IMG/VR virus record: IMGVR_UViG_3300042350_004528 | Location: 124,001-188,000 of that record | Direction: 5' to 3' (one strand) | DNA: 64,000 nt | Shown here: piece after piece, positions 1 to 64,000 of the stretch | Position numbering within the stretch: the first letter of the stretch is position 1 | Layout of the letters: every line of letters starts with the position of its first letter | Program-made: the position numbers and the translations under genes | The notes under the pieces: model-generated | The model's database searches: none | The model's input: only the letters and a program-made list of their open reading frames with translations | Told to the model about the DNA's origin: nothing

Positions 1-309
1 AAAAACGGAAAACCAGACCATATGAAAGGATCTCACGATGATCTTATTATGGCTTTGGGTATGTGTTTATTCGTGGCTAACACATCATTTAAAAAGCTAC
101 AAGAGTCTGATAGTATGACAAAGGCTATGTTGGATAGTTGGAGAACAAATATTAATACAACTTCAACAAAAAGTAGCTATTTATTAGAAGATACAATAAA
201 ATCAGTACCAGATGAAGGTAGAGTCTACAATAAAAGAGAAGTAAATGACAATATTTTACAAAATACACGTGACTTTTCCTGGCTTTTTGGTAATATTAAT
301 AAAAGATAG
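1..309 (+). CDS. Terminase large subunit, C-terminal end (gene starts before window)
   Basis: Frame open from base 1 (KNGKPDHMKGSHDDLIMA). The HDDLIMA motif is typical of the C-terminal nuclease of T4 gp17-like terminases. Lies just upstream of the portal. Confidence 0.8.
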   Translation, partial: KNGKPDHMKGSHDDLIMALGMCLFVANTSFKKLQESDSMTKAMLDSWRTNINTTSTKSSYLLEDTIKSVPDEGRVYNKREVNDNILQNTRDFSWLFGNINKR

Positions 310-315
310 ATCATT

Positions 316-543
316 GTGGCTAATAAAAAAACAGTTATATCGAGAATAAATTCAATTGGCGCAATGCGTCAAAATATTACTGGTGTACAAGTAAATGATA
401 AAATTAGTGGTAGGGCGTTAAAAAAAGCATATTGCTCTATTGACAATGATAGTATAACCACTTATGTCCAAAAAAAAGAATGGGTTATAAGTTTAAACGA
501 TTACCTATTTCCACCTTATGTGGAATGTGAATATGTAGTATGA
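316..543 (+). CDS. Hypothetical protein (75 aa)
   Basis: GTG-start ORF tightly packed between terminase and portal. Confidence 0.6.
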   Translation: MANKKTVISRINSIGAMRQNITGVQVNDKISGRALKKAYCSIDNDSITTYVQKKEWVISLNDYLFPPYVECEYVV

Positions 544-544
544 T

Positions 545-2392
545 ATGGCAGAAAAATTAACAGTATTTCAAAGATTAGGTCGCGTGTTGGGATCACAAAG
601 TGGTGATCCAGCATATATTATCGACCCAAAATCCTTCGCTAATTTAGATGCGAAAGAATTAGAACAAAAAAAATTAGAGGCTCAACAAACCTACTATCTA
701 CAAAATCAGTGGAAAAAAATTGACAATGAGCTTTACCAAAAAGCTGTATATTATGAGCCAACAAGAATGGCTTCATATTTCGATTATGAAGCCATGGAGT
801 ATACACCAGAAATAGCAGCTGCGTTAGATATTTTTGCTGATGAGGCAACAACTTCAAACGAAAGTGGTAAAATTTTAAGCATTTATTCGGACAGTACCCG
901 AATTAAGAATGAATTAATTGACTTATTTGAAAATGTGTTGGATATCAATACAAACTTAACTTCGTGGGCTAGAAATTTATGTAAATACGGAGATAATTTT
1001 GTATATAACAAAATCGTACCCAAAAAAGGTATTGTTGGTTGTGTACAATTACCAAATATTGAAATTACAAGAACCGAGCCTGGCTTTGTTCCAGTTAGAA
1101 ACTTAGATCAGTACCAAGAAGAAAATGCGATTCAGTTTCATTGGAAAGATAAAAATATAGATTTTAATTCATTCGAAGTTTCGCACTTTAGATTATTAGG
1201 TGATGATAGAAAATTACCTTATGGTACATCAATGCTTGAGAAAGTTAGAAGGATCTGGAAACAATTATTACTATCTGAAGATGCAATGTTGGTTTACCGT
1301 GTTACCAGAGCCCCAGAAAGAAGAGTTTATAAAATCTTTGTTGGTAACATGGATGACAAAGACGTTGATGGTTATGTTGACAAGATTGCAAATAATTTTA
1401 AAAGGATTAATATCGTAAATTCACAAAATGGTCAACAAGATACTAGATATAATCCATTAGCTGTCGATCAAGACTATTTTATTCCAGTAAGAGACCCAGC
1501 ATTAACAATGCCAATTGAGACTCTTCCTGGCGCACAAAACTTATCGGAAATCGCGGACATCGAATACATCCAGAAAAAAATGTTAGCGGCTCTTAGAGTA
1601 CCTAAAGCATTTTTGGGGTTTGATGAGGCAACTGGTGAAGGTAAAAACTTAGCCATACTTGATATTCGTTTTGCTAGAGCGGTACATAGAATACAAAAAG
1701 CCCTTATTCAAGAGTTAAATAAGATGGCGATTATTCATCTTTACCTTAAAGGTTATGAAGATGATTTAAATAATTTCACATTATCGTTAACGACACCATC
1801 AACACAAGCAGACATCCTTAAAGTACAAAACTGGAAGGAAAAAATTCAGCTATATCGCGATGCGGTATCTGATGCTGGAAATGGGTATGGTGCGGTATCG
1901 ATGACATGGGCCAAAAAAGAAATACTCGGTATGTCAGAAGAAGATATCAAACTTGATATTCAAAGACAAGCTGTTGAGAAAGCTGGTGGTGAAGAAATTA
2001 AAATGTTGGCTGAAACAATTAAACAAACTGGTTTATTCAGGGAAATTTATAAAGCTTACAAGATTAATCCAGATAACATGACAGCTGGTGGCGCCACTGG
2101 GGCAGCTGGAGCTGAACCTGGTGCTGAATTAAGTACCGCTATCGGTGGTGGTGGCGGTGGTGCTGAAGGTGGTTTAGGTACCGACTTTACAGCACCATTG
2201 GAAACACCAGAAACGGGGGCTGAGGTTGGAGCTGAAGCTGGAACTGAAACGGAGGCTGGAGCTGAAACTGAAACCGCACCAGAAGAAACTTTAGCTGAAA
2301 GATCTAAAAGATACATGGATAAAAGACGTAGCAACATTACCGAAACCATAAATAAAAGTATCGCTGAGATAGATAAAATATTAAAAGACTAA
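545..2392 (+). CDS. Portal protein (T4 gp20-like)
   Basis: Motifs PEIAAALDIFADE, KQLLLSEDAMLVYRVTRAPERRVYKIFVGNM, DYFIP, IETLPGAQNL, ALRVPK. Acidic Gly/Ala-rich C-terminal extension. Confidence 0.95.
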   Translation: MAEKLTVFQRLGRVLGSQSGDPAYIIDPKSFANLDAKELEQKKLEAQQTYYLQNQWKKIDNELYQKAVYYEPTRMASYFDYEAMEYTPEIAAALDIFADEATTSNESGKILSIYSDSTRIKNELIDLFENVLDINTNLTSWARNLCKYGDNFVYNKIVPKKGIVGCVQLPNIEITRTEPGFVPVRNLDQYQEENAIQFHWKDKNIDFNSFEVSHFRLLGDDRKLPYGTSMLEKVRRIWKQLLLSEDAMLVYRVTRAPERRVYKIFVGNMDDKDVDGYVDKIANNFKRINIVNSQNGQQDTRYNPLAVDQDYFIPVRDPALTMPIETLPGAQNLSEIADIEYIQKKMLAALRVPKAFLGFDEATGEGKNLAILDIRFARAVHRIQKALIQELNKMAIIHLYLKGYEDDLNNFTLSLTTPSTQADILKVQNWKEKIQLYRDAVSDAGNGYGAVSMTWAKKEILGMSEEDIKLDIQRQAVEKAGGEEIKMLAETIKQTGLFREIYKAYKINPDNMTAGGATGAAGAEPGAELSTAIGGGGGGAEGGLGTDFTAPLETPETGAEVGAEAGTETEAGAETETAPEETLAERSKRYMDKRRSNITETINKSIAEIDKILKD

Positions 2393-2411
2393 ATTTAACC
2401 AATAATTCAAA

Positions 2412-2418
2412 TATTTAT
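2412..2418 (+). promoter_or_regulatory. Putative phage late promoter motif TATTTAT (one of about 22 copies; see findings)
   Basis: AATATTTATC 16 nt before the ATG at 2435. The same motif precedes most structural and tagged genes. Confidence 0.65.
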
Positions 2419-2434
2419 CTAAAAATAGAAAATC

Positions 2435-3151
2435 ATGTTTGGAGTTATAAAAGAAAATATTTTAAGTAAGTTGGAAAAAACTTACGCTAATGGTGATGTT
2501 TCTTCTTTTAAGAAAGAATTTAACCGTTACATTAAAACAATAAAGGAAAACAAAGACCTGAAAGAATTCTATGAGGTGTACGACTTATTCAAGCAAGTTA
2601 ATTTTGATGATATTGATGTTGCAAAAGAATTTGTAGAAGAATCTATTAGTTATCTGAAGCAATTTAATAAATCAGAAGTTGATAAATTAACTGAATTAAC
2701 TGAGACTAAACATAATTTGAATAAAAAAACGATCGAATTTAAATTAGACCAGTTAATTTTTAACGAAAATATTTCTTTAAAAGAAAAAGCGCAGTACAAA
2801 GTTGAGTTAATCAAACAAATAACTCAAAAAGAAAACGCAAAGATTGATTATAAAGATAGTTTTGAGGTACTACATAAAAAAATAAATGAGAACATTTCAA
2901 AATTAAGTAACGATCAAACACAAGCTCTTGAATTGTTCATTGAAAATGATACTAATAAGATTAACGATTTTTATCAAAACTTAATTAATAACACGGAAAC
3001 TATTGTCGAAGGTAAAATTTTAAATACTGAAAATTCTGATGTTATTAAAAAATTAGTTGAGGTTAAAAAAAGATTAAATTCTCTTAAAGCAGAAAACCCG
3101 ACTATAATTGAAATAGAAAAAATTATAAATCTTAAGGAATCGCTTAATTAA
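2435..3151 (+). CDS. Hypothetical helical protein in head module
   Basis: 238-aa Lys/Glu-rich ORF between portal and protease. Confidence 0.75.
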   Translation: MFGVIKENILSKLEKTYANGDVSSFKKEFNRYIKTIKENKDLKEFYEVYDLFKQVNFDDIDVAKEFVEESISYLKQFNKSEVDKLTELTETKHNLNKKTIEFKLDQLIFNENISLKEKAQYKVELIKQITQKENAKIDYKDSFEVLHKKINENISKLSNDQTQALELFIENDTNKINDFYQNLINNTETIVEGKILNTENSDVIKKLVEVKKRLNSLKAENPTIIEIEKIINLKESLN

Positions 3152-3225
3152 TTTGTTTTTATCGTAATTTTTGTTTATTATTATAGCGTTTATTAATAAT
3201 AAAATTAAAAAATTATGACAAAAAA

Positions 3226-3648
3226 ATGTTCAGTAAATTTGGCAAAGAGAAACAACTCTTTAAGAATGACTCCTTTAGGGTCAAGTATGGTACTATCGAT
3301 GCTTTAAAATTAAATGCGATATATGTTAATATCGAATCATGGGTTCAACCCAATGAACTAATAAATTTTGAATCAAATATACGATTGACCAGAAAAAATA
3401 TAATAAGCGAACTTAGGCAAAAAATTAATCAAGAATTATTTCATGAAAATTTCATCGTTGACTTGGATTTAAGATCATCGGGAATGATGTTAAATAAAAA
3501 AAGTTTTATGTTTATTGAGGTCACTGTATATCCGAAAAAATTTATAAAGTTTAATTCAGAACAACTAAAAAACGATATTAAAGATATTGCCGTTTCAGCT
3601 ATAAATGTTGTTCAAAAAAATAACTTTAACTTTTACTCAAAAAAATAA
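3226..3648 (+). CDS. Hypothetical protein
   Basis: 140-aa ORF, packed 3 nt before the next gene. Confidence 0.7.
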   Translation: MFSKFGKEKQLFKNDSFRVKYGTIDALKLNAIYVNIESWVQPNELINFESNIRLTRKNIISELRQKINQELFHENFIVDLDLRSSGMMLNKKSFMFIEVTVYPKKFIKFNSEQLKNDIKDIAVSAINVVQKNNFNFYSKK

Positions 3649-3651
3649 AAT

Positions 3652-4575
3652 ATGGATATGACAGAAGATTTTTTAGACGAGCTCCAAAATGAAGCCGACA
3701 AAGAACACATCAACAATATTTTACCTAAAGTCGAATCTTGGGTTACAATAGATAATAAAAATTTCTTTTTTAGCTTTAAGTGTATAGATACAATACCATC
3801 TGGTTTGTATTCTATGACATATAATGACCAACAAGGTTTCGGTGTCACTAATATGGAATACAAAAGTGAGGAATTTTTTCACCTACCATCATTACCACAC
3901 GATAAAATAATTGGAGATTTACAAAAATTTTGGGATAATAAAGATAAATTCACCAAATATAATTTAAACCCAAAACGTGGAATTATTTTGCATGGTCATC
4001 CAGGTTGTGGAAAAACATCATTAATATATTTGTTGATTGAGGAAATAAAGAAACGAAATGGCCTTTCAATTTATTTTGATGTCCCCGAAAATTGGGTCGA
4101 AATTGCCAGATTAATTAGAAAGGTTGAAAAAGAAAGACCTTTGTTATGTATCATTGAGGATATTGATTTAGTTATTGCAAAACACGGTGAGGAACCATTT
4201 TTAAATTTTCTTGATGGGCTTAATTCAATAAATAATGTTGTTTATGTGGCAACCACAAATAATATTGAAAAAATTCCAGACAGAATCAAAGATAGACCTT
4301 CTAGGTTCGATAAAAAATATGAAATAAAAAAACCAAATGATAGTGATAGGTTACTTTATTTCCAGACAAAATTATTAGAAGAGGATAAAAAGAAATACGA
4401 TCTAAAAAAATTGGTTAAGGATACAACAAACTTTACCATGGCTCATATTAAAGAAGTTTTTATTTCGCTATACATATTAGATAACCCATATGAAGAGGTT
4501 ATTTCAAGATTAAAGAAAAGTAAAATCACCGACAACCCTATTGGTTTTAACCTTAATGAAGATTATGACGCTTAA
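3652..4575 (+). CDS. AAA+ ATPase
   Basis: Walker A GHPGCGKT, Walker B CIIEDID, LNFLDG, ATTN sensor, DRPSRFD arginine finger. Confidence 0.92.
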   Translation: MDMTEDFLDELQNEADKEHINNILPKVESWVTIDNKNFFFSFKCIDTIPSGLYSMTYNDQQGFGVTNMEYKSEEFFHLPSLPHDKIIGDLQKFWDNKDKFTKYNLNPKRGIILHGHPGCGKTSLIYLLIEEIKKRNGLSIYFDVPENWVEIARLIRKVEKERPLLCIIEDIDLVIAKHGEEPFLNFLDGLNSINNVVYVATTNNIEKIPDRIKDRPSRFDKKYEIKKPNDSDRLLYFQTKLLEEDKKKYDLKKLVKDTTNFTMAHIKEVFISLYILDNPYEEVISRLKKSKITDNPIGFNLNEDYDA

Positions 4576-4622
4576 TGCGTGTTTTTAATTTACGTTAAGA
4601 TATTTATATTAAAGTTTAACCA

Positions 4623-5339
4623 ATGGCATTAAAAATTTTAAAAGAAAACGAAGAGGGTTTTGGTATAATCATTGACCATGATGCTGGATCAATCACAAGA
4701 GAAATTAACGAACAATTCTTAAACGAAAGTACGATTAGTGGTACTCTTGATTTAACAAAACCAATTATATACTATGCGACACTACAAAAATATGGTGTTG
4801 AGAATAGGAATGGTAGAATATATCCAGAGGATATTTTAAAGAAAGAGGTTGAAAGATATCGCGATGTTATAAGAAGAAACGCAAGCTTTCATGAATTAGA
4901 TCATCCACAAGAATCTGTTATATCATTAAAAGGCGGTTCACCGCATAGAATATTGGATATGTTCTGGGAAGGTAATGCGTTGATTGGTAAACTTGAGATA
5001 TTAGTATCTGATGGTTATAGAAAAAATGGCGTTATATCTTGTCATGGTGATTTAGTCGCTATGTACCTTTCATACGGTATGACACTTGGTATATCATCAA
5101 GGGGTATTGGCTCTCTTAAAAAAATTAATGGTAAAAATGTTGTTCAAAGTGATTTTGAACTTATTTGTTGGGATATAGTATCATCACCATCAACCCCAGG
5201 TTCTTATTTATACAAAAATCCTGAGGAATTTTCTAAATATGATGAGGTACTACCAGACACCGAACCACAAAAAATTATAACAACTAAAGAACCACAAGAT
5301 GAATTTTTGAGTAAATTAAGTTCATTTTTGGGTAAATAA
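4623..5339 (+). CDS. Prohead core protease (T4 gp21-like)
   Basis: NRNGRIYP, ELDHP, GISSRGIGS, WDIVSSPSTPGS motifs. TATTTAT at 4601-4607. Confidence 0.95.
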   Translation: MALKILKENEEGFGIIIDHDAGSITREINEQFLNESTISGTLDLTKPIIYYATLQKYGVENRNGRIYPEDILKKEVERYRDVIRRNASFHELDHPQESVISLKGGSPHRILDMFWEGNALIGKLEILVSDGYRKNGVISCHGDLVAMYLSYGMTLGISSRGIGSLKKINGKNVVQSDFELICWDIVSSPSTPGSYLYKNPEEFSKYDEVLPDTEPQKIITTKEPQDEFLSKLSSFLGK

Positions 5340-5391
5340 TTTGTTTTTATAAGTTTTTTTTACTATGATTGTATCAATAAAAAAAAGTAAT

Positions 5392-5631
5392 ATGGATAAA
5401 AATTTTTATTGGTACACTGTAACGGTACAGTTTGTTGTTGAAGATGAACAAACTGGTAAAATTAAAAAAGTAAAAGAAATTTACCTGGTTAAAGCTGTGT
5501 CTATCACGGACGCTGAAACACAAGTAGCTAAAGATCTGGACGGTACAATGTCAGATTACAGAATTTTAACTGCAACCGAATCAAAAATTATCAGGGTAAT
5601 TAAACCAGATGATGTTGAAATAAACGGATAA
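5392..5631 (+). CDS. DUF4494-like small protein
   Basis: WYTVTVQF...GKIKKVKEIYLVKAVSITDAE resembles the Bacteroidota DUF4494 family. ATG at 5392 preferred over 5365. Confidence 0.65.
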   Translation: MDKNFYWYTVTVQFVVEDEQTGKIKKVKEIYLVKAVSITDAETQVAKDLDGTMSDYRILTATESKIIRVIKPDDVEING

Positions 5632-5670
5632 AAAATTAAAATTTTTTTTTACTCATTAAAACCAATTACC

Positions 5671-5697
5671 AAACCCGCCCAAAAGGCGGGTTTTTTT
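5671..5697 (+). terminator. Intrinsic terminator
   Basis: AAACCCGCC-CAAAA-GGCGGGTTT followed by a T run. Confidence 0.85.
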
Positions 5698-5789
5698 ATT
5701 TTATTTATTAAGAATTACGAACTTTTGCAAAATGCTTGATATTTATTATTAGCATTATAGACAAAATAATTTTTTTAAAAAAAAATAAT

Positions 5790-7040
5790 ATGAGTAAAAC
5801 TAGCATTTTAGCCGAAACCCTAGCTGAGATACAAGAAATCAAAGAGGGTATTGAAAAGAACGCAAATCATGTTCTTAGAAGTACTTTAAAAGATGACTTG
5901 GAAGCAATCGTTAGAAAAGGCTTAAACGAAGCTGAAGAAGATATTCAGCCAAATGATATGGTTGGTGATGGTGATCCAGCCGATCAAGGAAGTGAAATTG
6001 CGAATCCAGAAGAAATGCCTTCTGATGAAACGGACATTGACCCAACTGCTGGTGTTGATGCTGGTGAAACAGAAGTGATTGATTTAACACAAGAACCTTT
6101 TGAAAAGGTTTCAGATGAGTTTGATCGCATGCAATTAACTGACGAGATCGAAATCGTTAAAACCCCAGAAGGTGGCATTCAAATTAACATTGAACCTACT
6201 GGTGCTGAAGCTGGCGCTGAAGAGATGCCCGCTGATGAACCAACTCCAGGTGAAGACGAAATTGTTGCCGCTGATGATTTAGGTGCTGAAGCTGGCGCTG
6301 AAGAGATGCCCGCTGATGAACCAACTCCAGGTGAAGATGATGAAACCATGAAAGAAAATGAAGTTGTGTATGAGATTGAAATTGCAGAAGATGCCGCAAT
6401 TTCTGAGACTACCGAGGAAGTTAAAGAAGAAGGAACCGAAGAGGTTAAAGAAACTACTGAGGAAGTTAAAGAAACTGTTGAAGAAACATTAACTCCAGAA
6501 AAAGAAATGGAAGAGGATGTTAAGCATGTTACAGCAAAAGCTCATATGAAGCACAACACAGAAGAGTTACATGAGAGTTTAGTGGCTACTAGAAAGAAGT
6601 TACAGGCTTTAATGACTGAAAATAAAATTAAGTCTCAAGAACTAGACAATGTTAACACTTTAGTTGAAGAGTTTAAAAATGCTGAGGTTGAATATAAATC
6701 AGCAATTAAAAATCTCAAAGGTCAATTACAAGAAGTTGCATTGTTCACATCAAACTTAACTTACGCTGTTAAATTAATGACTGAAAATTCAACTACTAAG
6801 GATGAAAAATTAGATATCCTTAAGAGATTTGATTCAGCTAAAACTTTGACAGAATCAAGAGAGGTTTTCAATAGTTTAGAATCGTTATTTAAAACAAGCA
6901 AAAACACGGTTGAAAAAACTATCGAAGAAAGAGTTCTTGAAACACCTAAGGCCAGTGGCGCTTCAAATTTAAATGAGTCCACAGCCTACAAGAATCCACA
7001 ACTCGAAAGAATGTTGGATATCATTGGAAAAATTAAATAA
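5790..7040 (+). CDS. Prohead scaffold/core protein (T4 gp22-like)
   Basis: Very acidic, coiled-coil C-terminal half, located between protease and capsid genes, many (L/I)xE sites. ATG at 5790 preferred. Confidence 0.75.
   Translation: MSKTSILAETLAEIQEIKEGIEKNANHVLRSTLKDDLEAIVRKGLNEAEEDIQPNDMVGDGDPADQGSEIANPEEMPSDETDIDPTAGVDAGETEVIDLTQEPFEKVSDEFDRMQLTDEIEIVKTPEGGIQINIEPTGAEAGAEEMPADEPTPGEDEIVAADDLGAEAGAEEMPADEPTPGEDDETMKENEVVYEIEIAEDAAISETTEEVKEEGTEEVKETTEEVKETVEETLTPEKEMEEDVKHVTAKAHMKHNTEELHESLVATRKKLQALMTENKIKSQELDNVNTLVEEFKNAEVEYKSAIKNLKGQLQEVALFTSNLTYAVKLMTENSTTKDEKLDILKRFDSAKTLTESREVFNSLESLFKTSKNTVEKTIEERVLETPKASGASNLNESTAYKNPQLERMLDIIGKIK
6201..6337 (+). repeat. 56-bp exact direct repeat inside scaffold gene (6201-6256 and 6282-6337)
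   Basis: Encodes GAEAGAEEMPADEPTPGED twice, 81 nt apart (in frame). Confidence 0.9.
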
Positions 7041-7073
7041 TAATAAAATTAAAAACTTAAAAAAATACTAAAA

Positions 7074-8660
7074 ATGGGTGCATTATTAGAATCAGGAAAA
7101 GTTGGTAACGTAAGTTTAAATCATTTAAAAACTGTACGTACTGACGTAATTAACAGATGGGACAGCTTAGGTCTTTTAGAAGGCTTAAATGGACATCGTA
7201 AAGAGAACATCGCTCAGTTGTTCGAAAACCAAGCTTCATACATGTTGAACGAAGCTACATCATTAGGTGTTGAAGGTTCTTTCGAAACTGTTGTGTTCCC
7301 TATCGTGAGAAGAGTATTCTCAAAATTATTAGCAAACGAAATCGTTTCTGTACAAGCTTTGAACTTACCTATCGGTAAATTGTTCTACTTCGTACCGAAA
7401 ATCGGTAGATCAGAATTTGGTAAATCAGGTGGCCCAGAAAGCAATGACCCAAGAAACCAAATGCAGATGGCTGAAGCTTTCAGTGCTAACAAGAATACAT
7501 ACGATGCTTTCTACGGAGAGGATGGTTTGTATGATAAATCAAAAGGTGAGGCTACAACAGCTACTGGTACAACTCATACCGCTAGCTTGTTTAAGTTCAG
7601 CACATCTGGTTTCGCGGTAAAAGCTGGTACCACAATTACATCTGGTACAACTGAAATCGTTAAAGTTACTTTAACTGGTGCTGGAAACTTCGAAAATGCT
7701 GAAGAATTCTTAAGCACAATGGCAGTTTCTTATACTGGTGGTACTTTGGATTATTATTTCCCATCTCAGAAATATGGTACACAGTTAATGGATGGTTCAG
7801 GTGTAACTTATATCGCAGTTGTTGCCCCAGATAACGACAACGTTGATTTGTCTGACATCACTGTAACTTACAAGACTTACGATTCATTAGAATTGTCTGA
7901 CTCAATGGGTGAAGTAAGCTTCGAACTTCAATCTGTAACCGTATCGGTTATCGAAAGAAAGTTAAGAGCACAATGGTCTCCAGAATTAGCTCAAGACGTG
8001 TCAGCGTTCCATAACATTGACGCGGAAGCTGAATTAACAGCTTTATTGTCTGAGCAAGTTGCTGCTGAGATCGACCGTGAGATCTTAAGAGACTTACGTA
8101 GAGGTGCTGCTTGGAGATTGTCATGGGATTACGCTGGTGTTACTGGCCGTGGTATCGACACAACCAACGCAGGTGCATTCTATACTCAAAAAGAATGGAA
8201 CCAAACCTTGATCACTGCGATCAATCAAGTTTCTGCTCAAATCCACAAAGCAACTCTTCGTGGTGGCGCAAACTGGATCGTATGTTCAGCTGAGGTTTCT
8301 GCAATTTTTGATGATTTAGAATACTTCCACGTATCTAACGCTGCTCCTGAGCAAGATAAATTCAACATGGGTATTGAAAGAGTGGGTTCACTTTCTGGTC
8401 GTTACCAGGTTTACCGTGATCCTTACTTCCCAGCTGACACAATCTTGATGGGACACAAAGGAACTTCATTGTTAGACACAGGTTACATTTACGCACCATA
8501 CGTGCCAATGCAATTAACCCCTACAATGTATAATCCGTTTACCTTCGCTCCAGTTAAAGGTATCATGACTCGTTACGCTAAGAAAATGGTTAACAACCGT
8601 TTCTATGGTGTGATCAAAGTTAAGAATATCGTTAGCTTCGGTATCGATGGTTTCAGATAA
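7074..8660 (+). CDS. Major capsid protein (T4 gp23-like)
   Basis: RKLRAQWSPELAQD, HNIDAEAEL, EIDREIL, GYIYAPYVP, PFTFAPVKGIMTRYA. Strongly biased codon usage. Confidence 0.97.
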   Translation: MGALLESGKVGNVSLNHLKTVRTDVINRWDSLGLLEGLNGHRKENIAQLFENQASYMLNEATSLGVEGSFETVVFPIVRRVFSKLLANEIVSVQALNLPIGKLFYFVPKIGRSEFGKSGGPESNDPRNQMQMAEAFSANKNTYDAFYGEDGLYDKSKGEATTATGTTHTASLFKFSTSGFAVKAGTTITSGTTEIVKVTLTGAGNFENAEEFLSTMAVSYTGGTLDYYFPSQKYGTQLMDGSGVTYIAVVAPDNDNVDLSDITVTYKTYDSLELSDSMGEVSFELQSVTVSVIERKLRAQWSPELAQDVSAFHNIDAEAELTALLSEQVAAEIDREILRDLRRGAAWRLSWDYAGVTGRGIDTTNAGAFYTQKEWNQTLITAINQVSAQIHKATLRGGANWIVCSAEVSAIFDDLEYFHVSNAAPEQDKFNMGIERVGSLSGRYQVYRDPYFPADTILMGHKGTSLLDTGYIYAPYVPMQLTPTMYNPFTFAPVKGIMTRYAKKMVNNRFYGVIKVKNIVSFGIDGFR

Positions 8661-8690
8661 TCGTAACTGAATAGGATAAACCTTAAATAG

Positions 8691-8719
8691 AAAAGGGACT
8701 CAATTGAGTCCCTTTTTTT
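8691..8719. terminator. Bidirectional intrinsic terminator
   Basis: Perfect palindrome AAAAGGGACTCAATTGAGTCCCTTTT between convergent genes. Confidence 0.9.
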
Positions 8720-9563
8720 ATTGATGGTATTTTTGTTTATAAAAATTTAAGAGATGTTCCTTGTCTTGTTTAAATGATTCCGTTATCAACTTTTTATTAT
8801 CCTTTGGTAAAAAATAATATTTTTGGCCTAGAGATTCAATTAGTTTAACAGCTGTTGTTAAACAAATATCAACATCAAGTATAGAAACATATTCACGTTT
8901 AGAGTGCATATTATAGTAACCAACAGAATAATTTACACAAGAAAAGTCATACAACGATTTTAACGCAGAAACATCTGTATACGGATGATAACCAAGACTT
9001 TTTATACCATACCCAGGTAAATTTGATTCAAAAATGGGATTAATTTTATCAAAAAATTCGCTATCGACAGCAAATAATCTAATACCATCAGAATAATGGC
9101 TCACCCAGTTATTAAATGGTGCATCAAATTGTATTGCATATCCCACATTTTCAAAAAATTCTGAGTCGGATAAATATGAACCTAAACAACCAACCTCTTC
9201 TGAAACAAAAAAAGCTGCTTTAATATTTTCAATACGATCTAATAATTCTAGACAAACGAATACACCAGCTTTATTATCCCCACCAATACCAGTTTGTTCA
9301 CCATATTTATTAATTGCTGTTAGTATAAAGTTATCCTCATGAACCGTAAACTCTTCCAAAGGATGTACGGTGTCAATATGTGCAACAACACAAGGAAAAT
9401 ACTCAGCATTACCCTTTACAGCGTAAATATTACCATATTTATCAACATAGTTCGGAATATTGCGTTCATTTAGTGCATTTACAATATAATCCCTCATTCT
9501 ATCTTCAGCACCATATACAGTTGGATTAGACAAGGTTTCAATTAGTCTATTTATATTAATCAT
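8718..9563 (-). CDS. M20/M28-family Zn-dependent peptidase
   Basis: AHIDTVH, GGDNKAG, SEEVG, QFD and a C-terminal YNMH metal-ligand pattern. Start moved to MININRL (9563), overlapping the upstream stop. Confidence 0.85.
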   Translation of the reverse strand: MININRLIETLSNPTVYGAEDRMRDYIVNALNERNIPNYVDKYGNIYAVKGNAEYFPCVVAHIDTVHPLEEFTVHEDNFILTAINKYGEQTGIGGDNKAGVFVCLELLDRIENIKAAFFVSEEVGCLGSYLSDSEFFENVGYAIQFDAPFNNWVSHYSDGIRLFAVDSEFFDKINPIFESNLPGYGIKSLGYHPYTDVSALKSLYDFSCVNYSVGYYNMHSKREYVSILDVDICLTTAVKLIESLGQKYYFLPKDNKKLITESFKQDKEHLLNFYKQKYHQ

Positions 9564-10092
9564 AAGAAAATTCGTTTTCAGCTTCAAAATTAACGATGCT
9601 ACTGGCATATCCGTTAACAACTGGTTTTCCCGTATTATACGCACCCAATGCAAGTTGCCATGACCCATATTTCTTTTTAAGATGGGATAATATACGCATA
9701 CTTAATTCAACATTAAGTTCTAAATTATTTAACAAATCAGTTTTTGTTACAGAGAAGTCAGAAAAACTATTTGCTGTTGGCACTTGGATTTGCATGGCGC
9801 CATAAGCATTTGCTGATGATGTTAACCTTGGATTATATCTCCAATGAAAAGGCCCTCTATAACCCGTTTCATGATTAGCAACACCAAATGCAATATCGGC
9901 TGGTACATTATATTGTTTTGAATATTTTACAATATAATAATAAATTTGAATAGACGGGGGAGCATCTTGTGATATCTCCCCCAATTTGTCTATTGATTTT
10001 TCAATCTTCTTTGTTTCCGCATACCAACCTAAAAAAAGTGTCAGCATTAATACAGATACAAACAAAACAATAAGTTTACTTAAAAATTTCAT
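9556..10092 (-). CDS. Lytic transglycosylase (SLT domain) with N-terminal membrane anchor
   Basis: Catalytic ET (NHETG), AYGAMQI, LALGAYNTG. Hydrophobic residues 7-24. Confidence 0.88.
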   Translation of the reverse strand: MKFLSKLIVLFVSVLMLTLFLGWYAETKKIEKSIDKLGEISQDAPPSIQIYYYIVKYSKQYNVPADIAFGVANHETGYRGPFHWRYNPRLTSSANAYGAMQIQVPTANSFSDFSVTKTDLLNNLELNVELSMRILSHLKKKYGSWQLALGAYNTGKPVVNGYASSIVNFEAENEFSYD

Positions 10093-10098
10093 AGTAAA

Positions 10099-10443
10099 TT
10101 ATTTAGTTATACCATCATGTTGCTTTACAAATAATTTGCTAGCATACATGTTAAAGATAACCATCCCAACAGAATCTTCGTATATCTTGTAAACCCCATT
10201 ATTTCGATCCATAATTAGAATTTGATTCTTTTCGTTGATCGCGATACTGGTTTCAGACATAGTTCTGATGTGCTTGAATTGGTTATTATCTTCCATTTTT
10301 TTAAACAAGGTGTTGTAGTAATAACCAACTACAAACCCAGCCCCGATAGCCATCAAAATAACTGATACGGCCCCGATTTTCTTCAAAGCATTACTAATGT
10401 ACGCTTTTACTTCTTCCATTTTGTTTTTTAATTCCATTTTCAT
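10099..10443 (-). CDS. Single-pass membrane protein
   Basis: TM segment AVSVILMAIGAGFVVGYYY. First gene of the peptidase/SLT operon. Confidence 0.7.
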   Translation of the reverse strand: MKMELKNKMEEVKAYISNALKKIGAVSVILMAIGAGFVVGYYYNTLFKKMEDNNQFKHIRTMSETSIAINEKNQILIMDRNNGVYKIYEDSVGMVIFNMYASKLFVKQHDGITK

Positions 10444-10497
10444 TTTTTTTTAAGTTAAACAAAAAACGTTAGAGCTTTTTTTAATCAAACTCTAACG

Positions 10498-10529
10498 CAA
10501 ATGTAAGGTTAATATTTTAAATAACCAAA
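10498..10529 (-). promoter_or_regulatory. Bacteroidota-type sigma70 promoter
   Basis: Minus strand TTTG-N20-TACATTTG matches the -33 TTTG / -7 TAnnTTTG consensus. Confidence 0.75.
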
Positions 10530-10544
10530 TTTTTCTGGAAATTT

Positions 10545-12686
10545 TTAACTAAGCGCCTGATTTACAGCATCAATTACTGTACCAATTTCAATGGTTTTAG
10601 TACATTCAAACATCCTTTCTGTGTTTTTGTGTTCTGGACACCATTCCCAATCACCAGGATTTAACCAGTGTCTGTTAAAACACCCAGAGCATATTGAAGG
10701 TGAATCATTAAAGACTCTAATACAATCACTAAACTCTGTATAAGGATAACTAAAACCAGAAATCATTATAGTTTTAGTACCCAGGGCCCAAGAAACCCAA
10801 CTTAAACCACTACCAACCCCAATGAATAAATCAGCGTTTAATATGTCGGTAAACCTATCTTGTATTGGATAGTCACCAGTTTTATCGATAACACCCGTTA
10901 ATGTCCCACCTAATTTAGAATCGTGCCAAGCGTCACCTAATTTTTCGTTAGTCAACATCAACACTTTATATCCAATAGAGTTTAAATAATCAATTATAGC
11001 TTGCCAGCCGCCTGGTTTATTCCAATATTTTGCGTGAGCTGACGCATGCGGTGCTATCACCGCGTATTTTTCGTTTATATTCCTCTCTTTTTTAAGAACA
11101 TCGATTATCGGTTTAACCTCAATAGGATCAACCCCCAATATGGATGATGCAGTTTCTTGTAAACTTTTTTCTCTAAAATTAATTGGATTTTTATTATAAT
11201 TTATTTTTGAGTCATCGTAATACCAACCAATTGTGTACATAGCATATAAATCGTATACTGCTTCACCAGGTTTTACAAATTTTAAATTAGGGTATGTTTT
11301 TTCGAACCAATCGTTTTTAAAAGTCGATACAACAACTTCACATTCATATTTTTTCCTAAATTCTTCGACAATTGGAAACCAAGCAAGTGTATCACCAATT
11401 GCACTGGACTCTAGCGCTACATAAACTTTTTTACCCTTTAAATCAAATAAGTGTTCTGAGAATAAAAACCCATCCCGATATACTTTTATATGCCATTTAA
11501 CGTTAAATTCTTTACTCGCTTTACACCAACAATTATTTTCTATTTTTGTGGTGTATTCGACTTTATTTGTTTCTGAATTAATAAATTCAACCGTATATTC
11601 TTCTTTATTATTACCTAATATTTCAACTTTTGGGCCATTTATAAAAGTATAAATAACTTTGTTTTCATTTATAACTTTATTTAATCGTCTTATGGGCGTT
11701 TCTTCGTAAATCCTAATTAAATTATCTTTCATGTCGTTTTTATTTTTTAATATTTCATTGTATATTTTTATTAGTTTTTTTGTTAAATTTTTAAATGAGT
11801 GAGCTTTCGCTGTCTTAAAACTCATATCGGCCATAGTTGTATAGTTGTTAATGACATAATTTAACCCATCAACAATTTGTTTTACATCACGCTCTATTCG
11901 ATACATTCCAGGTAATTCATTTCCTGGCTCAAATGTCGCGATAACGGGTAACCCACAAGCCATTGCCTCAAGTAGTGTTAAATTTGGGTGTCCAGCTTCT
12001 AGTATTGACGGATGTAAAAATATTGTATGTTTTTGGTAGGTATCTAAAAGTTGCTCTTCGTTTAAATCATATAATATTGTTAGTTTATTATATTCTTGAT
12101 TAAAACTGTTAAAAAAATTTTTGTTATTGGAAGGGCCAACAATTGTTATTGGTAAATCTAAAATTTTAGCTGCGTTAATCGCATATGAAAATCCTTTTCT
12201 ATCAAACCCTTGGTCATTGGCAAATCCATTATTTGCTACACATAACAATTTATGCCCGTAAGTCCTTTTTTGTGGGTCTGGTTTAAAAAAATCAGTATTA
12301 ACCGCATGCTCCAAATACCTCAGCTTTGGGTGATTATTAAAATAACCCAATAAAAATTTTGCTGGTACAAATGAAATTAAAGATTTATCGATAGCTTCTA
12401 AATTTTCTTTGTAAACATGAGAATCTTTTCCATAAACATATACATGGTGATCATGACAAGTAAATACATAATCAATACCTCTTTGTTTACCTTCTAGTGC
12501 TAAATTTGCAACATGTTGATGTACCACATCATAATTTTCTTTAACAACATCATTTAAATACTTTATTTCACTTTTGTGGCCAAATTCATTTGAGTTACAA
12601 TGATATTCCCATATGATTTTTTCAACCGCACCCCAACCGTTAGGTGGTATTGGAAGCAAACCAACTGTTACTTGACAAATTTTCAT
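10545..12686 (-). CDS. Fusion of GT4-like glycosyltransferase and TibC/Aah-type (BAHT) protein O-heptosyltransferase
   Basis: N-terminus PIPPNGWGAVEK...HPSILE...LTLLEAMACGLPVI (GT4). C-terminus DLKGKKVYV...AIGDTLAWFP..EEFRKK, FIGVGSGLSWVSWALG, MISGFS and Cys motif CSGC...WCPEH...FECTK, as in Fe-binding autotransporter heptosyltransferases. Confidence 0.85.
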   Translation of the reverse strand: MKICQVTVGLLPIPPNGWGAVEKIIWEYHCNSNEFGHKSEIKYLNDVVKENYDVVHQHVANLALEGKQRGIDYVFTCHDHHVYVYGKDSHVYKENLEAIDKSLISFVPAKFLLGYFNNHPKLRYLEHAVNTDFFKPDPQKRTYGHKLLCVANNGFANDQGFDRKGFSYAINAAKILDLPITIVGPSNNKNFFNSFNQEYNKLTILYDLNEEQLLDTYQKHTIFLHPSILEAGHPNLTLLEAMACGLPVIATFEPGNELPGMYRIERDVKQIVDGLNYVINNYTTMADMSFKTAKAHSFKNLTKKLIKIYNEILKNKNDMKDNLIRIYEETPIRRLNKVINENKVIYTFINGPKVEILGNNKEEYTVEFINSETNKVEYTTKIENNCWCKASKEFNVKWHIKVYRDGFLFSEHLFDLKGKKVYVALESSAIGDTLAWFPIVEEFRKKYECEVVVSTFKNDWFEKTYPNLKFVKPGEAVYDLYAMYTIGWYYDDSKINYNKNPINFREKSLQETASSILGVDPIEVKPIIDVLKKERNINEKYAVIAPHASAHAKYWNKPGGWQAIIDYLNSIGYKVLMLTNEKLGDAWHDSKLGGTLTGVIDKTGDYPIQDRFTDILNADLFIGVGSGLSWVSWALGTKTIMISGFSYPYTEFSDCIRVFNDSPSICSGCFNRHWLNPGDWEWCPEHKNTERMFECTKTIEIGTVIDAVNQALS

Positions 12687-13384
12687 TGATTGAAATATAT
12701 TTTGTTATAAATTGATTCTATTTTTCTATCCTGGCCAAAAGATCTAATGTCTAGTATCTGGGCATTTTTTAATTTTAACCAAAAATTTTCTTTCGTTTCA
12801 TTAATATAATAACCACCTTCTTTTTTAAATAAATAAAGATAAAATGGTAGTTTACACAAACTAAAATAAACAGATATATTATCAAAATTAATATGACGTT
12901 CCTTTGAGTATGCGAGTTCCCTTAATATGGAAAGCATATCCATATCATCTCTTATAATTTCGTAGTTTGGAAATATATCAGATAAACCAAACGTTGCTGA
13001 TATTTTTTTAAAATCATATTTAAAATCTAAATCTAGATTTAAAGCAAAATGATAATCAATTTTAAAATCATCATGTTGTGATTCATAAAAATTGGTTGGG
13101 TATTCAAAATGTTTTATCGGTGTAAAAAAATTGTAATACTCGTCAACTGGAGTACCTAAATAATCATTTGGGTTGAATTTATAATTGTTACCGTGGTATT
13201 TTATTAAAACAACATCTTGAGTAAATTTTTGTAGCTTTAATAAACTAACTATACTGTCTACTTTTTCAATATTGTCTGGAAAAACAAAAATAATTTTTTT
13301 ATTTTTTAATTTATATAAATGTGAGCATATTGGTAATATGTAAGCTATGTCGGTTACCGTTCCTAAAAGTGTTACTGCAATCAT
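12683..13384 (-). CDS. Hypothetical protein, possibly a degenerate GT9-like glycosyltransferase
   Basis: N-terminus LGTVTDIAYILPICSHL resembles the GT9 'GD...LP' start. Overlaps the BAHT gene by 4 nt. Confidence 0.45.
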   Translation of the reverse strand: MIAVTLLGTVTDIAYILPICSHLYKLKNKKIIFVFPDNIEKVDSIVSLLKLQKFTQDVVLIKYHGNNYKFNPNDYLGTPVDEYYNFFTPIKHFEYPTNFYESQHDDFKIDYHFALNLDLDFKYDFKKISATFGLSDIFPNYEIIRDDMDMLSILRELAYSKERHINFDNISVYFSLCKLPFYLYLFKKEGGYYINETKENFWLKLKNAQILDIRSFGQDRKIESIYNKIYFNQ

Positions 13385-13412
13385 TTTTTTTAATAGTTAA
13401 TTTAGTAAATTT

Positions 13413-15428
13413 TTATTTTAATTCTATAAATCCGTTTTTATTTAAATTATTATAAAAATAATCTGGTGTTAAAATAATTTCTTTTACCTCAATAATTTGT
13501 TCTTTTTTTTCGTCTTTTTTATCAAAAAACAAACCTTTTATTTTATACGTTTTATTTTGAAAATCTATAATTTTATACCATCTATTATTACCATTTACGT
13601 TGATAGTTTCAATAAAGTTATCATCCATGTATAAATCCAATACTCTACTGTCGGTAGCGTTATTAACACTAAACCAAATGGCAAATTTACTAGGGTTATC
13701 TTTAACCGATAGTAAAGTAAAATATTCTACTCGAGAAAAATCATACCAATAAATTGTTTTACTAACCAAATCATCAAAATCTTTTTGCTTTTCATAAAAA
13801 ACTTTATTAGATACGGGTTTTAAACCATGAAACATCATATTTTCCAAAGAATTAGTTTCAGATCCCCAATCATACATAGCTTGTGTGTATTGTTCTTCTT
13901 TAAGTATGAGTGGAAAATGGTTGATGTAAAAATCAGGTTCAATTCCCATAAACCATGTTGTAACGGTTGGCCCCTCTTGATCCCCCTCCCTTAATTGACA
14001 ATAAATTTTATAATCATTTAATTTTTTAGAAACGTAGTCTAAAAAATACCTATCTTTAATTTCATAATCATAATTTAAAAAAAATACTTTTTTAAATCCT
14101 AAATTTTTAGCTAAACAAGCCCCATTGTAATAATTTGTATAGCAAGCGGGGCCGTGGTAAATATCATTCCCATACGCCTTTAAATTTACATGTGTGTAGT
14201 ATTCAGAATAATTCCAATACGAATAAGAATAAAAGGTATGTTTAGTTAATAAATTATTTTTATCAACCACAACATAATCTGCTGTTTCTTCTAAAATCTT
14301 GGGCACGGGTATGTGAGAAGTTAATATAACTTTCCTTCCCGATTTATGGGCGGATAATATACAATTTAAGGTTACTTCAATAACCCTTTGGGTATTTGGA
14401 TATGTGGAAATAACCACTACCTCTTCACTTTCATTTAAATACTCATTATTATTATTATTATTATTATTTAATAAATTTTTAATAGTTGTGTAATTATATT
14501 CAAAGTCATCAAATTTAAGATATTTTACTTTAGAAAATTCATCAAAATAATTTTCGTAAACGGGTAAATTATAAATTAGTGTTGGCAATTCCCAAGAAAT
14601 TGCTTCACGAATAACCAAAGGCATTGTTTCTTTATCGTTTACCGTACCTTTAGATGTAAATAAAAATAAATCCATTGCGGAATAAAATTTATCAACATCG
14701 GATCTTTCACCGTGGACAATTAAATTTTTGGGGATATTATTTAATAAAGGCTCCCAATAATATTTAAAATTGTCAGCGGTGTTTCCGACAGAATGAAACA
14801 TTATTTTTTCACCCTCAAACATCCTGGCGTATTCAAAAAATTCAGCTTGGTTTTTTCTTGGTGTGAATAAACCAACATGCAATACATGTTTATATTCAGG
14901 ATCCAATCCCAACTCTTTTAAAGAATTATAGCGGTCGGGTCTTTCTTTATATTCAATTGGGTATTCAACAACCTCAGAATCTATTTTTAGATCAGACAAC
15001 ATTTTACTTTGAAATTTTGACACCAAAATAAATTTATCTGGCATAAATCTTTTTGTATTAACGTCAAACGAGGAGTCATGTGACGTTTCAAATATTTTGT
15101 ATTGTCTTTCCTTTGTGTATATTTGTTCCGCAATATTATCAGCCATAAAATATTCTGGCATCTCCTCTAAATGAACTATATCGGGATTTAATCTTTGTAT
15201 GGTTTCGATTACAAATTGCTTATCCCCACCCCACGGAATGGTTAATAAATTATCACCGATTAAATTTTTTATTCTGTTTTTTTGAACCACTAAAACACCA
15301 CCAGTCACATCATCATATTCAATAACGTATATATTATAATTGTTTTTTAATTCCTCAATCTTTTTCGTTAGATATTGGGGTAAACCACCTGTTGATAGAT
15401 GTGGTGCAATATACAATATTGTTTTCAT
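13413..15428 (-). CDS. Multi-domain glycosyltransferase (GT4-like N-terminus plus a second, GT-A-like domain)
   Basis: PHLSTGGLPQY, HVGLFTPRKNQ, DLFLFTS..ETMPLVIREA. After an Asn8 linker comes a second domain VVVISTY...VILTSH...FFLNYDY. Confidence 0.8.
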   Translation of the reverse strand: MKTILYIAPHLSTGGLPQYLTKKIEELKNNYNIYVIEYDDVTGGVLVVQKNRIKNLIGDNLLTIPWGGDKQFVIETIQRLNPDIVHLEEMPEYFMADNIAEQIYTKERQYKIFETSHDSSFDVNTKRFMPDKFILVSKFQSKMLSDLKIDSEVVEYPIEYKERPDRYNSLKELGLDPEYKHVLHVGLFTPRKNQAEFFEYARMFEGEKIMFHSVGNTADNFKYYWEPLLNNIPKNLIVHGERSDVDKFYSAMDLFLFTSKGTVNDKETMPLVIREAISWELPTLIYNLPVYENYFDEFSKVKYLKFDDFEYNYTTIKNLLNNNNNNNNEYLNESEEVVVISTYPNTQRVIEVTLNCILSAHKSGRKVILTSHIPVPKILEETADYVVVDKNNLLTKHTFYSYSYWNYSEYYTHVNLKAYGNDIYHGPACYTNYYNGACLAKNLGFKKVFFLNYDYEIKDRYFLDYVSKKLNDYKIYCQLREGDQEGPTVTTWFMGIEPDFYINHFPLILKEEQYTQAMYDWGSETNSLENMMFHGLKPVSNKVFYEKQKDFDDLVSKTIYWYDFSRVEYFTLLSVKDNPSKFAIWFSVNNATDSRVLDLYMDDNFIETINVNGNNRWYKIIDFQNKTYKIKGLFFDKKDEKKEQIIEVKEIILTPDYFYNNLNKNGFIELK
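14445..14468. repeat. (ATT)8 microsatellite encoding Asn8 inter-domain linker
   Basis: Direct observation. Confidence 0.85.
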
Positions 15429-15475
15429 ACTTTTTTTTATTTTTAATAATAAGTAAAATTTATTTAAAAATAAAC

Positions 15476-15503
15476 AAAAAAGCCTAGAATATCTAGGCTT
15501 TTT
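15476..15503 (-). terminator. Intrinsic terminator after giant fibre gene
   Basis: AAAAAGCCTAGA-ATA-TCTAGGCTTTT, giving a U run on the minus strand. Confidence 0.8.
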
Positions 15504-15606
15504 CGCGTTTAAATTCGATAATAGTTAGATTTAAATTAATCTTACCTCATCGCCTGTTAGCTCAATGCGCGGATTGAGACTGTCTTTTGTGCCAAAGCAC
15601 AATTTC

Positions 15607-18600
15607 TTATGAAATTCTATGTCCATAGAAATAAGTCATTACTGTACCACCACCACCAACAATATCAGCATCACAACTTGCGAAGGTTCCTACGATAAGT
15701 CCATTACCAGTCCCGCGAACCCTAACCTCAATTTCTTGATCTGTTCCACCATCATTATAAACTACCGTATCAATATTCACTGTTTCAGGACAATCTGTTG
15801 AGGTTATATCGTAAATTGCAACTTTTAAATATGTTGCTGTTGTTACGTTGTAAAATGCAACGCTTGTATATGCCGTCCAATTGGCAAAACCAATTTGAGC
15901 TTGAATTTCCCAGGTTTCACCTGGTTGTATAACAAATCTATAACCATTAGCCGAAACATAACCTGTTACATCGTATTGTGTGGTATCAAATTGAACTGTT
16001 GTATCAGTATTTGCGGTTAGGTTTAAATCACTCTGTGCTAATGTAATTTGGAAATAATTACCGCCACCAGCTGATACACCTGATGTACCTGAAGATCCAG
16101 CTGCGCCCGTACCACCCGAAACACCTGATGTACCAGAAGAACCAGAAGTCCCTCTCGCCCCTGATGTACCAGAAGTTCCTGATGTACCAGAAGTTCCTGA
16201 AGAACCAGAAGTCCCTCTCGCCCCTGATGTACCAGAAGTTCCTGAAGAACCAGAAGTCCCTCTCGCCCCTGATGTACCAGAAGTTCCAGAAGTTCCTGAT
16301 GTACCACCACCACCACCACCACCTATGGTCGATACGGCTCGTAATGTTAAAAAATTATTTGTGACGTTGTCTACGGCTAAAACGTGAGTTGCGGCATTAT
16401 CAATTGGCGCAGTGACCTCAGTTTTACCAGCATTACCCCCCGAAAGTATGGTTTTAAACCCACTTACCGCCCCTACGTACACCCAATCAGTTAAAGCTGT
16501 AAGATCATTCCATACGAGATATGGGGCTTTTTGGCTTATAGCTGTCGCAGTTACGTTACTTAAATCAAAACTTAATGTCACATCACTGACTAATTGGCCG
16601 CCACCCGCCAAACCAACTCCCGAAATAACCGAAACATACGTTCCAGCGGTACCGAGATTACCTGAAATTCCTGATGTGCCAGATGTTCCTGATGTGCCAG
16701 ATGTTCCAGATGTTCCTGAAGAACCAGATGTTCCTGAAGAACCTGAGCCCGTTGAAGTTCCACTTGTTCCGATAGCACTATTACCAGATGTACCAGCGCT
16801 ACCAGAAGTTCCTGATGTTCCGCTTAATGCTGATATACCATTTAGTCCACTCACACCAGAAGTTCCTGTCGTACCAGAAGTTCCTGAAGAACCTGATGTT
16901 CCAGATGTGGCACTCACACCTGAAGTACCTGACGTTCCATTTCTTCCCGATGTTCCGAAGGAACCAGAAGTTCCTGATGTAGCACCTGTACTCACACCTG
17001 AAGTACCTGACGTTCCATTTCTTCCTGAAGTTCCGAAGGAACCAGAAGTACCCGATGTAACACCCGTACTCACACCTGATGTTCCAGATGTACCATTTCT
17101 TCCCGATGTTCCGAAAGCACCTGAAGTACCCGATGTAACACCCGTACTCACACCTGAAGTACCTGATGTACCATCTCTTCCTGAAGTTCCCGATGTTCCT
17201 GAAGAACCATTTGTTCCTGATGTTGCAGAAACACCACTTGTGCCAGCAGTTCCGTTTATTCCTGAAGTTCCAGAAGTTCCTGAAGAACCTGATGTTCCAG
17301 ATGTGGCACTCACACCTGATGTTCCAGATGTACCATCTCTTCCTGAAGTTCCGAACGCACCAGAAGTTCCCGATGTAACACCTGTACTCACACCTGAAGT
17401 ACCTGACGTTCCATTTCTTCCTGAAGTTCCGAAAGCACCTGAAGTTCCTGATGTAACACCCGTACTCACACCTGAAGTACCTGACGTTCCATTTCTTCCT
17501 GAAGTTCCGAAAGCACCTGAAGTACCTGATGTAACACCCGTACTCACACCTGAAGTACCTGATGTACCATCTCTTCCTGAAGTTCCGAAGGAACCAGAAG
17601 TTCCCGATGTCGCGGATATTCCCGATGTACCAGCAGTTCCGTTTATTCCTGAAGTTCCAGCTGTTCCTGAAGAACCTGATGTTCCCGATGTGGCACTCAC
17701 ACCTGAAGTACCTGACGTTCCATTTCTTCCTGAGGTTCCTGAAGAACCTGAAGTTCCTGATGTAGCAGAAACACCACTTGTTCCTGATGTTCCTGAAGAA
17801 CCAGAAGTACCGCTTGTCGCAGATACTCCCGATGTTCCAGCTGTACCATTTATTCCTGAGGTTCCCGAAGAACCTGATGTTCCTGAAGTTGCACTTATTC
17901 CTGAAGTTCCAGCTGTTCCTGAAGAACCAGAAGTACCTGATGTAGCGGATACTCCCGAAGTTCCAGCAGTTCCATTTCTACCCGAGGTTCCCGAAGATCC
18001 GCTTGTACCTGATGTTGCTGATACACCTGAAGTACCAGAAGTTCCCGATGATCCATTAGTTCCACTTGTTGCAGAAACACCCGAAGTTCCAGCAGTTCCA
18101 TTTATTCCTGATGTTCCTGACGATCCACTTGTACCTGAAGTACCTGATGTTCCGCTCGAACCAGAAGTACCTGATGTAGCGGATACTCCCGATGTTCCAG
18201 CAGTTCCATTTCTACCCGCAGTTCCACTTGAACCAGAAGTACCTGATGTTGCAGATACCCCACTTGTACCTGAAGTCCCGCTTGAACCAGCAGTTCCGCT
18301 TGTTGCTGATATACCTGAAGTTCCAGCAGTTCCATTTATACCTGAAGTTCCTGACGATCCGCTTGTACCAGAAGTACCAGCAGTTCCACTTGAACCAGAA
18401 GTTCCTGATGTTGCTGATATACCTGAAGTCCCAGCAGTTCCATTTCTACCCGAGGTTCCTGAAGAACCTGATGTTCCTGATGTTGCAGATACACCAGAAG
18501 TACCTGATGTTCCACTCGAACCAGAAGTTCCTGATGTAGCGGATACTCCCGATGTTCCAGCGGTTCCATTTATACCTGAAGTTCCTGACGATCCACTTGT

Positions 18601-21600
18601 ACCAGAAGTACCAGCAGTTCCACTTGAACCAGAAGTTCCTGATGTTGCTGATATACCTGAAGTACCAGCAGTTCCATTTCTACCCGAGGTTCCTGAAGAA
18701 CCTGATGTTCCACTTGTTGCTGATATACCTGATGTTCCACTTGAACCACTTGTTCCTGATGTTGCAGAAACACCACTTGTACCAGCAGTTCCATTTCTTC
18801 CTGAAGTACCTGAAGATCCACTTGTACCTGATGTTGCGGAAACGCCTGAGGTTCCCGAGGTTCCCGAAGAACCTGATGTACCACTTGTTGCAGAAACACC
18901 TGAAGTTCCGTTTATTCCTGATGTTCCCGATGAACCACTCGTTCCAGCAGTTCCAGAAGTTCCCGAAGATCCACTTGTACCTGATGTTGCAGATACACCT
19001 GAAGTTCCAGCAGTTCCATTTCTACCTGAAGTTCCACTTGAACCTGATGTACCTGATGTGGCAGATACTCCACTTGTTCCTGAAGAACCTGATGTTCCAC
19101 TTGTTGCTGATACACCTGAAGTTCCAGCAGTTCCATTTATTCCTGAGGTTCCTGAAGATCCACTTGTACCTGATGTCGCAGATACCCCACTTGTTCCTGA
19201 TGTACCTGAAGAACCAGAAGTCCCCGATGTCGCAGATACACCTGAAGTTCCAGCAGTTCCATTTCTTCCCGATGTACCTGAAGAACCAGAAGTTCCTGAT
19301 GTTGCAGATACCCCACTTGTTCCTGATGTTCCACTTGAACCTGATGTTCCACTTGTTGCTGATATCCCAGAGGTACCATTTATTCCCGATGTTCCACTTG
19401 AACCTGATGTTCCACTTGTTGCTGATATCCCAGAGGTACCAGCAGTTCCTGAAGAACCACTTGTACCGCTTGTCGCAGACACACCACTTGTTCCAGCAGT
19501 TCCGTTTCTACCTGAAGTTCCTGAAGAACCAGAAGTTCCTGATGTTGCAGATATCCCTGATGTTCCCGAGGTTCCTGAAGAACCTGATGTTCCACTTGTT
19601 GCTGATATCCCAGAGGTACCAGCAGTTCCGTTTATTCCAGAGGTTCCTGAAGAACCTGATGTTCCTGATGTTGCTGACACACCACTTGTTCCCGCAGTTC
19701 CCGAAGATCCACTTGTACCTGATGTTGCAGAAACACCTGAGGTTCCAGCAGTTCCATTTCTACCCGCAGTTCCCGAAGAACCCGATGTTCCTGATGTTGC
19801 AGATATCCCTGATGTTCCCGAGGTTCCTGAAGAACCAGAAGTTCCTGATGTTGCAGAAACACCTGAAGTACCAGCAGTTCCATTTATACCTGAAGTTCCT
19901 GACGATCCACTTGTACCAGAAGTACCAGCAGTTCCTGAAGAACCTGATGTACCACTTGTTGCAGAAACACCTGAGGTTCCAGCAGTTCCATTTCTACCCG
20001 AGGTTCCTGAAGAACCTGATGTACCTGATGTTGCAGACACTCCTGATGTACCAGCAGTTCCCGAAGAACCTGATGTTCCTGATGTCGCAGATACACCTGA
20101 AGTTCCAGCAGTTCCATTTATTCCTGAAGTTCCTGAAGAACCATTTGTTCCTGATGTCGCAGAAACACCACTTGTCCCTGATGTACCTGAAGAACCAGAA
20201 GTTCCTGATGTTGCTGATATTCCTGATGTACCAGCGGTTCCATTTCTACCTGAAGTACCTGAAGAACCACTTGTTCCTGATGTTGCTGAAACTCCCGAAG
20301 TACCAGAAGTTCCAGAGGAACCTGATGTTCCTGAAGTTGCACTTATTCCTGAAGTACCAGCCGTACCGTTTATTCCCGAAGTACCTGACGATCCACTTGT
20401 ACCAGAAGTACCTGATGTTCCGCTCGAACCAGAAGTTCCTGATGTTGCGGATACACCTGAAGTTCCAGCAGTTCCGTTTATTCCAGAGGTTCCTGAAGAA
20501 CCTGATGTTCCTGATGTTGCAGATATTCCACTTGTACCAGCTGTACCTGAAGAACCTGAAGTTCCGCTTGTTGCTGATATCCCTGAAGTCCCAGCAGTTC
20601 CATTTCTACCTGAGGTACCACTTGAACCACTCGTTCCCGATGTAGCGGATACACCACTTGTCCCTGATGTACCTGAAGAACCAGCAGTTCCACTTGTTGC
20701 AGAAACACCTGAAGTTCCAGCAGTTCCATTTATTCCTGAAGTTCCTGAAGAACCTGAAGTTCCTGAAGTTGCACTTATTCCTGAAGTTCCAGCTGTTCCT
20801 GAAGAACCTGATGTTCCTGATGTGGCACTTATTCCTGAAGTTCCAGCAGTTCCATTTCTACCCGAGGTTCCTGAAGATCCAGAAGTACCTGATGTTGCAG
20901 AAACACCTGATGTACCTGAAGTACCTGAAGAACCACTTGTTCCCGATGTTGCAGAAACACCTGATGTACCAGCGGTTCCATTTATTCCTGATGTTCCCGA
21001 TGAACCAGAAGTTCCGCTTGTTGCGGATGTACCTGATGTTCCAGCAGTACCACTTGAACCAGAAGTACCTGATGTTGCAGAAACACCTGATGTACCTGAG
21101 GTTCCATTTCTACCAGCTGTTCCTGAAGAACCCGATGTCCCACTTGTAGCGGATACACCACTTGTTCCAGCTGTACCTGAAGAACCTGATGTACCTGATG
21201 TCGCAGATATACCTGATGTTCCAGCAGTTCCATTTCTACCAGCTGTTCCTGAAGAACCCGATGTCCCACTTGTAGCGGATACTCCACTTGTTCCTGATGT
21301 TCCTGAAGAACCAGAAGTTCCTGATGTTGCTGATGCACCTGAAGTTCCAGCGGTACCATTTATTCCTGAAGTTCCCGATGATCCATTTGTACCAGCCGTA
21401 CCAGAAGTGCCAGAAGATCCACTTGTTCCGCTTGTTGCGGATATACCTGATGTTCCAGCAGTTCCATTTATACCTGAAGTTCCAGAAGAACCAGAAGTTC
21501 CGCTTGTTGCAGATATTCCTGATGTTCCAGCGGTACCATTAATACCTGATGTACCAGCTGTTCCTGAAGAACCAGAAGTTCCGCTTGTTGCAGATATTCC

Positions 21601-24600
21601 TGAAGTCCCAGCAGTTCCGTTTCTACCAGAAGTACCTGAAGAACCAGAAGTACCTGATGTTGCAGAAACACCTGATGTTCCCGAGGTTCCTGAAGAACCA
21701 GAAGTACCTGATGTGGCGGATACACCTGAAGTCCCAGCAGTTCCATTTATTCCTGATGTTCCACTTGAACCTGATGTACCTGATGTCGCAGAAACACCAC
21801 TTGTTCCTGATGTTCCACTTGAACCAGAAGTACCCGATGTCGCAGACACACCTGATGTTGCTGATACCCCCGATGTACCTGATGTTCCGCTCGATCCACT
21901 TGTTCCTGATGTTGCAGAAACACCACTTGTTCCAGCTGTACCTGAAGAACCTGAAGAACCTGATGTTCCTGATGTTGCAGATATTCCACTTGTACCAGCA
22001 GTTCCATTTCTACCTGAGGTACCACTTGAACCACTCGTTCCCGATGTTGCGGATACTCCACTTGTTCCTGATGTTCCCGAAGAACCAGAAGTTCCTGATG
22101 TTGCTGAAACACCTGATGTACCAGAAGTTCCATTTATTCCTGAAGTTCCCGATGAACCACTTGTACCAGCAGTACCTGAGGTTCCTGAAGAACCAGAAGT
22201 ACCTGATGTTGCGGATATTCCTGAAGTTCCAGCAGTTCCATTTATTCCAGCTGTTCCTGAAGAACCATTTGTTCCTGATGTCGCAGATACACCTGAAGTC
22301 CCCGCAGTTCCACTTGAACCAGAAGTTCCCGATGTTGCTGATATCCCTGAAGTTCCAGCAGTTCCGTTTCTTCCTGAGGTTCCTGAAGAGCCCGATGTTC
22401 CTGATGTAGCAGAAACACCACTTGTTCCCGCAGTTCCCGAAGAACCCGATGTTCCTGAGGTTGCTGAAACACCCGATGTTCCAGCTGTACCATTTATTCC
22501 AGATGTTCCTGAAGAACCTGATGTTCCTGAAGTTGCTGATACACCCGATGTTCCACTTGTTCCCGAAGAACCTGATGTTCCTGAGGTTGCTGAAACACCC
22601 GATGTTCCAGCTGTACCATTTATTCCTGAGGTTCCTGAAGAACCTGATGTCCCACTTGTAGCGGACACACCACTTGTTCCCGCAGTTCCTGAAGAACCAG
22701 AAGTACCTGATGTTGCTGAAACACCCGATGTTCCAGCTGTACCATTTATTCCTGAAGTTCCAGAGGAACCTGATGTTCCTGAAGTTGCTGATATTCCTGA
22801 AGTACCAGCTGTTCCTGAAGAACCAGAAGTTCCGCTTGTTGCGGATATTCCTGAAGTTCCAGCAGTTCCGTTTCTTCCTGAGGTTCCTGAAGAACCAGAA
22901 GTACCTGATGTTGCCGATACTCCCGATGTTCCTGAGGTTCCTGAAGAACCTGATGTTCCTGATGTAGCAGAAACACCTGATGTACCAGCTGTACCATTTA
23001 TCCCCGAAGTTCCCGCAGTTCCCGAAGAACCTGATGTTCCTGATGTTGCAGAAACACCACTTGTTCCAGCTGTACCTGAAGAACCTGATGTTCCACTTGT
23101 TGCCGATATTCCTGATGTACCAGAAGTTCCATTTCTTCCTGAAGTACCTGAAGAACCACTTGTTCCTGATGTTGCTGAAACACCACTTGTTCCAGCTGTA
23201 CCTGAAGAACCAGATGTACCTGATGTTGCGGAAACACCTGATGTTCCAGCGGTTCCGTTTATTCCTGATGTTCCACTTGAACCAGAAGTACCTGATGTTG
23301 CAGATACCCCACTTGTACCTGAAGTCCCGCTTGAACCAGCAGTTCCGCTTGTTGCTGATATACCTGAAGTTCCAGCAGTTCCATTTCTACCTGATGTTCC
23401 ACTTGAACCCGATGTACCTGATGTTGCAGATACTCCTGAAGTTCCAGCAGTACCACTTGAACCTGATGTACCTGATGTGGCAGACACACCACTTGTACCA
23501 GCAGTTCCATTTCTTCCTGATGTTCCACTTGAACCTGATGTTCCTGATGTTGCAGACACTCCTGATGTACCTGAGGTTCCTGAAGATCCACTTGTACCTG
23601 ATGTTGCTGATATCCCCGAAGTTCCAGCAGTTCCATTTATTCCTGATGTACCTGAGGTTCCACTTGAACCCGATGTTGCAGACACACCTGATGTGCCTGA
23701 GGTTCCCGAAGAACCTGATGTACCTGATGTCGCAGATATACCTGATGTTCCAGCAGTTCCATTTATTCCTGAAGTACCTGAAGATCCGTTTGTACCTGAT
23801 GTTGCGGAAACACCTGAGGTTCCCGAGGTTCCCGAAGAACCCGATGTTCCTGATGTGGCAGACACACCACTTGTACCAGCAGTTCCATTTCTTCCCGATG
23901 TACCTGAAGTTCCGCTTGAACCAGCAGTACCGCTTGTCGCAGATACTCCACTTGTACCAGCAGTTCCGTTTATTCCTGATGTTCCAGCAGTACCACTTGA
24001 ACCTGATGTACCTGATGTTGCAGACACTCCTGATGTTCCAGCAGTACCATTTATTCCTGAAGTACCCGAAGATCCGTTTGTACCAGCAGTCCCTGAAGTC
24101 CCCGAAGATCCACTTGTACCTGATGTCGCTGATGCCCCTGAAGTTCCAGCGGTTCCGTTTATTCCTGATGTTCCACTTGAACCAGATGTTCCACTTGTTG
24201 CCGATATCCCTGATGTACCAGCGGTTCCATTTCTACCTGAAGTACCACTTGAACCTGATGTACCTGATGTTGCAGAAACACCTGATGTACCTGAAGTTCC
24301 ATTTATCCCTGATGTGCCTGAAGTACCGCTTGAACCTGATGTTCCTGATGTTGCAGACACTCCTGAAGTTCCTGATGTTCCCGAAGAACCAGAAGTTCCT
24401 GATGTTGCAGACACTCCTGAAGTTCCTGATGTTCCATTTATTCCTGATGTTCCACTTGAACCTGATGTACCTGATGTGGCAGATACTCCTGAAGTTCCCG
24501 AAGTACCTGAAGAACCAGATGTACCTGATGTTGCGGAAACACCTGATGTTCCAGCGGTTCCGTTTATTCCTGATGTTCCACTTGAACCAGATGTTCCTGA

Positions 24601-27600
24601 TGTGGCGGATACACCCGAAGTTCCCGAAGTACCTGAAGAACCAGAAGTTCCTGATGTCGCAGATACCCCACTTGTACCAGCGGTTCCATTTATTCCTGAT
24701 GTTCCACTTGAACCTGATGTTCCTGATGTGGCAGATACTCCACTTGTACCAGAGGTACCACTTGAACCCGATGTACCTGATGTTGCAGATACTCCACTTG
24801 TACCAGCAGTTCCGTTTATTCCTGAAGTACCTGAAGATCCACTTGTACCTGATGTTGCTGATATACCTGAAGTTCCAGCAGTTCCATTTCTACCAGCTGT
24901 ACCTGAAGATCCTGATGTTCCACTTGTCGCAGATACCCCACTTGTACCAGCGGTTCCATTTATTCCTGATGTTCCAGAAGAACCTGATGTTCCTGATGTG
25001 GCAGATACACCCGAAGTTCCTGAAGTTCCACTTGAACCCGATGTTCCTGATGTGGCAGACACACCACTTGTACCAGCAGTTCCGTTTATTCCTGATGTTC
25101 CAGCAGTACCACTTGAACCTGATGTACCTGATGTTGCAGACACACCACTTGTTCCAGCAGTTCCATTTCTACCAGCGGTTCCACTTGAACCATTTGTTCC
25201 AGATGTTGCAGATACCCCTGAAGTTCCTGATGTTCCGTTTATTCCCGAAGTTCCTGAAGAACCTGATGTTCCTGATGTTGCGGAAACACCTGAAGTTCCC
25301 GATGTTCCATTTCTACCTGATGTTCCCGAAGAACCTGAGGTTCCTGAAGAACCATTTGTTCCCGATGTTCCACTTATTGCTGATATACCATTTAATCCAT
25401 CAATACCCGATGTACCAGTTGAACCACTTGTTCCTGATGTTGCAGATACACCTGATGTTCCAGCACTCCCACTTCTACCTGATGTTCCCGAAGAACCTGA
25501 GGTTCCTGAAGAACCATTTGTTCCCGATGTTCCACTTATTGCTGATATACCATTTAATCCATCAATACCCGATGTACCAGTTGAACCAGAAGTTCCACTT
25601 GTCGCAGACACTCCTGATGTTCCAGCAGTACCATTTCTTCCTGAGGTTCCCGAAGAACCTGAGGTTCCACTTGTTGCAGATACTCCACTTGAACCTGATG
25701 TACCTGATGTCGCAGATACTCCCGATGTACCAGAGGTACCCGATGTTCCTGAAGAACCAGAAGTTCCAGATGTTGCAGAAACACCTGATGTTCCCGATGT
25801 TCCTGAAGAACCTGATGTTCCTGATGTGGCAGACACACCACTTGTACCAGCAGTTCCATTTATTCCTGATGTTCCCGAAGAACCAGATGTACCTGATGTT
25901 GCCGATATACCTGAAGTTCCAGCGGTACCATTTATTCCAGATGTTCCATTGGAACCACTTGTTCCCGATGTCGCAGACACACCTGAAGTCCCAGCGGTTC
26001 CATTTCTCCCCGATGTTCCACTTGAACCTGATGTTCCACTTGTAGCGGATACTCCCGATGTACCAGCAGTACCGTTTATTCCTGAAGTACCTGAAGAACC
26101 ATTTGTTCCAGATGTGGCAGATACTCCACTTGAACCAGCAGTACCGCTTGTCGCAGATACTCCACTTGTTCCCGAGGTTCCTGAAGACCCAGACGTTCCT
26201 GATGTTGCAGATACACCTGATGTTCCAGCACTCCCACTTCTACCTGATGTTCCCGAAGAACCTGATGTTCCTGATGTCGCAGACACACCTGAAGTTCCAG
26301 AGGTTCCGTTTATTCCCGATGTACCTGAAGAACCAGATGTCCCTGATGTTCCACTTATCGCTGATGTACCAGCAGTACCGTTTATTCCTGAAGTACCTGA
26401 AGAACCATTTGTTCCAGATGTGGCAGACACACCTGAAGTTCCTGATGTTCCATTTATTCCTGATGTACCTGATGAACCACTTGTACCAGCAGTTCCACTT
26501 ATCGCTGATGTACCAGCAGTACCATTTATTCCCGAAGTTCCTGATGACCCAGAAGTTCCTGATGTTGCCGATATTCCCGAAGTTCCTGATGTTCCATTTA
26601 TTCCTGATGTACCTGATGAACCACTTGTTCCTGATGTCGCAGACACACCACTTGTACCAGCAGTTCCATTTGAACCTGATGTTCCTGATGTTGCTGATAT
26701 CCCAGAAGTACCTGATATCCCAGAAGTACCTGATGAACCACTTGTACCAGCAGTTCCATTTCTTCCTGAGGTTCCGCTTGAGCCAGAAGTTCCTGAAGTT
26801 CCACTCTCACCTGAAGTTCCCGAAGAACCTGAAGTTCCTGAAGAACCACTTGTACCGCTTGAACCAGAAGTTCCCGAAGAACCTGAAGTATTCGATTCAC
26901 CTGATGTACCAGCACCACCTGATGTTCCAGCAGTACCACCTGTTCCCGAGGTTCCAGCCTGGGATGTACTTGTTCCAGATGTACCAGCACCACCTGATGT
27001 TCCAGAAGTACCACCTGTTCCCGAGGTTCCAGCCTGGGATGTACTTGTTCCAGATGTACCAGCACCACCTGATGTTCCAGCAGTACCACCTGTTCCCGAG
27101 GTTCCACTTATTGCTGATATACCATTTAATCCATCAATACCCGATGTACCAGTTGAACCAGAAGTTCCTGATGTTGCTGATATCCCCGAAGTTCCAGCAG
27201 TTCCATTTCTACCTGATGTTCCACTTGAACCAGAAGTTCCTGATGTTGCTGATATCCCTGATGTACCAGAGGTACCCGATGTTCCTGAAGAACCATTTGT
27301 TCCGCTTGTCGCCGATACCCCTGATGTTCCCGAAGAACCCGAAGTTCCAGCAGTTCCTGAAGAACCATTTGTTCCCGATGTCGCAGATATCCCACTTGTT
27401 CCCGATGTTCCATTTATTCCTGATGTACCTGAAGATCCACTTGAACCTGATGTACCTGATGTGGCAGATACACCTGATGTTCCAGCGGTTCCATTTATTC
27501 CTGAAGTCCCCGAAGATCCACTTGTTCCAGCAGTACCTGATGTACCCGAAGAACCCGATGTTCCCGAAGATCCGCTAGATCCTGAAGTCCCCGAACTTCC

Positions 27601-30600
27601 GCTTGAGCCAGAAGTACCTGATGTTCCTGAACTCCCCGAACTTCCGCTTGAGCCAGAAGTACCTGATGTTCCTGATGTTGCGGAAACACCTGATGTACCA
27701 GCGGTTCCATTTCTTCCTGAAGTTCCGCTTGAACCAGAAGTTCCAGATGTTGCAGAAACACCTGAAGTTCCATTTAATCCTGATGTTCCCGAAGAACCTG
27801 ATGTTCCCGAAGAACCTGATGTTCCCGAAGAACCTGATGTACCAGTAGTTCCTGATGTACCTGAAGAACCTGAGGTTCCAGAAGAACCTGATGTTCCCGA
27901 AGAACCTGACGTACCTGATGTCGCAGATATTCCAGAAGTACCTGAAGTTCCAGATGATCCACTTTCACCCGATGTTCCCGAGGTTCCAGACGTTGCGGAA
28001 CCACCACTCTCACCCGCTAGTCCATTAACACCCGAAGTACCTGAAGAACCTGATGTTCCTGATGTTGCGGAAATGCCTGAAGTACCACTTGTACCGTTTG
28101 AGCCTGATGTTCCAGAAGTACCTGAAGACCCAGACGTTCCCGAAGAACCACTTGTCCCATTTGTACCCGATTCACCTGAAGTACCTGAAGACCCAGACGT
28201 TCCTGAAGTTCCATTTGTTCCTGATTTACCTGAAGACCCAGACGTTCCTGAAGTTCCACTTTCGCCAGAAGTTCCTGAAGTTCCATTTGTTCCTGATTCA
28301 CCTGATGTTCCCGAAGAACCACTTGTACCACTTGTTCCAGAAGAACCATTTGTACCATTTGTTCCAGATGTTCCACTTTCACCAGAAGTTCCCGAAGTTC
28401 CACTTTCACCCGAAGTTCCTGAAGAACCTGATGTACCTGATGTTGCAGATATCCCTGATGTTCCCGAAGAACCATTTGTACCACTTTCACCTGAACTTCC
28501 ACTTTCACCCGAACTTCCACTTGTGCCAGAAGTTCCCGAACTTCCACTTGAACCTGATGTACCTGAACTTCCACTTTCACCCGAAGTACCGTTTGTACCA
28601 CCCTCACCCGAAGTTCCATTTGTTCCTGAAGTTCCCGAAGTTCCACTTATTGCTGATATACCATTTAATCCATCAATACCCGATGTACCAGTTGAACCAG
28701 AAGTTCCTGATGTTGCTGATATACCTGAAGTTCCAGCAGTTCCATTTATTCCCGATGTTCCACTTGAACCAGAAGTTCCCGAAGAACCATTTGTACCAGA
28801 AGTTCCCGAAGAACCATTTGTACCACTTTCACCTGAAGTACCGTTTGTACCCGACTCACCAGATGTCCCTGATGTTCCCGATGTACCTGAAGAACCAGAT
28901 GTTCCTGATGTTCCTGAAGAACCATTTGTACCGCTCTCACCTGAACTTCCGCTTGAACCAGAAGAACCTGATGTTCCACTTGAGCCAGAAGAACCTGATG
29001 TTCCACTTGAGCCAAATGTTCCTGAGGTTCCAGAAGAACCATTTGTACCACTCTCACCTGAACTTCCACTCTCACCCGAAGTTCCTGAGGTTCCAGAAGA
29101 ACCTGATGTTCCACTTGAACCAGAAGTACCCGATGTTCCCGAAGAACCATTTGTACCACTTTCACCTGAAGTACCACTTTCACCCGAACTTCCACTTGAA
29201 CCAGAAGTACCTGATGTTCCTGAAGAACCAGAAGTACCTGATGTTCCTGAAGTACCGTTTGTACCACTTTCACCTGAAGTACCACTTTCACCCGATGTTC
29301 CTGAGGTTCCTGATGTACCTGAGGAACCACTTGTTCCAGAAGTTCCCGATGTTCCCGAAGAACCATTTGTACCACTTTCACCTGAAGTACCACTTTCACC
29401 TGAAGAACCCGAAGTTCCTGATGTACCTGAGGAACCACTTGTACCTGAAGTTCCAGATGATCCACTTTCACCCGATGTGCCTGAAGTTCCAGAAGTTGCG
29501 GAACCACCACTCTCACCCGCTAGTCCATTAACACCCGAAGTTCCTGAAGAACCAGAAGTTCCCGAAGAACCCGATGTCCCTGAAGTTGCTGAAAAACCTG
29601 AAGTACCGTTTGTACCCGACTCACCCGAAGTTCCCGAAGTTCCCGAAGAACCTGATGTTCCCGATGTTCCCGAAGAACCCGATGTCCCTGAAGTTGCTGA
29701 AAAACCTGAAGTACCATTTGTGCCCGACTCACCCGAAGTTCCTGAAGTTCCTGAAGAACCCGATGTCCCAGAAGTTCCTGAAGAACCCGATGTTCCTGAA
29801 GTTCCACTTTCACCTGAAGTACCGTTTGTACCCGACTCACCCGATGTTCCCGATGTTCCCGATGTACCTGAGGAACCACTTGTTCCCGAAGAACCCGAAG
29901 AACCTGATGTTCCTGAAGTTCCATTTGAACCTGATGTTCCTGAAGTTCCACTTTCACCCGAAGTTCCACTTGAGCCAGAAGTACCTGAGGAACCACTTGT
30001 TCCCGAAGAACCTGAAGAACCTGATGTACCTGATGTTCCTGAAGAACCATTTGTACCACTCTCACCTGAAGTACCACTCTCACCCGAAGAACCTGATGTT
30101 CCTGATGTTCCAGATGATCCACTTGTACCTGATGTTCCTGATGTTCCCGAAGAACCATTTGTCCCTGACTCACCTGAAGTACCGTTTGTTCCCGACTCAC
30201 CAGATGTCCCCGATGTCCCCGATGTACCTGATGAACCAGAAGTTCCCGAAGAACCAGATGTCCCTGATGTTCCGTTTGTTCCAGATTCACCATTTGTACC
30301 ATTTTCACCAGACGTTCCTGAAGTTCCTGAAGTTCCGCTTGTTCCTGATGTTCCTGAAGAACCAGAAGTACCTGATGTTCCGTTTGTTCCAGATTCACCA
30401 TTTGTACCATTTTCACCAGACGTTCCTGAAGTTCCTGAAGTTCCGCTTGTTCCTGATGTTCCTGAAGAACCAGACGTTCCTGAAGTTCCTGAAGTTCCGC
30501 TTGTTCCAGATTCACCATTTGTACCATTTTCACCCGAAGTTCCTGAAGAACCAGAAGTTCCCGAAGAACCAGAAGTTCCCGAAGTTCCACTTGTACCCGA

Positions 30601-31557
30601 TGTACCAGACGTACCGTTTGTCCCACTTTCACCCGATGTTCCTGATGTTCCTGTTGTCCCCGATGTTCCTGATGTGCCAGATGTGCTTGGCAACACCATA
30701 TATTTGTCAATTCTTTTTGCTACGATTATAACAGAGGGCGCCGCTGGATAATTAACCCCAGCCCCTAAAGCTGTTATTTGTACATGTTGATTTGTGGATA
30801 AAAATACAAACTCAACACAATCATTAGCTTGTAAATTAAATTGATATGCAACAAATGGTAATTGATATGCGCCATTTCCGCTTAATGTTATAGTTGATGT
30901 TGTCCTGGGCTCGTCATTGCCATTAATTCTTGCCCAAATTATAATATCAGTACCGTTTGCATTTGATGCGGCTTCAATTTGAGCTGAATATCCTATTTCA
31001 TAAACACCAGCATTATCTACGGTAATTTGTGAATTATTTTGTACACTAATGCCATTTGCAATTTCGGTTGTATTATATTCCCAAACGGTTGGTATACTTG
31101 AACCACTGACTACTTGTGTGGTTGAATCACTAAACGACCCATAATAATTATCTCCAGTCCACGAAGTACCAGATGAACCTGCTGTTCCCGAAGTACCAGT
31201 AGTTCCTGATGTACCTGAAGAACCAGAAGTTCCCGACTCACCAGATGTCCCCGATGTACCTGAGTAACCAGATGTTCCTGAGGTACTAGCGGCGGAATAT
31301 GTGAATTGACCCGTTAGCGGATCAAATGTTACGACATATTGCGGATTTAATTCTTGAGTTAATTCCTGATTAACCCAATTACTACCATTATAAACTAAAA
31401 TACTACCAGCTGTTGCGCCAGTTGTTATTATTACATCAGTTAGGTCATCCAGACCTAAGTTCTCAATTGCATTTTTTAGATTATCAAAATTCGCGTCAAG
31501 TTCGCCGAATGTTAAAGGTCTACCTAGTGCGCATCTTAAATATATTGTAACCGCCAT
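15607..31557 (-). CDS. Giant (5316 aa) Gly-X-Y Ser/Thr-rich collagen-like fibre protein with C1q/BclA-like globular domains
   Basis: N-terminus [21 protein letters not shown] resembles phage fibre attachment segments. Beta-sandwich at about aa 135-285 (YYGSF...[11 protein letters not shown]). About 4700 aa of period-3 [19 protein letters not shown]-terminal beta domain (TTVQFDT..YD...RFVIQ). TATTTAT upstream. Confidence 0.85.
16660..30690 (-). repeat. About 14-kb period-9-nt coding repeat (Gly-X-Y triplets) with synonymous variation
   Basis: Plus strand is built of units such as GTTCCTGAT, GTTCCTGAA, GAACCAGAA, GTACCTGAT. Confidence 0.95.
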
Positions 31558-31558
31558 T

Positions 31559-31604
31559 TATTATCGAAATTTAAACTACTTATAAATAGTCCAAATTCCG
31601 ATAA
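31559..31604 (-). promoter_or_regulatory. Hairpin covering the fibre gene translation start, with TATTTAT motif in its loop
   Basis: Minus strand TTATCGGAATTT-ggactatttataagtagttt-AAATTTCGATAA-taa-ATG. Confidence 0.65.
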
Positions 31605-31607
31605 TGT

Positions 31608-34064
31608 CTAACTCAATTTTACGAAAATTTTGTCTTTTTTCGAATCATATGTTATGTTAAACGCCCCTTCAGATGGCATACCGTGTTGTAATAGTTCCTC
31701 AGACATGGGATCTTCAACATATTTTTGAATTGTTCGATTCAATTCTCTCGCACCATATTTTCTATCATAACCAAGCTCAGCTAACTTTTCTTTCGCTTGT
31801 GTTGTTATTTTAAAAGTGTAATTTGACTCAAACAATCTTTCGGATAAATCATCCAATTGAATATCAATTATCTTTAAAATATCATCTTTACTCAAGTAAT
31901 TAAAATAAACTAATTCATCAAGACGATTTAAAAACTCTGGTTTAAAAAATTTACGAAGACTTTTTTCGATAATATCTTGGGCAGATTTTGTTGGATCTTC
32001 ATCAGTCGAAAAGCCAATTTTTGTACCAAAATCTTGTACATCTTTTAAACCAATATTTGACGTCATAATAATAATGGTATTTTTGAAATTAATTTTTCTA
32101 CCACTACCATCTGTTAAATGACCTTCATCCAATAATTGTAATAAAACGTTAAAGATATCTGGATGAGCCTTTTCAATTTCATCAAAAAGTATGAGCGAAT
32201 ATGGTTTATTCTTAACTTTTTCAGTTAACTGTCCGCCTTCATTGTATCCAATATATCCTGGAGGCGCACCAATTAATTTTGAAATGTTAAATTTTTCACC
32301 ATACTCTGACATGTCAACTCTAATCATAGCATCCTGGCTACCAAAAACTTTTTCAGCTAACATTTTTGCTAACTCTGTTTTACCAACACCCGTTGGGCCA
32401 ATGAATAAAAATGAACCAATTGGTTTATTTTGTTTTCTAATACCAGTGCGATTTCTTTTTATTGCAGATGAAATTTTTTGAATCGCTTCATTTTGGCCAA
32501 TAATTGTGTTAGACAATTCAGTATCTATCGTTAACAATTTTTTAATCTCGTTTTGTGAAATTTTTGTAATTGGTATCCCAGTCATAAGCGAAACAACCTC
32601 ACAAACCATTTCATCATTAACAACCATTCTTTTATTGTCGATATTTTCTTTCCAAATTCGAGTTTCTTTTTCTAACTCAGCTGTTGTTTTCTTTTCTAAA
32701 TCCCTCAAATCAGCGGCCAGTTCAAACTTTTGGCTTTTAACAACTTCTTGTTTTCTTTTTTTAATTTCCTTTATCTCGTTTTCGAGTTCTTTAATTTTTT
32801 GTGGGGCTTTAATACTAACTTGTGTTCGAGAGCCAGCTTCATCCATTATGTCAATTGCTTTATCTGGAAATTCTCGATTTGTGATATATCGATCAGCTAA
32901 TCTAATAATCTCGTTGATCGCATCATCGGTATACTCAACTTTATGAAAATCTTCGTACTTTTCACGAATATTCATTAAAATATCCTTTGTTTGTTCAAGT
33001 GTTGGTGGGTTCACCATTACTTTTTGAAAACGTCTATCCAAAGCACCATCCTTTTCAATATGCTCACGATATTCATCCAAAGTTGTAGCACCAATACATT
33101 GCACCTCACCACGAGCCAAAGCTGGTTTAAATACATTAGCGGCGTCTAACGCACCAGATGAATTTCCAGCACCAACAAGGGTGTGTAATTCATCCACAAA
33201 AAGAATGATGTTTGGGTTATCTCTAACTTCCTCAAGCAAAGCTTTAATTCTCTCTTCGAATTGACCGCGATACTTGGTTCCAGCAACCATTGATGTTAAA
33301 TCAAGAGTAACCAATCTTTTATTTTGTAAAGGCCTTGGACATTCATCCATGGCGATTTTAATCGCAAGACCTTCAGCGATTGCTGTTTTACCAACACCAG
33401 GGTCGCCAATTAAAACTGGGTTGTTCTTTTTTCTTCTTGATAAGACTTGAGCAACTCTTTCTACCTCACTATCTCTCCCAATAACAGGATCTAATTTACC
33501 CTCATTGGCTAAAGCGGTTAAATCCCGACTAAAATTATCTAAAATTGGCGTTCTAGATTTGTTTTTAGATGGTGCATTTTCACTTTGGGAACTTTTTTTA
33601 TTTTGATCTTCCTCGCTAAAATAGTTTGACGAAACATTTAATTGCTTTAAACGTCTTTGTATAAATGTTTTTGTGACACCATAATCTTTAATTATTTTAA
33701 TTACGGCAATATCTATATCAAATGAAGTTGTAAAAAATAACTCTGGTGTGATAAACTCATCCTTTTTTTTATTTTTAATACAAAGTTTAATCACTTCTTG
33801 AAGCTCTGGCTCAAAAGTTAAAATTGATTCTGAATTTATATTATCATCGTTTTCCGACTGTTGTTTGTTTATATTTTGAATATCCTGAACAAGCAGATCG
33901 AAATCTTTGATTTTATTTTTCAAAATCTCGTTTATAATATTATCTGATATGATTATTCCATATAATACATGCTCTATTCTTAACTTAGTATCTCTGTAAT
34001 TAACCGCACTTTCCCTACCAATCGCAAAAGCTTGTCGCAACTCATTTGTCATTTTATCATTCAT
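31608..34064 (-). CDS. clpC: ATP-dependent Clp protease ATPase subunit (ClpC-like)
   Basis: Clp N domain, LDPVIGR, GDPGVGKT, AGTKYRGQFEER, UVR-type coiled coil (FELAADLRD), second NBD GPTGVGKTE, GYNEGGQLTE, GARELNR. Confidence 0.93.
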   Translation of the reverse strand: MNDKMTNELRQAFAIGRESAVNYRDTKLRIEHVLYGIIISDNIINEILKNKIKDFDLLVQDIQNINKQQSENDDNINSESILTFEPELQEVIKLCIKNKKKDEFITPELFFTTSFDIDIAVIKIIKDYGVTKTFIQRRLKQLNVSSNYFSEEDQNKKSSQSENAPSKNKSRTPILDNFSRDLTALANEGKLDPVIGRDSEVERVAQVLSRRKKNNPVLIGDPGVGKTAIAEGLAIKIAMDECPRPLQNKRLVTLDLTSMVAGTKYRGQFEERIKALLEEVRDNPNIILFVDELHTLVGAGNSSGALDAANVFKPALARGEVQCIGATTLDEYREHIEKDGALDRRFQKVMVNPPTLEQTKDILMNIREKYEDFHKVEYTDDAINEIIRLADRYITNREFPDKAIDIMDEAGSRTQVSIKAPQKIKELENEIKEIKKRKQEVVKSQKFELAADLRDLEKKTTAELEKETRIWKENIDNKRMVVNDEMVCEVVSLMTGIPITKISQNEIKKLLTIDTELSNTIIGQNEAIQKISSAIKRNRTGIRKQNKPIGSFLFIGPTGVGKTELAKMLAEKVFGSQDAMIRVDMSEYGEKFNISKLIGAPPGYIGYNEGGQLTEKVKNKPYSLILFDEIEKAHPDIFNVLLQLLDEGHLTDGSGRKINFKNTIIIMTSNIGLKDVQDFGTKIGFSTDEDPTKSAQDIIEKSLRKFFKPEFLNRLDELVYFNYLSKDDILKIIDIQLDDLSERLFESNYTFKITTQAKEKLAELGYDRKYGARELNRTIQKYVEDPMSEELLQHGMPSEGAFNITYDSKKDKIFVKLS

Positions 34065-34086
34065 AATCTTACTGTAATTTTTTTTG

Positions 34087-34117
34087 CAAATCTAAGCAAA
34101 ATCTTGACACAATGCAA
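34087..34117 (-). promoter_or_regulatory. Bacteroidota-type promoter of clpC
   Basis: Minus strand TTG-N20-TAGATTTG, 22 nt upstream of the ATG. Confidence 0.65.
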
Positions 34118-34150
34118 CTTTTTACCTAAATTTATCAAAAATAAATATCC

Positions 34151-34369
34151 ATGGATACAATTATAATAAATTTAACCAACGGATCGGTAAAAACGTATAC
34201 CGATATCTACAATACTATTATAAGTGGTAATCATTTGATTATAACCACAAAAACCACGGTTAAAAGCGAAGGTAATCATTTTGTTCTCACAGCAAATGAT
34301 GTTTTTGACCTAAAAAATATTATAAATTACACAACAAAGATAAAAACAATAAAATATGGTGAAGAGTAA
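34151..34369 (+). CDS. Hypothetical protein
   Basis: 72-aa ORF overlapping the next gene. Confidence 0.6.
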   Translation: MDTIIINLTNGSVKTYTDIYNTIISGNHLIITTKTTVKSEGNHFVLTANDVFDLKNIINYTTKIKTIKYGEE

Positions 34370-34595
34370 AAAATACGAAGGAACTAAAGTTATCTGTGAA
34401 TATGATAGTTCAAATTTAAGACAAGTATCTTACGATACAACGACAAAAAAATTAAACGTTACTTTCAACAACGGGGCAATCTATGAATATGATGATGTTC
34501 CTCATGAAACATTTGCTGGATTAAATCTTGCTGAAAGTCAGGGTAAATTTTTTAACCAAAATATATCTAAAAGTTTTACGTACAAAAAAATATAA
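34356..34595 (+). CDS. KTSC-domain protein
   Basis: SSNLRQVSYD...LNVTFNNGAIYEYDDVP...AESQGKFFNQNI. Confidence 0.9.
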   Translation: MVKSKKYEGTKVICEYDSSNLRQVSYDTTTKKLNVTFNNGAIYEYDDVPHETFAGLNLAESQGKFFNQNISKSFTYKKI

Positions 34596-34639
34596 TCGAA
34601 TTATTTGATATTTATCTTTAAGTAAAACTATACAAATAA

Positions 34640-36325
34640 ATGTCGGTTATAAAAAATAGTAATATTGAGGAAAATAATTCATTAACAAAAAATTATTTAA
34701 CAATTGGGAATAGTGATGTTGCTTATGGGCCAACTCAAGCAACAGGATTTTATAATGGAATAGAGCCGCCAGTTGGTGGTTGGGTTATTTATCGAGCAAA
34801 TTCCGCTGGAAAATTAAACATTTATGTCGCAAACGATAATAACGAACTAGTTCATATAGTTAATAGATTAATGGGTAATTTAACATTATCGTCTTGGGAA
34901 TTATGTTTAGAATGGCTATCAACCCAAAGCGACTATTTTGTGATTAATAAAATAATACCAGACATTACAACTGATAATTTACAAGTTTATATTGATGCGG
35001 GTATGTCGGAAAGTTACCCAAATACTGGTTCTAGTTGGTATAACCTATCATTAGACCAAAATCATGGTACATTGGTTAATGCACCAACGCATACAAATAC
35101 GGAGCCCGAGTGTTTTACTTTTTCAGATGCATCATATGAACATGCAACAATACCAAATATTGGGGATTTAAACATATGGACGATTGAAGCCTGGTTTAAA
35201 TTAAACTCGAGTTTAAATTCTAAAGTTACATCAATAGTATGTAACCAATACAATTTAATTGATAGGTTAAATTTTAGTTTAGGTACAAATAACGCTCCAA
35301 ACACATATAAATTATGTGTTGGATTTTTCGATGTAAATGGTTGGCACAACACAACTGGTTTCGATCCGCTTATTAATACGTGGTACCACGTAGTTGGAAC
35401 ATATGATGGTACAACAATTCGACAATATGTAAATGGCGTTGCAACTGGTGGTACCCTTTCGTATACTGGCATACCTGGTTCTGGTGGTGACGTAAGAATG
35501 ATGAGACGATGGGACAGTAGTGCTAGTAGCGACACAAACTACGTTAATGGTGACTTAGCGATTGTTAGAATATATTATGGTGCACTTACCGACAATCAAA
35601 TTTTAAATAATTATAATGCGGAAAAAGATAGGTTTATACAAAACGATATTGTACAAGATTCACTATTTATGAAACTAGACGCATCAACATATAGTTCAGG
35701 TTTATGGTTAGATTCGACACCCAACAACAATGATGCAACAATAAACGGGGCAACCTGGAGTTCAACGGATGGTGGCATTTTTGACTTTGATGGTAGTAAT
35801 GATACCATTAGCATACCACATACATCGGAACTTAGTTTAAATACATCCACACAAAAAACAATACAAGTATGGGTTAAATTTGATTCGTTGGCCTCTTTAA
35901 ATGCTCAAGTACCTGTTTTTGGAAAACTATCCTCCTCTTTTGGTTTTGACGGTTATTGGGGTGGCTTGTATTCAAACGCGGGTGAATTAAGGGTAACTAC
36001 AAATGGAACGGGTATTCAAAAAATAAGCACGTCACCAATTATAGTAACAACAAATACCTGGTATTTGTTAACATTTATTTCACAAATTACCAACACTAGT
36101 GGGACAACTAAATTATACGTAAATGACACCGAATATATATCAACCCAACATGGCACAGATACTTACAACGAAACAAATACATTATATTTAGGCTACATCG
36201 GTAATGGTGTTGGGTCAAATTATTTAAATGGTAAAATCGGCGCATGTTATTTTTACACAAAAGGTTTAAATTCATCCGAAATCGCACAAAATTTTAATGC
36301 AACCAAAGGTCGATATGGTTTGTGA
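34640..36325 (+). CDS. Virion protein with two LamG/concanavalin-A-like domains
   Basis: Tandem WTIEAWFK...WYHVVGTYDG...YVNG and IQVWVK...WYLLTF...LYVN...NFNATKGRYG. TATTTAT at 34609-34615. Confidence 0.8.
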   Translation: MSVIKNSNIEENNSLTKNYLTIGNSDVAYGPTQATGFYNGIEPPVGGWVIYRANSAGKLNIYVANDNNELVHIVNRLMGNLTLSSWELCLEWLSTQSDYFVINKIIPDITTDNLQVYIDAGMSESYPNTGSSWYNLSLDQNHGTLVNAPTHTNTEPECFTFSDASYEHATIPNIGDLNIWTIEAWFKLNSSLNSKVTSIVCNQYNLIDRLNFSLGTNNAPNTYKLCVGFFDVNGWHNTTGFDPLINTWYHVVGTYDGTTIRQYVNGVATGGTLSYTGIPGSGGDVRMMRRWDSSASSDTNYVNGDLAIVRIYYGALTDNQILNNYNAEKDRFIQNDIVQDSLFMKLDASTYSSGLWLDSTPNNNDATINGATWSSTDGGIFDFDGSNDTISIPHTSELSLNTSTQKTIQVWVKFDSLASLNAQVPVFGKLSSSFGFDGYWGGLYSNAGELRVTTNGTGIQKISTSPIIVTTNTWYLLTFISQITNTSGTTKLYVNDTEYISTQHGTDTYNETNTLYLGYIGNGVGSNYLNGKIGACYFYTKGLNSSEIAQNFNATKGRYGL

Positions 36326-36373
36326 CCATAAAATGCATTTGATTTTTTTATCTTTTTTGTCTATTATTGTGGT

Positions 36374-37411
36374 ATGAACAATTTAGATAGACAATATCAA
36401 CAATTACTCAAGGATATACTTGAATATGGTGTTGAAAAAAAGGATAGGACTGGTACTGGAACCAAAAGTATTTTTGGTTACACAATTCGTCACAACATGA
36501 GTGAGGGTTTTCCTTTACTCACAACCAAGAAAATGCACTGGAAATCAATTGTAACTGAGTTACTTTGGTTTTTAAGAGGTGATACCAACATAAAATACCT
36601 TGTTGATAATGGTTGTCATATTTGGGATGGTGATGCTTATAAAAATTATTGTAAACACTTTGCGGGTCATGAAGATATTCCTAATAAAGATTGGTTTATC
36701 GATCAAATAAAAAATAGTTCAGATTTTGCCGAAAGGTTTGGTAATTTAGGCCCAATTTATGGGGCACAATGGAGAAAGTACAGAAATATAACACCACATA
36801 GTTATCTTCCTAGTGTTTATAATGAAACATATATAGACCAAATCCAAAACCTAATCTGTGACCTTAAAACAAACCCAGACTCGAGAAGATTAATGGTTAA
36901 TGCGTGGAATGTGGGTGAATTAGACCAGATGGTTCTTCCACCTTGTCATTATGGATTTCAAGTTTATACTAGAGAGTTGAGTTATTCTGAACGGTATCAA
37001 TATTGGTTTAATAAAAACTATGAAACTGGGATGGAATACAATGAGGATACGGTACCAGATTTTGAAAACACTTACTACGATAAAACCCCAACAAGAGCGC
37101 TTTCATTGATGTGGAATCAACGTTCGGTGGACACTTTCCTTGGTTTACCGTTTAATATTGCGTCTTACGGTTTGTTACTTATGATGATTGCTGACGAGGT
37201 GGGTATGTTACCAGATCAATTAATTGGTAATCTTGGTGACACACACATATACTTAAACCACATTGAGCAAGCCAAAGAACAAATTACCAGAGAACCATAC
37301 AAACTACCAAGGGTATATGTTCGTGATGGTATTGAATCTTATATGCCAGATGATATCGTTTTAGATAATTATCAATCACACCCAAAAATTAAAGCGCCAT
37401 TAAGTAATTAA
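36374..37411 (+). CDS. thyA: Thymidylate synthase
   Basis: DRTGTGT, FPLLTTKK, ELLWFL, LGPIYGAQWR, LPPCH, QRSVDTFLGLPFNIASY, DTHIYLNH. Uninterrupted. Confidence 0.97.
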   Translation: MNNLDRQYQQLLKDILEYGVEKKDRTGTGTKSIFGYTIRHNMSEGFPLLTTKKMHWKSIVTELLWFLRGDTNIKYLVDNGCHIWDGDAYKNYCKHFAGHEDIPNKDWFIDQIKNSSDFAERFGNLGPIYGAQWRKYRNITPHSYLPSVYNETYIDQIQNLICDLKTNPDSRRLMVNAWNVGELDQMVLPPCHYGFQVYTRELSYSERYQYWFNKNYETGMEYNEDTVPDFENTYYDKTPTRALSLMWNQRSVDTFLGLPFNIASYGLLLMMIADEVGMLPDQLIGNLGDTHIYLNHIEQAKEQITREPYKLPRVYVRDGIESYMPDDIVLDNYQSHPKIKAPLSN

Positions 37412-37639
37412 ATGAAAAAATTTTTACTACCGATAAAAAAATTATTTGCCCCAAAAATTATTTGCCCATTAAGTTGGTCTTGCCATGATTTTGAAAAAGG
37501 AAAAAAATGGGCTAAATCAAGATTACACCCAGATTACAATAATAAAACCATATGGGATATAGTCTATTCTCCTAGAAAAGAAAGTATTGATATTATTCAT
37601 GAAATAAACAAATTTATAGAAATGGAAAATAGTTTATGA
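37412..37639 (+). CDS. Hypothetical protein
   Basis: Starts immediately after the thyA stop and overlaps the next gene (ATGA). Confidence 0.6.
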   Translation: MKKFLLPIKKLFAPKIICPLSWSCHDFEKGKKWAKSRLHPDYNNKTIWDIVYSPRKESIDIIHEINKFIEMENSL

Positions 37640-38007
37640 AAAAACCAGATAATGTTGCTGATAATCCAGGGTTATTACCTTACGCTTCAAATGTTGGAGC
37701 CCCAGCTATAAAAGTTGAAGATATTTCTTTATGGAAATCAGCTAATGTTTTAAAAGTAAATAAACAATTTGAAGCCAAATTTAACGAATTAAAACTTGAG
37801 TATAAAAAATTGGTTGAAGAATACAAATGGAATGAATTAATCTACAACGCAAAGTTTGCGTTTGAGCCAATAATTGGGCATACATACCATTTGTACATCG
37901 GTAAAGATGGTAACGTTTTCTTATCAATCGTTAACCCCACAGAATGGTCATATGAGTGTTTGGGTAGTTTTACGTTGGATTCAAATAATAAATGGAATAA
38001 AATATAA
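37636..38007 (+). CDS. DUF2452-like protein
   Basis: LLPYASNVGAP...YNAKFAFEPIIGHTYHLY...LSIVNPTEW. Confidence 0.65.
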   Translation: MKKPDNVADNPGLLPYASNVGAPAIKVEDISLWKSANVLKVNKQFEAKFNELKLEYKKLVEEYKWNELIYNAKFAFEPIIGHTYHLYIGKDGNVFLSIVNPTEWSYECLGSFTLDSNNKWNKI

Positions 38008-38018
38008 AAATTTAATTT

Positions 38019-38156
38019 ATGAGCATACAAATATACACAGTCGCATATCAAGTATACCTGTTACCTTATATTAAAATAACTCATGACATAACTTTAAATG
38101 GTAGTTATGAGGTGATAATCGGTTGGTTCAATAAAGAATTGGTTATAGCTTTTTAA
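38019..38156 (+). CDS. Small protein not in ORF track (45 aa, MSIQIYTVAYQVYLLPYIKITHD...)
   Basis: ATG 38019 to TAA 38156, filling the gap between genes. Confidence 0.55.
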   Translation: MSIQIYTVAYQVYLLPYIKITHDITLNGSYEVIIGWFNKELVIAF

Positions 38157-38189
38157 ATAAAGTAATCTATTTATAATTAAATAAGATTT

Positions 38190-38603
38190 ATGACTAAACC
38201 TACAAAGGTAACTGTAATTGGTGAGGGTTACAATATAAGCGCAAACAACTACCCGAGTACATATATGAGTGGAGATCCAGTAGTGTATATTGGTTCTAAC
38301 TCAGGTGATGTCGATGTCGTTGGCTCCTTTCAAGATAATAATTTACCAGATTGTTTATTTCAATTTGAGTTTAATAATCCTTGGATTGGTTCGCCTTGGG
38401 CCGCTGTTGGTAACGCAATAGATGATAGTGGTTGGGATAACGATAGAACCGACATGGATGTTAATGATGTTAAAGTTTTTCATTTACAATTTTATGATGG
38501 TGGGGATGATGGGGAATATAATGATTTTTACGTTAAAGTGACTCGCAATGATGATACTGATACTAAAAATTTTACAATGGAATTGGGTTATTGGCCAAAT
38601 TAA
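38190..38603 (+). CDS. Hypothetical acidic beta-rich protein
   Basis: 137 aa, FNNPWIGSP motif. TATTTAT at 38168-38174. Confidence 0.7.
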   Translation: MTKPTKVTVIGEGYNISANNYPSTYMSGDPVVYIGSNSGDVDVVGSFQDNNLPDCLFQFEFNNPWIGSPWAAVGNAIDDSGWDNDRTDMDVNDVKVFHLQFYDGGDDGEYNDFYVKVTRNDDTDTKNFTMELGYWPN

Positions 38604-38605
38604 TT

Positions 38606-38923
38606 ATGAAATTATTTGATGTAATATTAGAAGCTAAAGACAGTTTGATGGATTTTGCAAAAACCAGAGGTGCTGGTGCGGCTAAAATTTCAGATACAGC
38701 AAGAGAAAAAGGTGGTTTAGCCTTGTTAACTTGGCACCATTTTAAAGTTAAATTACCTTATTATAAAAAAGCTACTGAGGGTAATTTCGATATAGATTCT
38801 GCTAAAAAAGAATTCGATGAAACCTATAAAAAAATATCTTTGGATATGAGTCAAATTGAATTTCAAAGAGAGGTTGGTCGCCTTGAAGTTTTGGGTGAAT
38901 TATTGATTAAAAACTCAAAATAA
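38606..38923 (+). CDS. Hypothetical protein
   Basis: ATG at 38606 (MKLFDVILEAK) preferred. Confidence 0.65.
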   Translation: MKLFDVILEAKDSLMDFAKTRGAGAAKISDTAREKGGLALLTWHHFKVKLPYYKKATEGNFDIDSAKKEFDETYKKISLDMSQIEFQREVGRLEVLGELLIKNSK

Positions 38924-38939
38924 ACTATTTATTAACATA

Positions 38940-39683
38940 ATGGATTCAATAATTAACAGCTTTAAATTACAAGACAACCTAAATAAAGATATTTGGGATA
39001 ATGTCGATTCTGGTGATATTGAAAATGTCAGATTAAAACCAGAAATCAGAAGAAGTTTATTGGAAATCGCAAAAAAATTTGTTGATTCTTTTAATATCGA
39101 AACTTTAGACATTGAGGATGTTTTATTCATTGGTAGTTTAGCTAGTTATAATTGGTCTAATTATTCAGATGTTGATTTGCACGTTGTTTTAGATAAAACA
39201 AAAATAAACGCAGATTCAACTGTATCCGATGAACTTTTTGATGCTAAAAAAGACGTATTTAATAATTTACACGATATAACAATTAAGGGTTACGATGTTG
39301 AATTATATGCACAGGCTTTTGATGAGAAATTAGACTCAGCCAAAGGAATTTATAGTGTACTATACAACAAATGGTTAAGCAAACCAGCAAAAGAAAATTT
39401 TTCTCTGGATAAAGAAACCGTGTTAAATAAAGTGAAAGAATTTAAAAAAACCTTAGAAACCATCTCAAAAATGGAAGATGGTCAAGAAAAGTTGGACAAA
39501 CTCAAAGCATTCAAAGACAAAATAAAAAAATATCGCAAAAGTGGCCTACAATCAGGTGGTGAACTGAGTAATGAAAACCTAGTTTTTAAATACCTTAGAC
39601 GTTCTGGTTTTATTGAAGAACTACTTAAACTAAAGGTAAAGACGCAAGATTCTTTATTATCTGTTGAAAACGCTGAACTTTAA
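38940..39683 (+). CDS. Nucleotidyltransferase (Pol-beta superfamily)
   Basis: GSLASYNWSNYSDVDLH (GS...DxD) and a third acidic residue in DVELY. TATTTAT at 38926-38932. Confidence 0.8.
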   Translation: MDSIINSFKLQDNLNKDIWDNVDSGDIENVRLKPEIRRSLLEIAKKFVDSFNIETLDIEDVLFIGSLASYNWSNYSDVDLHVVLDKTKINADSTVSDELFDAKKDVFNNLHDITIKGYDVELYAQAFDEKLDSAKGIYSVLYNKWLSKPAKENFSLDKETVLNKVKEFKKTLETISKMEDGQEKLDKLKAFKDKIKKYRKSGLQSGGELSNENLVFKYLRRSGFIEELLKLKVKTQDSLLSVENAEL

Positions 39684-39734
39684 TAAAATTGATGATATTT
39701 ATTATAAGAATAATTAACTAAAAATTTTTAGGAT

Positions 39735-40103
39735 ATGAAACCAATCGGTTCGGAAAAAATACAAAACGCAGATGAAAAACTAGCTAGAATTCTAGAAATT
39801 GCTGGCGTTAAAAAAGGATCAATAAATGAATCTAAACCATTGTATGGTAGATTAGCCAACGTTTTACACGAATCAGTTGCTGCTGATGGAACTGAATATG
39901 GCATTGTTCAAGAGGAAAAACACGTTTACATAAAAGTAAGAAAAAACGATAACTACGAATATATCACTGGAGTTGAAAACATCCGTGAACATTCTTATAG
40001 ATCATACGCTGATGCACTTAAACACTTGAACTTGATGTTCAAGCAAATTAATGAAAGTGTGGGGCAAAATGAAAACATTGACGTTTTAAAAAAAAAAGTC
40101 TAG
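39735..40103 (+). CDS. Putative head-associated protein, N-terminal part (possibly frameshift-fused to the next ORF)
   Basis: DEKLARILEIAGV tag-like helix. Ends in TTTA10 slippery run. Confidence 0.7.
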   Translation: MKPIGSEKIQNADEKLARILEIAGVKKGSINESKPLYGRLANVLHESVAADGTEYGIVQEEKHVYIKVRKNDNYEYITGVENIREHSYRSYADALKHLNLMFKQINESVGQNENIDVLKKKV

Positions 40104-40114
40104 ATGAAAAGTAT

Positions 40115-41005
40115 GTGTTAAGGTTAAAAACACCAGCGGCACAACCAACTCAAGATTTTACTGACACAACATTTACGGAGCCATCTGGAGAGACATCAGA
40201 TGGTTCTTCTGTTTCTACCGATCAATCAACAGCTGATTTGGAGGCCGATTTATTAGATACAAATCAAAGTGAACCTGCTGTTGACGGTGCAGAAATGGAT
40301 ACAACCACAACCGACACAACTGTCGCTACTGACGGTACAGAAGCTCCAGCTGAGGGTGGTGAAGAAGATCCTGTAAAATCAATTCAAAAATTAACAGGTA
40401 AATTATCTCAACAGATTCGCGATACACAAGATAAACTCGAACCAGAGGATATTAAATACACATTAAATTCAATTATATCAGCAACCGATATCAATAAATT
40501 AAGTGACGAGGATAAAACTGATATTATGAATAAAATTGAGAATAAAGACCAGGAACCACAAGAAGAGGTTCCGACTGAAACTCCAGCTGAAGAACCAGTA
40601 ACCGAAGGTGAAGATGGTGATTCAGAATCTAATTTTTACGAATCTTTATTATCTGATAAAACAGTTATACATATTTTAGATATGGCTGACTTGAATTACG
40701 AGATGAGAAATAATCCAGAAGAGATTGCATTTGATTTTTGCGAAGCTGCTTATGTTTTTATTCATGATTATAATGATTCAAATGAATTTATTCAAAAACT
40801 AAAAATATTATTAAACGAAAATCAATTTAAGGCGAGACCTAGTTTAAATTCAAAAGATGATCTCGAATATTTTGGTGATAAGATTTATGATGCTTTGGTT
40901 AAACATGAAACCGAACATGGTGGTGAGGTTTTAATGGAACAAAGAATAATTTCAATTCTGGAGAGAGCAAGACAAAACGTAAAGAATAATTTAAATAAAC
41001 AATAA
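40115..41005 (+). CDS. Acidic putative head-associated protein (C-terminal part of possible fusion)
   Basis: The -1 frame is open from 40082. Acidic low-complexity region plus KSIQKLTGKLSQ helical domain. Confidence 0.7.
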   Translation: MLRLKTPAAQPTQDFTDTTFTEPSGETSDGSSVSTDQSTADLEADLLDTNQSEPAVDGAEMDTTTTDTTVATDGTEAPAEGGEEDPVKSIQKLTGKLSQQIRDTQDKLEPEDIKYTLNSIISATDINKLSDEDKTDIMNKIENKDQEPQEEVPTETPAEEPVTEGEDGDSESNFYESLLSDKTVIHILDMADLNYEMRNNPEEIAFDFCEAAYVFIHDYNDSNEFIQKLKILLNENQFKARPSLNSKDDLEYFGDKIYDALVKHETEHGGEVLMEQRIISILERARQNVKNNLNKQ

Positions 41006-41012
41006 GTTAAAC

Positions 41013-44000
41013 ATGGCAACAAAACCAAATGTATTAAATGAAGTAAATGACATGAGAAGACATATGGGTCTTCCTTTGTTATCTGAGTCCGAGTTACTTA
41101 ATTTAGAAATAAATGAACTTTTAAATGAAGGTACCTGGGAAAATGTAAAATATGCCTTATCAAAATTGGGTAGATATAAAGCTGGTGGTAAAATATTCGG
41201 TAAATCACAAACCGATGCTAAGGCTTTAGCACAGATAACAGCCTTACTTGATAAAGTAGGTAATGAAAAAATCAAAGAATTAGATAGAAGTATCAAACAA
41301 TCTAATCCAGAATTTCCTAATAACAAAAGTCAACAACAGTTTTTGGATACTATTATTGAAATTGCAACTTTATATGATTCATTAGTGGCTGCAACTAAGT
41401 TAAAACCAAACGATAAAGGTTATCTACCAGTTGATGCCGCAAATGCGATTATTGAGGATTTAAGAGCTTACACACAAAAATATTTAGATGTTGATTTAAC
41501 AGCTGCGTTTAGTGTGTTTAATGAGAATGAGGAAATTGGTACTGAAAATTGGATTACACCCGATGAAGTTGAAAGTGATTATGGTTTTTATAGTGATATG
41601 TACAAAGGTGTTTATGGTGTAAGACCACACGGTCAATCAGCCGAACAACTTTGTAATTGGTTGAATTCTCAATTTAAACTCAATGGTAATAGGATCGTTA
41701 GAAAAGATGGTCAAGATGAATTATATGAAGCTGATTTAGATGCAACTAAAGCTAAAGTTGCTGGTAAATTTGCTGACACTAAAGCAGCAATTAAAAGTGG
41801 TGATTTAAAAGCGTATAATACAGAAAGAATGAAAACTTTAAAGTCGTGGAAATTACCATTGGCTTTATTAGGCGCTGGAGCGTCATTTGGTGCCCTGAGT
41901 TGGTTAATTGAATATATTTTCCCACCAGAAAAGATTACCACAATGACACCAGAAACGGTCAAACAAACAACTCAGGAATTACTTGGTAATATAAAACCAG
42001 GTGAGGGTATGACTCAAATCATGAATAGAACTTTGGGTCTTAGTTTAAGCCCAACCTCTAACCCAAATGATGTTGTAGAAGCACTTAAAACTTTAGGTGG
42101 TGGTAATGCACAAACTGGTGTTGATATTATAACACAACAAGGTGGTATATTCAGAGATCCAGTTGCGGCTAAAGAAACATTATCAGCTATCGTTGCAAAC
42201 CCAACTGAACATGGAACAACCTTAAAACAAGTTTTTACTGGAACTTGGGCTGGTACGGGTAAAATGGCTGGTGACACTTTAGTTACGGTGTCTGGCGGTA
42301 ACTTAGTTGGTATGGTAACTAAGGCCTTCACAACTTGGGTTGCAAAAACAACCACAATTAAAAGTGCTAAAGCAATTGTTGCCGCACCAATATTAAAGGG
42401 TTTAGGTATTTTGTTAGCCGCTGGTGCGGTTGCAACGGCATTGGGTAGATACAAAGGTAGAAAATCATCACGTGCACAAATAATGAATGATTTGGTTCAA
42501 TATATCAGACCTATTGAAGGTACAAAAGATAACCCAGATGTTGTTGATGATCCTAACAAAGATGATGGTGGAGATAATAAACAACAAGGTGGTGGAAATA
42601 ACAAGCAACTTTACGACAATCTTAAAAAATATTTTCAGGACATTTTTAATTTCAAAGCGCAAACAAACACTGATACCTACGGAAAAGGCGGTAGCGGAAA
42701 TGCAACTAAACAATATAGCGGTGGTGGACGTGTAACTAGTAAAGTAACACAACCTAATGACATTGACGATATCCTTAAATTAATGGAAGAGGATTTGAAG
42801 TTATACGAATCATTATGTGACATGGATATGTTAGCAGAAGCTGATAGTAGCTTAATGAGATCGATTAACACAAGAGCGACTAATGTTGATACAAGTGATA
42901 AAGGCTTAGCCGACATAGGGTTAAGTCAAAATCAATTAAAATTATTTAAAACACATGTTATGCGTTTAAGTAATTTGATTAAAATGATTAATAAGTTTAA
43001 TTCTGGTGATAAGAATTTAAACAAACTTGTTGCACAAGCAAAATCAAATCCAATATTTAATAAAATTACCGATGATAAAGTTGTTGGTATTGATATTAAC
43101 GAATTATTGAAATCTGACCCAAAAAGTTTAAAAATATTTGTAAGTGATTTTAATAAAGCTGTTTACGCCACTCAATTTAAGAATGGTAATAACATAATGG
43201 ATCAACTTAAAAACATTGGCATCAATAAACTATCAGAGGCTGCTGTAAGAACCCCAAGTAAATCGCAAGCAAACGCTGTTTATAACGCAAGAAGAGAGTT
43301 CTTACAAAACTTTCCTAACCTGATCAAAAGTTTTTATGCAATATTTTCATATTTAATCGATTTGGCCAAAAAGGGTGGTTTAACATCTGGATCAAATCGT
43401 GGCTCTGGACAAGGTGGACAACAAGGTGGTGGATCTGGTCAAGGAACTGGAACTGGACAAGGCGGACAACAAGGTGGTGGATCTGGTCAAGGAACTGGAA
43501 CTGGACAAGGTGGATCAAATCAAGGTGGTGGATCTGGACAAGGAACTGGCTCTGGACAAAGTGGACAACAAGGCGATGGATTCACAGATTTAGATTTTAG
43601 AAGAGAACCTTTACGTCTTGAAGAATCTATTGAATTAATGGAATTAATTGAAGCACATGACAACCTAAATTCAATAATTGAAAGTGTTCTAAAAGAGTTT
43701 GGTGAAAACCAACCTGAAATGGAACAAGGTAGACAAGATGCTGTAAAAAATAGCGATAGTGGTAGAATTTTCACCCAATTAGCTAGAGTTGTACCAGATT
43801 TAAGCACTAAGATAGCTTCTGAGTATAAACAAGCATATGGTCAACAAGTAAATCGCGTTAAATTAGCAAACTTTTTACAAACAGTTTTGGGCGCACTGGC
43901 TAATGTACCACAACAAAAAATGGTTCAATTAATTAATCGTGCCGATATGGATGTTACAGCGTACAGAAGAATGTTAAGAGACATAAAATCTGGTGCTGAA

Positions 44001-44270
44001 GGGCAAGGTCAAGAACCACAAGGTCAACAACAAGCTCAGGCCCCACAGTTTAATCCAGGTACACCAGAAAGGTTTTTACCAGATACGGTTGGTAATTATG
44101 ATTTATCAAAAATCAATCAATCCGCAAGAATAGCACTGGCACAAAAAGCCGCTCAGATCATTAGTAGAAACACTGATATGAAATTGGATTCCACTAATAT
44201 GATGGAGGTTATGAAACAACTTCTTGATGACATCAGTAAAAACGGACAAAAACAGATTCCAACAATCTAA
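41013..44270 (+). CDS. Large putative internal/ejection protein with membrane segments
   Basis: N-terminal tag LNEVNDMRRHMGL, two hydrophobic helices (LPLALLGAGASFGALSWLI; APILKGLGILLAAGAVATALG), Gly/Gln repeat, many LxE sites. Confidence 0.6.
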   Translation: MATKPNVLNEVNDMRRHMGLPLLSESELLNLEINELLNEGTWENVKYALSKLGRYKAGGKIFGKSQTDAKALAQITALLDKVGNEKIKELDRSIKQSNPEFPNNKSQQQFLDTIIEIATLYDSLVAATKLKPNDKGYLPVDAANAIIEDLRAYTQKYLDVDLTAAFSVFNENEEIGTENWITPDEVESDYGFYSDMYKGVYGVRPHGQSAEQLCNWLNSQFKLNGNRIVRKDGQDELYEADLDATKAKVAGKFADTKAAIKSGDLKAYNTERMKTLKSWKLPLALLGAGASFGALSWLIEYIFPPEKITTMTPETVKQTTQELLGNIKPGEGMTQIMNRTLGLSLSPTSNPNDVVEALKTLGGGNAQTGVDIITQQGGIFRDPVAAKETLSAIVANPTEHGTTLKQVFTGTWAGTGKMAGDTLVTVSGGNLVGMVTKAFTTWVAKTTTIKSAKAIVAAPILKGLGILLAAGAVATALGRYKGRKSSRAQIMNDLVQYIRPIEGTKDNPDVVDDPNKDDGGDNKQQGGGNNKQLYDNLKKYFQDIFNFKAQTNTDTYGKGGSGNATKQYSGGGRVTSKVTQPNDIDDILKLMEEDLKLYESLCDMDMLAEADSSLMRSINTRATNVDTSDKGLADIGLSQNQLKLFKTHVMRLSNLIKMINKFNSGDKNLNKLVAQAKSNPIFNKITDDKVVGIDINELLKSDPKSLKIFVSDFNKAVYATQFKNGNNIMDQLKNIGINKLSEAAVRTPSKSQANAVYNARREFLQNFPNLIKSFYAIFSYLIDLAKKGGLTSGSNRGSGQGGQQGGGSGQGTGTGQGGQQGGGSGQGTGTGQGGSNQGGGSGQGTGSGQSGQQGDGFTDLDFRREPLRLEESIELMELIEAHDNLNSIIESVLKEFGENQPEMEQGRQDAVKNSDSGRIFTQLARVVPDLSTKIASEYKQAYGQQVNRVKLANFLQTVLGALANVPQQKMVQLINRADMDVTAYRRMLRDIKSGAEGQGQEPQGQQQAQAPQFNPGTPERFLPDTVGNYDLSKINQSARIALAQKAAQIISRNTDMKLDSTNMMEVMKQLLDDISKNGQKQIPTI
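43400..43575 (+). repeat. 48-bp-period tandem repeat encoding GQGGQQGGGSGQGTGT
   Basis: About 3.5 degenerate copies. Confidence 0.8.
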
Positions 44271-44273
44271 TAG

Positions 44274-44302
44274 AAAAAGGCCAGAAATTTCTGGCCTTTT
44301 TT
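44274..44302 (+). terminator. Intrinsic terminator
   Basis: Perfect palindrome AAAAAGGCCAGAAATTTCTGGCCTTTTT. Confidence 0.9.
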
Positions 44303-44353
44303 ATTTGTTTATATCATTTTTTTTTATTATTCTTGTGTAAATAAATTACACAT

Positions 44354-44923
44354 ATGTTAATTGGAATAATCGGAAAAAAACGCTCAGGTAAAGATACATC
44401 TGGCGATTATCTTGTACAAAATAAAAATTTTACAAAATACAGTTTTGCAAACCCAATAAAACGTGGGGCTATGGAATTGTTCGGGTTCACTGAAGATCAA
44501 GTATTTGGTGACGCAAAAGACGTTATTGACCCAACCTGGGGAATAACACCAAGACTCGTTTTACAAATCATGGGAACTGAAGTATTCCAATATGATATGC
44601 CAGAATACATCCCAGAATTAAAATCCATTGGTCGTGGGTTTTGGGTTAAGAGATTTGAACAGTGGTATCAAAAAAATAAAAACCTGGATGTTGTGATTTG
44701 TGATGTTAGATTTCAGCATGAAGTTGACGCTATTTTAAAAATGGGTGGTACTGTTTGGAGAGTTGAACGTCCTAACTTAAACGGCGGTGACGAACATGCA
44801 TCTGAGAAAGAAATGGATTTAATTGAGGGTGTGACCAACATTCTCAATAATGAAGGTACCTTAGATGAGTTATACAATAAAATAGATTTGTTATTGCCTG
44901 ATAGTGTCGTTAGCAACGATTAG
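44354..44923 (+). CDS. Deoxynucleoside monophosphate kinase (T4 gp1-like)
   Basis: GKKRSGKDT, SFANPIK, PRLVLQIMGTE, DVRFQHE, HASE. Confidence 0.92.
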   Translation: MLIGIIGKKRSGKDTSGDYLVQNKNFTKYSFANPIKRGAMELFGFTEDQVFGDAKDVIDPTWGITPRLVLQIMGTEVFQYDMPEYIPELKSIGRGFWVKRFEQWYQKNKNLDVVICDVRFQHEVDAILKMGGTVWRVERPNLNGGDEHASEKEMDLIEGVTNILNNEGTLDELYNKIDLLLPDSVVSND

Positions 44924-45329
44924 TGATAGAATTGATAGTATTGTAAGTTTATACAATTACAAAGTACCGTTTGTTGTGGCGGAGTATCTCTGTATGGCAT
45001 ACCACCAGAATATTGTTTGTAATCTAAAAATTAACTACAAAAATTTATTCGCTAATTTTATTGAACACAAAGACAACATTAAATATGTTTTTGGCAAAGC
45101 AATCGATGGTGGAACCAATAAATCCGAATATACTTTTATAAAATTATCTGGTGTTGAGATAGATATACCGATTGGTAAAGACGAAAGTTTTATGGAAAAA
45201 TACTCGAATTTAATTTTTGGGTCGAGTGTTAATTGTGGTTTGGAATGGTTTGATGAAGAAGATTACCCCAACGAAAAAATTGATCTAGATAAATCAAAAT
45301 ACATCGGTAGGTGTAAAATTACTTTTTAA
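44904..45329 (+). CDS. Hypothetical protein
   Basis: 141-aa ORF overlapping the kinase end. Confidence 0.6.
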   Translation: MSLATISDRIDSIVSLYNYKVPFVVAEYLCMAYHQNIVCNLKINYKNLFANFIEHKDNIKYVFGKAIDGGTNKSEYTFIKLSGVEIDIPIGKDESFMEKYSNLIFGSSVNCGLEWFDEEDYPNEKIDLDKSKYIGRCKITF

Positions 45330-45330
45330 A

Positions 45331-45597
45331 TTACCATCTACCAGATAAATAGGTTAACAACTGCCCAAATAATCTAATTTCAACATCATCGTAGGCACCT
45401 TTTTTATATTTTACTGAAGTTGCTCTTTGGCCTGTTGTATTAGTAATTGCCTTTAAAACATTTGTCATAATCGCATTAGGTAGATCTCTTCTCCTAAAAG
45501 AGCCAACTCTAACCATATCCCCTTCATATTTACCATTGAAGGAGTACTCATTAACCATTTCGATTATCTTACCTTTACTAAGTGTAAATGGATTCAT
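45331..45597 (-). CDS. Hypothetical protein (88 aa)
   Basis: Start MNPFTLSK at 45597, directly after the upstream stop at 45599. Confidence 0.6.
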   Translation of the reverse strand: MNPFTLSKGKIIEMVNEYSFNGKYEGDMVRVGSFRRRDLPNAIMTNVLKAITNTTGQRATSVKYKKGAYDDVEIRLFGQLLTYLSGRW

Positions 45598-45598
45598 A

Positions 45599-46138
45599 TT
45601 ACACCATTTTTGAAACTGGTTTTGTTGACCATGTTCTGCAAGCCCAGTATCTCGCTTTCCATCTTGGGCCTGGGTTATCGCAATGGTGTCTTGCTCTGAA
45701 GTTTTTTCTACGTCTAGGGTTATCCCTTTTGATTTCCATATTAGGGTCACCAAATTCAACTTTTACAACATTACCCTTAGCGTTTTTAACGTGTACTTTA
45801 TATTTTTTACGATCACCACGCATAATCTTACCCAAACTTACCTTTCTACCTTTATATTCAGCCTCATCTAAATTTTCCGTCATTGTATAATATTCATACA
45901 AAGCTTCGTTAACAATTTTTTCTAAAGCTATTTCGGTTAAAACGCCCTCATATAAACGTTCATCAACAAAACTCAAGTCATCGATTATACCATAACCAGT
46001 TTGCATATTGCAAACCTCATCTATTAAAGATGCGATTGTTTTATTCGTAAAACCAGATTCTTTTTTGATTTCTTCACTTTCCATTTTTGGACTATTTTCG
46101 TGGAATAATTCCACCAAATCTTTTTTAGTTGTGATCAT
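45599..46138 (-). CDS. Two-part protein: acidic N-terminus, basic conserved phage domain (FGDPNM...FRARHHC...ARYWAC)
   Basis: The halves are separated by ENLDEAE. TATTTAT at 46151-46157 (minus). Confidence 0.7.
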   Translation of the reverse strand: MITTKKDLVELFHENSPKMESEEIKKESGFTNKTIASLIDEVCNMQTGYGIIDDLSFVDERLYEGVLTEIALEKIVNEALYEYYTMTENLDEAEYKGRKVSLGKIMRGDRKKYKVHVKNAKGNVVKVEFGDPNMEIKRDNPRRRKNFRARHHCDNPGPRWKARYWACRTWSTKPVSKMV

Positions 46139-46203
46139 ATCCTTTTTATTATAAATATCTCTACAATCGCATTTGTTCAGATATTTATAACTAAATTTGT
46201 AAA

Positions 46204-46602
46204 ATGAAATTTATACCAAAAGAAAGGTACGCAATTAATTATCCAGGTAGAAATACCTTAATACTTGTTGACGTTGATAAATTTTTAAATCGTTTAAAAA
46301 AAGATGACCCAGATTTTTATGTTGGGCCAGATACAAAATTATTATTTAGTCAGGGTAGAATTAAAAACTCAATGGATTACATTGAAAAGTTTTCAGAAGA
46401 TCCCAGATCAATTCATCCAAAAACGGGTGAGAGGTGGTCGTACACTATGATGTTTGAACCAACCGAAACAAGTATATCTAACGGTAAATTAGGTATAAAA
46501 AATGGTAGACACAGAATGGTTGCTTTAAAGAATTTAGGTTACACCCATGCTTATGTTGAGGTACCCAAAGATCAAACTGATTTATTTAAAGATTTAGCTT
46601 AA
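46204..46602 (+). CDS. ParB/Srx-like domain protein
   Basis: NGRHRMVALKNLG motif. TATTTAT at 46182-46188. Confidence 0.6.
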   Translation: MKFIPKERYAINYPGRNTLILVDVDKFLNRLKKDDPDFYVGPDTKLLFSQGRIKNSMDYIEKFSEDPRSIHPKTGERWSYTMMFEPTETSISNGKLGIKNGRHRMVALKNLGYTHAYVEVPKDQTDLFKDLA

Positions 46603-47183
46603 CAACCAAGCGTTTGTTTTGCTTCATTGCGCAAGTTTTCGTTGTAAATCCCATCCTCGTCATCAACATTTTCACATGTAACAATTAGGAAAAATGCAGC
46701 GCCAGTAGTCCACTCATCCATATTACCAATACCTAAGTTTTTACCCTTTTTAGTATGATAATTTAAATAACTCTCCAAAGCATCACCAATTTGGTCATCA
46801 TCTACATATTCCTTCCAATCACTAGCGGTTGTTAAATATTTACCATCCTCATCCTCATCCTCTTCTTGAGCCCTTTCTAAAAAGTCCCATAATTCATCTT
46901 TTATGTCGCTGTTTTGATCATCCCAAACTTCATCCATTGTATATAACAATTCGTTAGTTTTTTTGTTTTTTAAAAGGTATTCACCACTAGTAACACTAAC
47001 TAATTCATAATCACCACTAGCTGTTATTGCATCACTCATATGCGGATCACTTTGATTCCATGGGGCGTCTGGCGTATCTGAGCCAGCTGGGTAATTATAA
47101 TTATCCATCTCTTGAACTCTCTTCATTTCTAATTTCTCGAACAATTTTTGTAATTGGTCTTCGGTTATTCTGTATTTAGCCAT
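46599..47183 (-). CDS. Acidic hypothetical protein, N-terminal YRITEDQL motif
   Basis: TATTTAT at 47199-47205 (minus). Confidence 0.7.
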   Translation of the reverse strand: MAKYRITEDQLQKLFEKLEMKRVQEMDNYNYPAGSDTPDAPWNQSDPHMSDAITASGDYELVSVTSGEYLLKNKKTNELLYTMDEVWDDQNSDIKDELWDFLERAQEEDEDEDGKYLTTASDWKEYVDDDQIGDALESYLNYHTKKGKNLGIGNMDEWTTGAAFFLIVTCENVDDEDGIYNENLRNEAKQTLGC

Positions 47184-47220
47184 GATCTATATTTTAATAT
47201 AAATATCTTAAATAATAATA

Positions 47221-48142
47221 AAAGCCTCGTGTGGCGGCTTATTGTAATTGATTACCGCAAGTTGGGCAGAATTTCCAGTTTGATTTTTTTATTCTAACAC
47301 CACAACCTGTGCAATAATTTCTTAACTCACCAACCTCAATTGGCTTTTGTGAGTTCGGTAAAATTTTCCAAGTCACTGAATGTGTTGCATATGAACTAAA
47401 ATCCATGTTAACATCTTTGAATTTAGTGTTTGATTTTTCGCCTTTTTCAACACGACCAGTTTCAATACTTTTTGTTAAACTTCTTTTATTTGAGTTTAAT
47501 TTTAATGAAGCTGAAACACCAACCACATCTGAGGTATACGTAATACCAGCTGAATAGTTAGCTGTGTTATCAAAACACGTTATTGTGTTTGGATTTGGGT
47601 TTGTGTTATTGTAATAAATAACTGGAGGTTGATTCCACGGATAACCACCAAATCCAGAACTTGTTGATGCTATTCCAGATAAAACCGTTTCATCGTAAAA
47701 TTCGATTTCAACCAATCCGTTATTTTGAATGGCCTGTTTTATCACATCCTCATCACCATCTGCGATATAAGTGGAAAATAAGAATTTTCTAGCATCATCG
47801 AAATAACGATCCAAATGAATTCTTTGACCAGGTTTAATAACCAAGCCCCTGTTTGAGATGTAATTACCGTTTAATTTTATTTTCGCTAAAACCGAAATTG
47901 TTTTCGGATTAAATACCTCGATCTCAAATTGATCTTGGTTGTCAAGATAAACAACACCATCGTGCTGTTTGATTCTGTTTTTGCCTTTTGTGATGTAGGC
48001 TTCTGGGTTCGGGTTTAAACCGAACGAATAGTTTGTTGTGTACATTTTTTTTCTCGTTTTATTTTTATTATACTAACCTTTTTGTCGCTCATCACGACTC
48101 AAGGGCAACAAGTACCCAAGGTTAATAGCCACACGAGGCTTT
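47221..48142. repeat. Perfect 15-bp inverted repeat pair bracketing the zinc-ribbon gene
   Basis: AAAGCCTCGTGTGGC at 47221-47235 and GCCACACGAGGCTTT at 48128-48142. Confidence 0.9.
47239..48045 (-). CDS. Beta-rich protein with C-terminal zinc ribbon
   Basis: CTGCG...FCPTCG at the C-terminus. Flanked by 15-bp inverted repeats. Confidence 0.8.
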   Translation of the reverse strand: MYTTNYSFGLNPNPEAYITKGKNRIKQHDGVVYLDNQDQFEIEVFNPKTISVLAKIKLNGNYISNRGLVIKPGQRIHLDRYFDDARKFLFSTYIADGDEDVIKQAIQNNGLVEIEFYDETVLSGIASTSSGFGGYPWNQPPVIYYNNTNPNPNTITCFDNTANYSAGITYTSDVVGVSASLKLNSNKRSLTKSIETGRVEKGEKSNTKFKDVNMDFSSYATHSVTWKILPNSQKPIEVGELRNYCTGCGVRIKKSNWKFCPTCGNQLQ

Positions 48143-48176
48143 CATATAAATATATGAAGCTTTAAAATGTAATCAA

Positions 48177-48779
48177 TTAATATTCAAAAATAATTTTATT
48201 TGGTTGTAATCTACCGCTGATGGCTTGAGTATAAAAAGCATCGCCACTTTCATAAGTTCTATTAGATTCAAATACAACCTCAGTATCCATTGATGGAATT
48301 TCAATATTTTTTCCACCCAAATCCATAGTCCCACTTAAAGTGTTTGTTTTTAAACCACTTCTATCGAACTCTAATTCAAAGTCTTTCTCAAAAGAATCAT
48401 CATCACCAGTTAATTCCAATGAGCCATAAATCAAAACACTAATAGGTGATAAATAAACATCTTTAATACCATATGACCTGTATTCTATTTCAATTGAATA
48501 GTTGGCAACGGCCCCACGAAATGTTATATATGTGTCATACTCAACACCATCCACAATCACAGTTGCCCCCCTTGTCCCTGGTTTTGCTATGTTTTTAAAT
48601 AAAGCTTCCATATCGATATCTAGATCAATATCGGAACCACTTTTCAATTCGTTTCTAAAAACATTATTAGATGCGTCAGCCTCATTCATATTAGCTGATT
48701 CGTTAGATTGTTTGTCTTTTTGTTTTTTACTGAGTATGGCAGCAAATTGAGTTTCAGATATTCTATATGTTTTTTTCAT
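48177..48779 (-). CDS. Hypothetical protein, N-terminal YRISETQF motif
   Basis: TATTTAT at 48792-48798 (minus). Confidence 0.7.
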   Translation of the reverse strand: MKKTYRISETQFAAILSKKQKDKQSNESANMNEADASNNVFRNELKSGSDIDLDIDMEALFKNIAKPGTRGATVIVDGVEYDTYITFRGAVANYSIEIEYRSYGIKDVYLSPISVLIYGSLELTGDDDSFEKDFELEFDRSGLKTNTLSGTMDLGGKNIEIPSMDTEVVFESNRTYESGDAFYTQAISGRLQPNKIIFEY

Positions 48780-48805
48780 ACTTTTTTACATATAAATATC
48801 AACAA

Positions 48806-49378
48806 CTACGATATAAGTTCAATAAAGTCACCCAAATTCGAAGATATTGGTGTTAATCTTTCAAACCCGTAAAAACCAGATTTACCCCTCGCTTTATAAT
48901 AATCCGAAACCAATAAGTCAGATCTGGAATACATATCAATTATATTTGGTGTACCCACACCACATATATAAAAATCGGTCTTACTTAACATACAGATAAA
49001 AATCGATTTCCGATATGTCTTTTTATAGACCATAGGGAATAATCCATAATTGAATGTGACAACATCTATATTTTTTTTGGGTGCAGCTTGATTTAAAAAC
49101 GAAATTCGATTATCATCAAAAATTTTGTCGTAATCAACTATATTGTATAAACCAAGATGTTGTTCTAAAACCAAATCACCTGCGGTTTGCATGTAAGTTT
49201 TACGATAAATCGTAATTTCTTGCTCAAATAATTTTCTACCTTTGGATTTTTCTCGCTCCTTTATGCGGTTTCCAATAACAGTCGCTAACTTTGTGCGTCT
49301 ATCGGTATCAAGGGTCACCTTAGCAAACTTATTGACATAAGGTGTAAAATAATTATCGTATGTAAAAATTGAACTCAT
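48806..49378 (-). CDS. Hypothetical protein
   Basis: 190-aa ORF behind a host-type promoter. Confidence 0.7.
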   Translation of the reverse strand: MSSIFTYDNYFTPYVNKFAKVTLDTDRRTKLATVIGNRIKEREKSKGRKLFEQEITIYRKTYMQTAGDLVLEQHLGLYNIVDYDKIFDDNRISFLNQAAPKKNIDVVTFNYGLFPMVYKKTYRKSIFICMLSKTDFYICGVGTPNIIDMYSRSDLLVSDYYKARGKSGFYGFERLTPISSNLGDFIELIS

Positions 49379-49382
49379 GGGA

Positions 49383-49430
49383 CAAAATTAATAAAAGGTT
49401 TGGTAATAACCAAATTTTTTCATACCTTTG
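49383..49430. promoter_or_regulatory. Overlapping divergent Bacteroidota-type promoters
   Basis: Plus: TTTG (49399) N20 TACCTTTG (49423-49430). Minus: TTTG (49414-49411) N20 TAATTTTG (49390-49383). The two -33 boxes form the palindrome TTTGGT-AATA-ACCAAA. Confidence 0.7.
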
Positions 49431-49448
49431 TAGAAAATTAGGTAGAAT

Positions 49449-50834
49449 ATGAGCAAATACACCGAGGAACAACTTAAATTTATTAACTATAACGGGAACG
49501 ATTCTGTTATATTGTCCGCAACCGCTGGTTCAGGTAAAACACACTCAACTGTTGGTAGGTTGAATAAAATGATTGAAGATGGAGTCGATCCCAGTCGAAT
49601 TATCTTCTTTAGTTTCACGAACGATGCTGTTAATGAGCTAAGATCGAGGATAAAACATGACGTTAAAATAACCACAATTCATAGCTTCACAAGCTCAATT
49701 TTGGGTAAAATGGGGCTTTTTAAGCCAATTGTGACCTTTTATGAGTTTACTAACTGGTATAAGGACAAATACAAACCACACCCAAAGGATCCGATGAAAA
49801 TTAAAATGGATTACGCCAGAAATGTAGATAGATTCTACGAAGAGGGTGCTCAGATATCCGCTGGGTTTTCAGCTTATAAATTGCAAAATGCGGATAACAT
49901 CAAAGTCATGAAACCTAGTTTTTATGATGAATATTCGGCTTTCATTAAAGAAACTAAGAGTCGAGATTTTTCTGATATGTTAATTGATACCGAGAAGTAT
50001 TCAAGAAATGCTAAATATAAAGGATATTTTGAGAATTTGTATGATTATATTTTCGTTGACGAATACCAAGACACGTCAACACTTCAAATGAAGATACTAT
50101 TGGCGATTAAAGCCAAGCAATATCATTTGATTGGTGATAAGAACCAATCAATATATGGGTTTTCTGGTGCGAATTGTGAAGAAATTGAGAATTTATTAAT
50201 GAAAAACTCAACAGTAACTCAAATGACACTAACCAAGAATTTCAGGTCAACAAAAAAAATAGTTGAAAACTCAAATCGATATAGTAGTCTAGTAGCGGTT
50301 CCACATCACGAAGAAGATGGCTACATACATGATAATCTAATCAACGATGTTATGATGTATAACATGATGAATGACGGCAAACCTTTAACGGTATTGGCTA
50401 GAACAAACAATGTGATAAAAGAAATTGAAAAAGAATGCCTTAAGAAAAAAATTAAAATGCGTTATTTTAATTTTATATCACCTCAAGACATTGAAAAGAT
50501 TAATGAGGGTAAAGTTAACCCATCATTAAAGAAAAAAATTGATTCGGTTTCGCCTTACTACGGAAACACCTTTAATTTGATTAATTTTATTAAGGAAAAT
50601 CAAGAATCAGATGTTTTTGTAACTAGTATTCACAAAAGTAAAGGTCGTGAATTCCCAAGATGTATTATCATCAATTCAATCGACCCTGATATGTTGGCTG
50701 AAACGGACTATGATTTCGAAGAATATAGTTTTTTAACAAATAGTGGTGAGATTAATCAGGAAGCTAAAAATGTCCACTATGTGGCTGTTACCAGACCAAA
50801 AGAAGAATTATACTTCCTAGTGTACGAAAATTAA
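49449..50834 (+). CDS. UvrD/Rep-family SF1 helicase (compact)
   Basis: ATAGSGKT, FSFTN, TIHSF, VDEYQD, GDKNQSIYGF, NFRS, SIHKSKGREF, YVAVTRPK. Confidence 0.93.
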   Translation: MSKYTEEQLKFINYNGNDSVILSATAGSGKTHSTVGRLNKMIEDGVDPSRIIFFSFTNDAVNELRSRIKHDVKITTIHSFTSSILGKMGLFKPIVTFYEFTNWYKDKYKPHPKDPMKIKMDYARNVDRFYEEGAQISAGFSAYKLQNADNIKVMKPSFYDEYSAFIKETKSRDFSDMLIDTEKYSRNAKYKGYFENLYDYIFVDEYQDTSTLQMKILLAIKAKQYHLIGDKNQSIYGFSGANCEEIENLLMKNSTVTQMTLTKNFRSTKKIVENSNRYSSLVAVPHHEEDGYIHDNLINDVMMYNMMNDGKPLTVLARTNNVIKEIEKECLKKKIKMRYFNFISPQDIEKINEGKVNPSLKKKIDSVSPYYGNTFNLINFIKENQESDVFVTSIHKSKGREFPRCIIINSIDPDMLAETDYDFEEYSFLTNSGEINQEAKNVHYVAVTRPKEELYFLVYEN

Positions 50835-50858
50835 AATGGGGGTTAAAAACCCCCATTT
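50834..50858. terminator. Bidirectional terminator
   Basis: AAATGGGGGTT-AAA-AACCCCCATTT between convergent genes. Confidence 0.8.
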
Positions 50859-50859
50859 A

Positions 50860-51015
50860 TTATCTTCTTCCCTGTCCAGCGTACCTTTTTTTATAATTTT
50901 TTGACGCCTTATGTTTGCTTGCTTTTGTTTTTGAGTGAACGCCAGGTCTTTTTCTTTTTGGGTTAGACCTAAAAAGTTTTGCGTTTGAAGTTGATCCCCC
51001 TTTTTTAGCTGCCAT
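50860..51015 (-). CDS. Small very basic protein (51 aa, ends KKRYAGQGRR), not in ORF track
   Basis: MAAKKGGSTSNAKLFRSNPKKKRPGVHSKTKASKHKASKNYKKRYAGQGRR. Starts 2 nt after the upstream stop. Confidence 0.7.
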   Translation of the reverse strand: MAAKKGGSTSNAKLFRSNPKRKRPGVHSKTKASKHKASKNYKKRYAGQGRR

Positions 51016-51017
51016 AA

Positions 51018-52193
51018 TTAAATGTAATTAATAATCTTTTTAAATCTATTAATCGCCTCGTTAAGTTTCTCATCTTCTTCGTAAACTTTACCTTCAGCAC
51101 CAGCTCTCATTTTCATAAAAGAACCCTCTTCTTTAACTTCTTCCTGACCACCCTCTTCCATTGGCTTATCTTCACCTTCAGCAAAAGTACCGTCTTCTCT
51201 TACAGCGCCCGATTCAATATCATCCATACTTGGTACAGCGTATTTGTTAGTCTCTTGTTCTTCGTAATCTTTTATCATAGCTTCAATCTCATCAACACCA
51301 TCTTGAGCGTTTTTGGTGAAACCTGTTAGTCTGCTATAAGCATTACTCAACCACTGTTTAACTTTTCCGAACATTTCTTCAACACCCTCAAAAACTTTCG
51401 AACCATCAATCTTTAATTGGCCTTTAACCTTTGAGGCTACTTTAGAGTTTTCTAAAATTTGTTCAAGAACTTTTCTAGTGTTCTCGTTAACTTTTGTTAA
51501 CGCAGTCTCAAACGCATCTTTATATGATGTTGTTAATTTTTCAGATTCCTGGATTATTTCAACCAACATCTCATCTATTGAAATTTTTAGTTTTTCGGCA
51601 CCTTGGGTCTGACCTTTAAATGCATCCATAACCTCTGGAACCAAAGCGCTTTTTTGTGTTTCCAAATCAGCTATTGATTCTTTATAAGTTTTTAACGCCT
51701 CATCTAATTGAGTTTGAATTGTTTTTAATTCAGCTATTTTTTGGTTAATTGTATTTTCCATATTTTCATTTATATTTTTTTTATCGTCATTGGTTTTAAC
51801 ACCAATCTTGGTGGTTTTACCCCAAACTGATGTTCTTATTTTACCCTGTTTGTTTTTTAATGTCACCTCAACTTTTCCACTCGGCGTTTTAGCCCCACTT
51901 GAAACTGAAACTATTTCTTCACCACTGGTAATTATATCACCCTTTTTTAAGTATTGGGCTTCTTTTCGATCAACACCTTCCTGTAAACTTTTTTCATCTT
52001 TATCAATACCCATGGCAACTCTAAAATCATTATAATCGTAAGCCAAGTCGGTTGCATATCTGTAAACGGCTATATCAATTTTACCGTCTGGGTATTTACC
52101 CCAGCAATACACCCATTTCTCACCACCCATTTCAAATGGCGTTTCATCTCTGTATGGTTTGTAATATTCAACAACATCCATAGTACTTCTCAT
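51018..52193 (-). CDS. Multi-module protein with C-terminal tag KLNEAINRFKKII
   Basis: Modules separated by LQEG and INEN. Coiled coil. TATTTAT at 52211-52217 (minus). Confidence 0.7.
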   Translation of the reverse strand: MRSTMDVVEYYKPYRDETPFEMGGEKWVYCWGKYPDGKIDIAVYRYATDLAYDYNDFRVAMGIDKDEKSLQEGVDRKEAQYLKKGDIITSGEEIVSVSSGAKTPSGKVEVTLKNKQGKIRTSVWGKTTKIGVKTNDDKKNINENMENTINQKIAELKTIQTQLDEALKTYKESIADLETQKSALVPEVMDAFKGQTQGAEKLKISIDEMLVEIIQESEKLTTSYKDAFETALTKVNENTRKVLEQILENSKVASKVKGQLKIDGSKVFEGVEEMFGKVKQWLSNAYSRLTGFTKNAQDGVDEIEAMIKDYEEQETNKYAVPSMDDIESGAVREDGTFAEGEDKPMEEGGQEEVKEEGSFMKMRAGAEGKVYEEDEKLNEAINRFKKIINYI

Positions 52194-52270
52194 AATGTGA
52201 TATTTTAATGATAAATAGTTTGCTTTTAATTAAAGTTTCGTATATTTACATATAAATAAACCTTACCACT

Positions 52271-52426
52271 ATGACGTATTTTTTTTATTCAAAAAATGAC
52301 AAAAAAAGAGAACCGATTAAAACTTTAAATAATATTGGTTCAAGGCTAGCTGCGGCAAAATATTTTTCAGAGTTAAAAAAATTATCTCTTAAAGAGTTTT
52401 TGAAAGTTTTTTCTATTTCCAGGTAA
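52271..52426 (+). CDS. Small protein (51 aa, MTYFFYSKND...), not in ORF track
   Basis: ATG 52271 to TAA 52426, 1 nt before the next ATG. Confidence 0.55.
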   Translation: MTYFFYSKNDKKREPIKTLNNIGSRLAAAKYFSELKKLSLKEFLKVFSISR

Positions 52427-52427
52427 A

Positions 52428-52625
52428 ATGGGTTTTAATAAAAGGCATATAGATTTTGAAAGGATAAAAAGTCATTACAAGCAAGATGGTATTGAATCTT
52501 TAAAACTTTTATTCTCTCCTAAAGTTGATGCTTATATTTTTTCGGATATGATTTCTCACAAAATTTATGAAATGTTTGAGAATAAAGAATATAGAAAAAT
52601 ATCGTGCCTTATCAGAATTGATTAA
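52428..52625 (+). CDS. Hypothetical protein (MGFNKR...)
   Basis: 65-aa ORF. Confidence 0.6.
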   Translation: MGFNKRHIDFERIKSHYKQDGIESLKLLFSPKVDAYIFSDMISHKIYEMFENKEYRKISCLIRID

Positions 52626-52670
52626 AAATCTTTTACTAAACGGTGATATATTTATTCCAAAAATAAATAA

Positions 52671-52907
52671 ATGCACGGAAAAACCATAAAACAACTTTTA
52701 GCATTAAAAGAAGAACTCAATTCAATTTTAGAAACTCGTAGTGAGAAATTATTAGAATCAACCAAATCATCTTATCTTCAAGAAGAATTACAAAGAAACA
52801 TTGTCGATTACATCTCAGAAACAATTGACCAGATCGATATGATTATGGACAACATCGAAGGTGGTGAATATGATGAGAACGATAATGAAGAGTTAGATGA
52901 TTATTAA
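52671..52907 (+). CDS. Small acidic helical protein
   Basis: TATTTAT at 52649-52655. LKE/LLE/LQE sites. Confidence 0.65.
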   Translation: MHGKTIKQLLALKEELNSILETRSEKLLESTKSSYLQEELQRNIVDYISETIDQIDMIMDNIEGGEYDENDNEELDDY

Positions 52908-52960
52908 GATATTCCACCTTAGAGTGGTATTTTAGGATCGTTCATGGTTATGGACAAACT

Positions 52961-52991
52961 AAGGTCGGAATTCGCTACTCCGACCTTTTTT
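52961..52991 (+). terminator. Intrinsic terminator at the end of a structured 3' region
   Basis: AAGGTCGGA-ATTCGCTAC-TCCGACCTT followed by TTTT. Confidence 0.8.
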
Positions 52992-53027
52992 ATTTGCGCT
53001 GGATATTTATCTAAGTAACACATTTCA

Positions 53028-53645
53028 ATGAATCATCATATCGAAGACGAATTAAAACAAAAGTACCCAGACATCAGGTTTGAGTTATACCCAAATGAAA
53101 AGCACAAAAGGATATATCTCACTGGATTTATGGTTCCACCTAACATGCGTGGAACTGGTATTGGTACTTCTTTTATGAACGATTTAACAAGTCTTGCTGA
53201 TCAACACGGTTATAAATTAACATTAACACCATCAAGCAGTTATGGTGGAAATGTGAACAGATTGAAAGATTTCTACCAGAGATTTGGTTTTGTTTTTAAT
53301 AAAGGTGATAATCGTGATTTCACACACAAGGAAGATATGTACAGGGATCCTAAGATTAATGAAGAGGATTCGTCAAGCACATCGAGCACATCAAGTGGTT
53401 CAAGTGGTGGGACATCAGCCTCAAATAGTCCAGTACCAGATAGAGTTAAAAAAGGAAAAGCAAATCCAATATCAAATACTGGTAAATACGAATTTGGTAC
53501 AACCAGAGGAAAAGCAAATCCAATATCAAATACTGGTGCTTATGACTTTGGAACAAATCGTGGCCCAGCAAACCCAATATCAGAAAATAAAAATAATCGC
53601 CTGGATGAGGCGATTATTAATATGAAAAAATTGATTAATTTTTAA
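53028..53645 (+). CDS. GNAT-family acetyltransferase with RGKANP repeats and C-terminal tag
   Basis: VPPNMRGTGIGT (acetyl-CoA motif A), LKDFYQRFGF. Three (K/R)G(K/P)ANPIS repeats, then RLDEAIINMKKLI. Confidence 0.8.
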   Translation: MNHHIEDELKQKYPDIRFELYPNEKHKRIYLTGFMVPPNMRGTGIGTSFMNDLTSLADQHGYKLTLTPSSSYGGNVNRLKDFYQRFGFVFNKGDNRDFTHKEDMYRDPKINEEDSSSTSSTSSGSSGGTSASNSPVPDRVKKGKANPISNTGKYEFGTTRGKANPISNTGAYDFGTNRGPANPISENKNNRLDEAIINMKKLINF

Positions 53646-53646
53646 T

Positions 53647-54741
53647 TTAAGACCATTTGTTTAACATTTGGTAATTGTGAACTTCGTTCCATTTATTTGC
53701 GTCATAATTACCCCCTTTCCAATATTGGAATGAACCTATTCTTATATCACCCCCAGCTGTTAAGCCCAATCTGAAAATATTATCAAATATCAGTTCAGTT
53801 GTTCCAACTTGTTGTACATAATTTTCATTACTATCATCAGCAATAAATAGTTGACCAGCATCGTTTCTACCAAAAATAAGGGTTATCCAAGTATTAACTT
53901 GTGCACTCATTGATACGGTATCAGCACCCATAGTAAATTGGTATACGTTTGTAGCAATATCATATCTAAGTCTCGTAATCCCCCCATCAGCATAAATTAT
54001 TGCTGGTGAATTACTGGCCTGCGGTGTGAATCTGAGCCTCAACGCAAACATAAAAGACTCACCAGATGAAGTATTAAGGGGTGCTATATATGAAGCCGCA
54101 TTGGATGAATCTAAATCTATGTATAAATTTGCCGCATTAAATCTTCTATTATAAGTTGAATTATCGCCCGCGGTTTGTATTGATGTGGAGATATTTCCAG
54201 CGACATTTTTTGTAAACCATCTTTCTATTACACCATCAGTTGCTTGAACCAAATCGTAACATTTTGTTAAATTAGTCTCAAGAATGTCGCAATTAAGATT
54301 ACCGAAATCAATATTTAACATTAAATTAGGGGTGTCAGCGTATTTGTATTTTGATAAATCAGCCAAAAAATGATTTAAATTTTCATTTTCAATAACGTAT
54401 CTTTTGGCAACATCCACGTCACTATAATACGTGCCATCAATTTTTATTGAATGCAAACTATTAATTATGTGTACAATTTCCGCATTGGTTTTACCAGTGA
54501 CGTGATATGTTGGAATCGTGGGCTCACCGCCAACACCTTCTACATTTCCTCTTGATACGATATAATATTTTTCGCCACCAAAATTACCCGCAGGATAACC
54601 TGGTCTCCAAGTAAGACCCGTTGAATTTCCGTCTTGAAAATTAAACCCTTCATTAATGTGGCCATAGCAATATTTACCAATTCTATGATATTGATCAATC
54701 GTTGGTGCGGTACCGTATTGTATAGTTACTGGAACTGACAT
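53647..54741 (-). CDS. Putative virion protein with degenerate LamG-like domain
   Basis: Architecture resembles the first half of 34640..36325 (NLMLNIDFG, NTWITLIFGR). TATTTAT at 54758-54764 (minus). Confidence 0.5.
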   Translation of the reverse strand: MSVPVTIQYGTAPTIDQYHRIGKYCYGHINEGFNFQDGNSTGLTWRPGYPAGNFGGEKYYIVSRGNVEGVGGEPTIPTYHVTGKTNAEIVHIINSLHSIKIDGTYYSDVDVAKRYVIENENLNHFLADLSKYKYADTPNLMLNIDFGNLNCDILETNLTKCYDLVQATDGVIERWFTKNVAGNISTSIQTAGDNSTYNRRFNAANLYIDLDSSNAASYIAPLNTSSGESFMFALRLRFTPQASNSPAIIYADGGITRLRYDIATNVYQFTMGADTVSMSAQVNTWITLIFGRNDAGQLFIADDSNENYVQQVGTTELIFDNIFRLGLTAGGDIRIGSFQYWKGGNYDANKWNEVHNYQMLNKWS

Positions 54742-54804
54742 AATTTAATATTTTACAATAAATAGTATTAAAGTTTAAAATAACTCGAGATATTTATATT
54801 ATAT

Positions 54805-55518
54805 ATGAATTTAAACGAGCAGATATTAAGAATGAAAACCATGATCGGTTTATCCGAGGTTACCATTCCACAATCAATTAAAAAATCGGTTGGTGATGTT
54901 TTGTTTGGTTCAAATCCAATAATTGCAAAAATTCAAAACAAACCAATTGAAAAGAATACCCCATACGAGGATAACCTGGTTGACAAAATAAAGGATTGGA
55001 CATTTCAATCAACAGAAAAATCCGAGATGGGCGTTGTATCAACAATATCCGATTTAATTAAACTAAAAAAATATTTTCCAGAGGTTCTCAACCCACCGTA
55101 TGGTGAAAAAGTTTACAGAGGAACATCGGTTAAATTACCAGAGCTATCCAAATTCATAAAAGAAAACCCAGAACATGATGTTTTGGATAACGGTGCGGTT
55201 AAATTTAAAACACCCTACCAGTATACCCCAAAAAGAGAAGTTAGTAGTTGGAGTGCATCCTTGTTCTACGCATCATCATTTCAGGGCAAATCATTCGAGA
55301 GTGCTGTGAATGTCCCAGTTATTTTTGAAACAACTGTCGATGACACATTCATTATGAATCCAAAAGTTATGAACATCATATTTAAATCAACGGGCGGTGT
55401 TCACCAGGATTTTATAAGGGACGAGGACGAGATTATGAAGTACAACCCGAGTGGTACTTACCATCTAATTTTGTCAGAAGACGAATACGAAATATTCGCA
55501 CCAAATGCCGAGGTCTAA
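54805..55518 (+). CDS. Putative ADP-ribosyltransferase (R-S-E type) with N-terminal tag
   Basis: KVYRG, VSSWSASLFYASSF and RDEDEI follow the R / SxS / ExE order. N-terminus LNEQILRMKTMIGL. Confidence 0.6.
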   Translation: MNLNEQILRMKTMIGLSEVTIPQSIKKSVGDVLFGSNPIIAKIQNKPIEKNTPYEDNLVDKIKDWTFQSTEKSEMGVVSTISDLIKLKKYFPEVLNPPYGEKVYRGTSVKLPELSKFIKENPEHDVLDNGAVKFKTPYQYTPKREVSSWSASLFYASSFQGKSFESAVNVPVIFETTVDDTFIMNPKVMNIIFKSTGGVHQDFIRDEDEIMKYNPSGTYHLILSEDEYEIFAPNAEV

Positions 55519-55605
55519 AACCGCCGAAGGCGGTTGCGAAAAAATTTTTCTTTTAAATGAATTTTTCTTATTTTTGTGATATATATGTAAAATAATCAGA
55601 ATATA

Positions 55606-55788
55606 ATGTCGATGACCAACGAAGAAATAGCAGAAGAAATCTACCACCAAGCGTTTGATCTCGGATTTATCGATTTACTTCGTGAAAAGGTTGGTTATAT
55701 TTACAAAACAACGCATGTGAAAGATCACAGTGATGTTGTGCAAAAAGCATATAATTTATTGGTTACAGAAGGTTTGATACAACTATGA
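55606..55788 (+). CDS. Hypothetical protein (60 aa)
   Basis: Its TGA overlaps the ATG of the Asn leader peptide. Confidence 0.6.
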   Translation: MSMTNEEIAEEIYHQAFDLGFIDLLREKVGYIYKTTHVKDHSDVVQKAYNLLVTEGLIQL

Positions 55789-55864
55789 GATTCAGAAGAA
55801 AATACAATAACAATAATAATAAAATAGTAATTGGAAATCCTGTCATTTGACAGGATTTTTTTTT
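55785..55864 (+). promoter_or_regulatory. Putative Asn-sensing attenuator: leader peptide MRFRRKYNNNNNKIVIGNPVI* (55785-55850) overlapping a terminator (55835-55864)
   Basis: Five consecutive Asn codons plus a sixth in the stem. Hairpin AAATCCTGTC-ATTT-GACAGGATTT followed by a T run, 28 nt before the AsnRS-like gene. Confidence 0.7.
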
Positions 55865-55892
55865 GCGCCAAAAATTAAACAAAAAAAAACAA

Positions 55893-56708
55893 ATGAAAAA
55901 CACAGAAACTTACAATGAACTCGTGCAGAAGATGCGCAAATTCTTTCTTGAAAGAGGATTCAAGGAAGTGCCAACACAATCAAGATTATCAATTCTCGCG
56001 GCTTGTGAGAACCCACACTCGGTTAAAACGTTCGAGTATGGTGGTTTGATCTGGCCGTTGCCACAGACTGGACAGATGTGGCTTGAGTATGAGTTGTTAA
56101 AGAATCCAGAATGGAATGGCGTATTTTGCGTATCAACATCGTACAGAGAAGAAAAGAACCCAATCCCAGGAAGGCATGAGCTTATCTTCCCAATGTTTGA
56201 GTTTGAGTCAAAGGGAACCATGGAGGATTTAATCAAAATGGAAGGCGACCTTTTGGCTTATCTTGGATTTGGTGATGAGATGGTTCAAGTTAAATACGAT
56301 GATGTGTGTGAGGAATACGGTGGGGTACCAATTCTTGAGGATGAGCATGAATCCAGAATGTGGAATGAAAAGGGTAATGTTGTTTCATTACAACACTTCC
56401 CAATCAGAACAAATCCATTCTGGAACATGAAACACAATAACGATGGGATTTTCAACAAGGTTGATGTGATTCTTTACGGACAGGAAACAATTGGATCCGC
56501 CGAGAGAAGCTGCGATGTTGAGAAGATGAGAGAAATGTTTTATGCTATTGAGAACGGTGCGTATTGCGCCAAGTTGTTCGAGTTATTCGGAAAAGAAAGG
56601 GTTGAGGCTGAGCTTGAGGAATTCTTGAAGCACAATTTCTTCCCAAGATATGGTGGTGGAATCGGGATGACCAGAATGGCCAGAGCGTATGAGTTATTAA
56701 AGAAATAA
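55893..56708 (+). CDS. Class II aaRS (Asn/Asp) catalytic-domain-only protein, probably an asparagine synthetase of the AsnRS-derived type
   Basis: Motif 1 (MRKFFLERGFKEV), motif 2 (SYREE...GRHELIFPMFEFE), ETIGSAER, motif 3 (GGGIGMTRM). No anticodon-binding domain. Confidence 0.8.
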   Translation: MKNTETYNELVQKMRKFFLERGFKEVPTQSRLSILAACENPHSVKTFEYGGLIWPLPQTGQMWLEYELLKNPEWNGVFCVSTSYREEKNPIPGRHELIFPMFEFESKGTMEDLIKMEGDLLAYLGFGDEMVQVKYDDVCEEYGGVPILEDEHESRMWNEKGNVVSLQHFPIRTNPFWNMKHNNDGIFNKVDVILYGQETIGSAERSCDVEKMREMFYAIENGAYCAKLFELFGKERVEAELEEFLKHNFFPRYGGGIGMTRMARAYELLKK

Positions 56709-56732
56709 AAAAAGGGGCGAAAGCCCCTTTTT
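56709..56732. terminator. Bidirectional terminator
   Basis: AAAAAGGGGC-GAAA-GCCCCTTTTT. Confidence 0.9.
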
Positions 56733-56742
56733 CTTTTTATCT

Positions 56743-57360
56743 TTAATCTTCTCCGCCCCAATCTTTATAATCACCAAATCTTTCGTTGTCTTCATAACCA
56801 GCGTTGTACGCTTCGATTTCTTCTGGTGTTAAATCGGTGATTCTCTCACCTTTGTAAGTTCCTTCTGGATACTTATGTGGGCTCTTGGGTCTTCTGTAAT
56901 ATGAATCGGCGTGACCGCGATCATATGGTGATCCGTGCGAATCATCGTATTTCTCACTTCTACCCTCCTGAAATATTTCAGTTCTTGGTTCATCGTAATG
57001 ATCCAACTTACCTATTGGGTAACGTTCGCCCGTCTCAGCGTTGTATTTAATGATTATCTTACCATCATCACTATCACCTATAAAATAATGTACATTATCA
57101 TCAGCTAAACTATAATATAATGGTCTGTCATAATCGTCAAACTCTCTTTGAACAACTTTTTCACCACTTGCGGATTCGATCGCGGCTTTTTCGAAATCGA
57201 AATCACTTTCCATTTCCTCGCCACCTCTTTCGGAATTATAGTTAAAAATATCATCGGTGTATGCATTTGGATTATCCACCTTTGATAGATCAATTTCTTC
57301 ATTAAGACCCATTATTTTGCGGAGTCTCGCAATTTCTTCATTTAATGTATTCTTTTTCAT
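56743..57360 (-). CDS. Tagged multi-module protein (LNEEIARLRKIMGL)
   Basis: Start MKKNTLNEE at 57360, TATTTAT at 57380-57386. C-terminal small domain HGSPYDRGHADSYY...AYNAGY. Confidence 0.75.
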   Translation of the reverse strand: MKKNTLNEEIARLRKIMGLNEEIDLSKVDNPNAYTDDIFNYNSERGGEEMESDFDFEKAAIESASGEKVVQREFDDYDRPLYYSLADDNVHYFIGDSDDGKIIIKYNAETGERYPIGKLDHYDEPRTEIFQEGRSEKYDDSHGSPYDRGHADSYYRRPKSPHKYPEGTYKGERITDLTPEEIEAYNAGYEDNERFGDYKDWGGED

Positions 57361-57415
57361 AGAAAAAAACAATTTATTGATAAATAGTTTGTCAAATCCA
57401 AAAATATTTATGAAC

Positions 57416-57724
57416 ATGGTAAAACTTTTTGAGAGAATACATATCCCATTGTGGATCGCAAAGGATATGTTCTGGATGTTGGGTCAGGGCGAACTCTCAT
57501 TGGCTTTCGCGATACCAACCATAATATTATCAACAATACTCATAACAGTAAAACAGGGGTCGGAAAGGTGGCTCGAGATGATGATGGCCTTTTGGTTATC
57601 AGCCAATACCTTATGGATGTCCCACGAGCTTTTTCATACGGACACAAAAGAAATTGCATTAACCTGTTTTTTATTTGGCATTTTAACAATTCCAATCTAT
57701 TTATTAAAGATAAAAGAAGAATAA
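57416..57724 (+). CDS. Small multi-pass membrane protein
   Basis: HIPLWIAKDMFWM..., about four hydrophobic segments. Start at 57410 or 57416. Confidence 0.65.
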   Translation: MVKLFERIHIPLWIAKDMFWMLGQGELSLAFAIPTIILSTILITVKQGSERWLEMMMAFWLSANTLWMSHELFHTDTKEIALTCFLFGILTIPIYLLKIKEE

Positions 57725-57732
57725 AACTAGTT

Positions 57733-59307
57733 ATGAAACTAACTGAGGAAATAAAGAAAATGCAATCCATGATGGGCATTATGTCCGAGGATGTGAAAAT
57801 ATACGCAAACGGTGTTGGATCTGAGGTGTTTAATGATAACGAACATTACGGAAAGGTTGATGATATTAATTTAAATGACACCATAGCAAATGAACCGTTT
57901 AAGGATATGGAATACATGGATAAAAGTTCCAATGTCGATGATATGGTTCAAGCCTTGAAATCTGGTGAAGAGCTGCCACCAATACTTGTTATTCAACACC
58001 CCTTCGACCAATCAAAATATTTGGTTGTCGATGGAAACCATAGAAGATACGCATATGACCGCGCAGGTGCTGATAAGATTCCAGCCGTTGTGATTAAACC
58101 AGAGGATGTTTTGTTAATGCAATCCGATTGGGGTGATCCAGAGGAAAAGGCGATCAGATTATCTGATGTTATATCCGATCCAGAGTTGTTTGCTCGAGAA
58201 AACACAAGAATGTTAATTGACAAGTATTTTGTTAAACCAGACGGATCACATGAGTTCGAATTGAATGAAAATTTATATGAGGAAAAGAAAAAAGCCGATC
58301 GTTGTTTAAGAATAGCGAGAAGAAAATACAGCAAACCATCAGCATATAGATCTGGTGCAATCGTTCAATGCAGAAGAGGAAAGATATGGAGAGGTTTGAA
58401 GGAAGAGGAGATCCAAATGATTGACAACGCACCAGAGGAAATGCAAGGTTTGATCGCCAAGGCTCACGATGCTTTGACGTGGAAGAGGGGTCGAAAAGAA
58501 TATGCTCCAGATTTTAATGAACTTCAAACATGGGTGGATGCTTATTTGGAGACTGACGGTGGAATGCATGAAGCGAAGAAAACCGATTTCTCAAAGGAGA
58601 AAAAGAGCGGACTTCACGGATGGTTTTCAAGAAGAGGTGGTGGCGGAAGCAAAGGATGGGTTGATTGCAACACATGCAGAAAAGTTGACGGAAAGAAAAA
58701 ATGCAAGGCTTGTGGAAGACAAAAGGGTGAGGTGAGAGCCAAGTACCCATCATGCAGACCAACACCAGCATCATGCGGAACACCAGGAAAGGGAAAATCT
58801 TGGGGCAAGACAAAGGAAGAGGGTTACAGCTTGAATGAAGCCAAGGAGATGAAGAGAGTTGCTTTGCTTTTCATTGTGATTGACAACGAAGCGTTGTTGT
58901 TCAAGAGAAGCGAAGACGAAACAACAAATCCAGGAAAATACGGAATGCTTGGTGGTGGAATTGAAAAGAATGAAACGCCAGAGGAAGCAATCGTGAGAGA
59001 GATCAGAGAAGAAGCTGGTGTTGAGTTGAAATCATTCAAACCACTGAAGAAATATATTTACAACAACGAGTGTGAATTAAACGTATTCTACACAAACGAA
59101 TTTCCAATTGATGATGTTGTGCTTGACAAGAACGAACACACATCGTACAAATATTTCACGATGGAACAATTGATAGATATGGATCCAAAGGATATGATTG
59201 GTTCCAACAAAGAAATCGCGAAGGATTACAACGAGATCGCAAACAAGAAAAAGAAATTGGAAGAAGAGATAGAGAGAATAAAAGCTACGATGAAGATTCT
59301 TATTTAA
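57733..59307 (+). CDS. Tagged polyprotein-like fusion: ParB/Srx domain, two Cys-rich basic modules, NUDIX hydrolase
   Basis: LPPILV...VDGNHRR (ParB). PSAYRSGAIVQC and GWVDCNTC...CGR...YPSCRP modules. Nudix box GGGIEKNETPEEAIVREIREEAG. Tags at both termini. Start at 57733. Confidence 0.8.
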   Translation: MKLTEEIKKMQSMMGIMSEDVKIYANGVGSEVFNDNEHYGKVDDINLNDTIANEPFKDMEYMDKSSNVDDMVQALKSGEELPPILVIQHPFDQSKYLVVDGNHRRYAYDRAGADKIPAVVIKPEDVLLMQSDWGDPEEKAIRLSDVISDPELFARENTRMLIDKYFVKPDGSHEFELNENLYEEKKKADRCLRIARRKYSKPSAYRSGAIVQCRRGKIWRGLKEEEIQMIDNAPEEMQGLIAKAHDALTWKRGRKEYAPDFNELQTWVDAYLETDGGMHEAKKTDFSKEKKSGLHGWFSRRGGGGSKGWVDCNTCRKVDGKKKCKACGRQKGEVRAKYPSCRPTPASCGTPGKGKSWGKTKEEGYSLNEAKEMKRVALLFIVIDNEALLFKRSEDETTNPGKYGMLGGGIEKNETPEEAIVREIREEAGVELKSFKPLKKYIYNNECELNVFYTNEFPIDDVVLDKNEHTSYKYFTMEQLIDMDPKDMIGSNKEIAKDYNEIANKKKKLEEEIERIKATMKILI

Positions 59308-59413
59308 CCTTCGCAAAGACAAACGCTACCTTCACATTCTGGGCAGCAAGTTCCTGGTTCAACCACGGGTAAAAACATTAAAGACAATTTTTATTATAGA
59401 AAAAAAGGATCGA

Positions 59414-59965
59414 TTAGTTCGATCCATTTTCATTTATATTCTTTTCAACATTCTGTTTCATCCCGCGAACCATTTTAAGAAGACTGGAGTTATCGGTCTT
59501 AACGATGGTTGTCACCTGTGGTTCAGGTTCACGTGGCATTATCATGGCTGATACCTCACCGTCCCCAGAACCAGAACCGCCAGTTTCCATGCGAAGAGTT
59601 CTTTCGAAACGAACTGGTGAGCTGGTTGAGGTTGAAACAACTTTATTATGTGTCTTTTGAGCTTCACTCTCCATATTGGTCAACATCTCAAGAATTTCCT
59701 TCTCACGAGATATGAATCTGTCCGTGCAAACGGTTTGATTGCTGATAACAATATCATTAAGTTCATTCACCCTGTCACTAAGGCTCTTTATCATAACCTT
59801 TTGGTTTTCCACCTTGTGTAATAATTCCTCATTATCTTGGGTAAGACCTTCGATAAGCTTAGGGCCAATTGAGATAATCACAATGGACAAAAGAACAATC
59901 CCAAGAGCAGCAAGACGCTGTTTCATGGAGATCTTTGAGATGATTTCTGAAATATATTTAAACAT
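59414..59965 (-). CDS. Membrane-anchored coiled-coil protein
   Basis: TM LAALGIVLLSIVIISIG followed by a coiled coil. TATTTAT at 59984-59990 (minus). Confidence 0.65.
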   Translation of the reverse strand: MFKYISEIISKISMKQRLAALGIVLLSIVIISIGPKLIEGLTQDNEELLHKVENQKVMIKSLSDRVNELNDIVISNQTVCTDRFISREKEILEMLTNMESEAQKTHNKVVSTSTSSPVRFERTLRMETGGSGSGDGEVSAMIMPREPEPQVTTIVKTDNSSLLKMVRGMKQNVEKNINENGSN

Positions 59966-60120
59966 GTCTCTATTTGTTTAAATATAAATATTCGTGTTTA
60001 CAGTAAATTGTTTACTGTAAACTAAATTAAAAGCAACGGGGGTAAAAATTACCATAATGTGTCACCATCCCCAGGAGGGTGTTCGGAATAAAGGGTTTGT
60101 AAAAATTGTGGGGTTATGAA

Positions 60121-60804
60121 TTATATTCCAACGGTTGGTGAGTCCATGTTCTCACTTAAACCATAATGTTTCTCAACCAAAGTTTCAAAGTAATTTAAAA
60201 GTCCTTCTTTACCAATACCACTTTCTTTGGCTTTCGCAATGAAGTCATCAGCACTAGCACCAATTCCACCTTGAATCCAGTCCACATCAGCAGCTGTGAT
60301 TATTTTTTCATTGATTGGTTCCTCACTCATTCTATTTAAAAAACTATTTAATTTTCCATTACTATAAGTTAAACCAAGTTCTTTGGTTAACTTTTCAAGT
60401 ACTCTAACCACTTGAGTTTTATATGGGTCTGAATAAGCTCTAACAAAAGATCCAGAGCCACGATTAAACATGAAACCGTATATTCTTTGATCTATTTGAC
60501 TAATCACATATTTTTTCTTCTCTTCTGGTTCTGTTGGTATTGACCCAGTATATTTTTGGTCTGACTCAACAAAATCGGTTACCAGTTTATTAAAAGCTTC
60601 CACAAATTCTTTTGCTTTTGTTGGATTTTCTTGCCAAGAATCATTACGAGCACTATTATTAATTGATAAACCTTTAATTATTGGTTCCATACGTCCAAAG
60701 CCATCATCAATTATTTTAACGGAATCAACGAACTCGTTTAGATTCTCATTAAGGCCCATCATCTGGCGTATTCTTAAAACTTCTTCATTTAAGGTATTAT
60801 TCAT
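60121..60804 (-). CDS. Tagged protein (LNEEVLRIRQMMGL)
   Basis: TATTTAT at 60826-60832 (minus). Confidence 0.75.
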   Translation of the reverse strand: MNNTLNEEVLRIRQMMGLNENLNEFVDSVKIIDDGFGRMEPIIKGLSINNSARNDSWQENPTKAKEFVEAFNKLVTDFVESDQKYTGSIPTEPEEKKKYVISQIDQRIYGFMFNRGSGSFVRAYSDPYKTQVVRVLEKLTKELGLTYSNGKLNSFLNRMSEEPINEKIITAADVDWIQGGIGASADDFIAKAKESGIGKEGLLNYFETLVEKHYGLSENMDSPTVGI

Positions 60805-60856
60805 GGTAAAATCAATTAATTTACTATAAATATCTGAAAAATGGATAAAAAAAACA

Positions 60857-61600
60857 CCCCCAGAAATTTTTTGAGAAAACGATTTGAAAATAAAACAAGG
60901 GTCACTTTTTAGTTTATGGTTTTTTTATTACTTTTGTTTTATGATATTACAGAACACAAATACCGAGGATAAACTTTCATATTGCAAGGAAGCATCGGAT
61001 GTACAAGAACCAGCGTTTGTTGAGTTCATAAACGGGTTGAATGGATTGGTTACATTGAAGATTAATCCAGATAAGGAATTTGATCCATACACACACGATT
61101 TGGTTGTGAATGGAGCCCCAGGAGATCTTAAGACACAAGACACACCATTCTTTAAATCTGAGACGCTTTACGATATCGATCCTCAGTGGGCCATCACATA
61201 TAACCATAAGGATTACCTGAGGTACAAGAAGAAGTACACAAGCGTTGGAAAGAACGTTGTATTGTTCTTTGACGTGACAAGAAAGGATGAGGTTAAATAC
61301 GATGTGAAGACATTCCCCATGAGGGCCATCTTTTACACAAAGGCATCAGACATTGAAAAGATGATTGAGAACAAAGAGGTTCCCCTTCATGAGTACCTTA
61401 ACAGAAAGAATGACGACCAGGGAAACGCAAAGAGCAGTTATGTGATCGATGTCAGACGCTTTAACATGATATACTATTCAGGAAAAGGATTCAGGTTGAA
61501 AATCTGAGAAAAAAAAATTCCCCAGAAATTTTTTGAAAAAATGATTCCCCACAGAACAAGGGTCGATTTTCCAGAAAAAAGTACCCCCAGAAATTTTTTT
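60857..61600 (+). repeat. CCCCAGAAATTTTTT repeats (60857, 61520, 61585); first two extend to ...AACAAGGGTC
   Basis: Direct observation. The first two copies bracket the 60941 gene. Confidence 0.8.
60941..61507 (+). CDS. Hypothetical protein, possibly PD-(D/E)xK-like
   Basis: ATG at 60941 after TACTTTTG (-7 box). E...DLVV...DLKT pattern is only weakly suggestive. Confidence 0.55.
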   Translation: MILQNTNTEDKLSYCKEASDVQEPAFVEFINGLNGLVTLKINPDKEFDPYTHDLVVNGAPGDLKTQDTPFFKSETLYDIDPQWAITYNHKDYLRYKKKYTSVGKNVVLFFDVTRKDEVKYDVKTFPMRAIFYTKASDIEKMIENKEVPLHEYLNRKNDDQGNAKSSYVIDVRRFNMIYYSGKGFRLKI

Positions 61601-61627
61601 CAGAAATACTTCATTTAGATATTTGAG

Positions 61628-61696
61628 CCCCCCTTTGCCCCCCATAAACGGGGGGTAGGGAGGGGGATACGGGAGGGGGGAGGGTGTACCACCCCC
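61628..61696 (+). other. C-tract/G-tract element with G-quadruplex potential
   Basis: C6-TTTG-C6-ATAAAC-G6-TA-G3-A-G5-ATAC-G3-A-G6-A-G3, extreme for an AT-rich genome. Confidence 0.7.
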
Positions 61697-61740
61697 TATA
61701 CTGCTATTTTCTTTTAATGTGCAAGTTTATATAAAACAAA

Positions 61741-61767
61741 GTTATCCACACTTGTGATGTGGATAAC
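61741..61767. promoter_or_regulatory. Inverted pair of DnaA-box consensus sequences (also a possible terminator hairpin)
   Basis: TTATCCACA at 61742-61750 and TGTGGATAA at 61758-61766. Confidence 0.5.
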
Positions 61768-61791
61768 ATTATTTGTTTATGTGGTTAAAGG

Positions 61792-62313
61792 TTATCCGAA
61801 GATAACCTTTTCCCCACACTTGATATTCTCAATACCCTCAACCTTGATAGTACGGATAACAATATCATTATCCAAACCTTGATTGATTGCCTTGCTTGGC
61901 TTTTGTTTGAACTGCTTGATAACCTCAACTTGTTCAGCGTTTGCCTCAACCCCGTCAACGAAGTATTTAAGCGTTTTAGAAGTGTTACAAGCGAACTTTA
62001 AGTACTCACACGATAGGTCGCTTTTCTTTGCTACGATAGAGCCGTTAAAGCCGTCATTTACGGGCGTAAACCAATTTTCTTTGGCTACGAAGTCAGCCTC
62101 TTTACCCTCACGAATACGGGCGTTATTCACCATATTTTGATAGTTAGCGTTTAACAACATATTGTAGTCAACTAACTTGGTGATAACGGCACTACGCAAA
62201 GGGTTGCCCGTCTTTAACATTTTTTGTTCAACCACTGCTAATACTTGGGCGAACTTTGCACTGCCTCCGTCATTGATAAGGCTTGCGATTACTTGTGATT
62301 TTTTGTTTTGCAT
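61792..62313 (-). CDS. Early-type hypothetical protein
   Basis: 173 aa behind promoter TTTG-N20-TACATTTG (62370-62339). Confidence 0.75.
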   Translation of the reverse strand: MQNKKSQVIASLINDGGSAKFAQVLAVVEQKMLKTGNPLRSAVITKLVDYNMLLNANYQNMVNNARIREGKEADFVAKENWFTPVNDGFNGSIVAKKSDLSCEYLKFACNTSKTLKYFVDGVEANAEQVEVIKQFKQKPSKAINQGLDNDIVIRTIKVEGIENIKCGEKVIFG

Positions 62314-62412
62314 ATCTGTTTGTTTTGATTTGATGATACAAATGTAGGTGTAATTTTTTTAACCCGCAAATTTTAACGCAAATTTTTTTATCTTTTTTTT
62401 TGTTTAACTTTT

Positions 62413-62484
62413 CGGGCAAAACATTAAACACAAAAAGTATCGTGTAGGTTGGAGTATACTCTCCCGACTTGTTCAGCCCGCCCG
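62413..62484 (-). ncRNA. Candidate structured small RNA (72 nt, four-way junction)
   Basis: Directly downstream of promoter 62503-62534 with no ATG-initiated ORF. Terminal stem CGGGCG/UGCCCG enclosing three hairpins. Confidence 0.5.
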
Positions 62485-62691
62485 TTGTCTTTAACAACAA
62501 TACAAAGGTAAATGAAATAAATTTAACTTGCAAACTTTAACACAAATTTCTTTGTTTTTTTTTTGACTCATTTTAAGCCGTTTTAAGACACTCTAACAAC
62601 TAAACCATACGAACATATACCTTTGTTCCTTTCGTTTAATCTGAGCATAAAAAAAGGGGCGATTTGCCCCTTTCTTTGTTTCTTGTTTACC

Positions 62692-62925
62692 TTACCAAAC
62701 CAAAACCGCTGGGTCTTCCGTTTGGGCGATTTGTTCCGCCTTTGTTTTTAACTCGGTCATTTGAGCGATTAAAACCTCATAGGTCGGTCTTTGATTTGTT
62801 TTGTAACCCAAAATTCGTTTGGCACAATCCCTCGCTGAAATTCGGCTCATTTTCATTCCTGTTTTTTTCTCGAACTCTAAGCCGCGAAGGCATACTACGA
62901 TTTGAAAAAGTGATGTTGTTGTCAT
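62692..62925 (-). CDS. Early-type small protein (MTTTSLFQ...)
   Basis: ATG 21 nt downstream of the -7 box. Confidence 0.7.
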   Translation of the reverse strand: MTTTSLFQIVVCLRGLEFEKKTGMKMSRISARDCAKRILGYKTNQRPTYEVLIAQMTELKTKAEQIAQTEDPAVLVW

Positions 62926-63032
62926 TGTTTGTTTGTTTTGATAGTTCAAAGATAAACGAAATAAATTTAACTTGCAAATTTTAACATAAAAAAAAGGGGA
63001 ATTTCTTCCCCTTTCTTTGTTTCTTGTTTACC

Positions 63033-63173
63033 TTAAAAATTTCTTCCCGAAATTTTATATTTGTCTTCTTTTGGATTACCCCAAAACCAATTGTTAAGTT
63101 TACGAACTATAACTATTGATAGCCAAATGGTAAGAAAAAATATGGGCAATCCGATAATAAAGAAATCTTTCAT
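63033..63173 (-). CDS. Small membrane protein (46 aa)
   Basis: MKDFFIIGLPIFFLTIWLSIVIV, with its own promoter and terminator. Confidence 0.65.
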   Translation of the reverse strand: MKDFFIIGLPIFFLTIWLSIVIVRKLNNWFWGNPKEDKYKISGRNF

Positions 63174-63282
63174 AGGTTTGTTTGTTTTGTTGATATAAAG
63201 ATAAGTTAAATTTATTTCATTTGCAAGTTTTAACATAAAAAAAGGGGAATTTCTTCCCCTTTGTTTGCATTAGCACTTTTGT

Positions 63283-63348
63283 TTACATTAGCACAGCCAT
63301 GATTAACAAAGCACCGCAAAAAAGCGTTAAGACGAATAGAATACTCAT
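63283..63348 (-). CDS. 21-aa hydrophobic peptide MSILFVLTLFCGALLIMAVLM, not in ORF track
   Basis: Only ORF between the promoter at 63371 and the terminator at 63241. Confidence 0.55.
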   Translation of the reverse strand: MSILFVLTLFCGALLIMAVLM

Positions 63349-63465
63349 TGTTTATTTTGATTTGTTGATACAAAGATAAGTTAAATTTATTTCATTTGCA
63401 AGTTTTAACATAAAAAAAAGGGAACTTTTTTTGTTCCCTCTCTTTTGATCCACAACCCTATTCTT

Positions 63466-64000
63466 TTAATATGAACAACCTTTTGATTTAACAAAGGGAA
63501 TAAAAACCCCGAAGTTTGCACTAACTTGTTTTTGTGTGTTTATATCAACCCTAACCCAACCAACATAATAGTTAAGATACAAACCCCCAACCAAAGTGTT
63601 TATGTTTTTGCGACAACTTAAAACGCTGAACTCCCCGACACTTGTTTTTGTGTAGTTTGTGTATGTTTCTCTTTGATTAAAGTTTAACCCTGCGTGAACC
63701 CCAACCCGAACTGCGTTATCATTGTTCAACACTTTACCAACCAACAACTTTGTGTTTGTTTCTTTTGTTGATATGTTTCTAACCTCGTAATTGTTGTATT
63801 GTGGGTGTTGTTCGGGTGCAACATAATCATATTGAAACAAAGGTGCTTGTTCCCCTTGTTTAATACAACCATAAGAAACTGAACCATAGTAACCCCAATT
63901 GTTTGCGTCAACCCCCAGGGTTATATCGTTTAACTTTGTGTTTGTTCCTACCAACATTTGTCCGTTTGCAACCATTGAAGAAACTCCGAGTGCGATTGAG
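63466..64000 (-). CDS. Secreted/outer-membrane beta-barrel-like protein (start lies beyond window)
   Basis: Frame is open past 63975 (SIALGVSSMVANG|Q, signal-peptide-like). Amphipathic strands RVGVHAGLNF, GGLYLNYY, SANFGVFIP. Confidence 0.55.
   Translation of the reverse strand, partial: SIALGVSSMVANGQMLVGTNTKLNDITLGVDANNWGYYGSVSYGCIKQGEQAPLFQYDYVAPEQHPQYNNYEVRNISTKETNTKLLVGKVLNNDNAVRVGVHAGLNFNQRETYTNYTKTSVGEFSVLSCRKNINTLVGGLYLNYYVGWVRVDINTQKQVSANFGVFIPFVKSKGCSY

What the first reader, a model, noticed from the sequence alone, without database searches (positions are those of the whole stretch)
2412..60832. Putative late promoter TATTTAT reads as the reverse complement of the T4 late box
Seen: (GA/AC/AA)TATTTAT lies on the coding strand, mostly 7-45 nt before starts. 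Plus copies: 2412, 4601, 5740, 34609, 38168, 38926, 39696, 46182, 52649, 53004, 54791, 57405, 57698. Minus copies: 31582, 46151, 47199, 48146, 48792, 52211, 54758, 57380, 59984, 60826. It is absent before thyA, dNMP kinase, helicase and clpC. Known: the T4 gp55 late promoter is TATAAATA, whose reverse complement is TATTTATA. Inference: a phage sigma with altered -10 specificity defines the late regulon.
Basis: partly seen in the sequence, partly recalled or inferred. Interest (0 to 1): 0.6.

Follow-up and report, generated by a model that had tools for sequence, protein, structure and literature searches.

The report
Conserved phage late-gene promoter box TATTTAT
A seven-base box, TATTTAT, sits just ahead of the virion and lysis genes of this 299-kb T4-related freshwater phage and many of its relatives; it is most likely the late promoter, read by a diverged phage sigma factor, a new variant of a known scheme.

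Summary
All 23 listed copies exist, and each is followed on the same strand by an ATG-started ORF.

- **Enrichment.** Genome-wide, 50 of 360 upstream regions carry TATTTAT, against 13.2 ± 3.1 in dinucleotide shuffles.
- **Strand bias.** The box is strongly strand-specific, and every one-base variant is far less concentrated upstream of starts.
- **Genes served.** Protease, the scaffold-like/major-capsid operon, sheath, tube, baseplate wedge, adaptor, endolysin, and a 5316-aa collagen-like protein.
- **Other promoters.** About 80 other genes have the Bacteroidota host promoter, TTTG-N20-TAnnTTTG.
- **Conservation.** The box holds its place before orthologous genes in relatives with about 55% capsid identity. 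It also occurs in cultured Flavobacterium phage immuto and Microcystis phage Mel-JY01.
- **Spacing.** The distance to ATG is bimodal (4-5 nt, or 12-20 nt), and an A-rich patch lies 5-7 nt after the box. This fits a start site there and a -10-only promoter.
- **Candidate reader.** A conserved 237-aa protein encoded 10 kb upstream of the window has a sigma region-2 domain. Orthology to gp55 is not shown, and no gp33 or sliding clamp was found.

The "reverse complement" reading is formally true but unhelpful. In the same orientation the box matches the T4 box at 6 of 8 positions. No transcript-start data could be obtained.

The parts
2412..2418 (+). TATTTAT box, 16 nt before ATG of 238-aa ORF 2435-3151 (unknown function, follows portal gene)
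   Evidence: 20 of 20 orthologues in relatives carry the box
4601..4607 (+). TATTTAT box, 15 nt before prohead (head maturation) protease gene 4623-5339
   Evidence: 55 of 56 orthologues carry the box
5740..5746 (+). TATTTAT box, 43 nt before 416-aa ORF 5790-7040, which is followed without a box by the major head protein gene 7074-8660 (operon); a hairpin plus T-run terminator lies just upstream
   Evidence: 60 of 63 orthologues of the 416-aa gene carry the box, 1 of 78 major-capsid orthologues does
31582..31588 (-). TATTTAT box, 24 nt before the 5316-aa (G-T-S)n collagen-like protein gene 15607-31557
34609..34615 (+). TATTTAT box, 24 nt before virion structural protein gene 34640-36325
38168..38174 (+). 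TATTTAT box, 15 nt before 137-aa ORF 38190-38603
38926..38932 (+). TATTTAT box, 7 nt before 247-aa ORF 38940-39683 (phrog_36119, unknown)
39696..39702 (+). TATTTAT box, 32 nt before 122-aa ORF 39735-40103
46151..46157 (-). TATTTAT box, 12 nt before 179-aa ORF 45599-46138; back-to-back with the box at 46182
46182..46188 (+). TATTTAT box, 15 nt before 132-aa ORF 46204-46602
47199..47205 (-). TATTTAT box, 15 nt before 194-aa ORF 46599-47183; an imperfect GC-rich hairpin with a T-run lies upstream (seen by eye; not detected by the strict scan)
48146..48152 (-). TATTTAT box, 100 nt before 268-aa ORF 47239-48045; the stretch between folds into a stable structure (-24.7 kcal/mol, z -3.5), with no Rfam match
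48792..48798 (-). TATTTAT box, 12 nt before 200-aa ORF 48177-48779
52211..52217 (-). TATTTAT box, 17 nt before 391-aa ORF 51018-52193
52649..52655 (+). TATTTAT box, 15 nt before 78-aa ORF 52671-52907
53004..53010 (+). TATTTAT box, 17 nt before 205-aa ORF 53028-53645; an imperfect GC-rich hairpin with a T-run lies upstream (seen by eye; not detected by the strict scan)
54758..54764 (-). TATTTAT box, 16 nt before 364-aa ORF 53647-54741; back-to-back with the box at 54791
54791..54797 (+). TATTTAT box, 7 nt before 237-aa ORF 54805-55518
57380..57386 (-). TATTTAT box, 19 nt before an ATG at 57360 (205-aa ORF 56743-57360); back-to-back with the box at 57405
57405..57411 (+). TATTTAT box, 4 nt before ATG 57416 (102-aa ORF); this is the leaderless spacing
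57698..57704 (+). TATTTAT box, 28 nt before ATG 57733 of the ParB-like/NUDIX protein (524 aa, ends 59307)
59984..59990 (-). TATTTAT box, 18 nt before 183-aa ORF 59414-59965
60826..60832 (-). TATTTAT box, 21 nt before 227-aa ORF 60121-60804
34087..34094 (-). Contrast: host-type -7 box TAGATTTG, 22 nt before the ClpC-like ATPase gene 31608-34064 (not part of the TATTTAT regulon)
49423..49430 (+). Contrast: host-type -7 box TACCTTTG, 18 nt before DNA helicase gene 49449-50834
36362..36369 (+). Contrast: third box type TATTATTG, 4 nt before thymidylate synthase gene 36374-37411

Best explanation
TATTTAT (extended form (G/A)(A/C)TATTTAT(A/T)) is the -10-type core of the late promoters of a 299-kb T4-related phage of a Bacteroidota host. 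It works alone, without a -35/-33 element.

Transcription most likely starts at an A 5-7 nt downstream of the box. This gives either leaderless mRNAs (ATG 4-5 nt after the box) or short 6-14 nt leaders.

The host RNA polymerase core is redirected to these boxes by a phage-encoded sigma-like protein. The best candidate is the conserved 237-aa protein at genome positions 113621-114334, about 10 kb upstream of the window. It is made from a host-type promoter operon, and its gene ends exactly where the first TATTTAT-driven structural operon begins. Early genes use the host sigma-A promoter TTTG-N20-TAnnTTTG.

**Shown:** enrichment, strand and position bias, association with virion and lysis genes, conservation in relatives, and co-occurrence with the sigma-like gene.

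**Inferred:** the start-site position, late timing, and which protein reads the box.
For: **Statistics.** See the observation check.

**Logo.** In 434 unique sites from this genome and 80 related loci, all information lies in the heptamer plus A at -1. An A-rich patch (0.69-0.77 A) follows 5-7 nt after the box. Nothing is conserved between -40 and -20.

**Spacing to ATG.** It is bimodal: 83 sites at 4-5 nt, almost none at 0-3, few at 7-10, and a broad peak at 12-20. That pattern is expected if the transcript starts 5-6 nt after the box. F. johnsoniae promoters have the same 4-5 nt gap between the -7 box and the start site (PMC6847099).

**Genes behind the box.** Prohead protease, the operon ending in the major head protein, a virion structural protein, baseplate wedge, tail tube, tail sheath, a head-tail adaptor-like protein and endolysin.

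**Conservation in relatives.** The box is present before 55 of 56 protease, 60 of 63 416-aa-gene, 20 of 20 238-aa-gene and 32 of 41 portal orthologues. It is present before only 1 of 78 capsid, 2 of 52 and 2 of 38 orthologues of internal genes.

**Cultured phages.** The same box precedes structural operons in Flavobacterium phage immuto and Microcystis phage Mel-JY01. In Mel-JY01 it lies farther upstream, with a separate GGAG ribosome site in between.

**The candidate sigma.**
- 15 of 25 family members hit Pfam Sigma70_r2, best E 1.5e-5.
- The top ~20 structural matches of the N-terminal domain are sigma region-2 domains, Z 6-8.4.
- The nearest Atlas clusters are viral 'RNA polymerase sigma factor family' proteins, score 0.98.
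- It is present in 5 of 5 large related contigs and in all 18 loci that reach far enough. Homologues occur in immuto and Mel-JY01.
- A complex model places its invariant helix (residues 65-79) on the beta-prime clamp helices of F. johnsoniae (residues 276-319). The score is 0.68 and the best control 0.00; this mark was reached by 51 of 78 solved complexes and 2 of 108 mismatched pairs. The runs share at least 69% of contacts, and partner pLDDT is at least 75.
Against: - There are no transcript 5' ends and no time course.
- The query itself scores below Pfam's cut-off for Sigma70_r2 (16.7 against 24 bits).
- PDB sequence-profile and Foldseek searches gave nothing significant. The VIA Z values are in the range that helical domains can reach by chance.
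- The complex pass may only reflect memory of solved sigma/beta-prime complexes.
- Three functionally named genes behind a box are not late-type. The RNR small subunit and the tRNA nucleotidyltransferase also have a TAnnTTTG box beside it; the third is SAM decarboxylase.
- A 484-kb relative with a 29%-identical sigma homologue shows no TATTTAT near its capsid gene.
Confidence: 0.72

Rival explanations
1. The box is a promoter, but it is read by a host sigma factor, either the primary sigma-A with relaxed specificity or a host alternative sigma. A phage accessory protein might help, and no phage sigma would be needed.
For: The box shares T1, A2, T5 and T7 with the host -7 element TAnnTTTG, and it sits at the same inferred distance from the start (PMC6847099). 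The sigma-like protein is only sub-threshold in Pfam.
Against: The same box is used by a Microcystis (cyanobacterial) phage and by Flavobacterium phages. Their hosts have very different primary sigma specificities, which points to a factor carried by the phages. No -33 element accompanies the box, whereas the roughly 80 host-type promoters in the same genome have a strong one. Single-base variants towards the host box (TATTTGT, TATTTTT) are not enriched.
Confidence: 0.12
2. The reader of the box is the other phage sigma, the 265-aa RpoD/RpoS-like protein at genome positions 12235-13032 (regions 1.2, 2 and 4), and not the 237-aa protein.
For: It is an unambiguous sigma-70 family member (Sigma70_r2 48.8 bits, Sigma70_r4 53.2 bits). 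A TATTTAT box follows its gene.
Against: The complete genomes of immuto and Mel-JY01 use the box but have no Sigma70_r2 match at E <= 1. The protein was found in only 2 of 5 large related contigs, although those are partial. A sigma with an intact region 4 would be expected to need a -35-type element, and none is seen.
Confidence: 0.08
3. The heptamer acts at the RNA level, as a translation enhancer, a ribosome landing site in a host without Shine-Dalgarno use, or an RNA-processing site, and not as a promoter.
For: The spacing to the ATG is tight (a peak at 12-20 nt). The box is on the sense strand and the host phylum lacks Shine-Dalgarno sites (PMC6847099).
Against: - The box is missing before internal genes of operons that still need translation, such as the major head protein (1 of 78 orthologues).
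- 83 sites have the ATG only 4-5 nt after the box, too close for an upstream ribosome site.
- In Mel-JY01 a separate GGAG lies between the box and the ATG at variable distance.
- Boxes follow hairpin plus T-run terminators in 5 of 51 cases, against 1.4% of random windows, and they occur back-to-back in divergent gaps.
Confidence: 0.05
4. The box is a chance product of AT-rich intergenic sequence.
For: Intergenic DNA here is 70% A+T.
Against: The count lies about 12 standard deviations above dinucleotide shuffles, with 28 to 0 strand bias for the extended form. One-base variants show no comparable enrichment. The position is conserved across orthologues whose flanks have diverged.
Confidence: 0.01

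Closest known systems
T4-type late promoters (TATAAATA; NATAAATA in cyanomyoviruses) read by gp55 with gp33 and the gp45 sliding clamp
   Same: It is a single AT-rich box of 7-8 bp with no -35 element, lying ahead of virion and lysis genes. The phage has T4-type capsid, portal, prohead protease, sheath, tube and baseplate-wedge proteins. In the same orientation 6 of 8 positions are identical. The proposed reader is a small, diverged phage protein with a sigma region-2 domain (PMC2988020, PMC2984593).
   Different: The central dinucleotide is TT, not AA, and the T4 box itself is avoided on the sense strand (3 sense, 15 antisense). The candidate sigma is longer (237 against 185 aa), has a second helical domain, and cannot be aligned to gp55 with confidence. 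No gp33 homologue and no gp45-type or beta-type clamp was detected, so coupling to replication through a clamp is unsupported here.
Bacteroidota primary-sigma promoters (-33 TTTG / -7 TAnnTTTG)
   Same: The inferred box-to-start distance is the same (4-5 nt). T1, A2, T5 and T7 are shared, and both classes include leaderless arrangements. The same genome holds about 80 textbook examples of this class before its early genes (PMC6847099).
   Different: Position 6 is A rather than T, there is no G at position 8, and there is no -33 TTTG. The two box types serve different gene sets.
Phage-encoded alternative sigmas that switch host polymerase to late genes (for example Bacillus phage SPO1 gp33/gp34; my own knowledge, not tested here)
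   Same: The logic of a host-promoter early class followed by a phage-sigma late class.
   Different: Those sigmas recognise two-part promoters, whereas here only one box is seen.

Membership tests
T4-type late promoter system | Box TATAAATA on the non-template strand | tested here: not met
   Sense TATAAATA 3 against antisense 15 in co-directional intergenic regions. The enriched box is TATTTAT(A), which matches at 6 of 8 positions in the same orientation.
T4-type late promoter system | Single -10-type box, no -35 element | tested here: met
   In the logo of 434 sites, information is at most 0.07 bit per position from -40 to -20. Only a weak T-rich patch is seen at -17..-14.
T4-type late promoter system | Lies before virion and lysis genes of a phage with T4-type structural genes | tested here: met
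   Protease, capsid operon, sheath, tube, baseplate wedge, adaptor and endolysin. The capsid protein hits 2588 mostly T4-like phage records.
T4-type late promoter system | gp55 homologue encoded | tested here: inconclusive
   phrog_234 gives E 0.028 on the 237-aa ORF. T4 gp55 as a protein query finds nothing. Profile against profile gives E 0.016, probability 2.8%, over the region-2.1/2.2 equivalent only. The T4 late-complex chain 7d7d_F matches at Z 5.5, below generic sigma-2 domains.
T4-type late promoter system | gp33 co-activator encoded | tested here: not met
   phrog_254 has no match at E <= 10 in the complete genome. A very diverged homologue cannot be excluded.
T4-type late promoter system | gp45-type sliding clamp as activator | tested here: not met
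   phrog_223, PF02916 and PF02768 have no match. A very diverged clamp cannot be excluded.
T4-type late promoter system | Box at about -13 to -6 from the mapped start; late timing | not testable with these tools
Indirect support comes from the A-rich patch and the leaderless ATGs 5-7 nt after the box.
Bacteroidota sigma-A promoter (-33/-7) | -7 box TAnnTTTG | tested here: not met
   The box has A at position 6 and A/T at position 8. Variants TATTTTT and TATTTGT are not enriched. About 80 other promoters in the genome do meet this feature.
Bacteroidota sigma-A promoter (-33/-7) | -33 TTTG about 20 nt upstream | tested here: not met
   No conservation is seen at that distance in 434 sites.
Sigma-70 family (the 237-aa candidate) | Region-2 domain | tested here: met
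   15 of 25 members match Sigma70_r2 at E < 0.1, best 1.5e-5; the query scores 16.7 bits, below the 24-bit cut-off. VIA matches to sigma-2 domains of ShbA, SigK, SigW, CnrH, SigC and sigma-E reach Z 6.8-8.4 over residues 12-121. Atlas score 0.98 to viral sigma clusters.
Sigma-70 family (the 237-aa candidate) | Binds the beta-prime clamp helices | tested here: met
   In silico only. Score 0.68, best control 0.00; this mark was reached by 51 of 78 solved complexes and 2 of 108 mismatched pairs. Runs share at least 69% of contacts, and partner pLDDT is at least 75. The pass may come from memory of solved sigma complexes.
Sigma-70 family (the 237-aa candidate) | Region-4 domain | tested here: inconclusive
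   The C-terminal domain 138-237 matches sigma-H and sigma-E region 4 at Z 5.2-5.4, but unrelated helical proteins score the same. There is no Pfam region-4 hit in 25 members and no -35 element in the logo.

The most novel reading that the evidence does not exclude
The 237-aa protein is a natural single-chain late sigma. It would combine a gp55-like region-2 domain with a flap-binding domain of the region-4/gp33 type, and would drive -10-only late promoters without a sliding clamp. That would be the 'fused late-transcription sigma' which the T4 literature notes is not known to exist (PMC2988020). It would mark a large, environmentally common branch of T4-related phages that keeps, or reinvented, an undivided late sigma with a switched central dinucleotide specificity (TT for AA).
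Probability: 0.2. Interest if true: 0.7.

Novelty: new variant of a known kind. Interest (0 to 1): 0.55.

Why it matters
- **Annotation.** The box gives a simple, testable rule for late transcription units in a large and widespread group of uncultured freshwater and marine phages. More than 598 capsid relatives were found in IMG/VR, and more than 1100 relatives of the sigma-like protein. It also corrects gene starts.
- **Spread of the T4-style scheme.** The one-box late promoter extends beyond the gp55/gp33/gp45 phages, with a different box and apparently different protein parts.
- **Experimental access.** Two cultured phages, immuto and Mel-JY01, offer a way to test the rule.
- **Tool value.** A seven-base promoter paired with one small sigma, orthogonal to the unusual Bacteroidota promoter, could be useful for gene expression in Flavobacteriia.

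Tried and rejected
- **Read evidence.** The look-up of sequencing runs found 22 metatranscriptome runs, freshwater, riverine or lake, best share 0.45.
- The Rfam search was started at 7100 to stay beside them. It returned nothing.
- **gp55 searches.** T4 gp55 as a protein query against the genome found nothing. phrog_12791 also found nothing.
- **Structure searches with the sigma-like family.** A PDB sequence-profile search gave only chance-level rows. Foldseek against PDB gave no match at E <= 0.001.
- **gp33 comparison.** hhalign of the family against T4 gp33 aligned only a 10-residue stretch.
- **484-kb relative LR756508.** It has no TATTTAT near its capsid gene. A possible variant, TATTTAA, occurs 4 times sense and 2 antisense, too few to judge.
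- **Terminators.** A strict hairpin plus T-run upstream of boxes occurs at only 5 of 51 sites against 1.4% of random windows. This is supportive but weak.
- **Literature.** Full-text searches for the heptamer or octamer with phage, promoter or late terms, and for Mel-JY01 or immuto promoters, found no description of this box. The Ma-LMM01 transcriptome paper concerns an unrelated phage.
- **Function of genes behind the boxes.** Pfam and PHROG scans of most small window genes behind the box found nothing. The 'late' label for them rests on the box alone.

Full report
**What the window is.** The window is positions 124001-188000 of a 298,833-bp virus record that CheckV rates as complete. The genome has 34% G+C.
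- Its major head protein is of the T4 gp23 type. It hits 2588 phage records, mostly T4-like; the nearest are two uncultured huge phages and Microcystis phage Mel-JY01 at 33-34% identity.
- The window encodes portal, prohead protease, major head protein, a ClpC-like ATPase, a virion structural protein, thymidylate synthase, dNMP kinase and a helicase.
- Elsewhere the genome encodes tail sheath, tail tube, baseplate wedge, an adaptor-like protein and endolysin.

Each is followed on its own strand by an ATG-started ORF of at least 78 aa. The gap is 4-43 nt, except for 48146(-), where a folded 100-nt stretch intervenes.
- Using a simple ORF map of the whole genome (360 ORFs), TATTTAT occurs in 50 of the 360 regions at -60..-1. 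Dinucleotide-preserving shuffles give 13.2 ± 3.1, maximum 24.
- In gaps between co-directional genes it is 42 sense to 10 antisense. The extended form [GA][AC]TATTTAT is 28 to 0.
- Among all orderings of the same seven letters it has the highest share of copies just upstream of starts (28%, against 3-14% for the others).
- Most single-base variants reach only 2-12%; TACTTAT, part of the early-promoter consensus, reaches 18%. All seven positions therefore matter.
- The T4 box TATAAATA is under-represented on the sense strand (3 against 15).

**A second, much larger promoter class identifies the host.** About 80 genes carry TTTG, about 20 nt, then TAnnTTTG. They are densest in a block of small ORFs at 186-218 kb, whose edge is the right end of the window. 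This is the published -33/-7 promoter of the Bacteroidota primary sigma (PMC6847099). In the window it precedes the helicase and ClpC-like genes. The phage therefore starts with host-type promoters, and TATTTAT is a distinct class.

**What lies behind the box.** Genes with a recognisable function behind a TATTTAT box are:
- prohead protease;
- the 416-aa gene that heads the major-head-protein operon;
- a virion structural protein;
- the 5316-aa collagen-like protein;
- baseplate wedge, tail tube, tail sheath and an adaptor-like protein;
- endolysin, which has two boxes.

There are three exceptions. The RNR small subunit and the tRNA nucleotidyltransferase also have a host-type box directly beside the heptamer. 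The third is SAM decarboxylase. Many small window genes behind the box have no known relatives.

**Conservation.** Eighty related loci were fetched with the capsid protein: four at 74-82% identity, the rest at about 55%. Flanking sequences differ between loci.

| Gene | Orthologues carrying the box |
|---|---|
| Prohead protease | 55 of 56 |
| 416-aa gene | 60 of 63 |
| 238-aa gene | 20 of 20 |
| Portal | 32 of 41 |
| Major head protein | 1 of 78 |
| 140-aa gene | 2 of 52 |
| 88-aa gene | 2 of 38 |

This is the pattern of a signal at the head of transcription units, not of one needed at every gene. The same box precedes structural operons in the cultured Flavobacterium phage immuto. It also precedes 10 of 36 annotated starts near the capsid gene of Microcystis phage Mel-JY01. 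There it lies 20-40 nt upstream, with a separate GGAG between the box and the ATG.

**Anatomy and inferred start site.**
- Pooling 434 distinct sites, all information lies in the heptamer, a preference for A (never T) just before it, and A after it. There is no -35 or -33 element.
- In sites with a leader, positions 5-7 after the box are 69-77% A.
- The distance from box to ATG is bimodal: 83 sites at 4-5 nt, almost none at 0-3, few at 7-10, and a broad peak at 12-20.
- The ATGs of the first group fall on the A-rich patch of the second. Both point to a start 5-6 nt after the box, giving leaderless or short-leader mRNAs.
- The host-type boxes show the same 4-nt class in this genome. F. johnsoniae promoters have 4-5 nt between the -7 box and the start.
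- This geometry, the absence before internal genes, and the Mel-JY01 arrangement argue against an RNA-level or translational role.
- Boxes also stand back-to-back in divergent gaps (46151/46182, 54758/54791, 57380/57405). They sometimes stand directly after hairpin plus T-run terminators: 5 of 51 against 1.4% of random windows.

**Relation to the T4 box.** TATTTATA is indeed the reverse complement of TATAAATA. But the T4 box is palindromic apart from its centre. In the same orientation the two agree at 6 of 8 positions and differ only in the central AA/TT. All T4-family late boxes described so far keep ATAAATA (PMC2984593). This lineage is therefore a variant with a changed centre, not an inverted promoter.

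**Who reads it.** The genome has two sigma-like genes.

*The 265-aa protein (12235-13032, minus strand).* It is a plain RpoD/RpoS-like sigma with regions 1.2, 2 and 4. It is about 35% identical to bacterial and phage sigmas.

*The 237-aa protein (113621-114334).* It belongs to a family of more than 1100 environmental proteins, many on contigs of 100-360 kb.
- 15 of 25 sampled members touch Pfam Sigma70_r2, although the query stays below the cut-off.
- An AlphaFold model (mean pLDDT 71) has an N-terminal domain whose best structural matches are almost all sigma region-2 domains, Z 6-8.4. The sigma chain of the T4 late-transcription complex matches at Z 5.5.
- The Atlas places it among viral sigma-factor clusters.
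- A complex model puts its invariant helix on the clamp helices of F. johnsoniae beta-prime. The score is 0.68 and the best control 0.00; this mark was reached by 51 of 78 solved complexes and 2 of 108 mismatched pairs. Runs share at least 69% of contacts, and partner pLDDT is at least 75. This shows likeness to sigma, and may come from memory of solved complexes.
- It is found in 5 of 5 large related contigs and in all 18 loci that extend far enough, always near the head genes. Homologues occur in immuto and Mel-JY01.

Those two complete genomes have no canonical Sigma70_r2 match at all. The 265-aa sigma is therefore not needed for the box. In this genome and in immuto, the first TATTTAT box of a structural operon lies immediately after the stop codon of the sigma-like gene. 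The gene itself sits in an operon headed by a host-type box.

I therefore take the 237-aa protein as the probable reader, at about 0.6. Its orthology to gp55 is not shown. Its C-terminal domain is only weakly region-4-like. No gp33 and no sliding clamp was detected.

**Limits.**
- No experimental transcript ends or timing were available.
I worked beside them afterwards, apart from one protein-family call whose reference overlapped them by 13 bases through an oversight.
- My ORF map uses the first ATG of each frame, so some distances are approximate. In several cases the box suggests a better start (57360, 57416, 57733).

**Verdict.** This is a real, conserved regulatory box, most likely the late promoter of a large T4-related phage group, with a likely dedicated phage sigma. 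It is a new variant of a known kind. I found no description of it in the searchable literature.

Noticed in passing
window 15607-31557 (-): A 5316-aa ORF that is 78% Ser/Gly/Thr, built of Gly-X-Y triplets (mostly G-T-S; runs of up to 109 triplets) between small globular N- and C-terminal parts. This is a giant collagen-like protein behind a TATTTAT box. The long ORF on the opposite strand (16412-30751) is a by-product of the repeats.
   Followed up: partly
window 61800-64000, continuing to genome 186-218 kb: A block of dozens of small ORFs, each with its own near-identical promoter (T-run, TTTGCA, about 20 nt, TAtcTTTG, A/C-rich leader of about 20 nt). This is a textbook Bacteroidota -33/-7 promoter and marks the early region and the host phylum.
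   Followed up: yes
window 36362-36369 (+); genome 97.7, 98.5, 277, 281, 286, 289 kb: A third box, TATTATTG, often after a T-run, occurs 7 times sense and 0 antisense upstream of starts, including 4 nt before thyA. It may be a middle class or a weak variant of the host box. The dNMP kinase gene has a similar TATTATTC.
   Followed up: partly
window 48046-48140 (-): The 100-nt stretch between the box at 48146 and the 268-aa gene folds stably (-24.7 kcal/mol, z -3.5, 0 of 200 shuffles as good) and has no Rfam match. It could be a regulatory leader or a small RNA.
   Followed up: partly
genome-wide and in L015-L094: Both promoter classes include many cases with the ATG 4-5 nt after the box, so leaderless mRNAs appear common in this phage group. 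In F. johnsoniae most host transcripts are leadered (PMC6847099).
   Followed up: partly
genome 12235-13032 (-), outside the window: A second, canonical RpoD/RpoS-like sigma (265 aa; regions 1.2, 2, 4) is encoded by the phage. Its target promoters are unknown, and it is absent from immuto and Mel-JY01.
   Followed up: partly
window 31608-34064 (-): A phage-encoded full-length ClpC/ClpB-like AAA+ ATPase (818 aa; phrog_4871, E 3e-253) lies behind a host-type promoter, between the giant late gene and a late virion gene.
   Followed up: no
window 2000-9000: Parts of this stretch are held by 22 metatranscriptome runs from 19 studies of fresh, river and lake water (best share of words 0.45). The phage or close kin is therefore transcribed in such waters. 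The data are contigs only.
   Followed up: partly
window 7028-7069: The A-rich gap before the major head protein gene tripped the read tool's filter, which by its own message also trips by chance. Nothing was laid.
   Followed up: no
genome about 237.5 kb and 264.8-265.6 kb, outside the window: Upstream stretches there end in tRNA-like T-arm sequences (GGTTCGAA(C/T)CC), suggesting a tRNA cluster. No tRNA lies in the window itself.
   Followed up: no

Follow-up and report, generated by a model that had tools for sequence, protein, structure and literature searches.

What do three genes with glycosyltransferase (GT) character do directly behind a giant collagen-like fibre gene in a phage genome? 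This question is raised by a 64-kb stretch of DNA (64,000 nt, hereafter the window), which originates from a T4-like phage, belongs to a 299-kb contig and carries portal, protease and capsid genes of T4 type that supply the phage context. The favoured answer, to which a probability of roughly 0.68 is assigned, is that the cassette constitutes a phage-encoded post-translational modification system for the virion fibre. The only hint of a Bacteroidota host comes from the binning of a related phage contig with a Winogradskyella metagenome-assembled genome.

The cassette and its giant fibre

The initial annotation had described three co-oriented genes 3' of the giant fibre gene, and these open reading frames (ORFs) were confirmed, all on the minus strand. 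In transcriptional order, the fibre gene (15607-31557) is followed by genes for proteins of 671 aa (13413-15428), 233 aa (12683-13384) and 713 aa (10545-12686). The first two genes are separated by 178 nt and the next two by 28 nt, while the 233-aa and 713-aa genes overlap by 4 nt. The features of the region are as follows.

15607..31557, minus strand: gene for the giant collagen-like fibre (5316 aa), proposed to accept the glycans (ORF, composition)
31279..31557, minus strand: N-terminal non-repeat domain of the fibre, aa 1-93 (sequence)
30679..31161, minus strand: globular insert of the fibre, aa 133-293, preceded by a short collagen run of 13 triplets (weakly BclA_C-like)
16636..30678, minus strand: main G-T-S / G-S-S / A-T-S array of the fibre, aa 294-4974 (triplet composition)
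15610..16323, minus strand: terminal collagen run, aa 5079-5168, and C-terminal globular domain, aa 5169-5316 (PF01391)
15474..15506, minus strand: putative terminator-like hairpin with a 15-bp stem and T-run, between the fibre and GT genes (consensus match)
13413..15428, minus strand: 671-aa protein with a GT4 domain (aa 1-~325), a poly-Asn linker, and a GT-A-fold and beta-sandwich part (aa 336-671) (Pfam, AlphaFold model)
12683..13384, minus strand: 233-aa truncated protein of putative GT9/TibC-like fold (Foldseek of model)
11727..12686, minus strand: GT4 domain, aa 1-~320 of the 713-aa fusion (PF00534, E 9e-11)
10557..11663, minus strand: BAHT (TibC/Aah-type) domain, aa 342-710 of the 713-aa protein (TIGR04414, TibC alignment)
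10099..10443, minus strand: 114-aa ORF, kept at the same position in the close relatives L130 and L131

The last of these ORFs has no family match in Pfam, NCBIfam or PHROG.

The fibre is dominated by three residues, with 1581 Ser, 1074 Thr and 1497 Gly among its 5316 aa and only 13 Pro. The resulting count of 2655 Ser plus Thr bears out the earlier estimate of more than 2000 such residues in G-T-S/G-S-S triplets. Gly or Ala recurs at every third position over 4764 aa, including in-register runs of 1212 and 3114 aa, and the strict-Gly runs sum to 3516 aa and individually reach 327 aa at most. GTS accounts for 41% of triplets in the two long in-register runs, GSS for 16% and ATS for 10%; across the triplet array, X is Thr in 62% and Ser in 17%, Y is Ser in 81%, and Ala replaces Gly at about 10.6% of first positions. 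At the DNA level, a pattern encoding four G-[S/T]-[S/T] triplets in a row has 186 matches, all within the fibre gene, compared with 0 in 100 shuffles; the DNA repeats, which have periods of 126 and 252 nt, match one another imperfectly (72-85%). The fibre is the sole carrier of a GXY run and the sole Ser/Thr-rich ORF in the 64-kb window.

Two hallmarks of collagen-like proteins are present, namely a long Gly-X-Y register and a Pfam match above the gathering score: PF01391 (Collagen) reaches 32.4 bits on the C-terminal fragment (cutoff 27.2) and 25.6 bits, under that cutoff, on the N-terminal one. The known collagen stabilisers (Pro/Hyp and KGE/KGD salt bridges) are missing from the fibre, in which no KGE or KGD triplet occurs, charged residues make up 3% and Pro is essentially absent. 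The coding strand is settled by the non-repeat terminal domains and by a homologous C-terminal domain in L130, a 307-kb relative whose fibre ends in the same domain when the translations are read side by side. The N-terminal domain, without a family match over aa 1-93, is presumed to be the virion-attachment end, and the C-terminal globular domain is presumed to serve as trimerisation nucleus or distal tip. The globular insert resembles PF18573 (BclA_C) at E 9.6e-4 and 19.5 bits, under the cutoff of 38.

Glycosyltransferase domains of the three downstream genes

The enzyme that ties the cassette to protein glycosylation is the C-terminal part of the 713-aa protein. It scores 304.9 bits against TIGR04414, for which the curated cutoff is 200, covering profile positions 10-373 of 374, and it aligns with the solved structure of TibC (4RAP) at E 1.3e-58, from TibC residue 23 onward and across the N-terminal flattened beta-barrel domain; the corresponding family PF21129 (TibC_1st) was detected under cutoff in the orthologues of Mel-JY01 and L056. 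The BAHT signature named by the initial annotation (GDTLAWFP, GLSWVSWA and CSGC...WCPEH...FECTK) was found in full, and the profile and structure comparisons it had proposed also show the catalytic and iron-finger residues intact. Thus, D432, S549, K553, R611 and W630 align with TibC D110, T226, K230, R286 and W305, and Cys 666/669/683/695 align with C339/342/358/370, making up the four-Cys iron-finger motif. In TibC, Asp-110 is the catalytic base and Thr-226, Lys-230, Arg-286 and Trp-305 are ligand residues (PMC4358343); the replacement of Thr-226 by S549 is a conservative change. The BAHT domain is presumed to be the priming O-glycosyltransferase. Its donor sugar is likely ADP-linked, with heptose as the default guess; no gmhA/hldE/gmhB-type gene was seen among the larger ORFs scanned (about 40 of the 56 in the window).

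Two GT4-like domains had been proposed, and PF00534 (cutoff 26.4) indeed exceeds its gathering score in both proteins, at residues 162-256 of the 713-aa protein (42.0 bits) and 170-299 of the 671-aa protein (43.7 bits). The GT4 part of the 713-aa protein, presumed to act as a glycan extender, is fused to the BAHT domain in LR756501, Mel-JY01 and L130 as in the window, and forms a separate gene of ~315 aa in L060, L056, L019 and L084.

The architecture of the 671-aa protein is common to 388 homologues, including orthologues in LR756501, L060, L056 and L084. Its C-terminal half has no HMM match; the AlphaFold model of this half (pLDDT 90) is predicted to adopt the Rossmann-like GT-A fold that the initial annotation had suspected, with Foldseek matches to glycogenin, LARGE1, the xylosyltransferase XXYLT1 and GfsA at probability 1.0, E ~1e-5 and TM 0.35-0.49. 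Asp 389 and Asp 454 are invariant in this part (contexts DYVVVD and NYDYE), and no clean DxD is present.

The 233-aa protein had been called a degenerate GT9-like protein, a description that probably holds at the level of the predicted fold and fails at that of sequence profiles. Its best Foldseek matches are TibC 4RAP (E 1.4e-3, TMq 0.46), the GT9 structure 3TOV (TMq 0.55) and WaaC (TMq 0.52), obtained with a model of pLDDT 70 whose last 54 residues lie below 50; Pfam, NCBIfam and PHROG gave no match, and hhalign against the BAHT profile gave a probability of 1.7%. It is ~100 residues short of a full GT-B enzyme and restricted to one lineage, with 17 homologues only; it occurs in L130 and is absent from L060 and LR756501.

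Association of BAHT enzymes with collagen-type repeats

The initial annotation had proposed testing whether BAHT genes and repeat genes travel together, and among fully flanked IMG/VR loci a collagen-like fibre adjoins the BAHT gene in 25/25. Gly-Ser/Thr repeats are found nearby in 22 of these 25, the other three having Pro/Gln collagen fibres, so that Ser/Thr richness is not universal. Collagen-type repeat genes also lie near the BAHT genes of the cultured Microcystis phage Mel-JY01 and the 735-kb phage LR756501, and near 19 of 46 cellular ones, including minimal two-gene chromosomal pairs. The adjacency persists across gene orders, with the fibre gene upstream and co-oriented (window, L060, L019), downstream and convergent (L024 and others) or divergent (LR756501). 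In Methylobacter luteus, a 287-aa signal-peptide protein with GTAGTSG repeats is encoded directly upstream of BAHT among housekeeping genes, and in Arenicellales the enzyme gene is followed by two repeat lipoproteins; both pairs stand without phage genes. Viral adjacency is partly inherited synteny, the enzymes being 56-69% identical and of one clade.

A 100%-supported split divides the BAHT tree in two: one clade is linked to AIDA/autotransporter proteins, and the other, collagen-linked, holds every phage copy as well as the Methylobacter and Arenicellales enzymes. Collagen-type genes are nearby in 41 of 52 members of the collagen-linked clade and lacking nearby in 16 of 17 members of the other; restricted to cellular loci, the comparison is 17/26 versus 1/17 with collagen nearby (Fisher p = 1e-4). 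AIDA-repeat or autotransporter neighbours occur only in the non-collagen clade, in two cases (Paraburkholderia and Victivallis), and none stands beside the Acetobacter BAHT gene. The position that contacts heptose O6/O7 (P300 in TibC, S294 in AAH) is Gly625 in the window rather than Pro or Ser; it is Gly in 42/52 of the collagen-linked clade and Ser in 16/17 of the other. Likewise, the thumb region has a fixed length of 27 aa in the autotransporter-linked clade and ranges from 17 to 30 aa in the collagen-linked one (29 in the window).

A further association concerns a prolyl-hydroxylase-type oxygenase motif, which was found in four loci, all without the Ser/Thr pattern (three read as Pro/Gln fibres), and in 0 of 38 loci with it. 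The Pro/Gln-type sister cassettes hold a P4H-type 2OG oxygenase beside the GTs, an arrangement that fits a toolbox matched to fibre chemistry. At homologous positions, sister phages carry GXY collagens of the classical Pro-rich type and fibres that bear a trimer chaperone of S74 type.

Proposed mechanism, alternatives and known systems

The phage can make, late in infection, a chain of 5316 aa, built over its central ~4700 residues from Gly(Ala)-Thr/Ser-Ser triplets, together with three cytoplasmic enzymes or enzyme-like proteins. The BAHT domain would transfer an ADP-activated sugar onto the Ser/Thr hydroxyls of the repeats, and this primer may be extended to a short glycan by the fused GT4 domain and by the 671-aa protein with its GT4 and GT-A domains. 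Trimerisation would then start at the C-terminal globular domain, from which three chains would wind into a collagen-type triple helix, giving a fibre of ~1.3 micrometres if fully helical. Dense O-glycans are the likely helix stabiliser because Pro is almost lacking and Lys-Gly-Glu/Asp salt bridges are absent, and they might also shield the fibre and lend it adhesive properties; glyco-Thr is known to stabilise Hyp-free triple helices (PMC11923368). The Ala-for-Gly substitutions and the scarcity of Pro and charge nevertheless make a canonical triple helix uncertain. Fibre glycosylation, as first proposed for this locus, is supported by the BAHT match, the co-occurrence and the tracking of phylogeny by acceptor type, gene context being the ground on which we infer it.

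Several other readings were considered. It is very unlikely that the GTs instead act on LPS, capsule or some other glycan of the host surface, altering the envelope so as, for instance, to prevent superinfection, with the fibre adjacent merely as part of a shared variable host-interaction region. Such remodelling is the usual reading of GT clusters near pelagimyophage tail-fibre genes (PMC7029224), GT4 and GT-A enzymes often make polysaccharides, and PHROGs places the GT4 part under auxiliary metabolic genes; however, characterised BAHTs are protein O-glycosyltransferases (PMC4358343), a bare pair of enzyme and repeat protein exists in bacterial chromosomes without phage genes, acceptor type tracks the enzyme phylogeny, and the hydroxylase accompanies Pro-rich fibres and is missing from every Ser/Thr-pattern locus. 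That BAHT modifies another phage or host protein, leaving the giant fibre as an unmodified structural protein, would suit the huge phage LR756504, whose stand-alone BAHT gene has no collagen gene within 10 kb, and the few Ser/Thr sites of Pro/Gln-type fibres. It is nonetheless improbable, given that the window offers no other Ser/Thr-rich or repeat ORF and that repeat proteins are the closest neighbours of the enzyme in Methylobacter and Arenicellales.

Two alternatives concern the fibre itself. Its length could be an assembly artefact of repeated DNA, the true gene being much shorter, as might be feared for a metagenomic contig with 14 kb of 126/252-nt-period repeats. This appears unlikely, since the repeats are only 72-85% identical and reads should thus be mostly placeable; moreover, independent contigs encode fibres of 1632, 1911 and 2718 aa, 2347 aa of the L130 fibre ORF could be followed before the retrieved locus ended, and an ORF that the gene caller placed on the opposite strand across the L130 repeats spans 5570 aa. 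A glycosylated fibre that forms no triple helix, and is instead an extended, mucin-like disordered Ser/Thr brush stiffened by dense O-glycans, is a doubtful but more serious possibility: the absence of Pro, the 3% charge and the 10.6% Ala at first positions all destabilise a triple helix, and Ser/Thr at ~50% is as in mucin domains. A disordered brush, however, would not need a strict three-residue register over 1212 and 3114 residues, Pro-rich GXY collagens and S74-type chaperone fibres occupy the homologous positions in sister phages, and the terminal fibre segment exceeds the Pfam Collagen cutoff.

The enzyme family is itself known, and the window cassette is a variant of the BAHT family; no publication that connects BAHTs with collagen repeats or with phages was found. 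That relatives of this BAHT lie beside proteins with collagen-type repeats in many phages and in some bacteria suggests an unrecognised system that glycosylates collagen-like proteins. More broadly, the odds seem even that a large unrecognised clade of the TibC/Aah family consists of dedicated O-glycosyltransferases for collagen-type triplets, which in phages act with GT4/GT-A extenders, and with an oxygenase for Pro-rich fibres, in building glycan-stabilised fibres up to a micrometre. If so, viruses and bacteria would have their own counterpart of the post-translational modification of collagen, with glycosylated Ser/Thr in place of hydroxyproline.

TibC and AAH glycosylate AIDA-type repeats. 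The window enzyme belongs to the same family as these proteins (PDB 4RAP, 4RB4) by curated HMM and solved-structure alignment, retains the catalytic Asp, the residues contacting beta-phosphate and adenine, the Trp at sugar O4 and the four iron-finger Cys, and likewise adjoins a highly repetitive, Ser/Thr-bearing secreted or structural protein. However, its neighbour is a collagen-type triplet array rather than an AIDA-type beta-helix autotransporter, a gene of which is absent from the window, and the action of TibC on beta-helix repeats, a quite different acceptor structure, counts against the analogy. The window enzyme is also phage-encoded, GT4-fused and placed in a separate, well-supported clade, with Gly as O6/O7-contact residue and a clade-variable length of the thumb, on which the TibC dodecamer depends.

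BclA of the Bacillus exosporium forms hair-like filaments at a particle surface and combines a collagen-like Gly-X-Thr region bearing O-linked oligosaccharides with a C1q-like C-terminal domain; its chain is short and rich in Pro (GPT triplets), and the enzymes that modify it, of rhamnosyl type, are unrelated to BAHT. The window fibre shares the collagen-like, Thr-bearing repeat chain and a weakly BclA_C-like domain, yet it comprises ~1560 triplets, is essentially devoid of Pro and has a BAHT as putative priming enzyme.

Among phages, mycobacteriophage GTs encoded beside structural genes reportedly O-glycosylate virion proteins (Freeman et al. 2023, cited in PMC12801897). There, other GT families act on C-terminal sites of the capsid and tail-tube subunits and, unlike in the window, no collagen-like fibre or BAHT is known to be involved. 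Glyco-Thr substitutes for Hyp in Riftia cuticle collagen (as galactosyl-Thr) and in (Gly-Pro-Thr)10 peptides (PMC11923368). Animal and giant-virus collagens, which depend on prolyl/lysyl hydroxylases and collagen glycosyltransferases, resemble the cassettes described here in having GXY-modifying enzymes, whose action lends the triple helix stability, down to the P4H-type oxygenase beside the GTs in Pro/Gln sister cassettes. The window enzymes are nevertheless unrelated to theirs, modification would occur in the cytoplasm of the infected bacterium, and the sugar would sit directly on Ser/Thr rather than on hydroxylysine.

Gene order and the giant fibre

The contig from which the window derives spans 298,833 bp in IMG/VR, and the phage has a G+C content of ~32%. 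Window positions 545-8660 encode a T4-type portal (PF07230), a prohead protease and a gp23-type capsid protein, a combination that identifies a large myovirus-like phage. In GenBank, the closest relatives of its capsid protein come from huge uncultured phages and from Microcystis phage Mel-JY01, at only ~33% identity. The minus strand bears one co-directional block, from a ClpB-like gene through an M42-like peptidase gene, in which the giant fibre gene and the three genes after it form the cassette:

31608-34064, minus strand, ClpB-like AAA+ protein
15607-31557, minus strand, giant fibre ORF
13413-15428, minus strand, 671-aa protein
12683-13384, minus strand, 233-aa protein
10545-12686, minus strand, 713-aa protein
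8718-10443, minus strand, 3' of the cassette: 114-aa ORF, then SLT lysozyme (lytic transglycosylase), then M42-like peptidase

A strong terminator-like hairpin separates the fibre gene from the first glycosyltransferase (GT) gene. The 114-aa ORF, SLT lytic transglycosylase and M42-like peptidase occupy the same place after the cassette in two relatives (L130, of 307 kb, and L131). The ClpB/Hsp104-like double-AAA+ protein (818 aa; TIGR03346 857 bits, under the equivalog cutoff; PHROG 4871), encoded 50 nt upstream of the fibre gene, could assist in handling the 5316-aa low-complexity chain; it was rejected as a cassette member because it was not found upstream of the fibre in a compared locus (L019). 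Running divergently from the fibre block is the gene for a 561-aa protein (34640-36325, plus strand) that contains a pair of concanavalin-A-like lectin (Laminin_G_3) domains. This protein matches a PHROG virion structural protein and may be a carbohydrate-binding virion component. Further along the plus strand, a ThyA-family protein (36374-37411) exceeding the Pfam model by ~80 residues and a nearby dNMP kinase (44354-44923) may, by analogy with T4-like phages, belong to a modified-nucleotide pathway. The plus strand also encodes a 281-aa class II aminoacyl-tRNA-synthetase catalytic core (PF00152; 55863-56708), too short for the anticodon-binding domain of the full-length enzyme and reminiscent of AsnA/EpmA-type paralogues, and a 618-aa protein (57451-59307) combining a ParB N-terminal domain (under cutoff) with a NUDIX hydrolase domain.

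The fibre, described in the initial annotation as Ser/Thr-rich, indeed contains 1581 Ser, 1497 Gly, 1074 Thr and just 13 Pro in 5316 aa. Glycine occupies every third position (Ala in 10.6%) across 4764 residues, the longest unbroken triplet runs being 1212 and 3114 residues, with X mostly Thr (62%) and Y mostly Ser (81%); the commonest triplets are GTS, GSS and ATS. Charged residues make up 3% of the triplet array, and no KGE or KGD triplets occur in the fibre. The array is bounded by non-repeat domains; a globular insert near the N-terminus bears a weak likeness to the BclA C-terminal domain, under the Pfam cutoff, and the terminal collagen segment scores above the Pfam Collagen cutoff. PHROG "tail fiber" matches to the fibre ends arise from repeat segments alone and do not decide between a tail fibre and a head fibre. 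In a sister phage (L060), we take the equivalent fibre end, from its translation, to be an S74-type self-cleaving trimer-chaperone-like segment, a type typical of phage tail fibres. Given the collagen rise of ~0.286 nm per residue, 4764 residues in a collagen helix would extend ~1.36 micrometres.

GXY repeats are open on both strands, and automated calls of such genes are therefore unreliable. An opposite-strand ORF in the window (16412-30751, 4779 aa) was rejected as a mirror-frame artefact reading "VPAVPE...". A public automatic call of a 5570-aa minus-strand gene in the 307-kb relative (L130:1-5246) has the same mirror-frame reading and was placed on the incorrect strand; translated in the direction of the GT genes, the array is followed by a C-terminal domain that resembles that of the window fibre when the translations are compared by eye.

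Enzymes encoded downstream of the fibre

The 713-aa protein consists of a GT4 domain fused to a domain of the bacterial autotransporter heptosyltransferase family (BAHT). This assignment, proposed initially from sequence, is borne out by a TIGR04414 score of 304.9 bits (cutoff 200) and by alignment with TibC residues 23-384 at E 1.3e-58. PHROGs hold no family for the domain.

Functional residues of TibC (PMC4358343) and aligned residues of the 713-aa protein
Asp-110, catalytic base: D432
Thr-226 and Lys-230, beta-phosphate contacts: S549 and K553
Arg-286, adenine contact, sets ADP specificity: R611
Trp-305, sugar O4 contact: W630
Cys-339/342/358/370, iron finger: C666/669/683/695
Pro-300 (AAH Ser-294), heptose O6/O7 contact: G625

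In this alignment every tabulated role is conserved except the heptose O6/O7 contact, a pattern that supports an ADP-activated sugar as the probable donor, heptose being one candidate. Heptose-pathway genes of the GmhA, HldE and GmhB types were not found with Pfam, NCBIfam and PHROG among ~40 of the 56 ORFs of the window (the larger ones). A "cytidylyltransferase-like" neighbour in Mel-JY01, considered as a donor clue, gave a marginal PF01467 match and no NCBIfam match, and is uninformative on the donor.

The 671-aa protein comprises a GT4 domain, a poly-Asn linker and a C-terminal half that matches no sequence family. The structural model of this half (pLDDT 90) contains a GT-A fold followed by a beta-sandwich, in agreement with the GT-A-like domain previously suspected, and its best structural matches are glycogenin, LARGE1 and xyloside xylosyltransferase. 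The 233-aa protein, with 17 known homologues, had been described as a degenerate GT9-like protein; no family match was obtained for it, and the description may hold at the level of fold. Its structural model, moderately confident, has TibC and GT9 enzymes as nearest matches and falls ~100 residues short of a complete enzyme. It is treated here as a putative truncated GT9-like accessory protein.

Association of BAHT enzymes with collagen-like repeats

BAHT homologues are present in just 4 of 50,697 GenBank phage records. In Mel-JY01, a 1226-aa GT4-containing protein ends in the domain, and a Gly-Ser/Thr repeat ORF lies just upstream of its gene. In LR756501, a phage of 735 kb, orthologues of the 671-aa and 713-aa proteins are encoded beside a GTS/GSS collagen-like fibre; the 713-aa orthologue is 42% identical and colinear end to end. 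The BAHT of LR756504 is solitary, with no collagen gene within 10 kb. In IMG/VR, at least 546 loci encode BAHT relatives. Co-occurrence of enzyme and repeats, which the initial annotation had suggested testing with GTS-repeat genes, extends to all 25 loci retained with complete 10-kb flanks: Gly-Ser/Thr repeats are present in 22 and Pro/Gln-rich GXY fibres in the remaining three, as counted by DNA pattern searches. The fibre lies either upstream and co-oriented or downstream and convergent. A reverse search with the C-terminal domain of the window fibre matched its own contig alone.

The Pro/Gln type is exemplified by L056 (for example 4526-7014), whose cassette additionally encodes a GT2-methyltransferase, a DUF6445 protein and a prolyl-hydroxylase-type 2OG-Fe(II) oxygenase (PF13640). 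Exactly four loci (L017, L018, L056 and L071) contain the oxygenase motif; all of them lack the Ser/Thr pattern, and three (L017, L056 and L071) were read directly as Pro/Gln fibres. Among the 38 loci that carry the Ser/Thr pattern, none has the motif. Cassette content thus appears to track fibre chemistry, which is what action of the enzymes on the fibre would predict. The HxD...H triad of the oxygenase is intact, and the additions look like a phage collagen hydroxylation module. A cassette like that of the window, together with tail genes, also occurs on a 17-kb phage fragment of 33% G+C (L084; NZ_JABDKL010000107.1) assigned to a Winogradskyella MAG, which weakly hints at a Flavobacteriaceae host unless the binning is at fault.

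Across prokaryotes, with one genome scanned per species, 46 BAHT loci were recovered, 19 of which have GXY repeats in the fetched flanks, often directly beside the enzyme. On the Methylobacter luteus chromosome (L085:8923-11125), the gene directly preceding the BAHT encodes a 287-aa signal-peptide protein with repeats (10 protein letters, not shown), and this BAHT shares 48% identity with that of the window; we take the flanking ORFs, by reading, to be housekeeping-type genes (queA- and mfd-like on one side; glcE-, glcF- and miaB-like on the other). On an Arenicellales chromosome (L094:9965-12586), genes for two lipoproteins containing GSS, GTA and GTS repeats come after the BAHT gene. The family name would make both enzymes autotransporter heptosyltransferases, and neither has an autotransporter beside it.

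A maximum-likelihood tree of 69 BAHT domains splits in two with 100% support. Clade 1 comprises Burkholderiales, Acetobacter, Acidaminococcaceae and Lentisphaerota, and 16 of its 17 members lack nearby collagen; in Paraburkholderia the neighbour is an AIDA/pertactin autotransporter and in Victivallis an AIDA-repeat protein, with no autotransporter beside the Acetobacter copy. Clade 2 includes all phage sequences; collagen lies near 41 of its 52 members, the copies without it being mostly on short contigs. Among cellular loci alone, nearby collagen was found in 17/26 (clade 2) versus 1/17 (clade 1), a difference (Fisher p = 1e-4) that is indicative only because the loci are phylogenetically non-independent.

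Proposed fibre modification and alternative readings

The genes and their domains are present, the catalytic residues are intact and the adjacency is conserved across contexts. The best-supported reading of the window genes is a fibre-modification cassette, from which we infer that the fibre would accept the sugar, form a triple helix, be positioned on the virion and serve in adhesion or shielding. In the cytoplasm, the BAHT domain would first attach a sugar from an ADP-activated donor to Ser/Thr residues of the repeats. The GT4 and GT-A domains would lengthen the glycan so primed, and the fibre chains would then trimerise, starting at the C-terminal domain. Since the fibre lacks both known helix stabilisers (Pro/Hyp and KGE/KGD), glycans are the likely stabiliser. 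In some collagens, glycosylated Thr takes the place of hydroxyproline, and (Gly-Pro-Thr)10 folds only if galactosylated (PMC11923368).

Several alternatives compete with this reading. The GTs may remodel the host envelope, the usual interpretation of such GT clusters (PMC7029224), or the BAHT may act on a protein acceptor other than the fibre. A role in DNA glycosylation was rejected because the genes belong to the structural module and their products show no relationship to phage DNA glucosyltransferases. The fibre itself could be a mucin-like disordered brush instead of a helix, or its length, taken here as assembled, could reflect mis-assembly; its DNA repeats (periods 126 and 252 nt) are imperfect, with 72-85% matches, which argues against a simple assembly artefact.

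If fibre modification is the correct reading, it offers a possible explanation for the folding of proline-free, uncharged Gly-Thr-Ser collagens, which are common in prokaryotes and viruses. The two-gene bacterial pairs constitute a simple experimental system, and cassettes that apparently switch between having and lacking the hydroxylase provide a natural experiment on how collagen is stabilised. Genome pipelines label these enzymes "autotransporter strand-loop-strand O-heptosyltransferase" even where there is no autotransporter. Literature searches combining BAHT with phage, and collagen-like with heptosyltransferase, returned nothing relevant, and no paper was found on a collagen-repeat-tied BAHT clade or on phage use of BAHT. 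BAHT enzymes, glycosylated collagen-like proteins such as BclA and glycosylated mycobacteriophage virions are already known; the BAHT family would acquire collagen-type repeats as a second class of acceptor, together with a role beyond pathogen adhesins, and uncultured aquatic phages, a large group with at least 546 IMG/VR loci, would join the few cases of virion glycosylation.

Follow-up and report, generated by a model that had tools for sequence, protein, structure and literature searches.

We found that the 50-nt spacer between a clpC-like chaperone gene and a giant fibre gene is one 20-bp RNA hairpin (31605-31560, minus strand; RNAfold energy of -21.1 kcal/mol), which probably silences the fibre gene in early transcripts, and that a copy of one hairpin arm is located at the opposite end of the gene, directly before a strong terminator. 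Our preferred reading, to which we give slightly less than an even chance, is that transcripts from a promoter inside the hairpin lack its ascending arm and that the 3' copy re-masks their leader, acting either in cis or, as a 3'-UTR fragment, in trans. The window (the whole stretch of DNA analysed, 64,000 nucleotides) is part of a 298.8-kb T4-like jumbo phage genome in which the gp23 capsid protein and the prohead protease are present. Three of its genes are central here:

31608-34064, minus strand: clpC/clpB-like AAA+ chaperone gene, 818 aa, located immediately 5' of the fibre gene (Pfam AAA_2, AAA_lid_9 and ClpB_D2-small)
15607-31557, minus strand: fibre gene, a single ORF of 5316 aa (Pfam Collagen and PHROG tail-fibre families)
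13413-15428, minus strand: glycosyltransferase gene, 671 aa, downstream of the fibre gene and first in a glycosyltransferase cluster (Pfam Glycos_transf_1)

The closest cellular relatives of the phage clpC product were ClpC proteins of Bacteroidota (approximately 51% identity), and the clpC ATG was preceded by a host-type, Bacteroidota-like promoter, TTG-N20-TAGATTTG, of the form TTG-N20-TAnnTTTG; the host of this 299-kb phage is probably a member of the Bacteroidota. The fibre protein had an anchor domain at its N-terminus, followed by approximately 4,800 aa of G-X-Y repeats (GTS/GSS) and a globular domain at the C-terminus; the collagen-like repeats thus made up nearly the whole ORF. The gap between the clpC and glycosyltransferase genes is a variable fibre slot, the contents of which differed widely among relatives: L137 had no gene there, the P0147 contig had a 594-aa and a 121-aa gene, L300 had one 1272-aa gene, and further relatives carried 3,200- to 5,300-aa genes with differing C-terminal domains and additional small genes.

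The spacer hairpin is divided into the following parts, with a promoter-like motif at its apex:

31586-31605, minus strand: ascending (5') arm, ATTATCGGAATTTGGACTAT
31580-31585, minus strand: hairpin loop, TTATAA
31560-31579, minus strand: descending (3') arm, GTAGTTTAAATTTCGATAAT, spanning -3 to -22 relative to the AUG (31557-31555)
31582-31589, minus strand: promoter-like motif, CTATTTAT, formed by the end of the 5' arm and the loop

The fibre leader segment GTTTAAATTTCGATAATA (31576-31559, minus strand) belongs to the descending arm and is followed by a single A and then the ATG. No Shine-Dalgarno sequence was present before the fibre AUG, no terminator-like site was found within the spacer, and the hairpin has no U tract. 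The hairpin was predicted in seven lineages with energies of -10 to -23 kcal/mol. In the alignment of these lineages, 92.8% of the cells were paired, compared with 29-54% in slid controls; six pairs were altered on both sides, and the covariation score was above that of all 500 shuffles. G.U pairs accounted for 12 of the 22 non-Watson-Crick cells, and this abundance fits an RNA of the sense strand. Additionally, a second fibre-like gene (G000 292598-293992) had the same promoter-enclosing hairpin with its ATG covered. An RNA library yielded a 270-nt contig that matched the window without differences over 31527-31796, from the 3' end of clpC across the hairpin and the ATG, although it could be DNA carry-over.

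The apex motif CTATTTAT was invariant in all seven lineages and occurred upstream of genes 16 times on the sense strand versus 5 times on the antisense strand. Its general form, [AC]TATTTAT, showed the same sense-strand bias in these upstream regions and began 20-30 nt before the ATG in 25 genes (approximately half of the sites), including that of the head maturation protease, with AAA at +5 to +7 after the sites. By analogy with T4, the motif may be a promoter of the late class, and its spacing to the start site is assumed from the same analogy. Transcripts from it would start at approximately 31578-31575, which matches the first paired base of the leader (31576).

The 3' end of the fibre transcription unit contained the following elements:

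15587-15602, minus strand: 3' UTR hairpin 1, TTGTGC-TTTG-GCACAA; stem kept and loop altered in L294
15561-15578, minus strand: 3' UTR hairpin 2, CTCAAT-CCGCGC-ATTGAG; stem kept and 5-6 loop bases altered in L294
15527-15542, minus strand: 3' UTR hairpin 3, AGATT-AATTTA-AATCT; stem kept and loop altered in L294
15507-15523, minus strand: 3' element, TATTATCGAATTTAAAC, complementary to the leader at 31576-31559
15468-15506, minus strand: intrinsic terminator, a 15-bp stem (15506-15474) preceded by an A tract and followed by a T run

The first-pass annotation had described hairpins 1 and 2, both of which are present (15602-15587 and 15578-15561), and we add the third (15542-15527). It had also placed the complementary segment just before a terminator; the terminator indeed starts at the next base, 15506, and, with 15 pairs, was stronger than any other terminator-like site between 15200 and 34300. 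In the predicted fold, CGATGAGG lengthened the stem of hairpin 3 by pairing with the initial part of the 3' element, so that the first half of the element was locally paired. The complementarity itself was verified as 17 bp between 31576-31559 and 15523-15507 on the minus strand, with one extra U bulged in the leader. In its Watson-Crick pairing, the 3' element mimics the ascending hairpin arm, with which it forms a direct repeat (14/17).

The inverted 17-18-bp repeats, namely the 3' element and the leader segment, bracket the gene nearly exactly, and a DNA-level inverted repeat had been put forward earlier as an alternative. In such a case, the copies would serve as sites for one DNA-binding protein or for crossovers that invert the 16-kb segment. 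This explanation was weakened by our results and appears highly implausible. The genome, which is rated 100% complete, has no serine or tyrosine recombinase, and no alternative junction was found at the 3' repeat, the only one of the two that was covered by a DNA run (X1). An inversion would also part the fibre gene from its promoter, and the local hairpin makes use of G.U pairs but does not accept the C.A mismatches that these become on the opposite strand, a bias that suggests an RNA function for this sequence family.

We compared the end-to-end match with two null models. In dinucleotide shuffles of the leader/3' pair, the observed local-alignment score (15) was reached in 0.03% of 20,000 trials (P=0.0003). 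When real 53-nt leaders were aligned with 120-nt tails of other genes from the same 298.8-kb genome, it was reached in 0.26% of 40,000 pairs (P=0.0026). Between 0.1 and 0.9 same-gene pairs this good are thus expected per genome, the upper value being for 355 same-gene pairs under the real-pair null, and one was seen. The match is rare against shuffles, but approximately one such match per genome is expected from real pairs; taken alone, and with the scan of all genes counted, the match is therefore compatible with chance. The duplex energy did not discriminate, as values of -18.9 kcal/mol or lower were found in 16% of random pairs. The predicted cognate leader/3' UTR duplexes of two genomes had energies of -16.3 and -19.0 kcal/mol, and the non-cognate combinations paired nearly as well (-16.1 and -16.3 kcal/mol).

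What raises the match above chance is its conservation in a relative. The 3' element and the terminator were both kept in two further lineages, L294 and G002, and constitute the best-kept non-coding block; the element was identical at 17/17 positions in L294 and at 15/17 in G002. In G002, the surroundings have diverged: the glycosyltransferase is 51% identical, the fibre C-terminal domain is replaced and the remaining 3' UTR is gone. As the only relative with both gene ends, G002 preserves the pairing with its own leader, forming 17 pairs with the same bulge, a U-A to C-G double change and one G.U pair. Both of its changes in the element are thus pairing-neutral or compensatory, and two random substitutions would keep 17 pairs with a probability of only 0.007-0.015. 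The long-range covariation comprises one double change in two lineages with both gene ends, and the leader change in G002 is also accounted for by the local hairpin (G.U to G-C). Taken together, these observations weakly support pairing across 16 kb. The element was absent in L300, L292, L293 and L295, all of which have related fibre genes. Hairpins were kept without it in L300 and at the second fibre-like gene, which indicates that the hairpin is independent of the 3' element.

Pure chance would mean that an AT-rich 17-mer recurs and that relatives have it through common descent alone. The expectation of 0.9 same-gene matches agrees with this, as does a 15-nt perfect leader complement that occurs by chance within a coding gene (G000 283974). 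We nevertheless consider it very improbable in view of the shuffle result, the retention of the element in G002 and L294 despite divergence or replacement of the neighbouring non-coding DNA, and the compensatory changes in G002.

A serious contender, though less likely than the preferred reading, is that the 3' copy is a leftover hairpin arm, duplicated or carried along in an exchange of fibre cassettes, with no RNA-RNA function and surviving solely through its attachment to a terminator that the phage needs. The very different contents of the slot among relatives are in line with this, as are the bracketing of the fibre cassette by direct repeats (the 3' element and the ascending arm, 14/17) and the preservation of element and terminator as one block while the flanking sequence was replaced. 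Recombination at conserved promoter/terminator cassettes (PeSLs) is also documented in T4-type phages (PMC2839356, PMC4122927). However, the element is not scattered through the genome: only three copies occur in all, each of them at the fibre gene, and near-matches (approximately 30) occur at the random rate. It was conserved as well as the terminator stem, the loop of which changed in L294 and G002, whereas the spacer beyond the terminator diverged. In both this genome and G002, the element is closer to the complementary sequence of the 3' arm than to the 5' arm, and both changes in G002 are neutral or compensatory. A deletion junction of the predicted form was not seen in L137.

Under the preferred reading, the hairpin in clpC read-through transcripts would bury the 20 nt immediately 5' of the AUG. 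The host probably initiates without Shine-Dalgarno pairing, with initiation tuned by leader structure, as in Flavobacterium (PMC6847099), and a buried leader should consequently leave the fibre gene untranslated. Transcripts from the apex promoter would start at approximately 31576, lack the ascending arm, expose a free 19-nt leader and be translated. The 3' element, which copies the missing arm, would then be the only available partner of that leader. The first-pass annotation had suggested a panhandle that masks the start region; the complementarity is real, but the leader is already paired in the local 20-bp hairpin, which had been overlooked. In any transcript with the ascending arm, the local helix is predicted to form first, rather than the 16-kb panhandle, and a role for the 3' element therefore requires transcripts that start inside the hairpin. 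For these, the masking helix could be re-formed in cis, as a panhandle after the 16-kb message is complete, or in trans, by a stable 3'-UTR fragment. The variant with a processed 3' UTR RNA fits the anatomy, in which an intrinsic terminator immediately follows a single-stranded seed; no RNA reads from the fibre 3' UTR were recovered. We infer the start site, the translational block and the long-range or trans pairing from this arrangement. If true, either route would provide feedback on fibre synthesis.

Alternatively, this pairing could anchor the first 18 nt of the promoter-proximal transcript at the 3' UTR and shield the very long mRNA from decay that is dependent on either end, 5' or 3'. 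The duplex would begin at, or within 2 nt of, the predicted first nucleotide, the three conserved 3' UTR hairpins and the strong terminator are typical stabilisers, and a 5'/3' UTR interaction governs ribonuclease access in the B. subtilis hbs mRNA (PMC5737220). However, the duplex reaches to 2 nt before the AUG and should block initiation where an unstructured leader is needed (PMC6847099); we consider such protection quite improbable.

Several known systems resemble parts of this arrangement. The PeSL (promoter-early stem-loop) cassettes of T4-type phages bring about modular shuffling (PMC2839356, PMC4122927), and in both cases small conserved regulatory sequences flank a hypervariable slot, the gene content of which varies among relatives. 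PeSLs, however, are many dispersed direct copies that combine a terminator stem-loop with an early host-type promoter, whereas here three copies are all found at one gene, the promoter is of the phage type and the hairpin has no U tract. In Staphylococcus aureus icaR, the 5' and 3' UTRs of one mRNA base-pair (PMC3868564); likewise, a 3' UTR segment is here complementary to the initiation region of its own mRNA, with repression predicted. The icaR mRNA is short and has an anti-Shine-Dalgarno motif in its 3' UTR; in the fibre mRNA, 16 kb separate the two ends, the targeted leader has no Shine-Dalgarno sequence, and the long-range pairing would compete with, or take the place of, a local hairpin. 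The Vibrio cholerae sRNAs OppZ and CarZ derive from 3' UTRs and repress the operons from which they originate (PMC7398697). They share with our element a seed directly before an intrinsic terminator, complementary to the initiation region of the same transcription unit, and the logic of negative feedback. OppZ and CarZ are released by RNase E cleavage and require Hfq, whereas the 3'-UTR fragment proposed here is putative. Hfq is generally lacking in Bacteroidota. In T4, genes e (lysozyme), soc, 49 and I-TevI each have an inhibitory hairpin in the leader, the 5' strand of which contains a late promoter (PMC3014915). Here, the motif is [AC]TATTTAT rather than the TATAAATA of T4, the helix has no Shine-Dalgarno sequence to hide and covers an A/U-rich leader up to -3, and a second copy of the 5' strand, absent in T4, lies at the message 3' end. 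As in these T4 genes, the helix would hide the initiation region in read-in transcripts from an earlier upstream gene, and a phage-type promoter in or beside the 5' strand would yield translatable transcripts without that strand, in a phage that is itself T4-like.

The source virus record is 298,833 bp in length, has a G+C content of 34% and is rated complete in IMG/VR. Relatives of this phage carried a gp23-type capsid gene, an S77 prohead protease and a tail sheath, and it is therefore a T4-like jumbo phage. The DNA runs containing it were lake and freshwater metagenomes, and the closest cellular homologues of its ClpC were found in Bacteroidota, with an identity of about 51%. Shine-Dalgarno sequences were absent from its genes, and the region upstream of clpC contained TTG-N20-TAGATTTG, in agreement with the Bacteroidota promoter type (consensus cited in PMC6847099). 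Among the clpC relatives P0149, P0195, P0196, P0206 and P0208, some ClpC proteins were 1077-1201 aa long with Hom_end/LAGLIDADG-type Pfam matches, which suggests that inteins are inserted in the clpC of some relatives. Thymidylate synthase, encoded by one 345-aa ORF in the window (36374-37411), corresponded in the related contig L300 (6330-8659) to three Thymidylat_synt ORFs that were interrupted by other ORFs, as if the gene there were split by an intron, a homing endonuclease or an intein. Additionally, the window contained one Laminin_G_3 (concanavalin-like) gene at 34640-36325 on the plus strand, and L298 contained four tandem paralogues at 3660-9435. The fibre gene lies downstream of clpC:

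15607-31557, minus strand: fibre ORF, 5316 aa, consisting of an N-terminal domain, collagen-like G-X-Y repeats that make up nearly all of the protein, and a globular C-terminal domain

A 4779-aa open frame (16412-30751, plus strand) and further long ORFs were present antisense to the fibre gene; these are likely a repeat artefact and not genes, because the GGT-ACT-TCT type repeat is without stop codons in several frames.

The whole spacer between clpC and the fibre gene was found to form one 20-bp hairpin, with four G.U pairs and a predicted energy of -21.1 kcal/mol, which stops 2 nt before the AUG. Its components are as follows:

31605-31586, minus strand: ascending arm, 20 nt
between the arms, minus strand: loop, 6 nt
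31579-31560, minus strand: descending arm, 20 nt

To the window we aligned the spacers of six related lineages (G001, G002, L297, L298, L299 and L300), whose ClpC identity to the window was roughly 76-88% (exact values for five of the six). The hairpin folded in all six, 92.8% of the cells of the seven-lineage alignment were paired, and six pairs were altered on both sides. In place of the CGATAAT end, for instance, L297 has AGTAAT and L300 has AACAA, with matching changes in the opposite arm. The covariation score exceeded that of all 500 shuffles, and pairing fell to 29-54% when the partner was slid by 1-3 columns. Twelve of the 22 non-Watson-Crick cells were G.U, which fits a sense-strand RNA helix and not a DNA palindrome. 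On this evidence we regard the local spacer hairpin as established with high confidence; no Rfam family matched it or the 3' element described below. In upstream-initiated transcripts, the predicted helix covers the fibre translation initiation region. Such transcripts probably exist as read-through RNA from clpC, because one 270-nt RNA-library contig, identical to the window, spans the clpC-fibre junction (31527-31796), although DNA carry-over may account for this contig. No terminator-like site was found in the spacer, and the hairpin, which has no U tract, was not called as a terminator. In Flavobacterium, leader structure rather than Shine-Dalgarno pairing tunes initiation (PMC6847099), and a helix of this kind would thus be effective in this phage.

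The apex of the hairpin contained a promoter-like motif. In this genome, [AC]TATTTAT was enriched on the sense strand of upstream regions, as shown by the counts of CTATTTAT (16 sense vs 5 antisense) and ATATTTAT (30 vs 13). About half of the [AC]TATTTAT sites begin 20-30 nt before the ATG, and the motif is followed by A/T and then by AAA at +5 to +7. The candidate consensus for the phage was [AG][AC]TATTTAT-N4-AAA, located 20-30 nt before many ATGs (for example, at window positions 2411-2434, 4599-4622 and 38166-38189). A separate host-type motif, AAATTTGC / TAnnTTTG, was also sense-enriched, mostly 50-60 nt upstream, and a palindromic ATATTTATAGATAAATAT was common to two divergent genes at 86563-86597 of the complete phage genome (G000). 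In the fibre hairpin, CTATTTAT was invariant in the apex in all seven lineages. From this sequence pattern, a promoter internal to the hairpin appears likely, and by analogy with T4 late promoters its transcript would start at about 31578-31575, where the segment that can pair with the fibre 3' UTR begins. The motif was also borne by the head maturation protease gene, the one late gene from which we infer that [AC]TATTTAT promoters are of the late class. A strong enclosing hairpin was present at only 2 of 49 such promoter sites, those of the fibre gene and of a gene outside the window (G000:C1:292598-293992, minus strand). The latter encodes a 464-aa protein whose N-terminus, MSLILRNNLPRPLSHTELDGNL..., resembles that of the fibre; a hairpin of -19 kcal/mol surrounds its CTATTTAT and has a 3' arm that takes in the ATG, and no 3' mimic was found at this gene.

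The first-pass annotation had claimed that the two ends of the 16-kb fibre mRNA are complementary. We confirmed that 31576-31559 in the leader is complementary to 15523-15507 in the 3' UTR (17 bp with one bulged U), and that the latter is positioned directly before the terminator at 15506-15474, the strongest terminator-like site of the region. The two small 3' UTR hairpins described earlier were also present, together with a third at 15542-15527. The 3' element matches the ascending arm of the spacer hairpin except that A stands at the wobble G positions and one base is missing, and it is therefore a Watson-Crick partner of the descending arm. Only three copies were found in the genome, all of them at the fibre gene; matches with up to three edits numbered 43, vs about 30 in random genomes. 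Around the terminator (15468-15506), an A tract precedes the stem and a T tract follows it, so that it could work in both directions, and identical terminator stems (GAAAAAGCCTAG...CTAGGCTTTTTT) occurred in many unrelated metagenome contigs. The 3' element was also considered as the 5' arm of a terminator-to-glycosyltransferase-leader hairpin, and this was rejected, as AAAC/GTTT alone pairs.

Comparison with shuffled sequence, which had been proposed as one check, and comparison with real gene pairs gave different answers. Dinucleotide shuffles of the leader and the 3' element attained the observed score in 0.03% of trials (P = 0.0003), but among 40,000 sampled pairs of real leaders with tails of other genes from the same genome the fraction was 0.26% (P = 0.0026). 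For the same-gene pairs of 355 genes, 0.9 were expected at this score per genome and one was found, and same-gene pairs as a class showed complementarity no higher than that of random pairs. The end-to-end match, taken alone, is unremarkable, because the search over all genes must be counted. RNAduplex energy was non-discriminating as a measure of significance, since 16% of random pairs attained the observed value. The leader also has a perfect 15-nt complement within a coding gene, at G000 283974, which was taken as chance.

The 3' element was found in two further lineages, L294 and G002. In L294, whose glycosyltransferase is 58% identical, the fibre 3' UTR was homologous throughout; substitutions fell in loops and linkers, leaving the 17-nt element and the stems of the three hairpins and of the terminator unchanged. 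G002 carries a complete 4627-aa fibre gene with a different C-terminal domain, and its glycosyltransferase is 51% identical. Here the 3' element follows the stop codon after only 7 nt, and the block of element plus terminator was the best conserved non-coding stretch. The G002 element showed two differences, one of which converts a U-A pair into C-G together with a T-to-C change in its own leader, while the other gives a G.U pair; the duplex retains the same bulge. Full pairing would remain after two random substitutions in 0.65% of cases, or 1.5% under transition bias. G002 thus keeps the complementarity through a double change. Against this, its leader change is also explained by the local hairpin, and the predicted stability of non-cognate combinations of leader and 3' UTR came close to that of cognate ones. 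The 3' element was missing from related fibre genes in L300, L292, L293 and L295, and both L300 and the gene at G000:C1:292598-293992 retained their hairpins without it.

Both ends of the fibre gene are known in two lineages, the window and G002, because collagen repeats break assemblies; 12 contigs gave the leader only (L297-L300 and L336-L339, with L297 being part of a 310-kb scaffold) or the 3' end only (L292-L295). A search with the C-terminal 227 aa was swamped by collagen repeats, and a cleaner C-terminal query gave nothing in G001-G004. DNA pattern scans of IMG/VR with either motif returned known lineages only, amid random matches, and the full-length fibre protein returned one giant collagen protein in an unrelated context. 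A terminator-anchored metagenome scan gave 35 loci, of which two were relevant (one of the window type and one of the L294 type), both ending within repeats. In three metatranscriptomes, where phage depth was very low, no RNA contig lay on 13400-16100, and no RNA run came up for the 3' end. RNA-library contigs of 90-95% identity piled up on a short GTS repeat near the fibre 5' end (31163-31254); they continue into unlike sequence and therefore come from other collagen-like genes of the community and not from this phage.

The main rival explanation treats the 3' element as left over from cassette exchange, since the gap between clpC and the glycosyltransferase gene is clearly a variable slot. 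Across the slots surveyed (L137, L292, L293, L295, L300 and the P0147 contig), it spans 0 to 5316 aa of differing genes: it is empty in L137, a 321-kb phage, holds 594-aa and 121-aa genes in the P0147 contig and a 1272-aa gene in L300, and elsewhere contains giant collagen genes with different C-terminal domains and, after them, additional 228-aa and 90-aa genes. Module shuffling at conserved regulatory cassettes is documented for T4-type phages (PMC2839356, PMC4122927), and the fibre locus resembles a PeSL recombination cassette in one respect, as such cassettes flank insertions, deletions or replacements between related phages. However, the defining features of PeSL were not found at the fibre locus: PeSL occurs in many dispersed copies in hyperplastic regions, unlike the three copies at one gene observed here, and combines a terminator stem-loop with an early host-type promoter, whereas the fibre spacer has a phage-type motif and not TTG/TAnnTTTG. 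The first-pass annotation had also raised a DNA-level inverted repeat around a swappable module. Site-specific inversion of the fibre segment is unlikely, because no recombinase is encoded and one DNA run (assembled contigs, from which rare variants are dropped) gave no alternative junction at the 3' repeat. Neither PF00239 nor PF00589 was present in this genome, rated 100% complete, although control searches gave matches; a Gin/Hin-type invertible segment needs an encoded site-specific recombinase.

The 3' element may pair functionally with the leader of promoter-proximal transcripts, although we hold this only tentatively. Pairing in cis would resemble icaR (PMC3868564), and pairing in trans, through a 3'-UTR fragment, would resemble OppZ/CarZ (PMC7398697). 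A more speculative and, in our judgement, improbable extension is that the 16-kb phage mRNA detects when it is complete. The leading 18 nt of the late transcript would be free and translated only as long as the polymerase had not entered the 40 nt preceding the terminator; transcription of that stretch would produce a mimic of the masking arm of the early transcript, and the message would close on itself or the mimic would accumulate as a 3'-UTR fragment. Such closure would meter the output of a very costly 5316-aa fibre, and the result would be a prokaryotic closed-loop mRNA that re-uses one arm of a T4-style temporal hairpin.

With the fibre leader, the classic T4 logic of a promoter inside an inhibitory hairpin is extended to an uncultured and distant jumbo phage of freshwater Bacteroidota, whose promoter motif differs and whose genes lack Shine-Dalgarno sequences, and the analysis provides [AC]TATTTAT as a candidate phage promoter consensus for the clade. 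Should the 3' mimic prove functional, it would be the first phage case of 5'-3' UTR communication or 3'-UTR-derived autoregulation, acting over 16 kb, and would offer a simple testable model for dosing very long, costly structural genes. If the 3' copy is a relic, it marks the recombination boundary of the hypervariable fibre slot, which helps in understanding how host-range modules are exchanged.

Among known systems, icaR has complementarity between the 3' UTR and the initiation region within one mRNA, which here amounts to 17 bp plus a bulge. The OppZ/CarZ seed, located just upstream of its own terminator, is the complement of an initiation region within its own unit; likewise, the fibre 3' element (15523-15507) adjoins the terminator at 15506-15474 and has its complement at 31576-31559. 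At T4 e, soc, 49 and I-TevI, read-through RNA made early is not translated, and protein comes from late RNA with its start inside the 5' strand (PMC3014915). The fibre leader is similar to these in having a predicted helix over the initiation region of upstream-initiated transcripts. The T4 class has its promoter in or near the 5' strand, and the fibre hairpin has a promoter-like motif in its apex that is positioned genome-wide like a promoter; the T4 class is read through from an earlier gene, and here the spacer is without a terminator and clpC has a host-type promoter.
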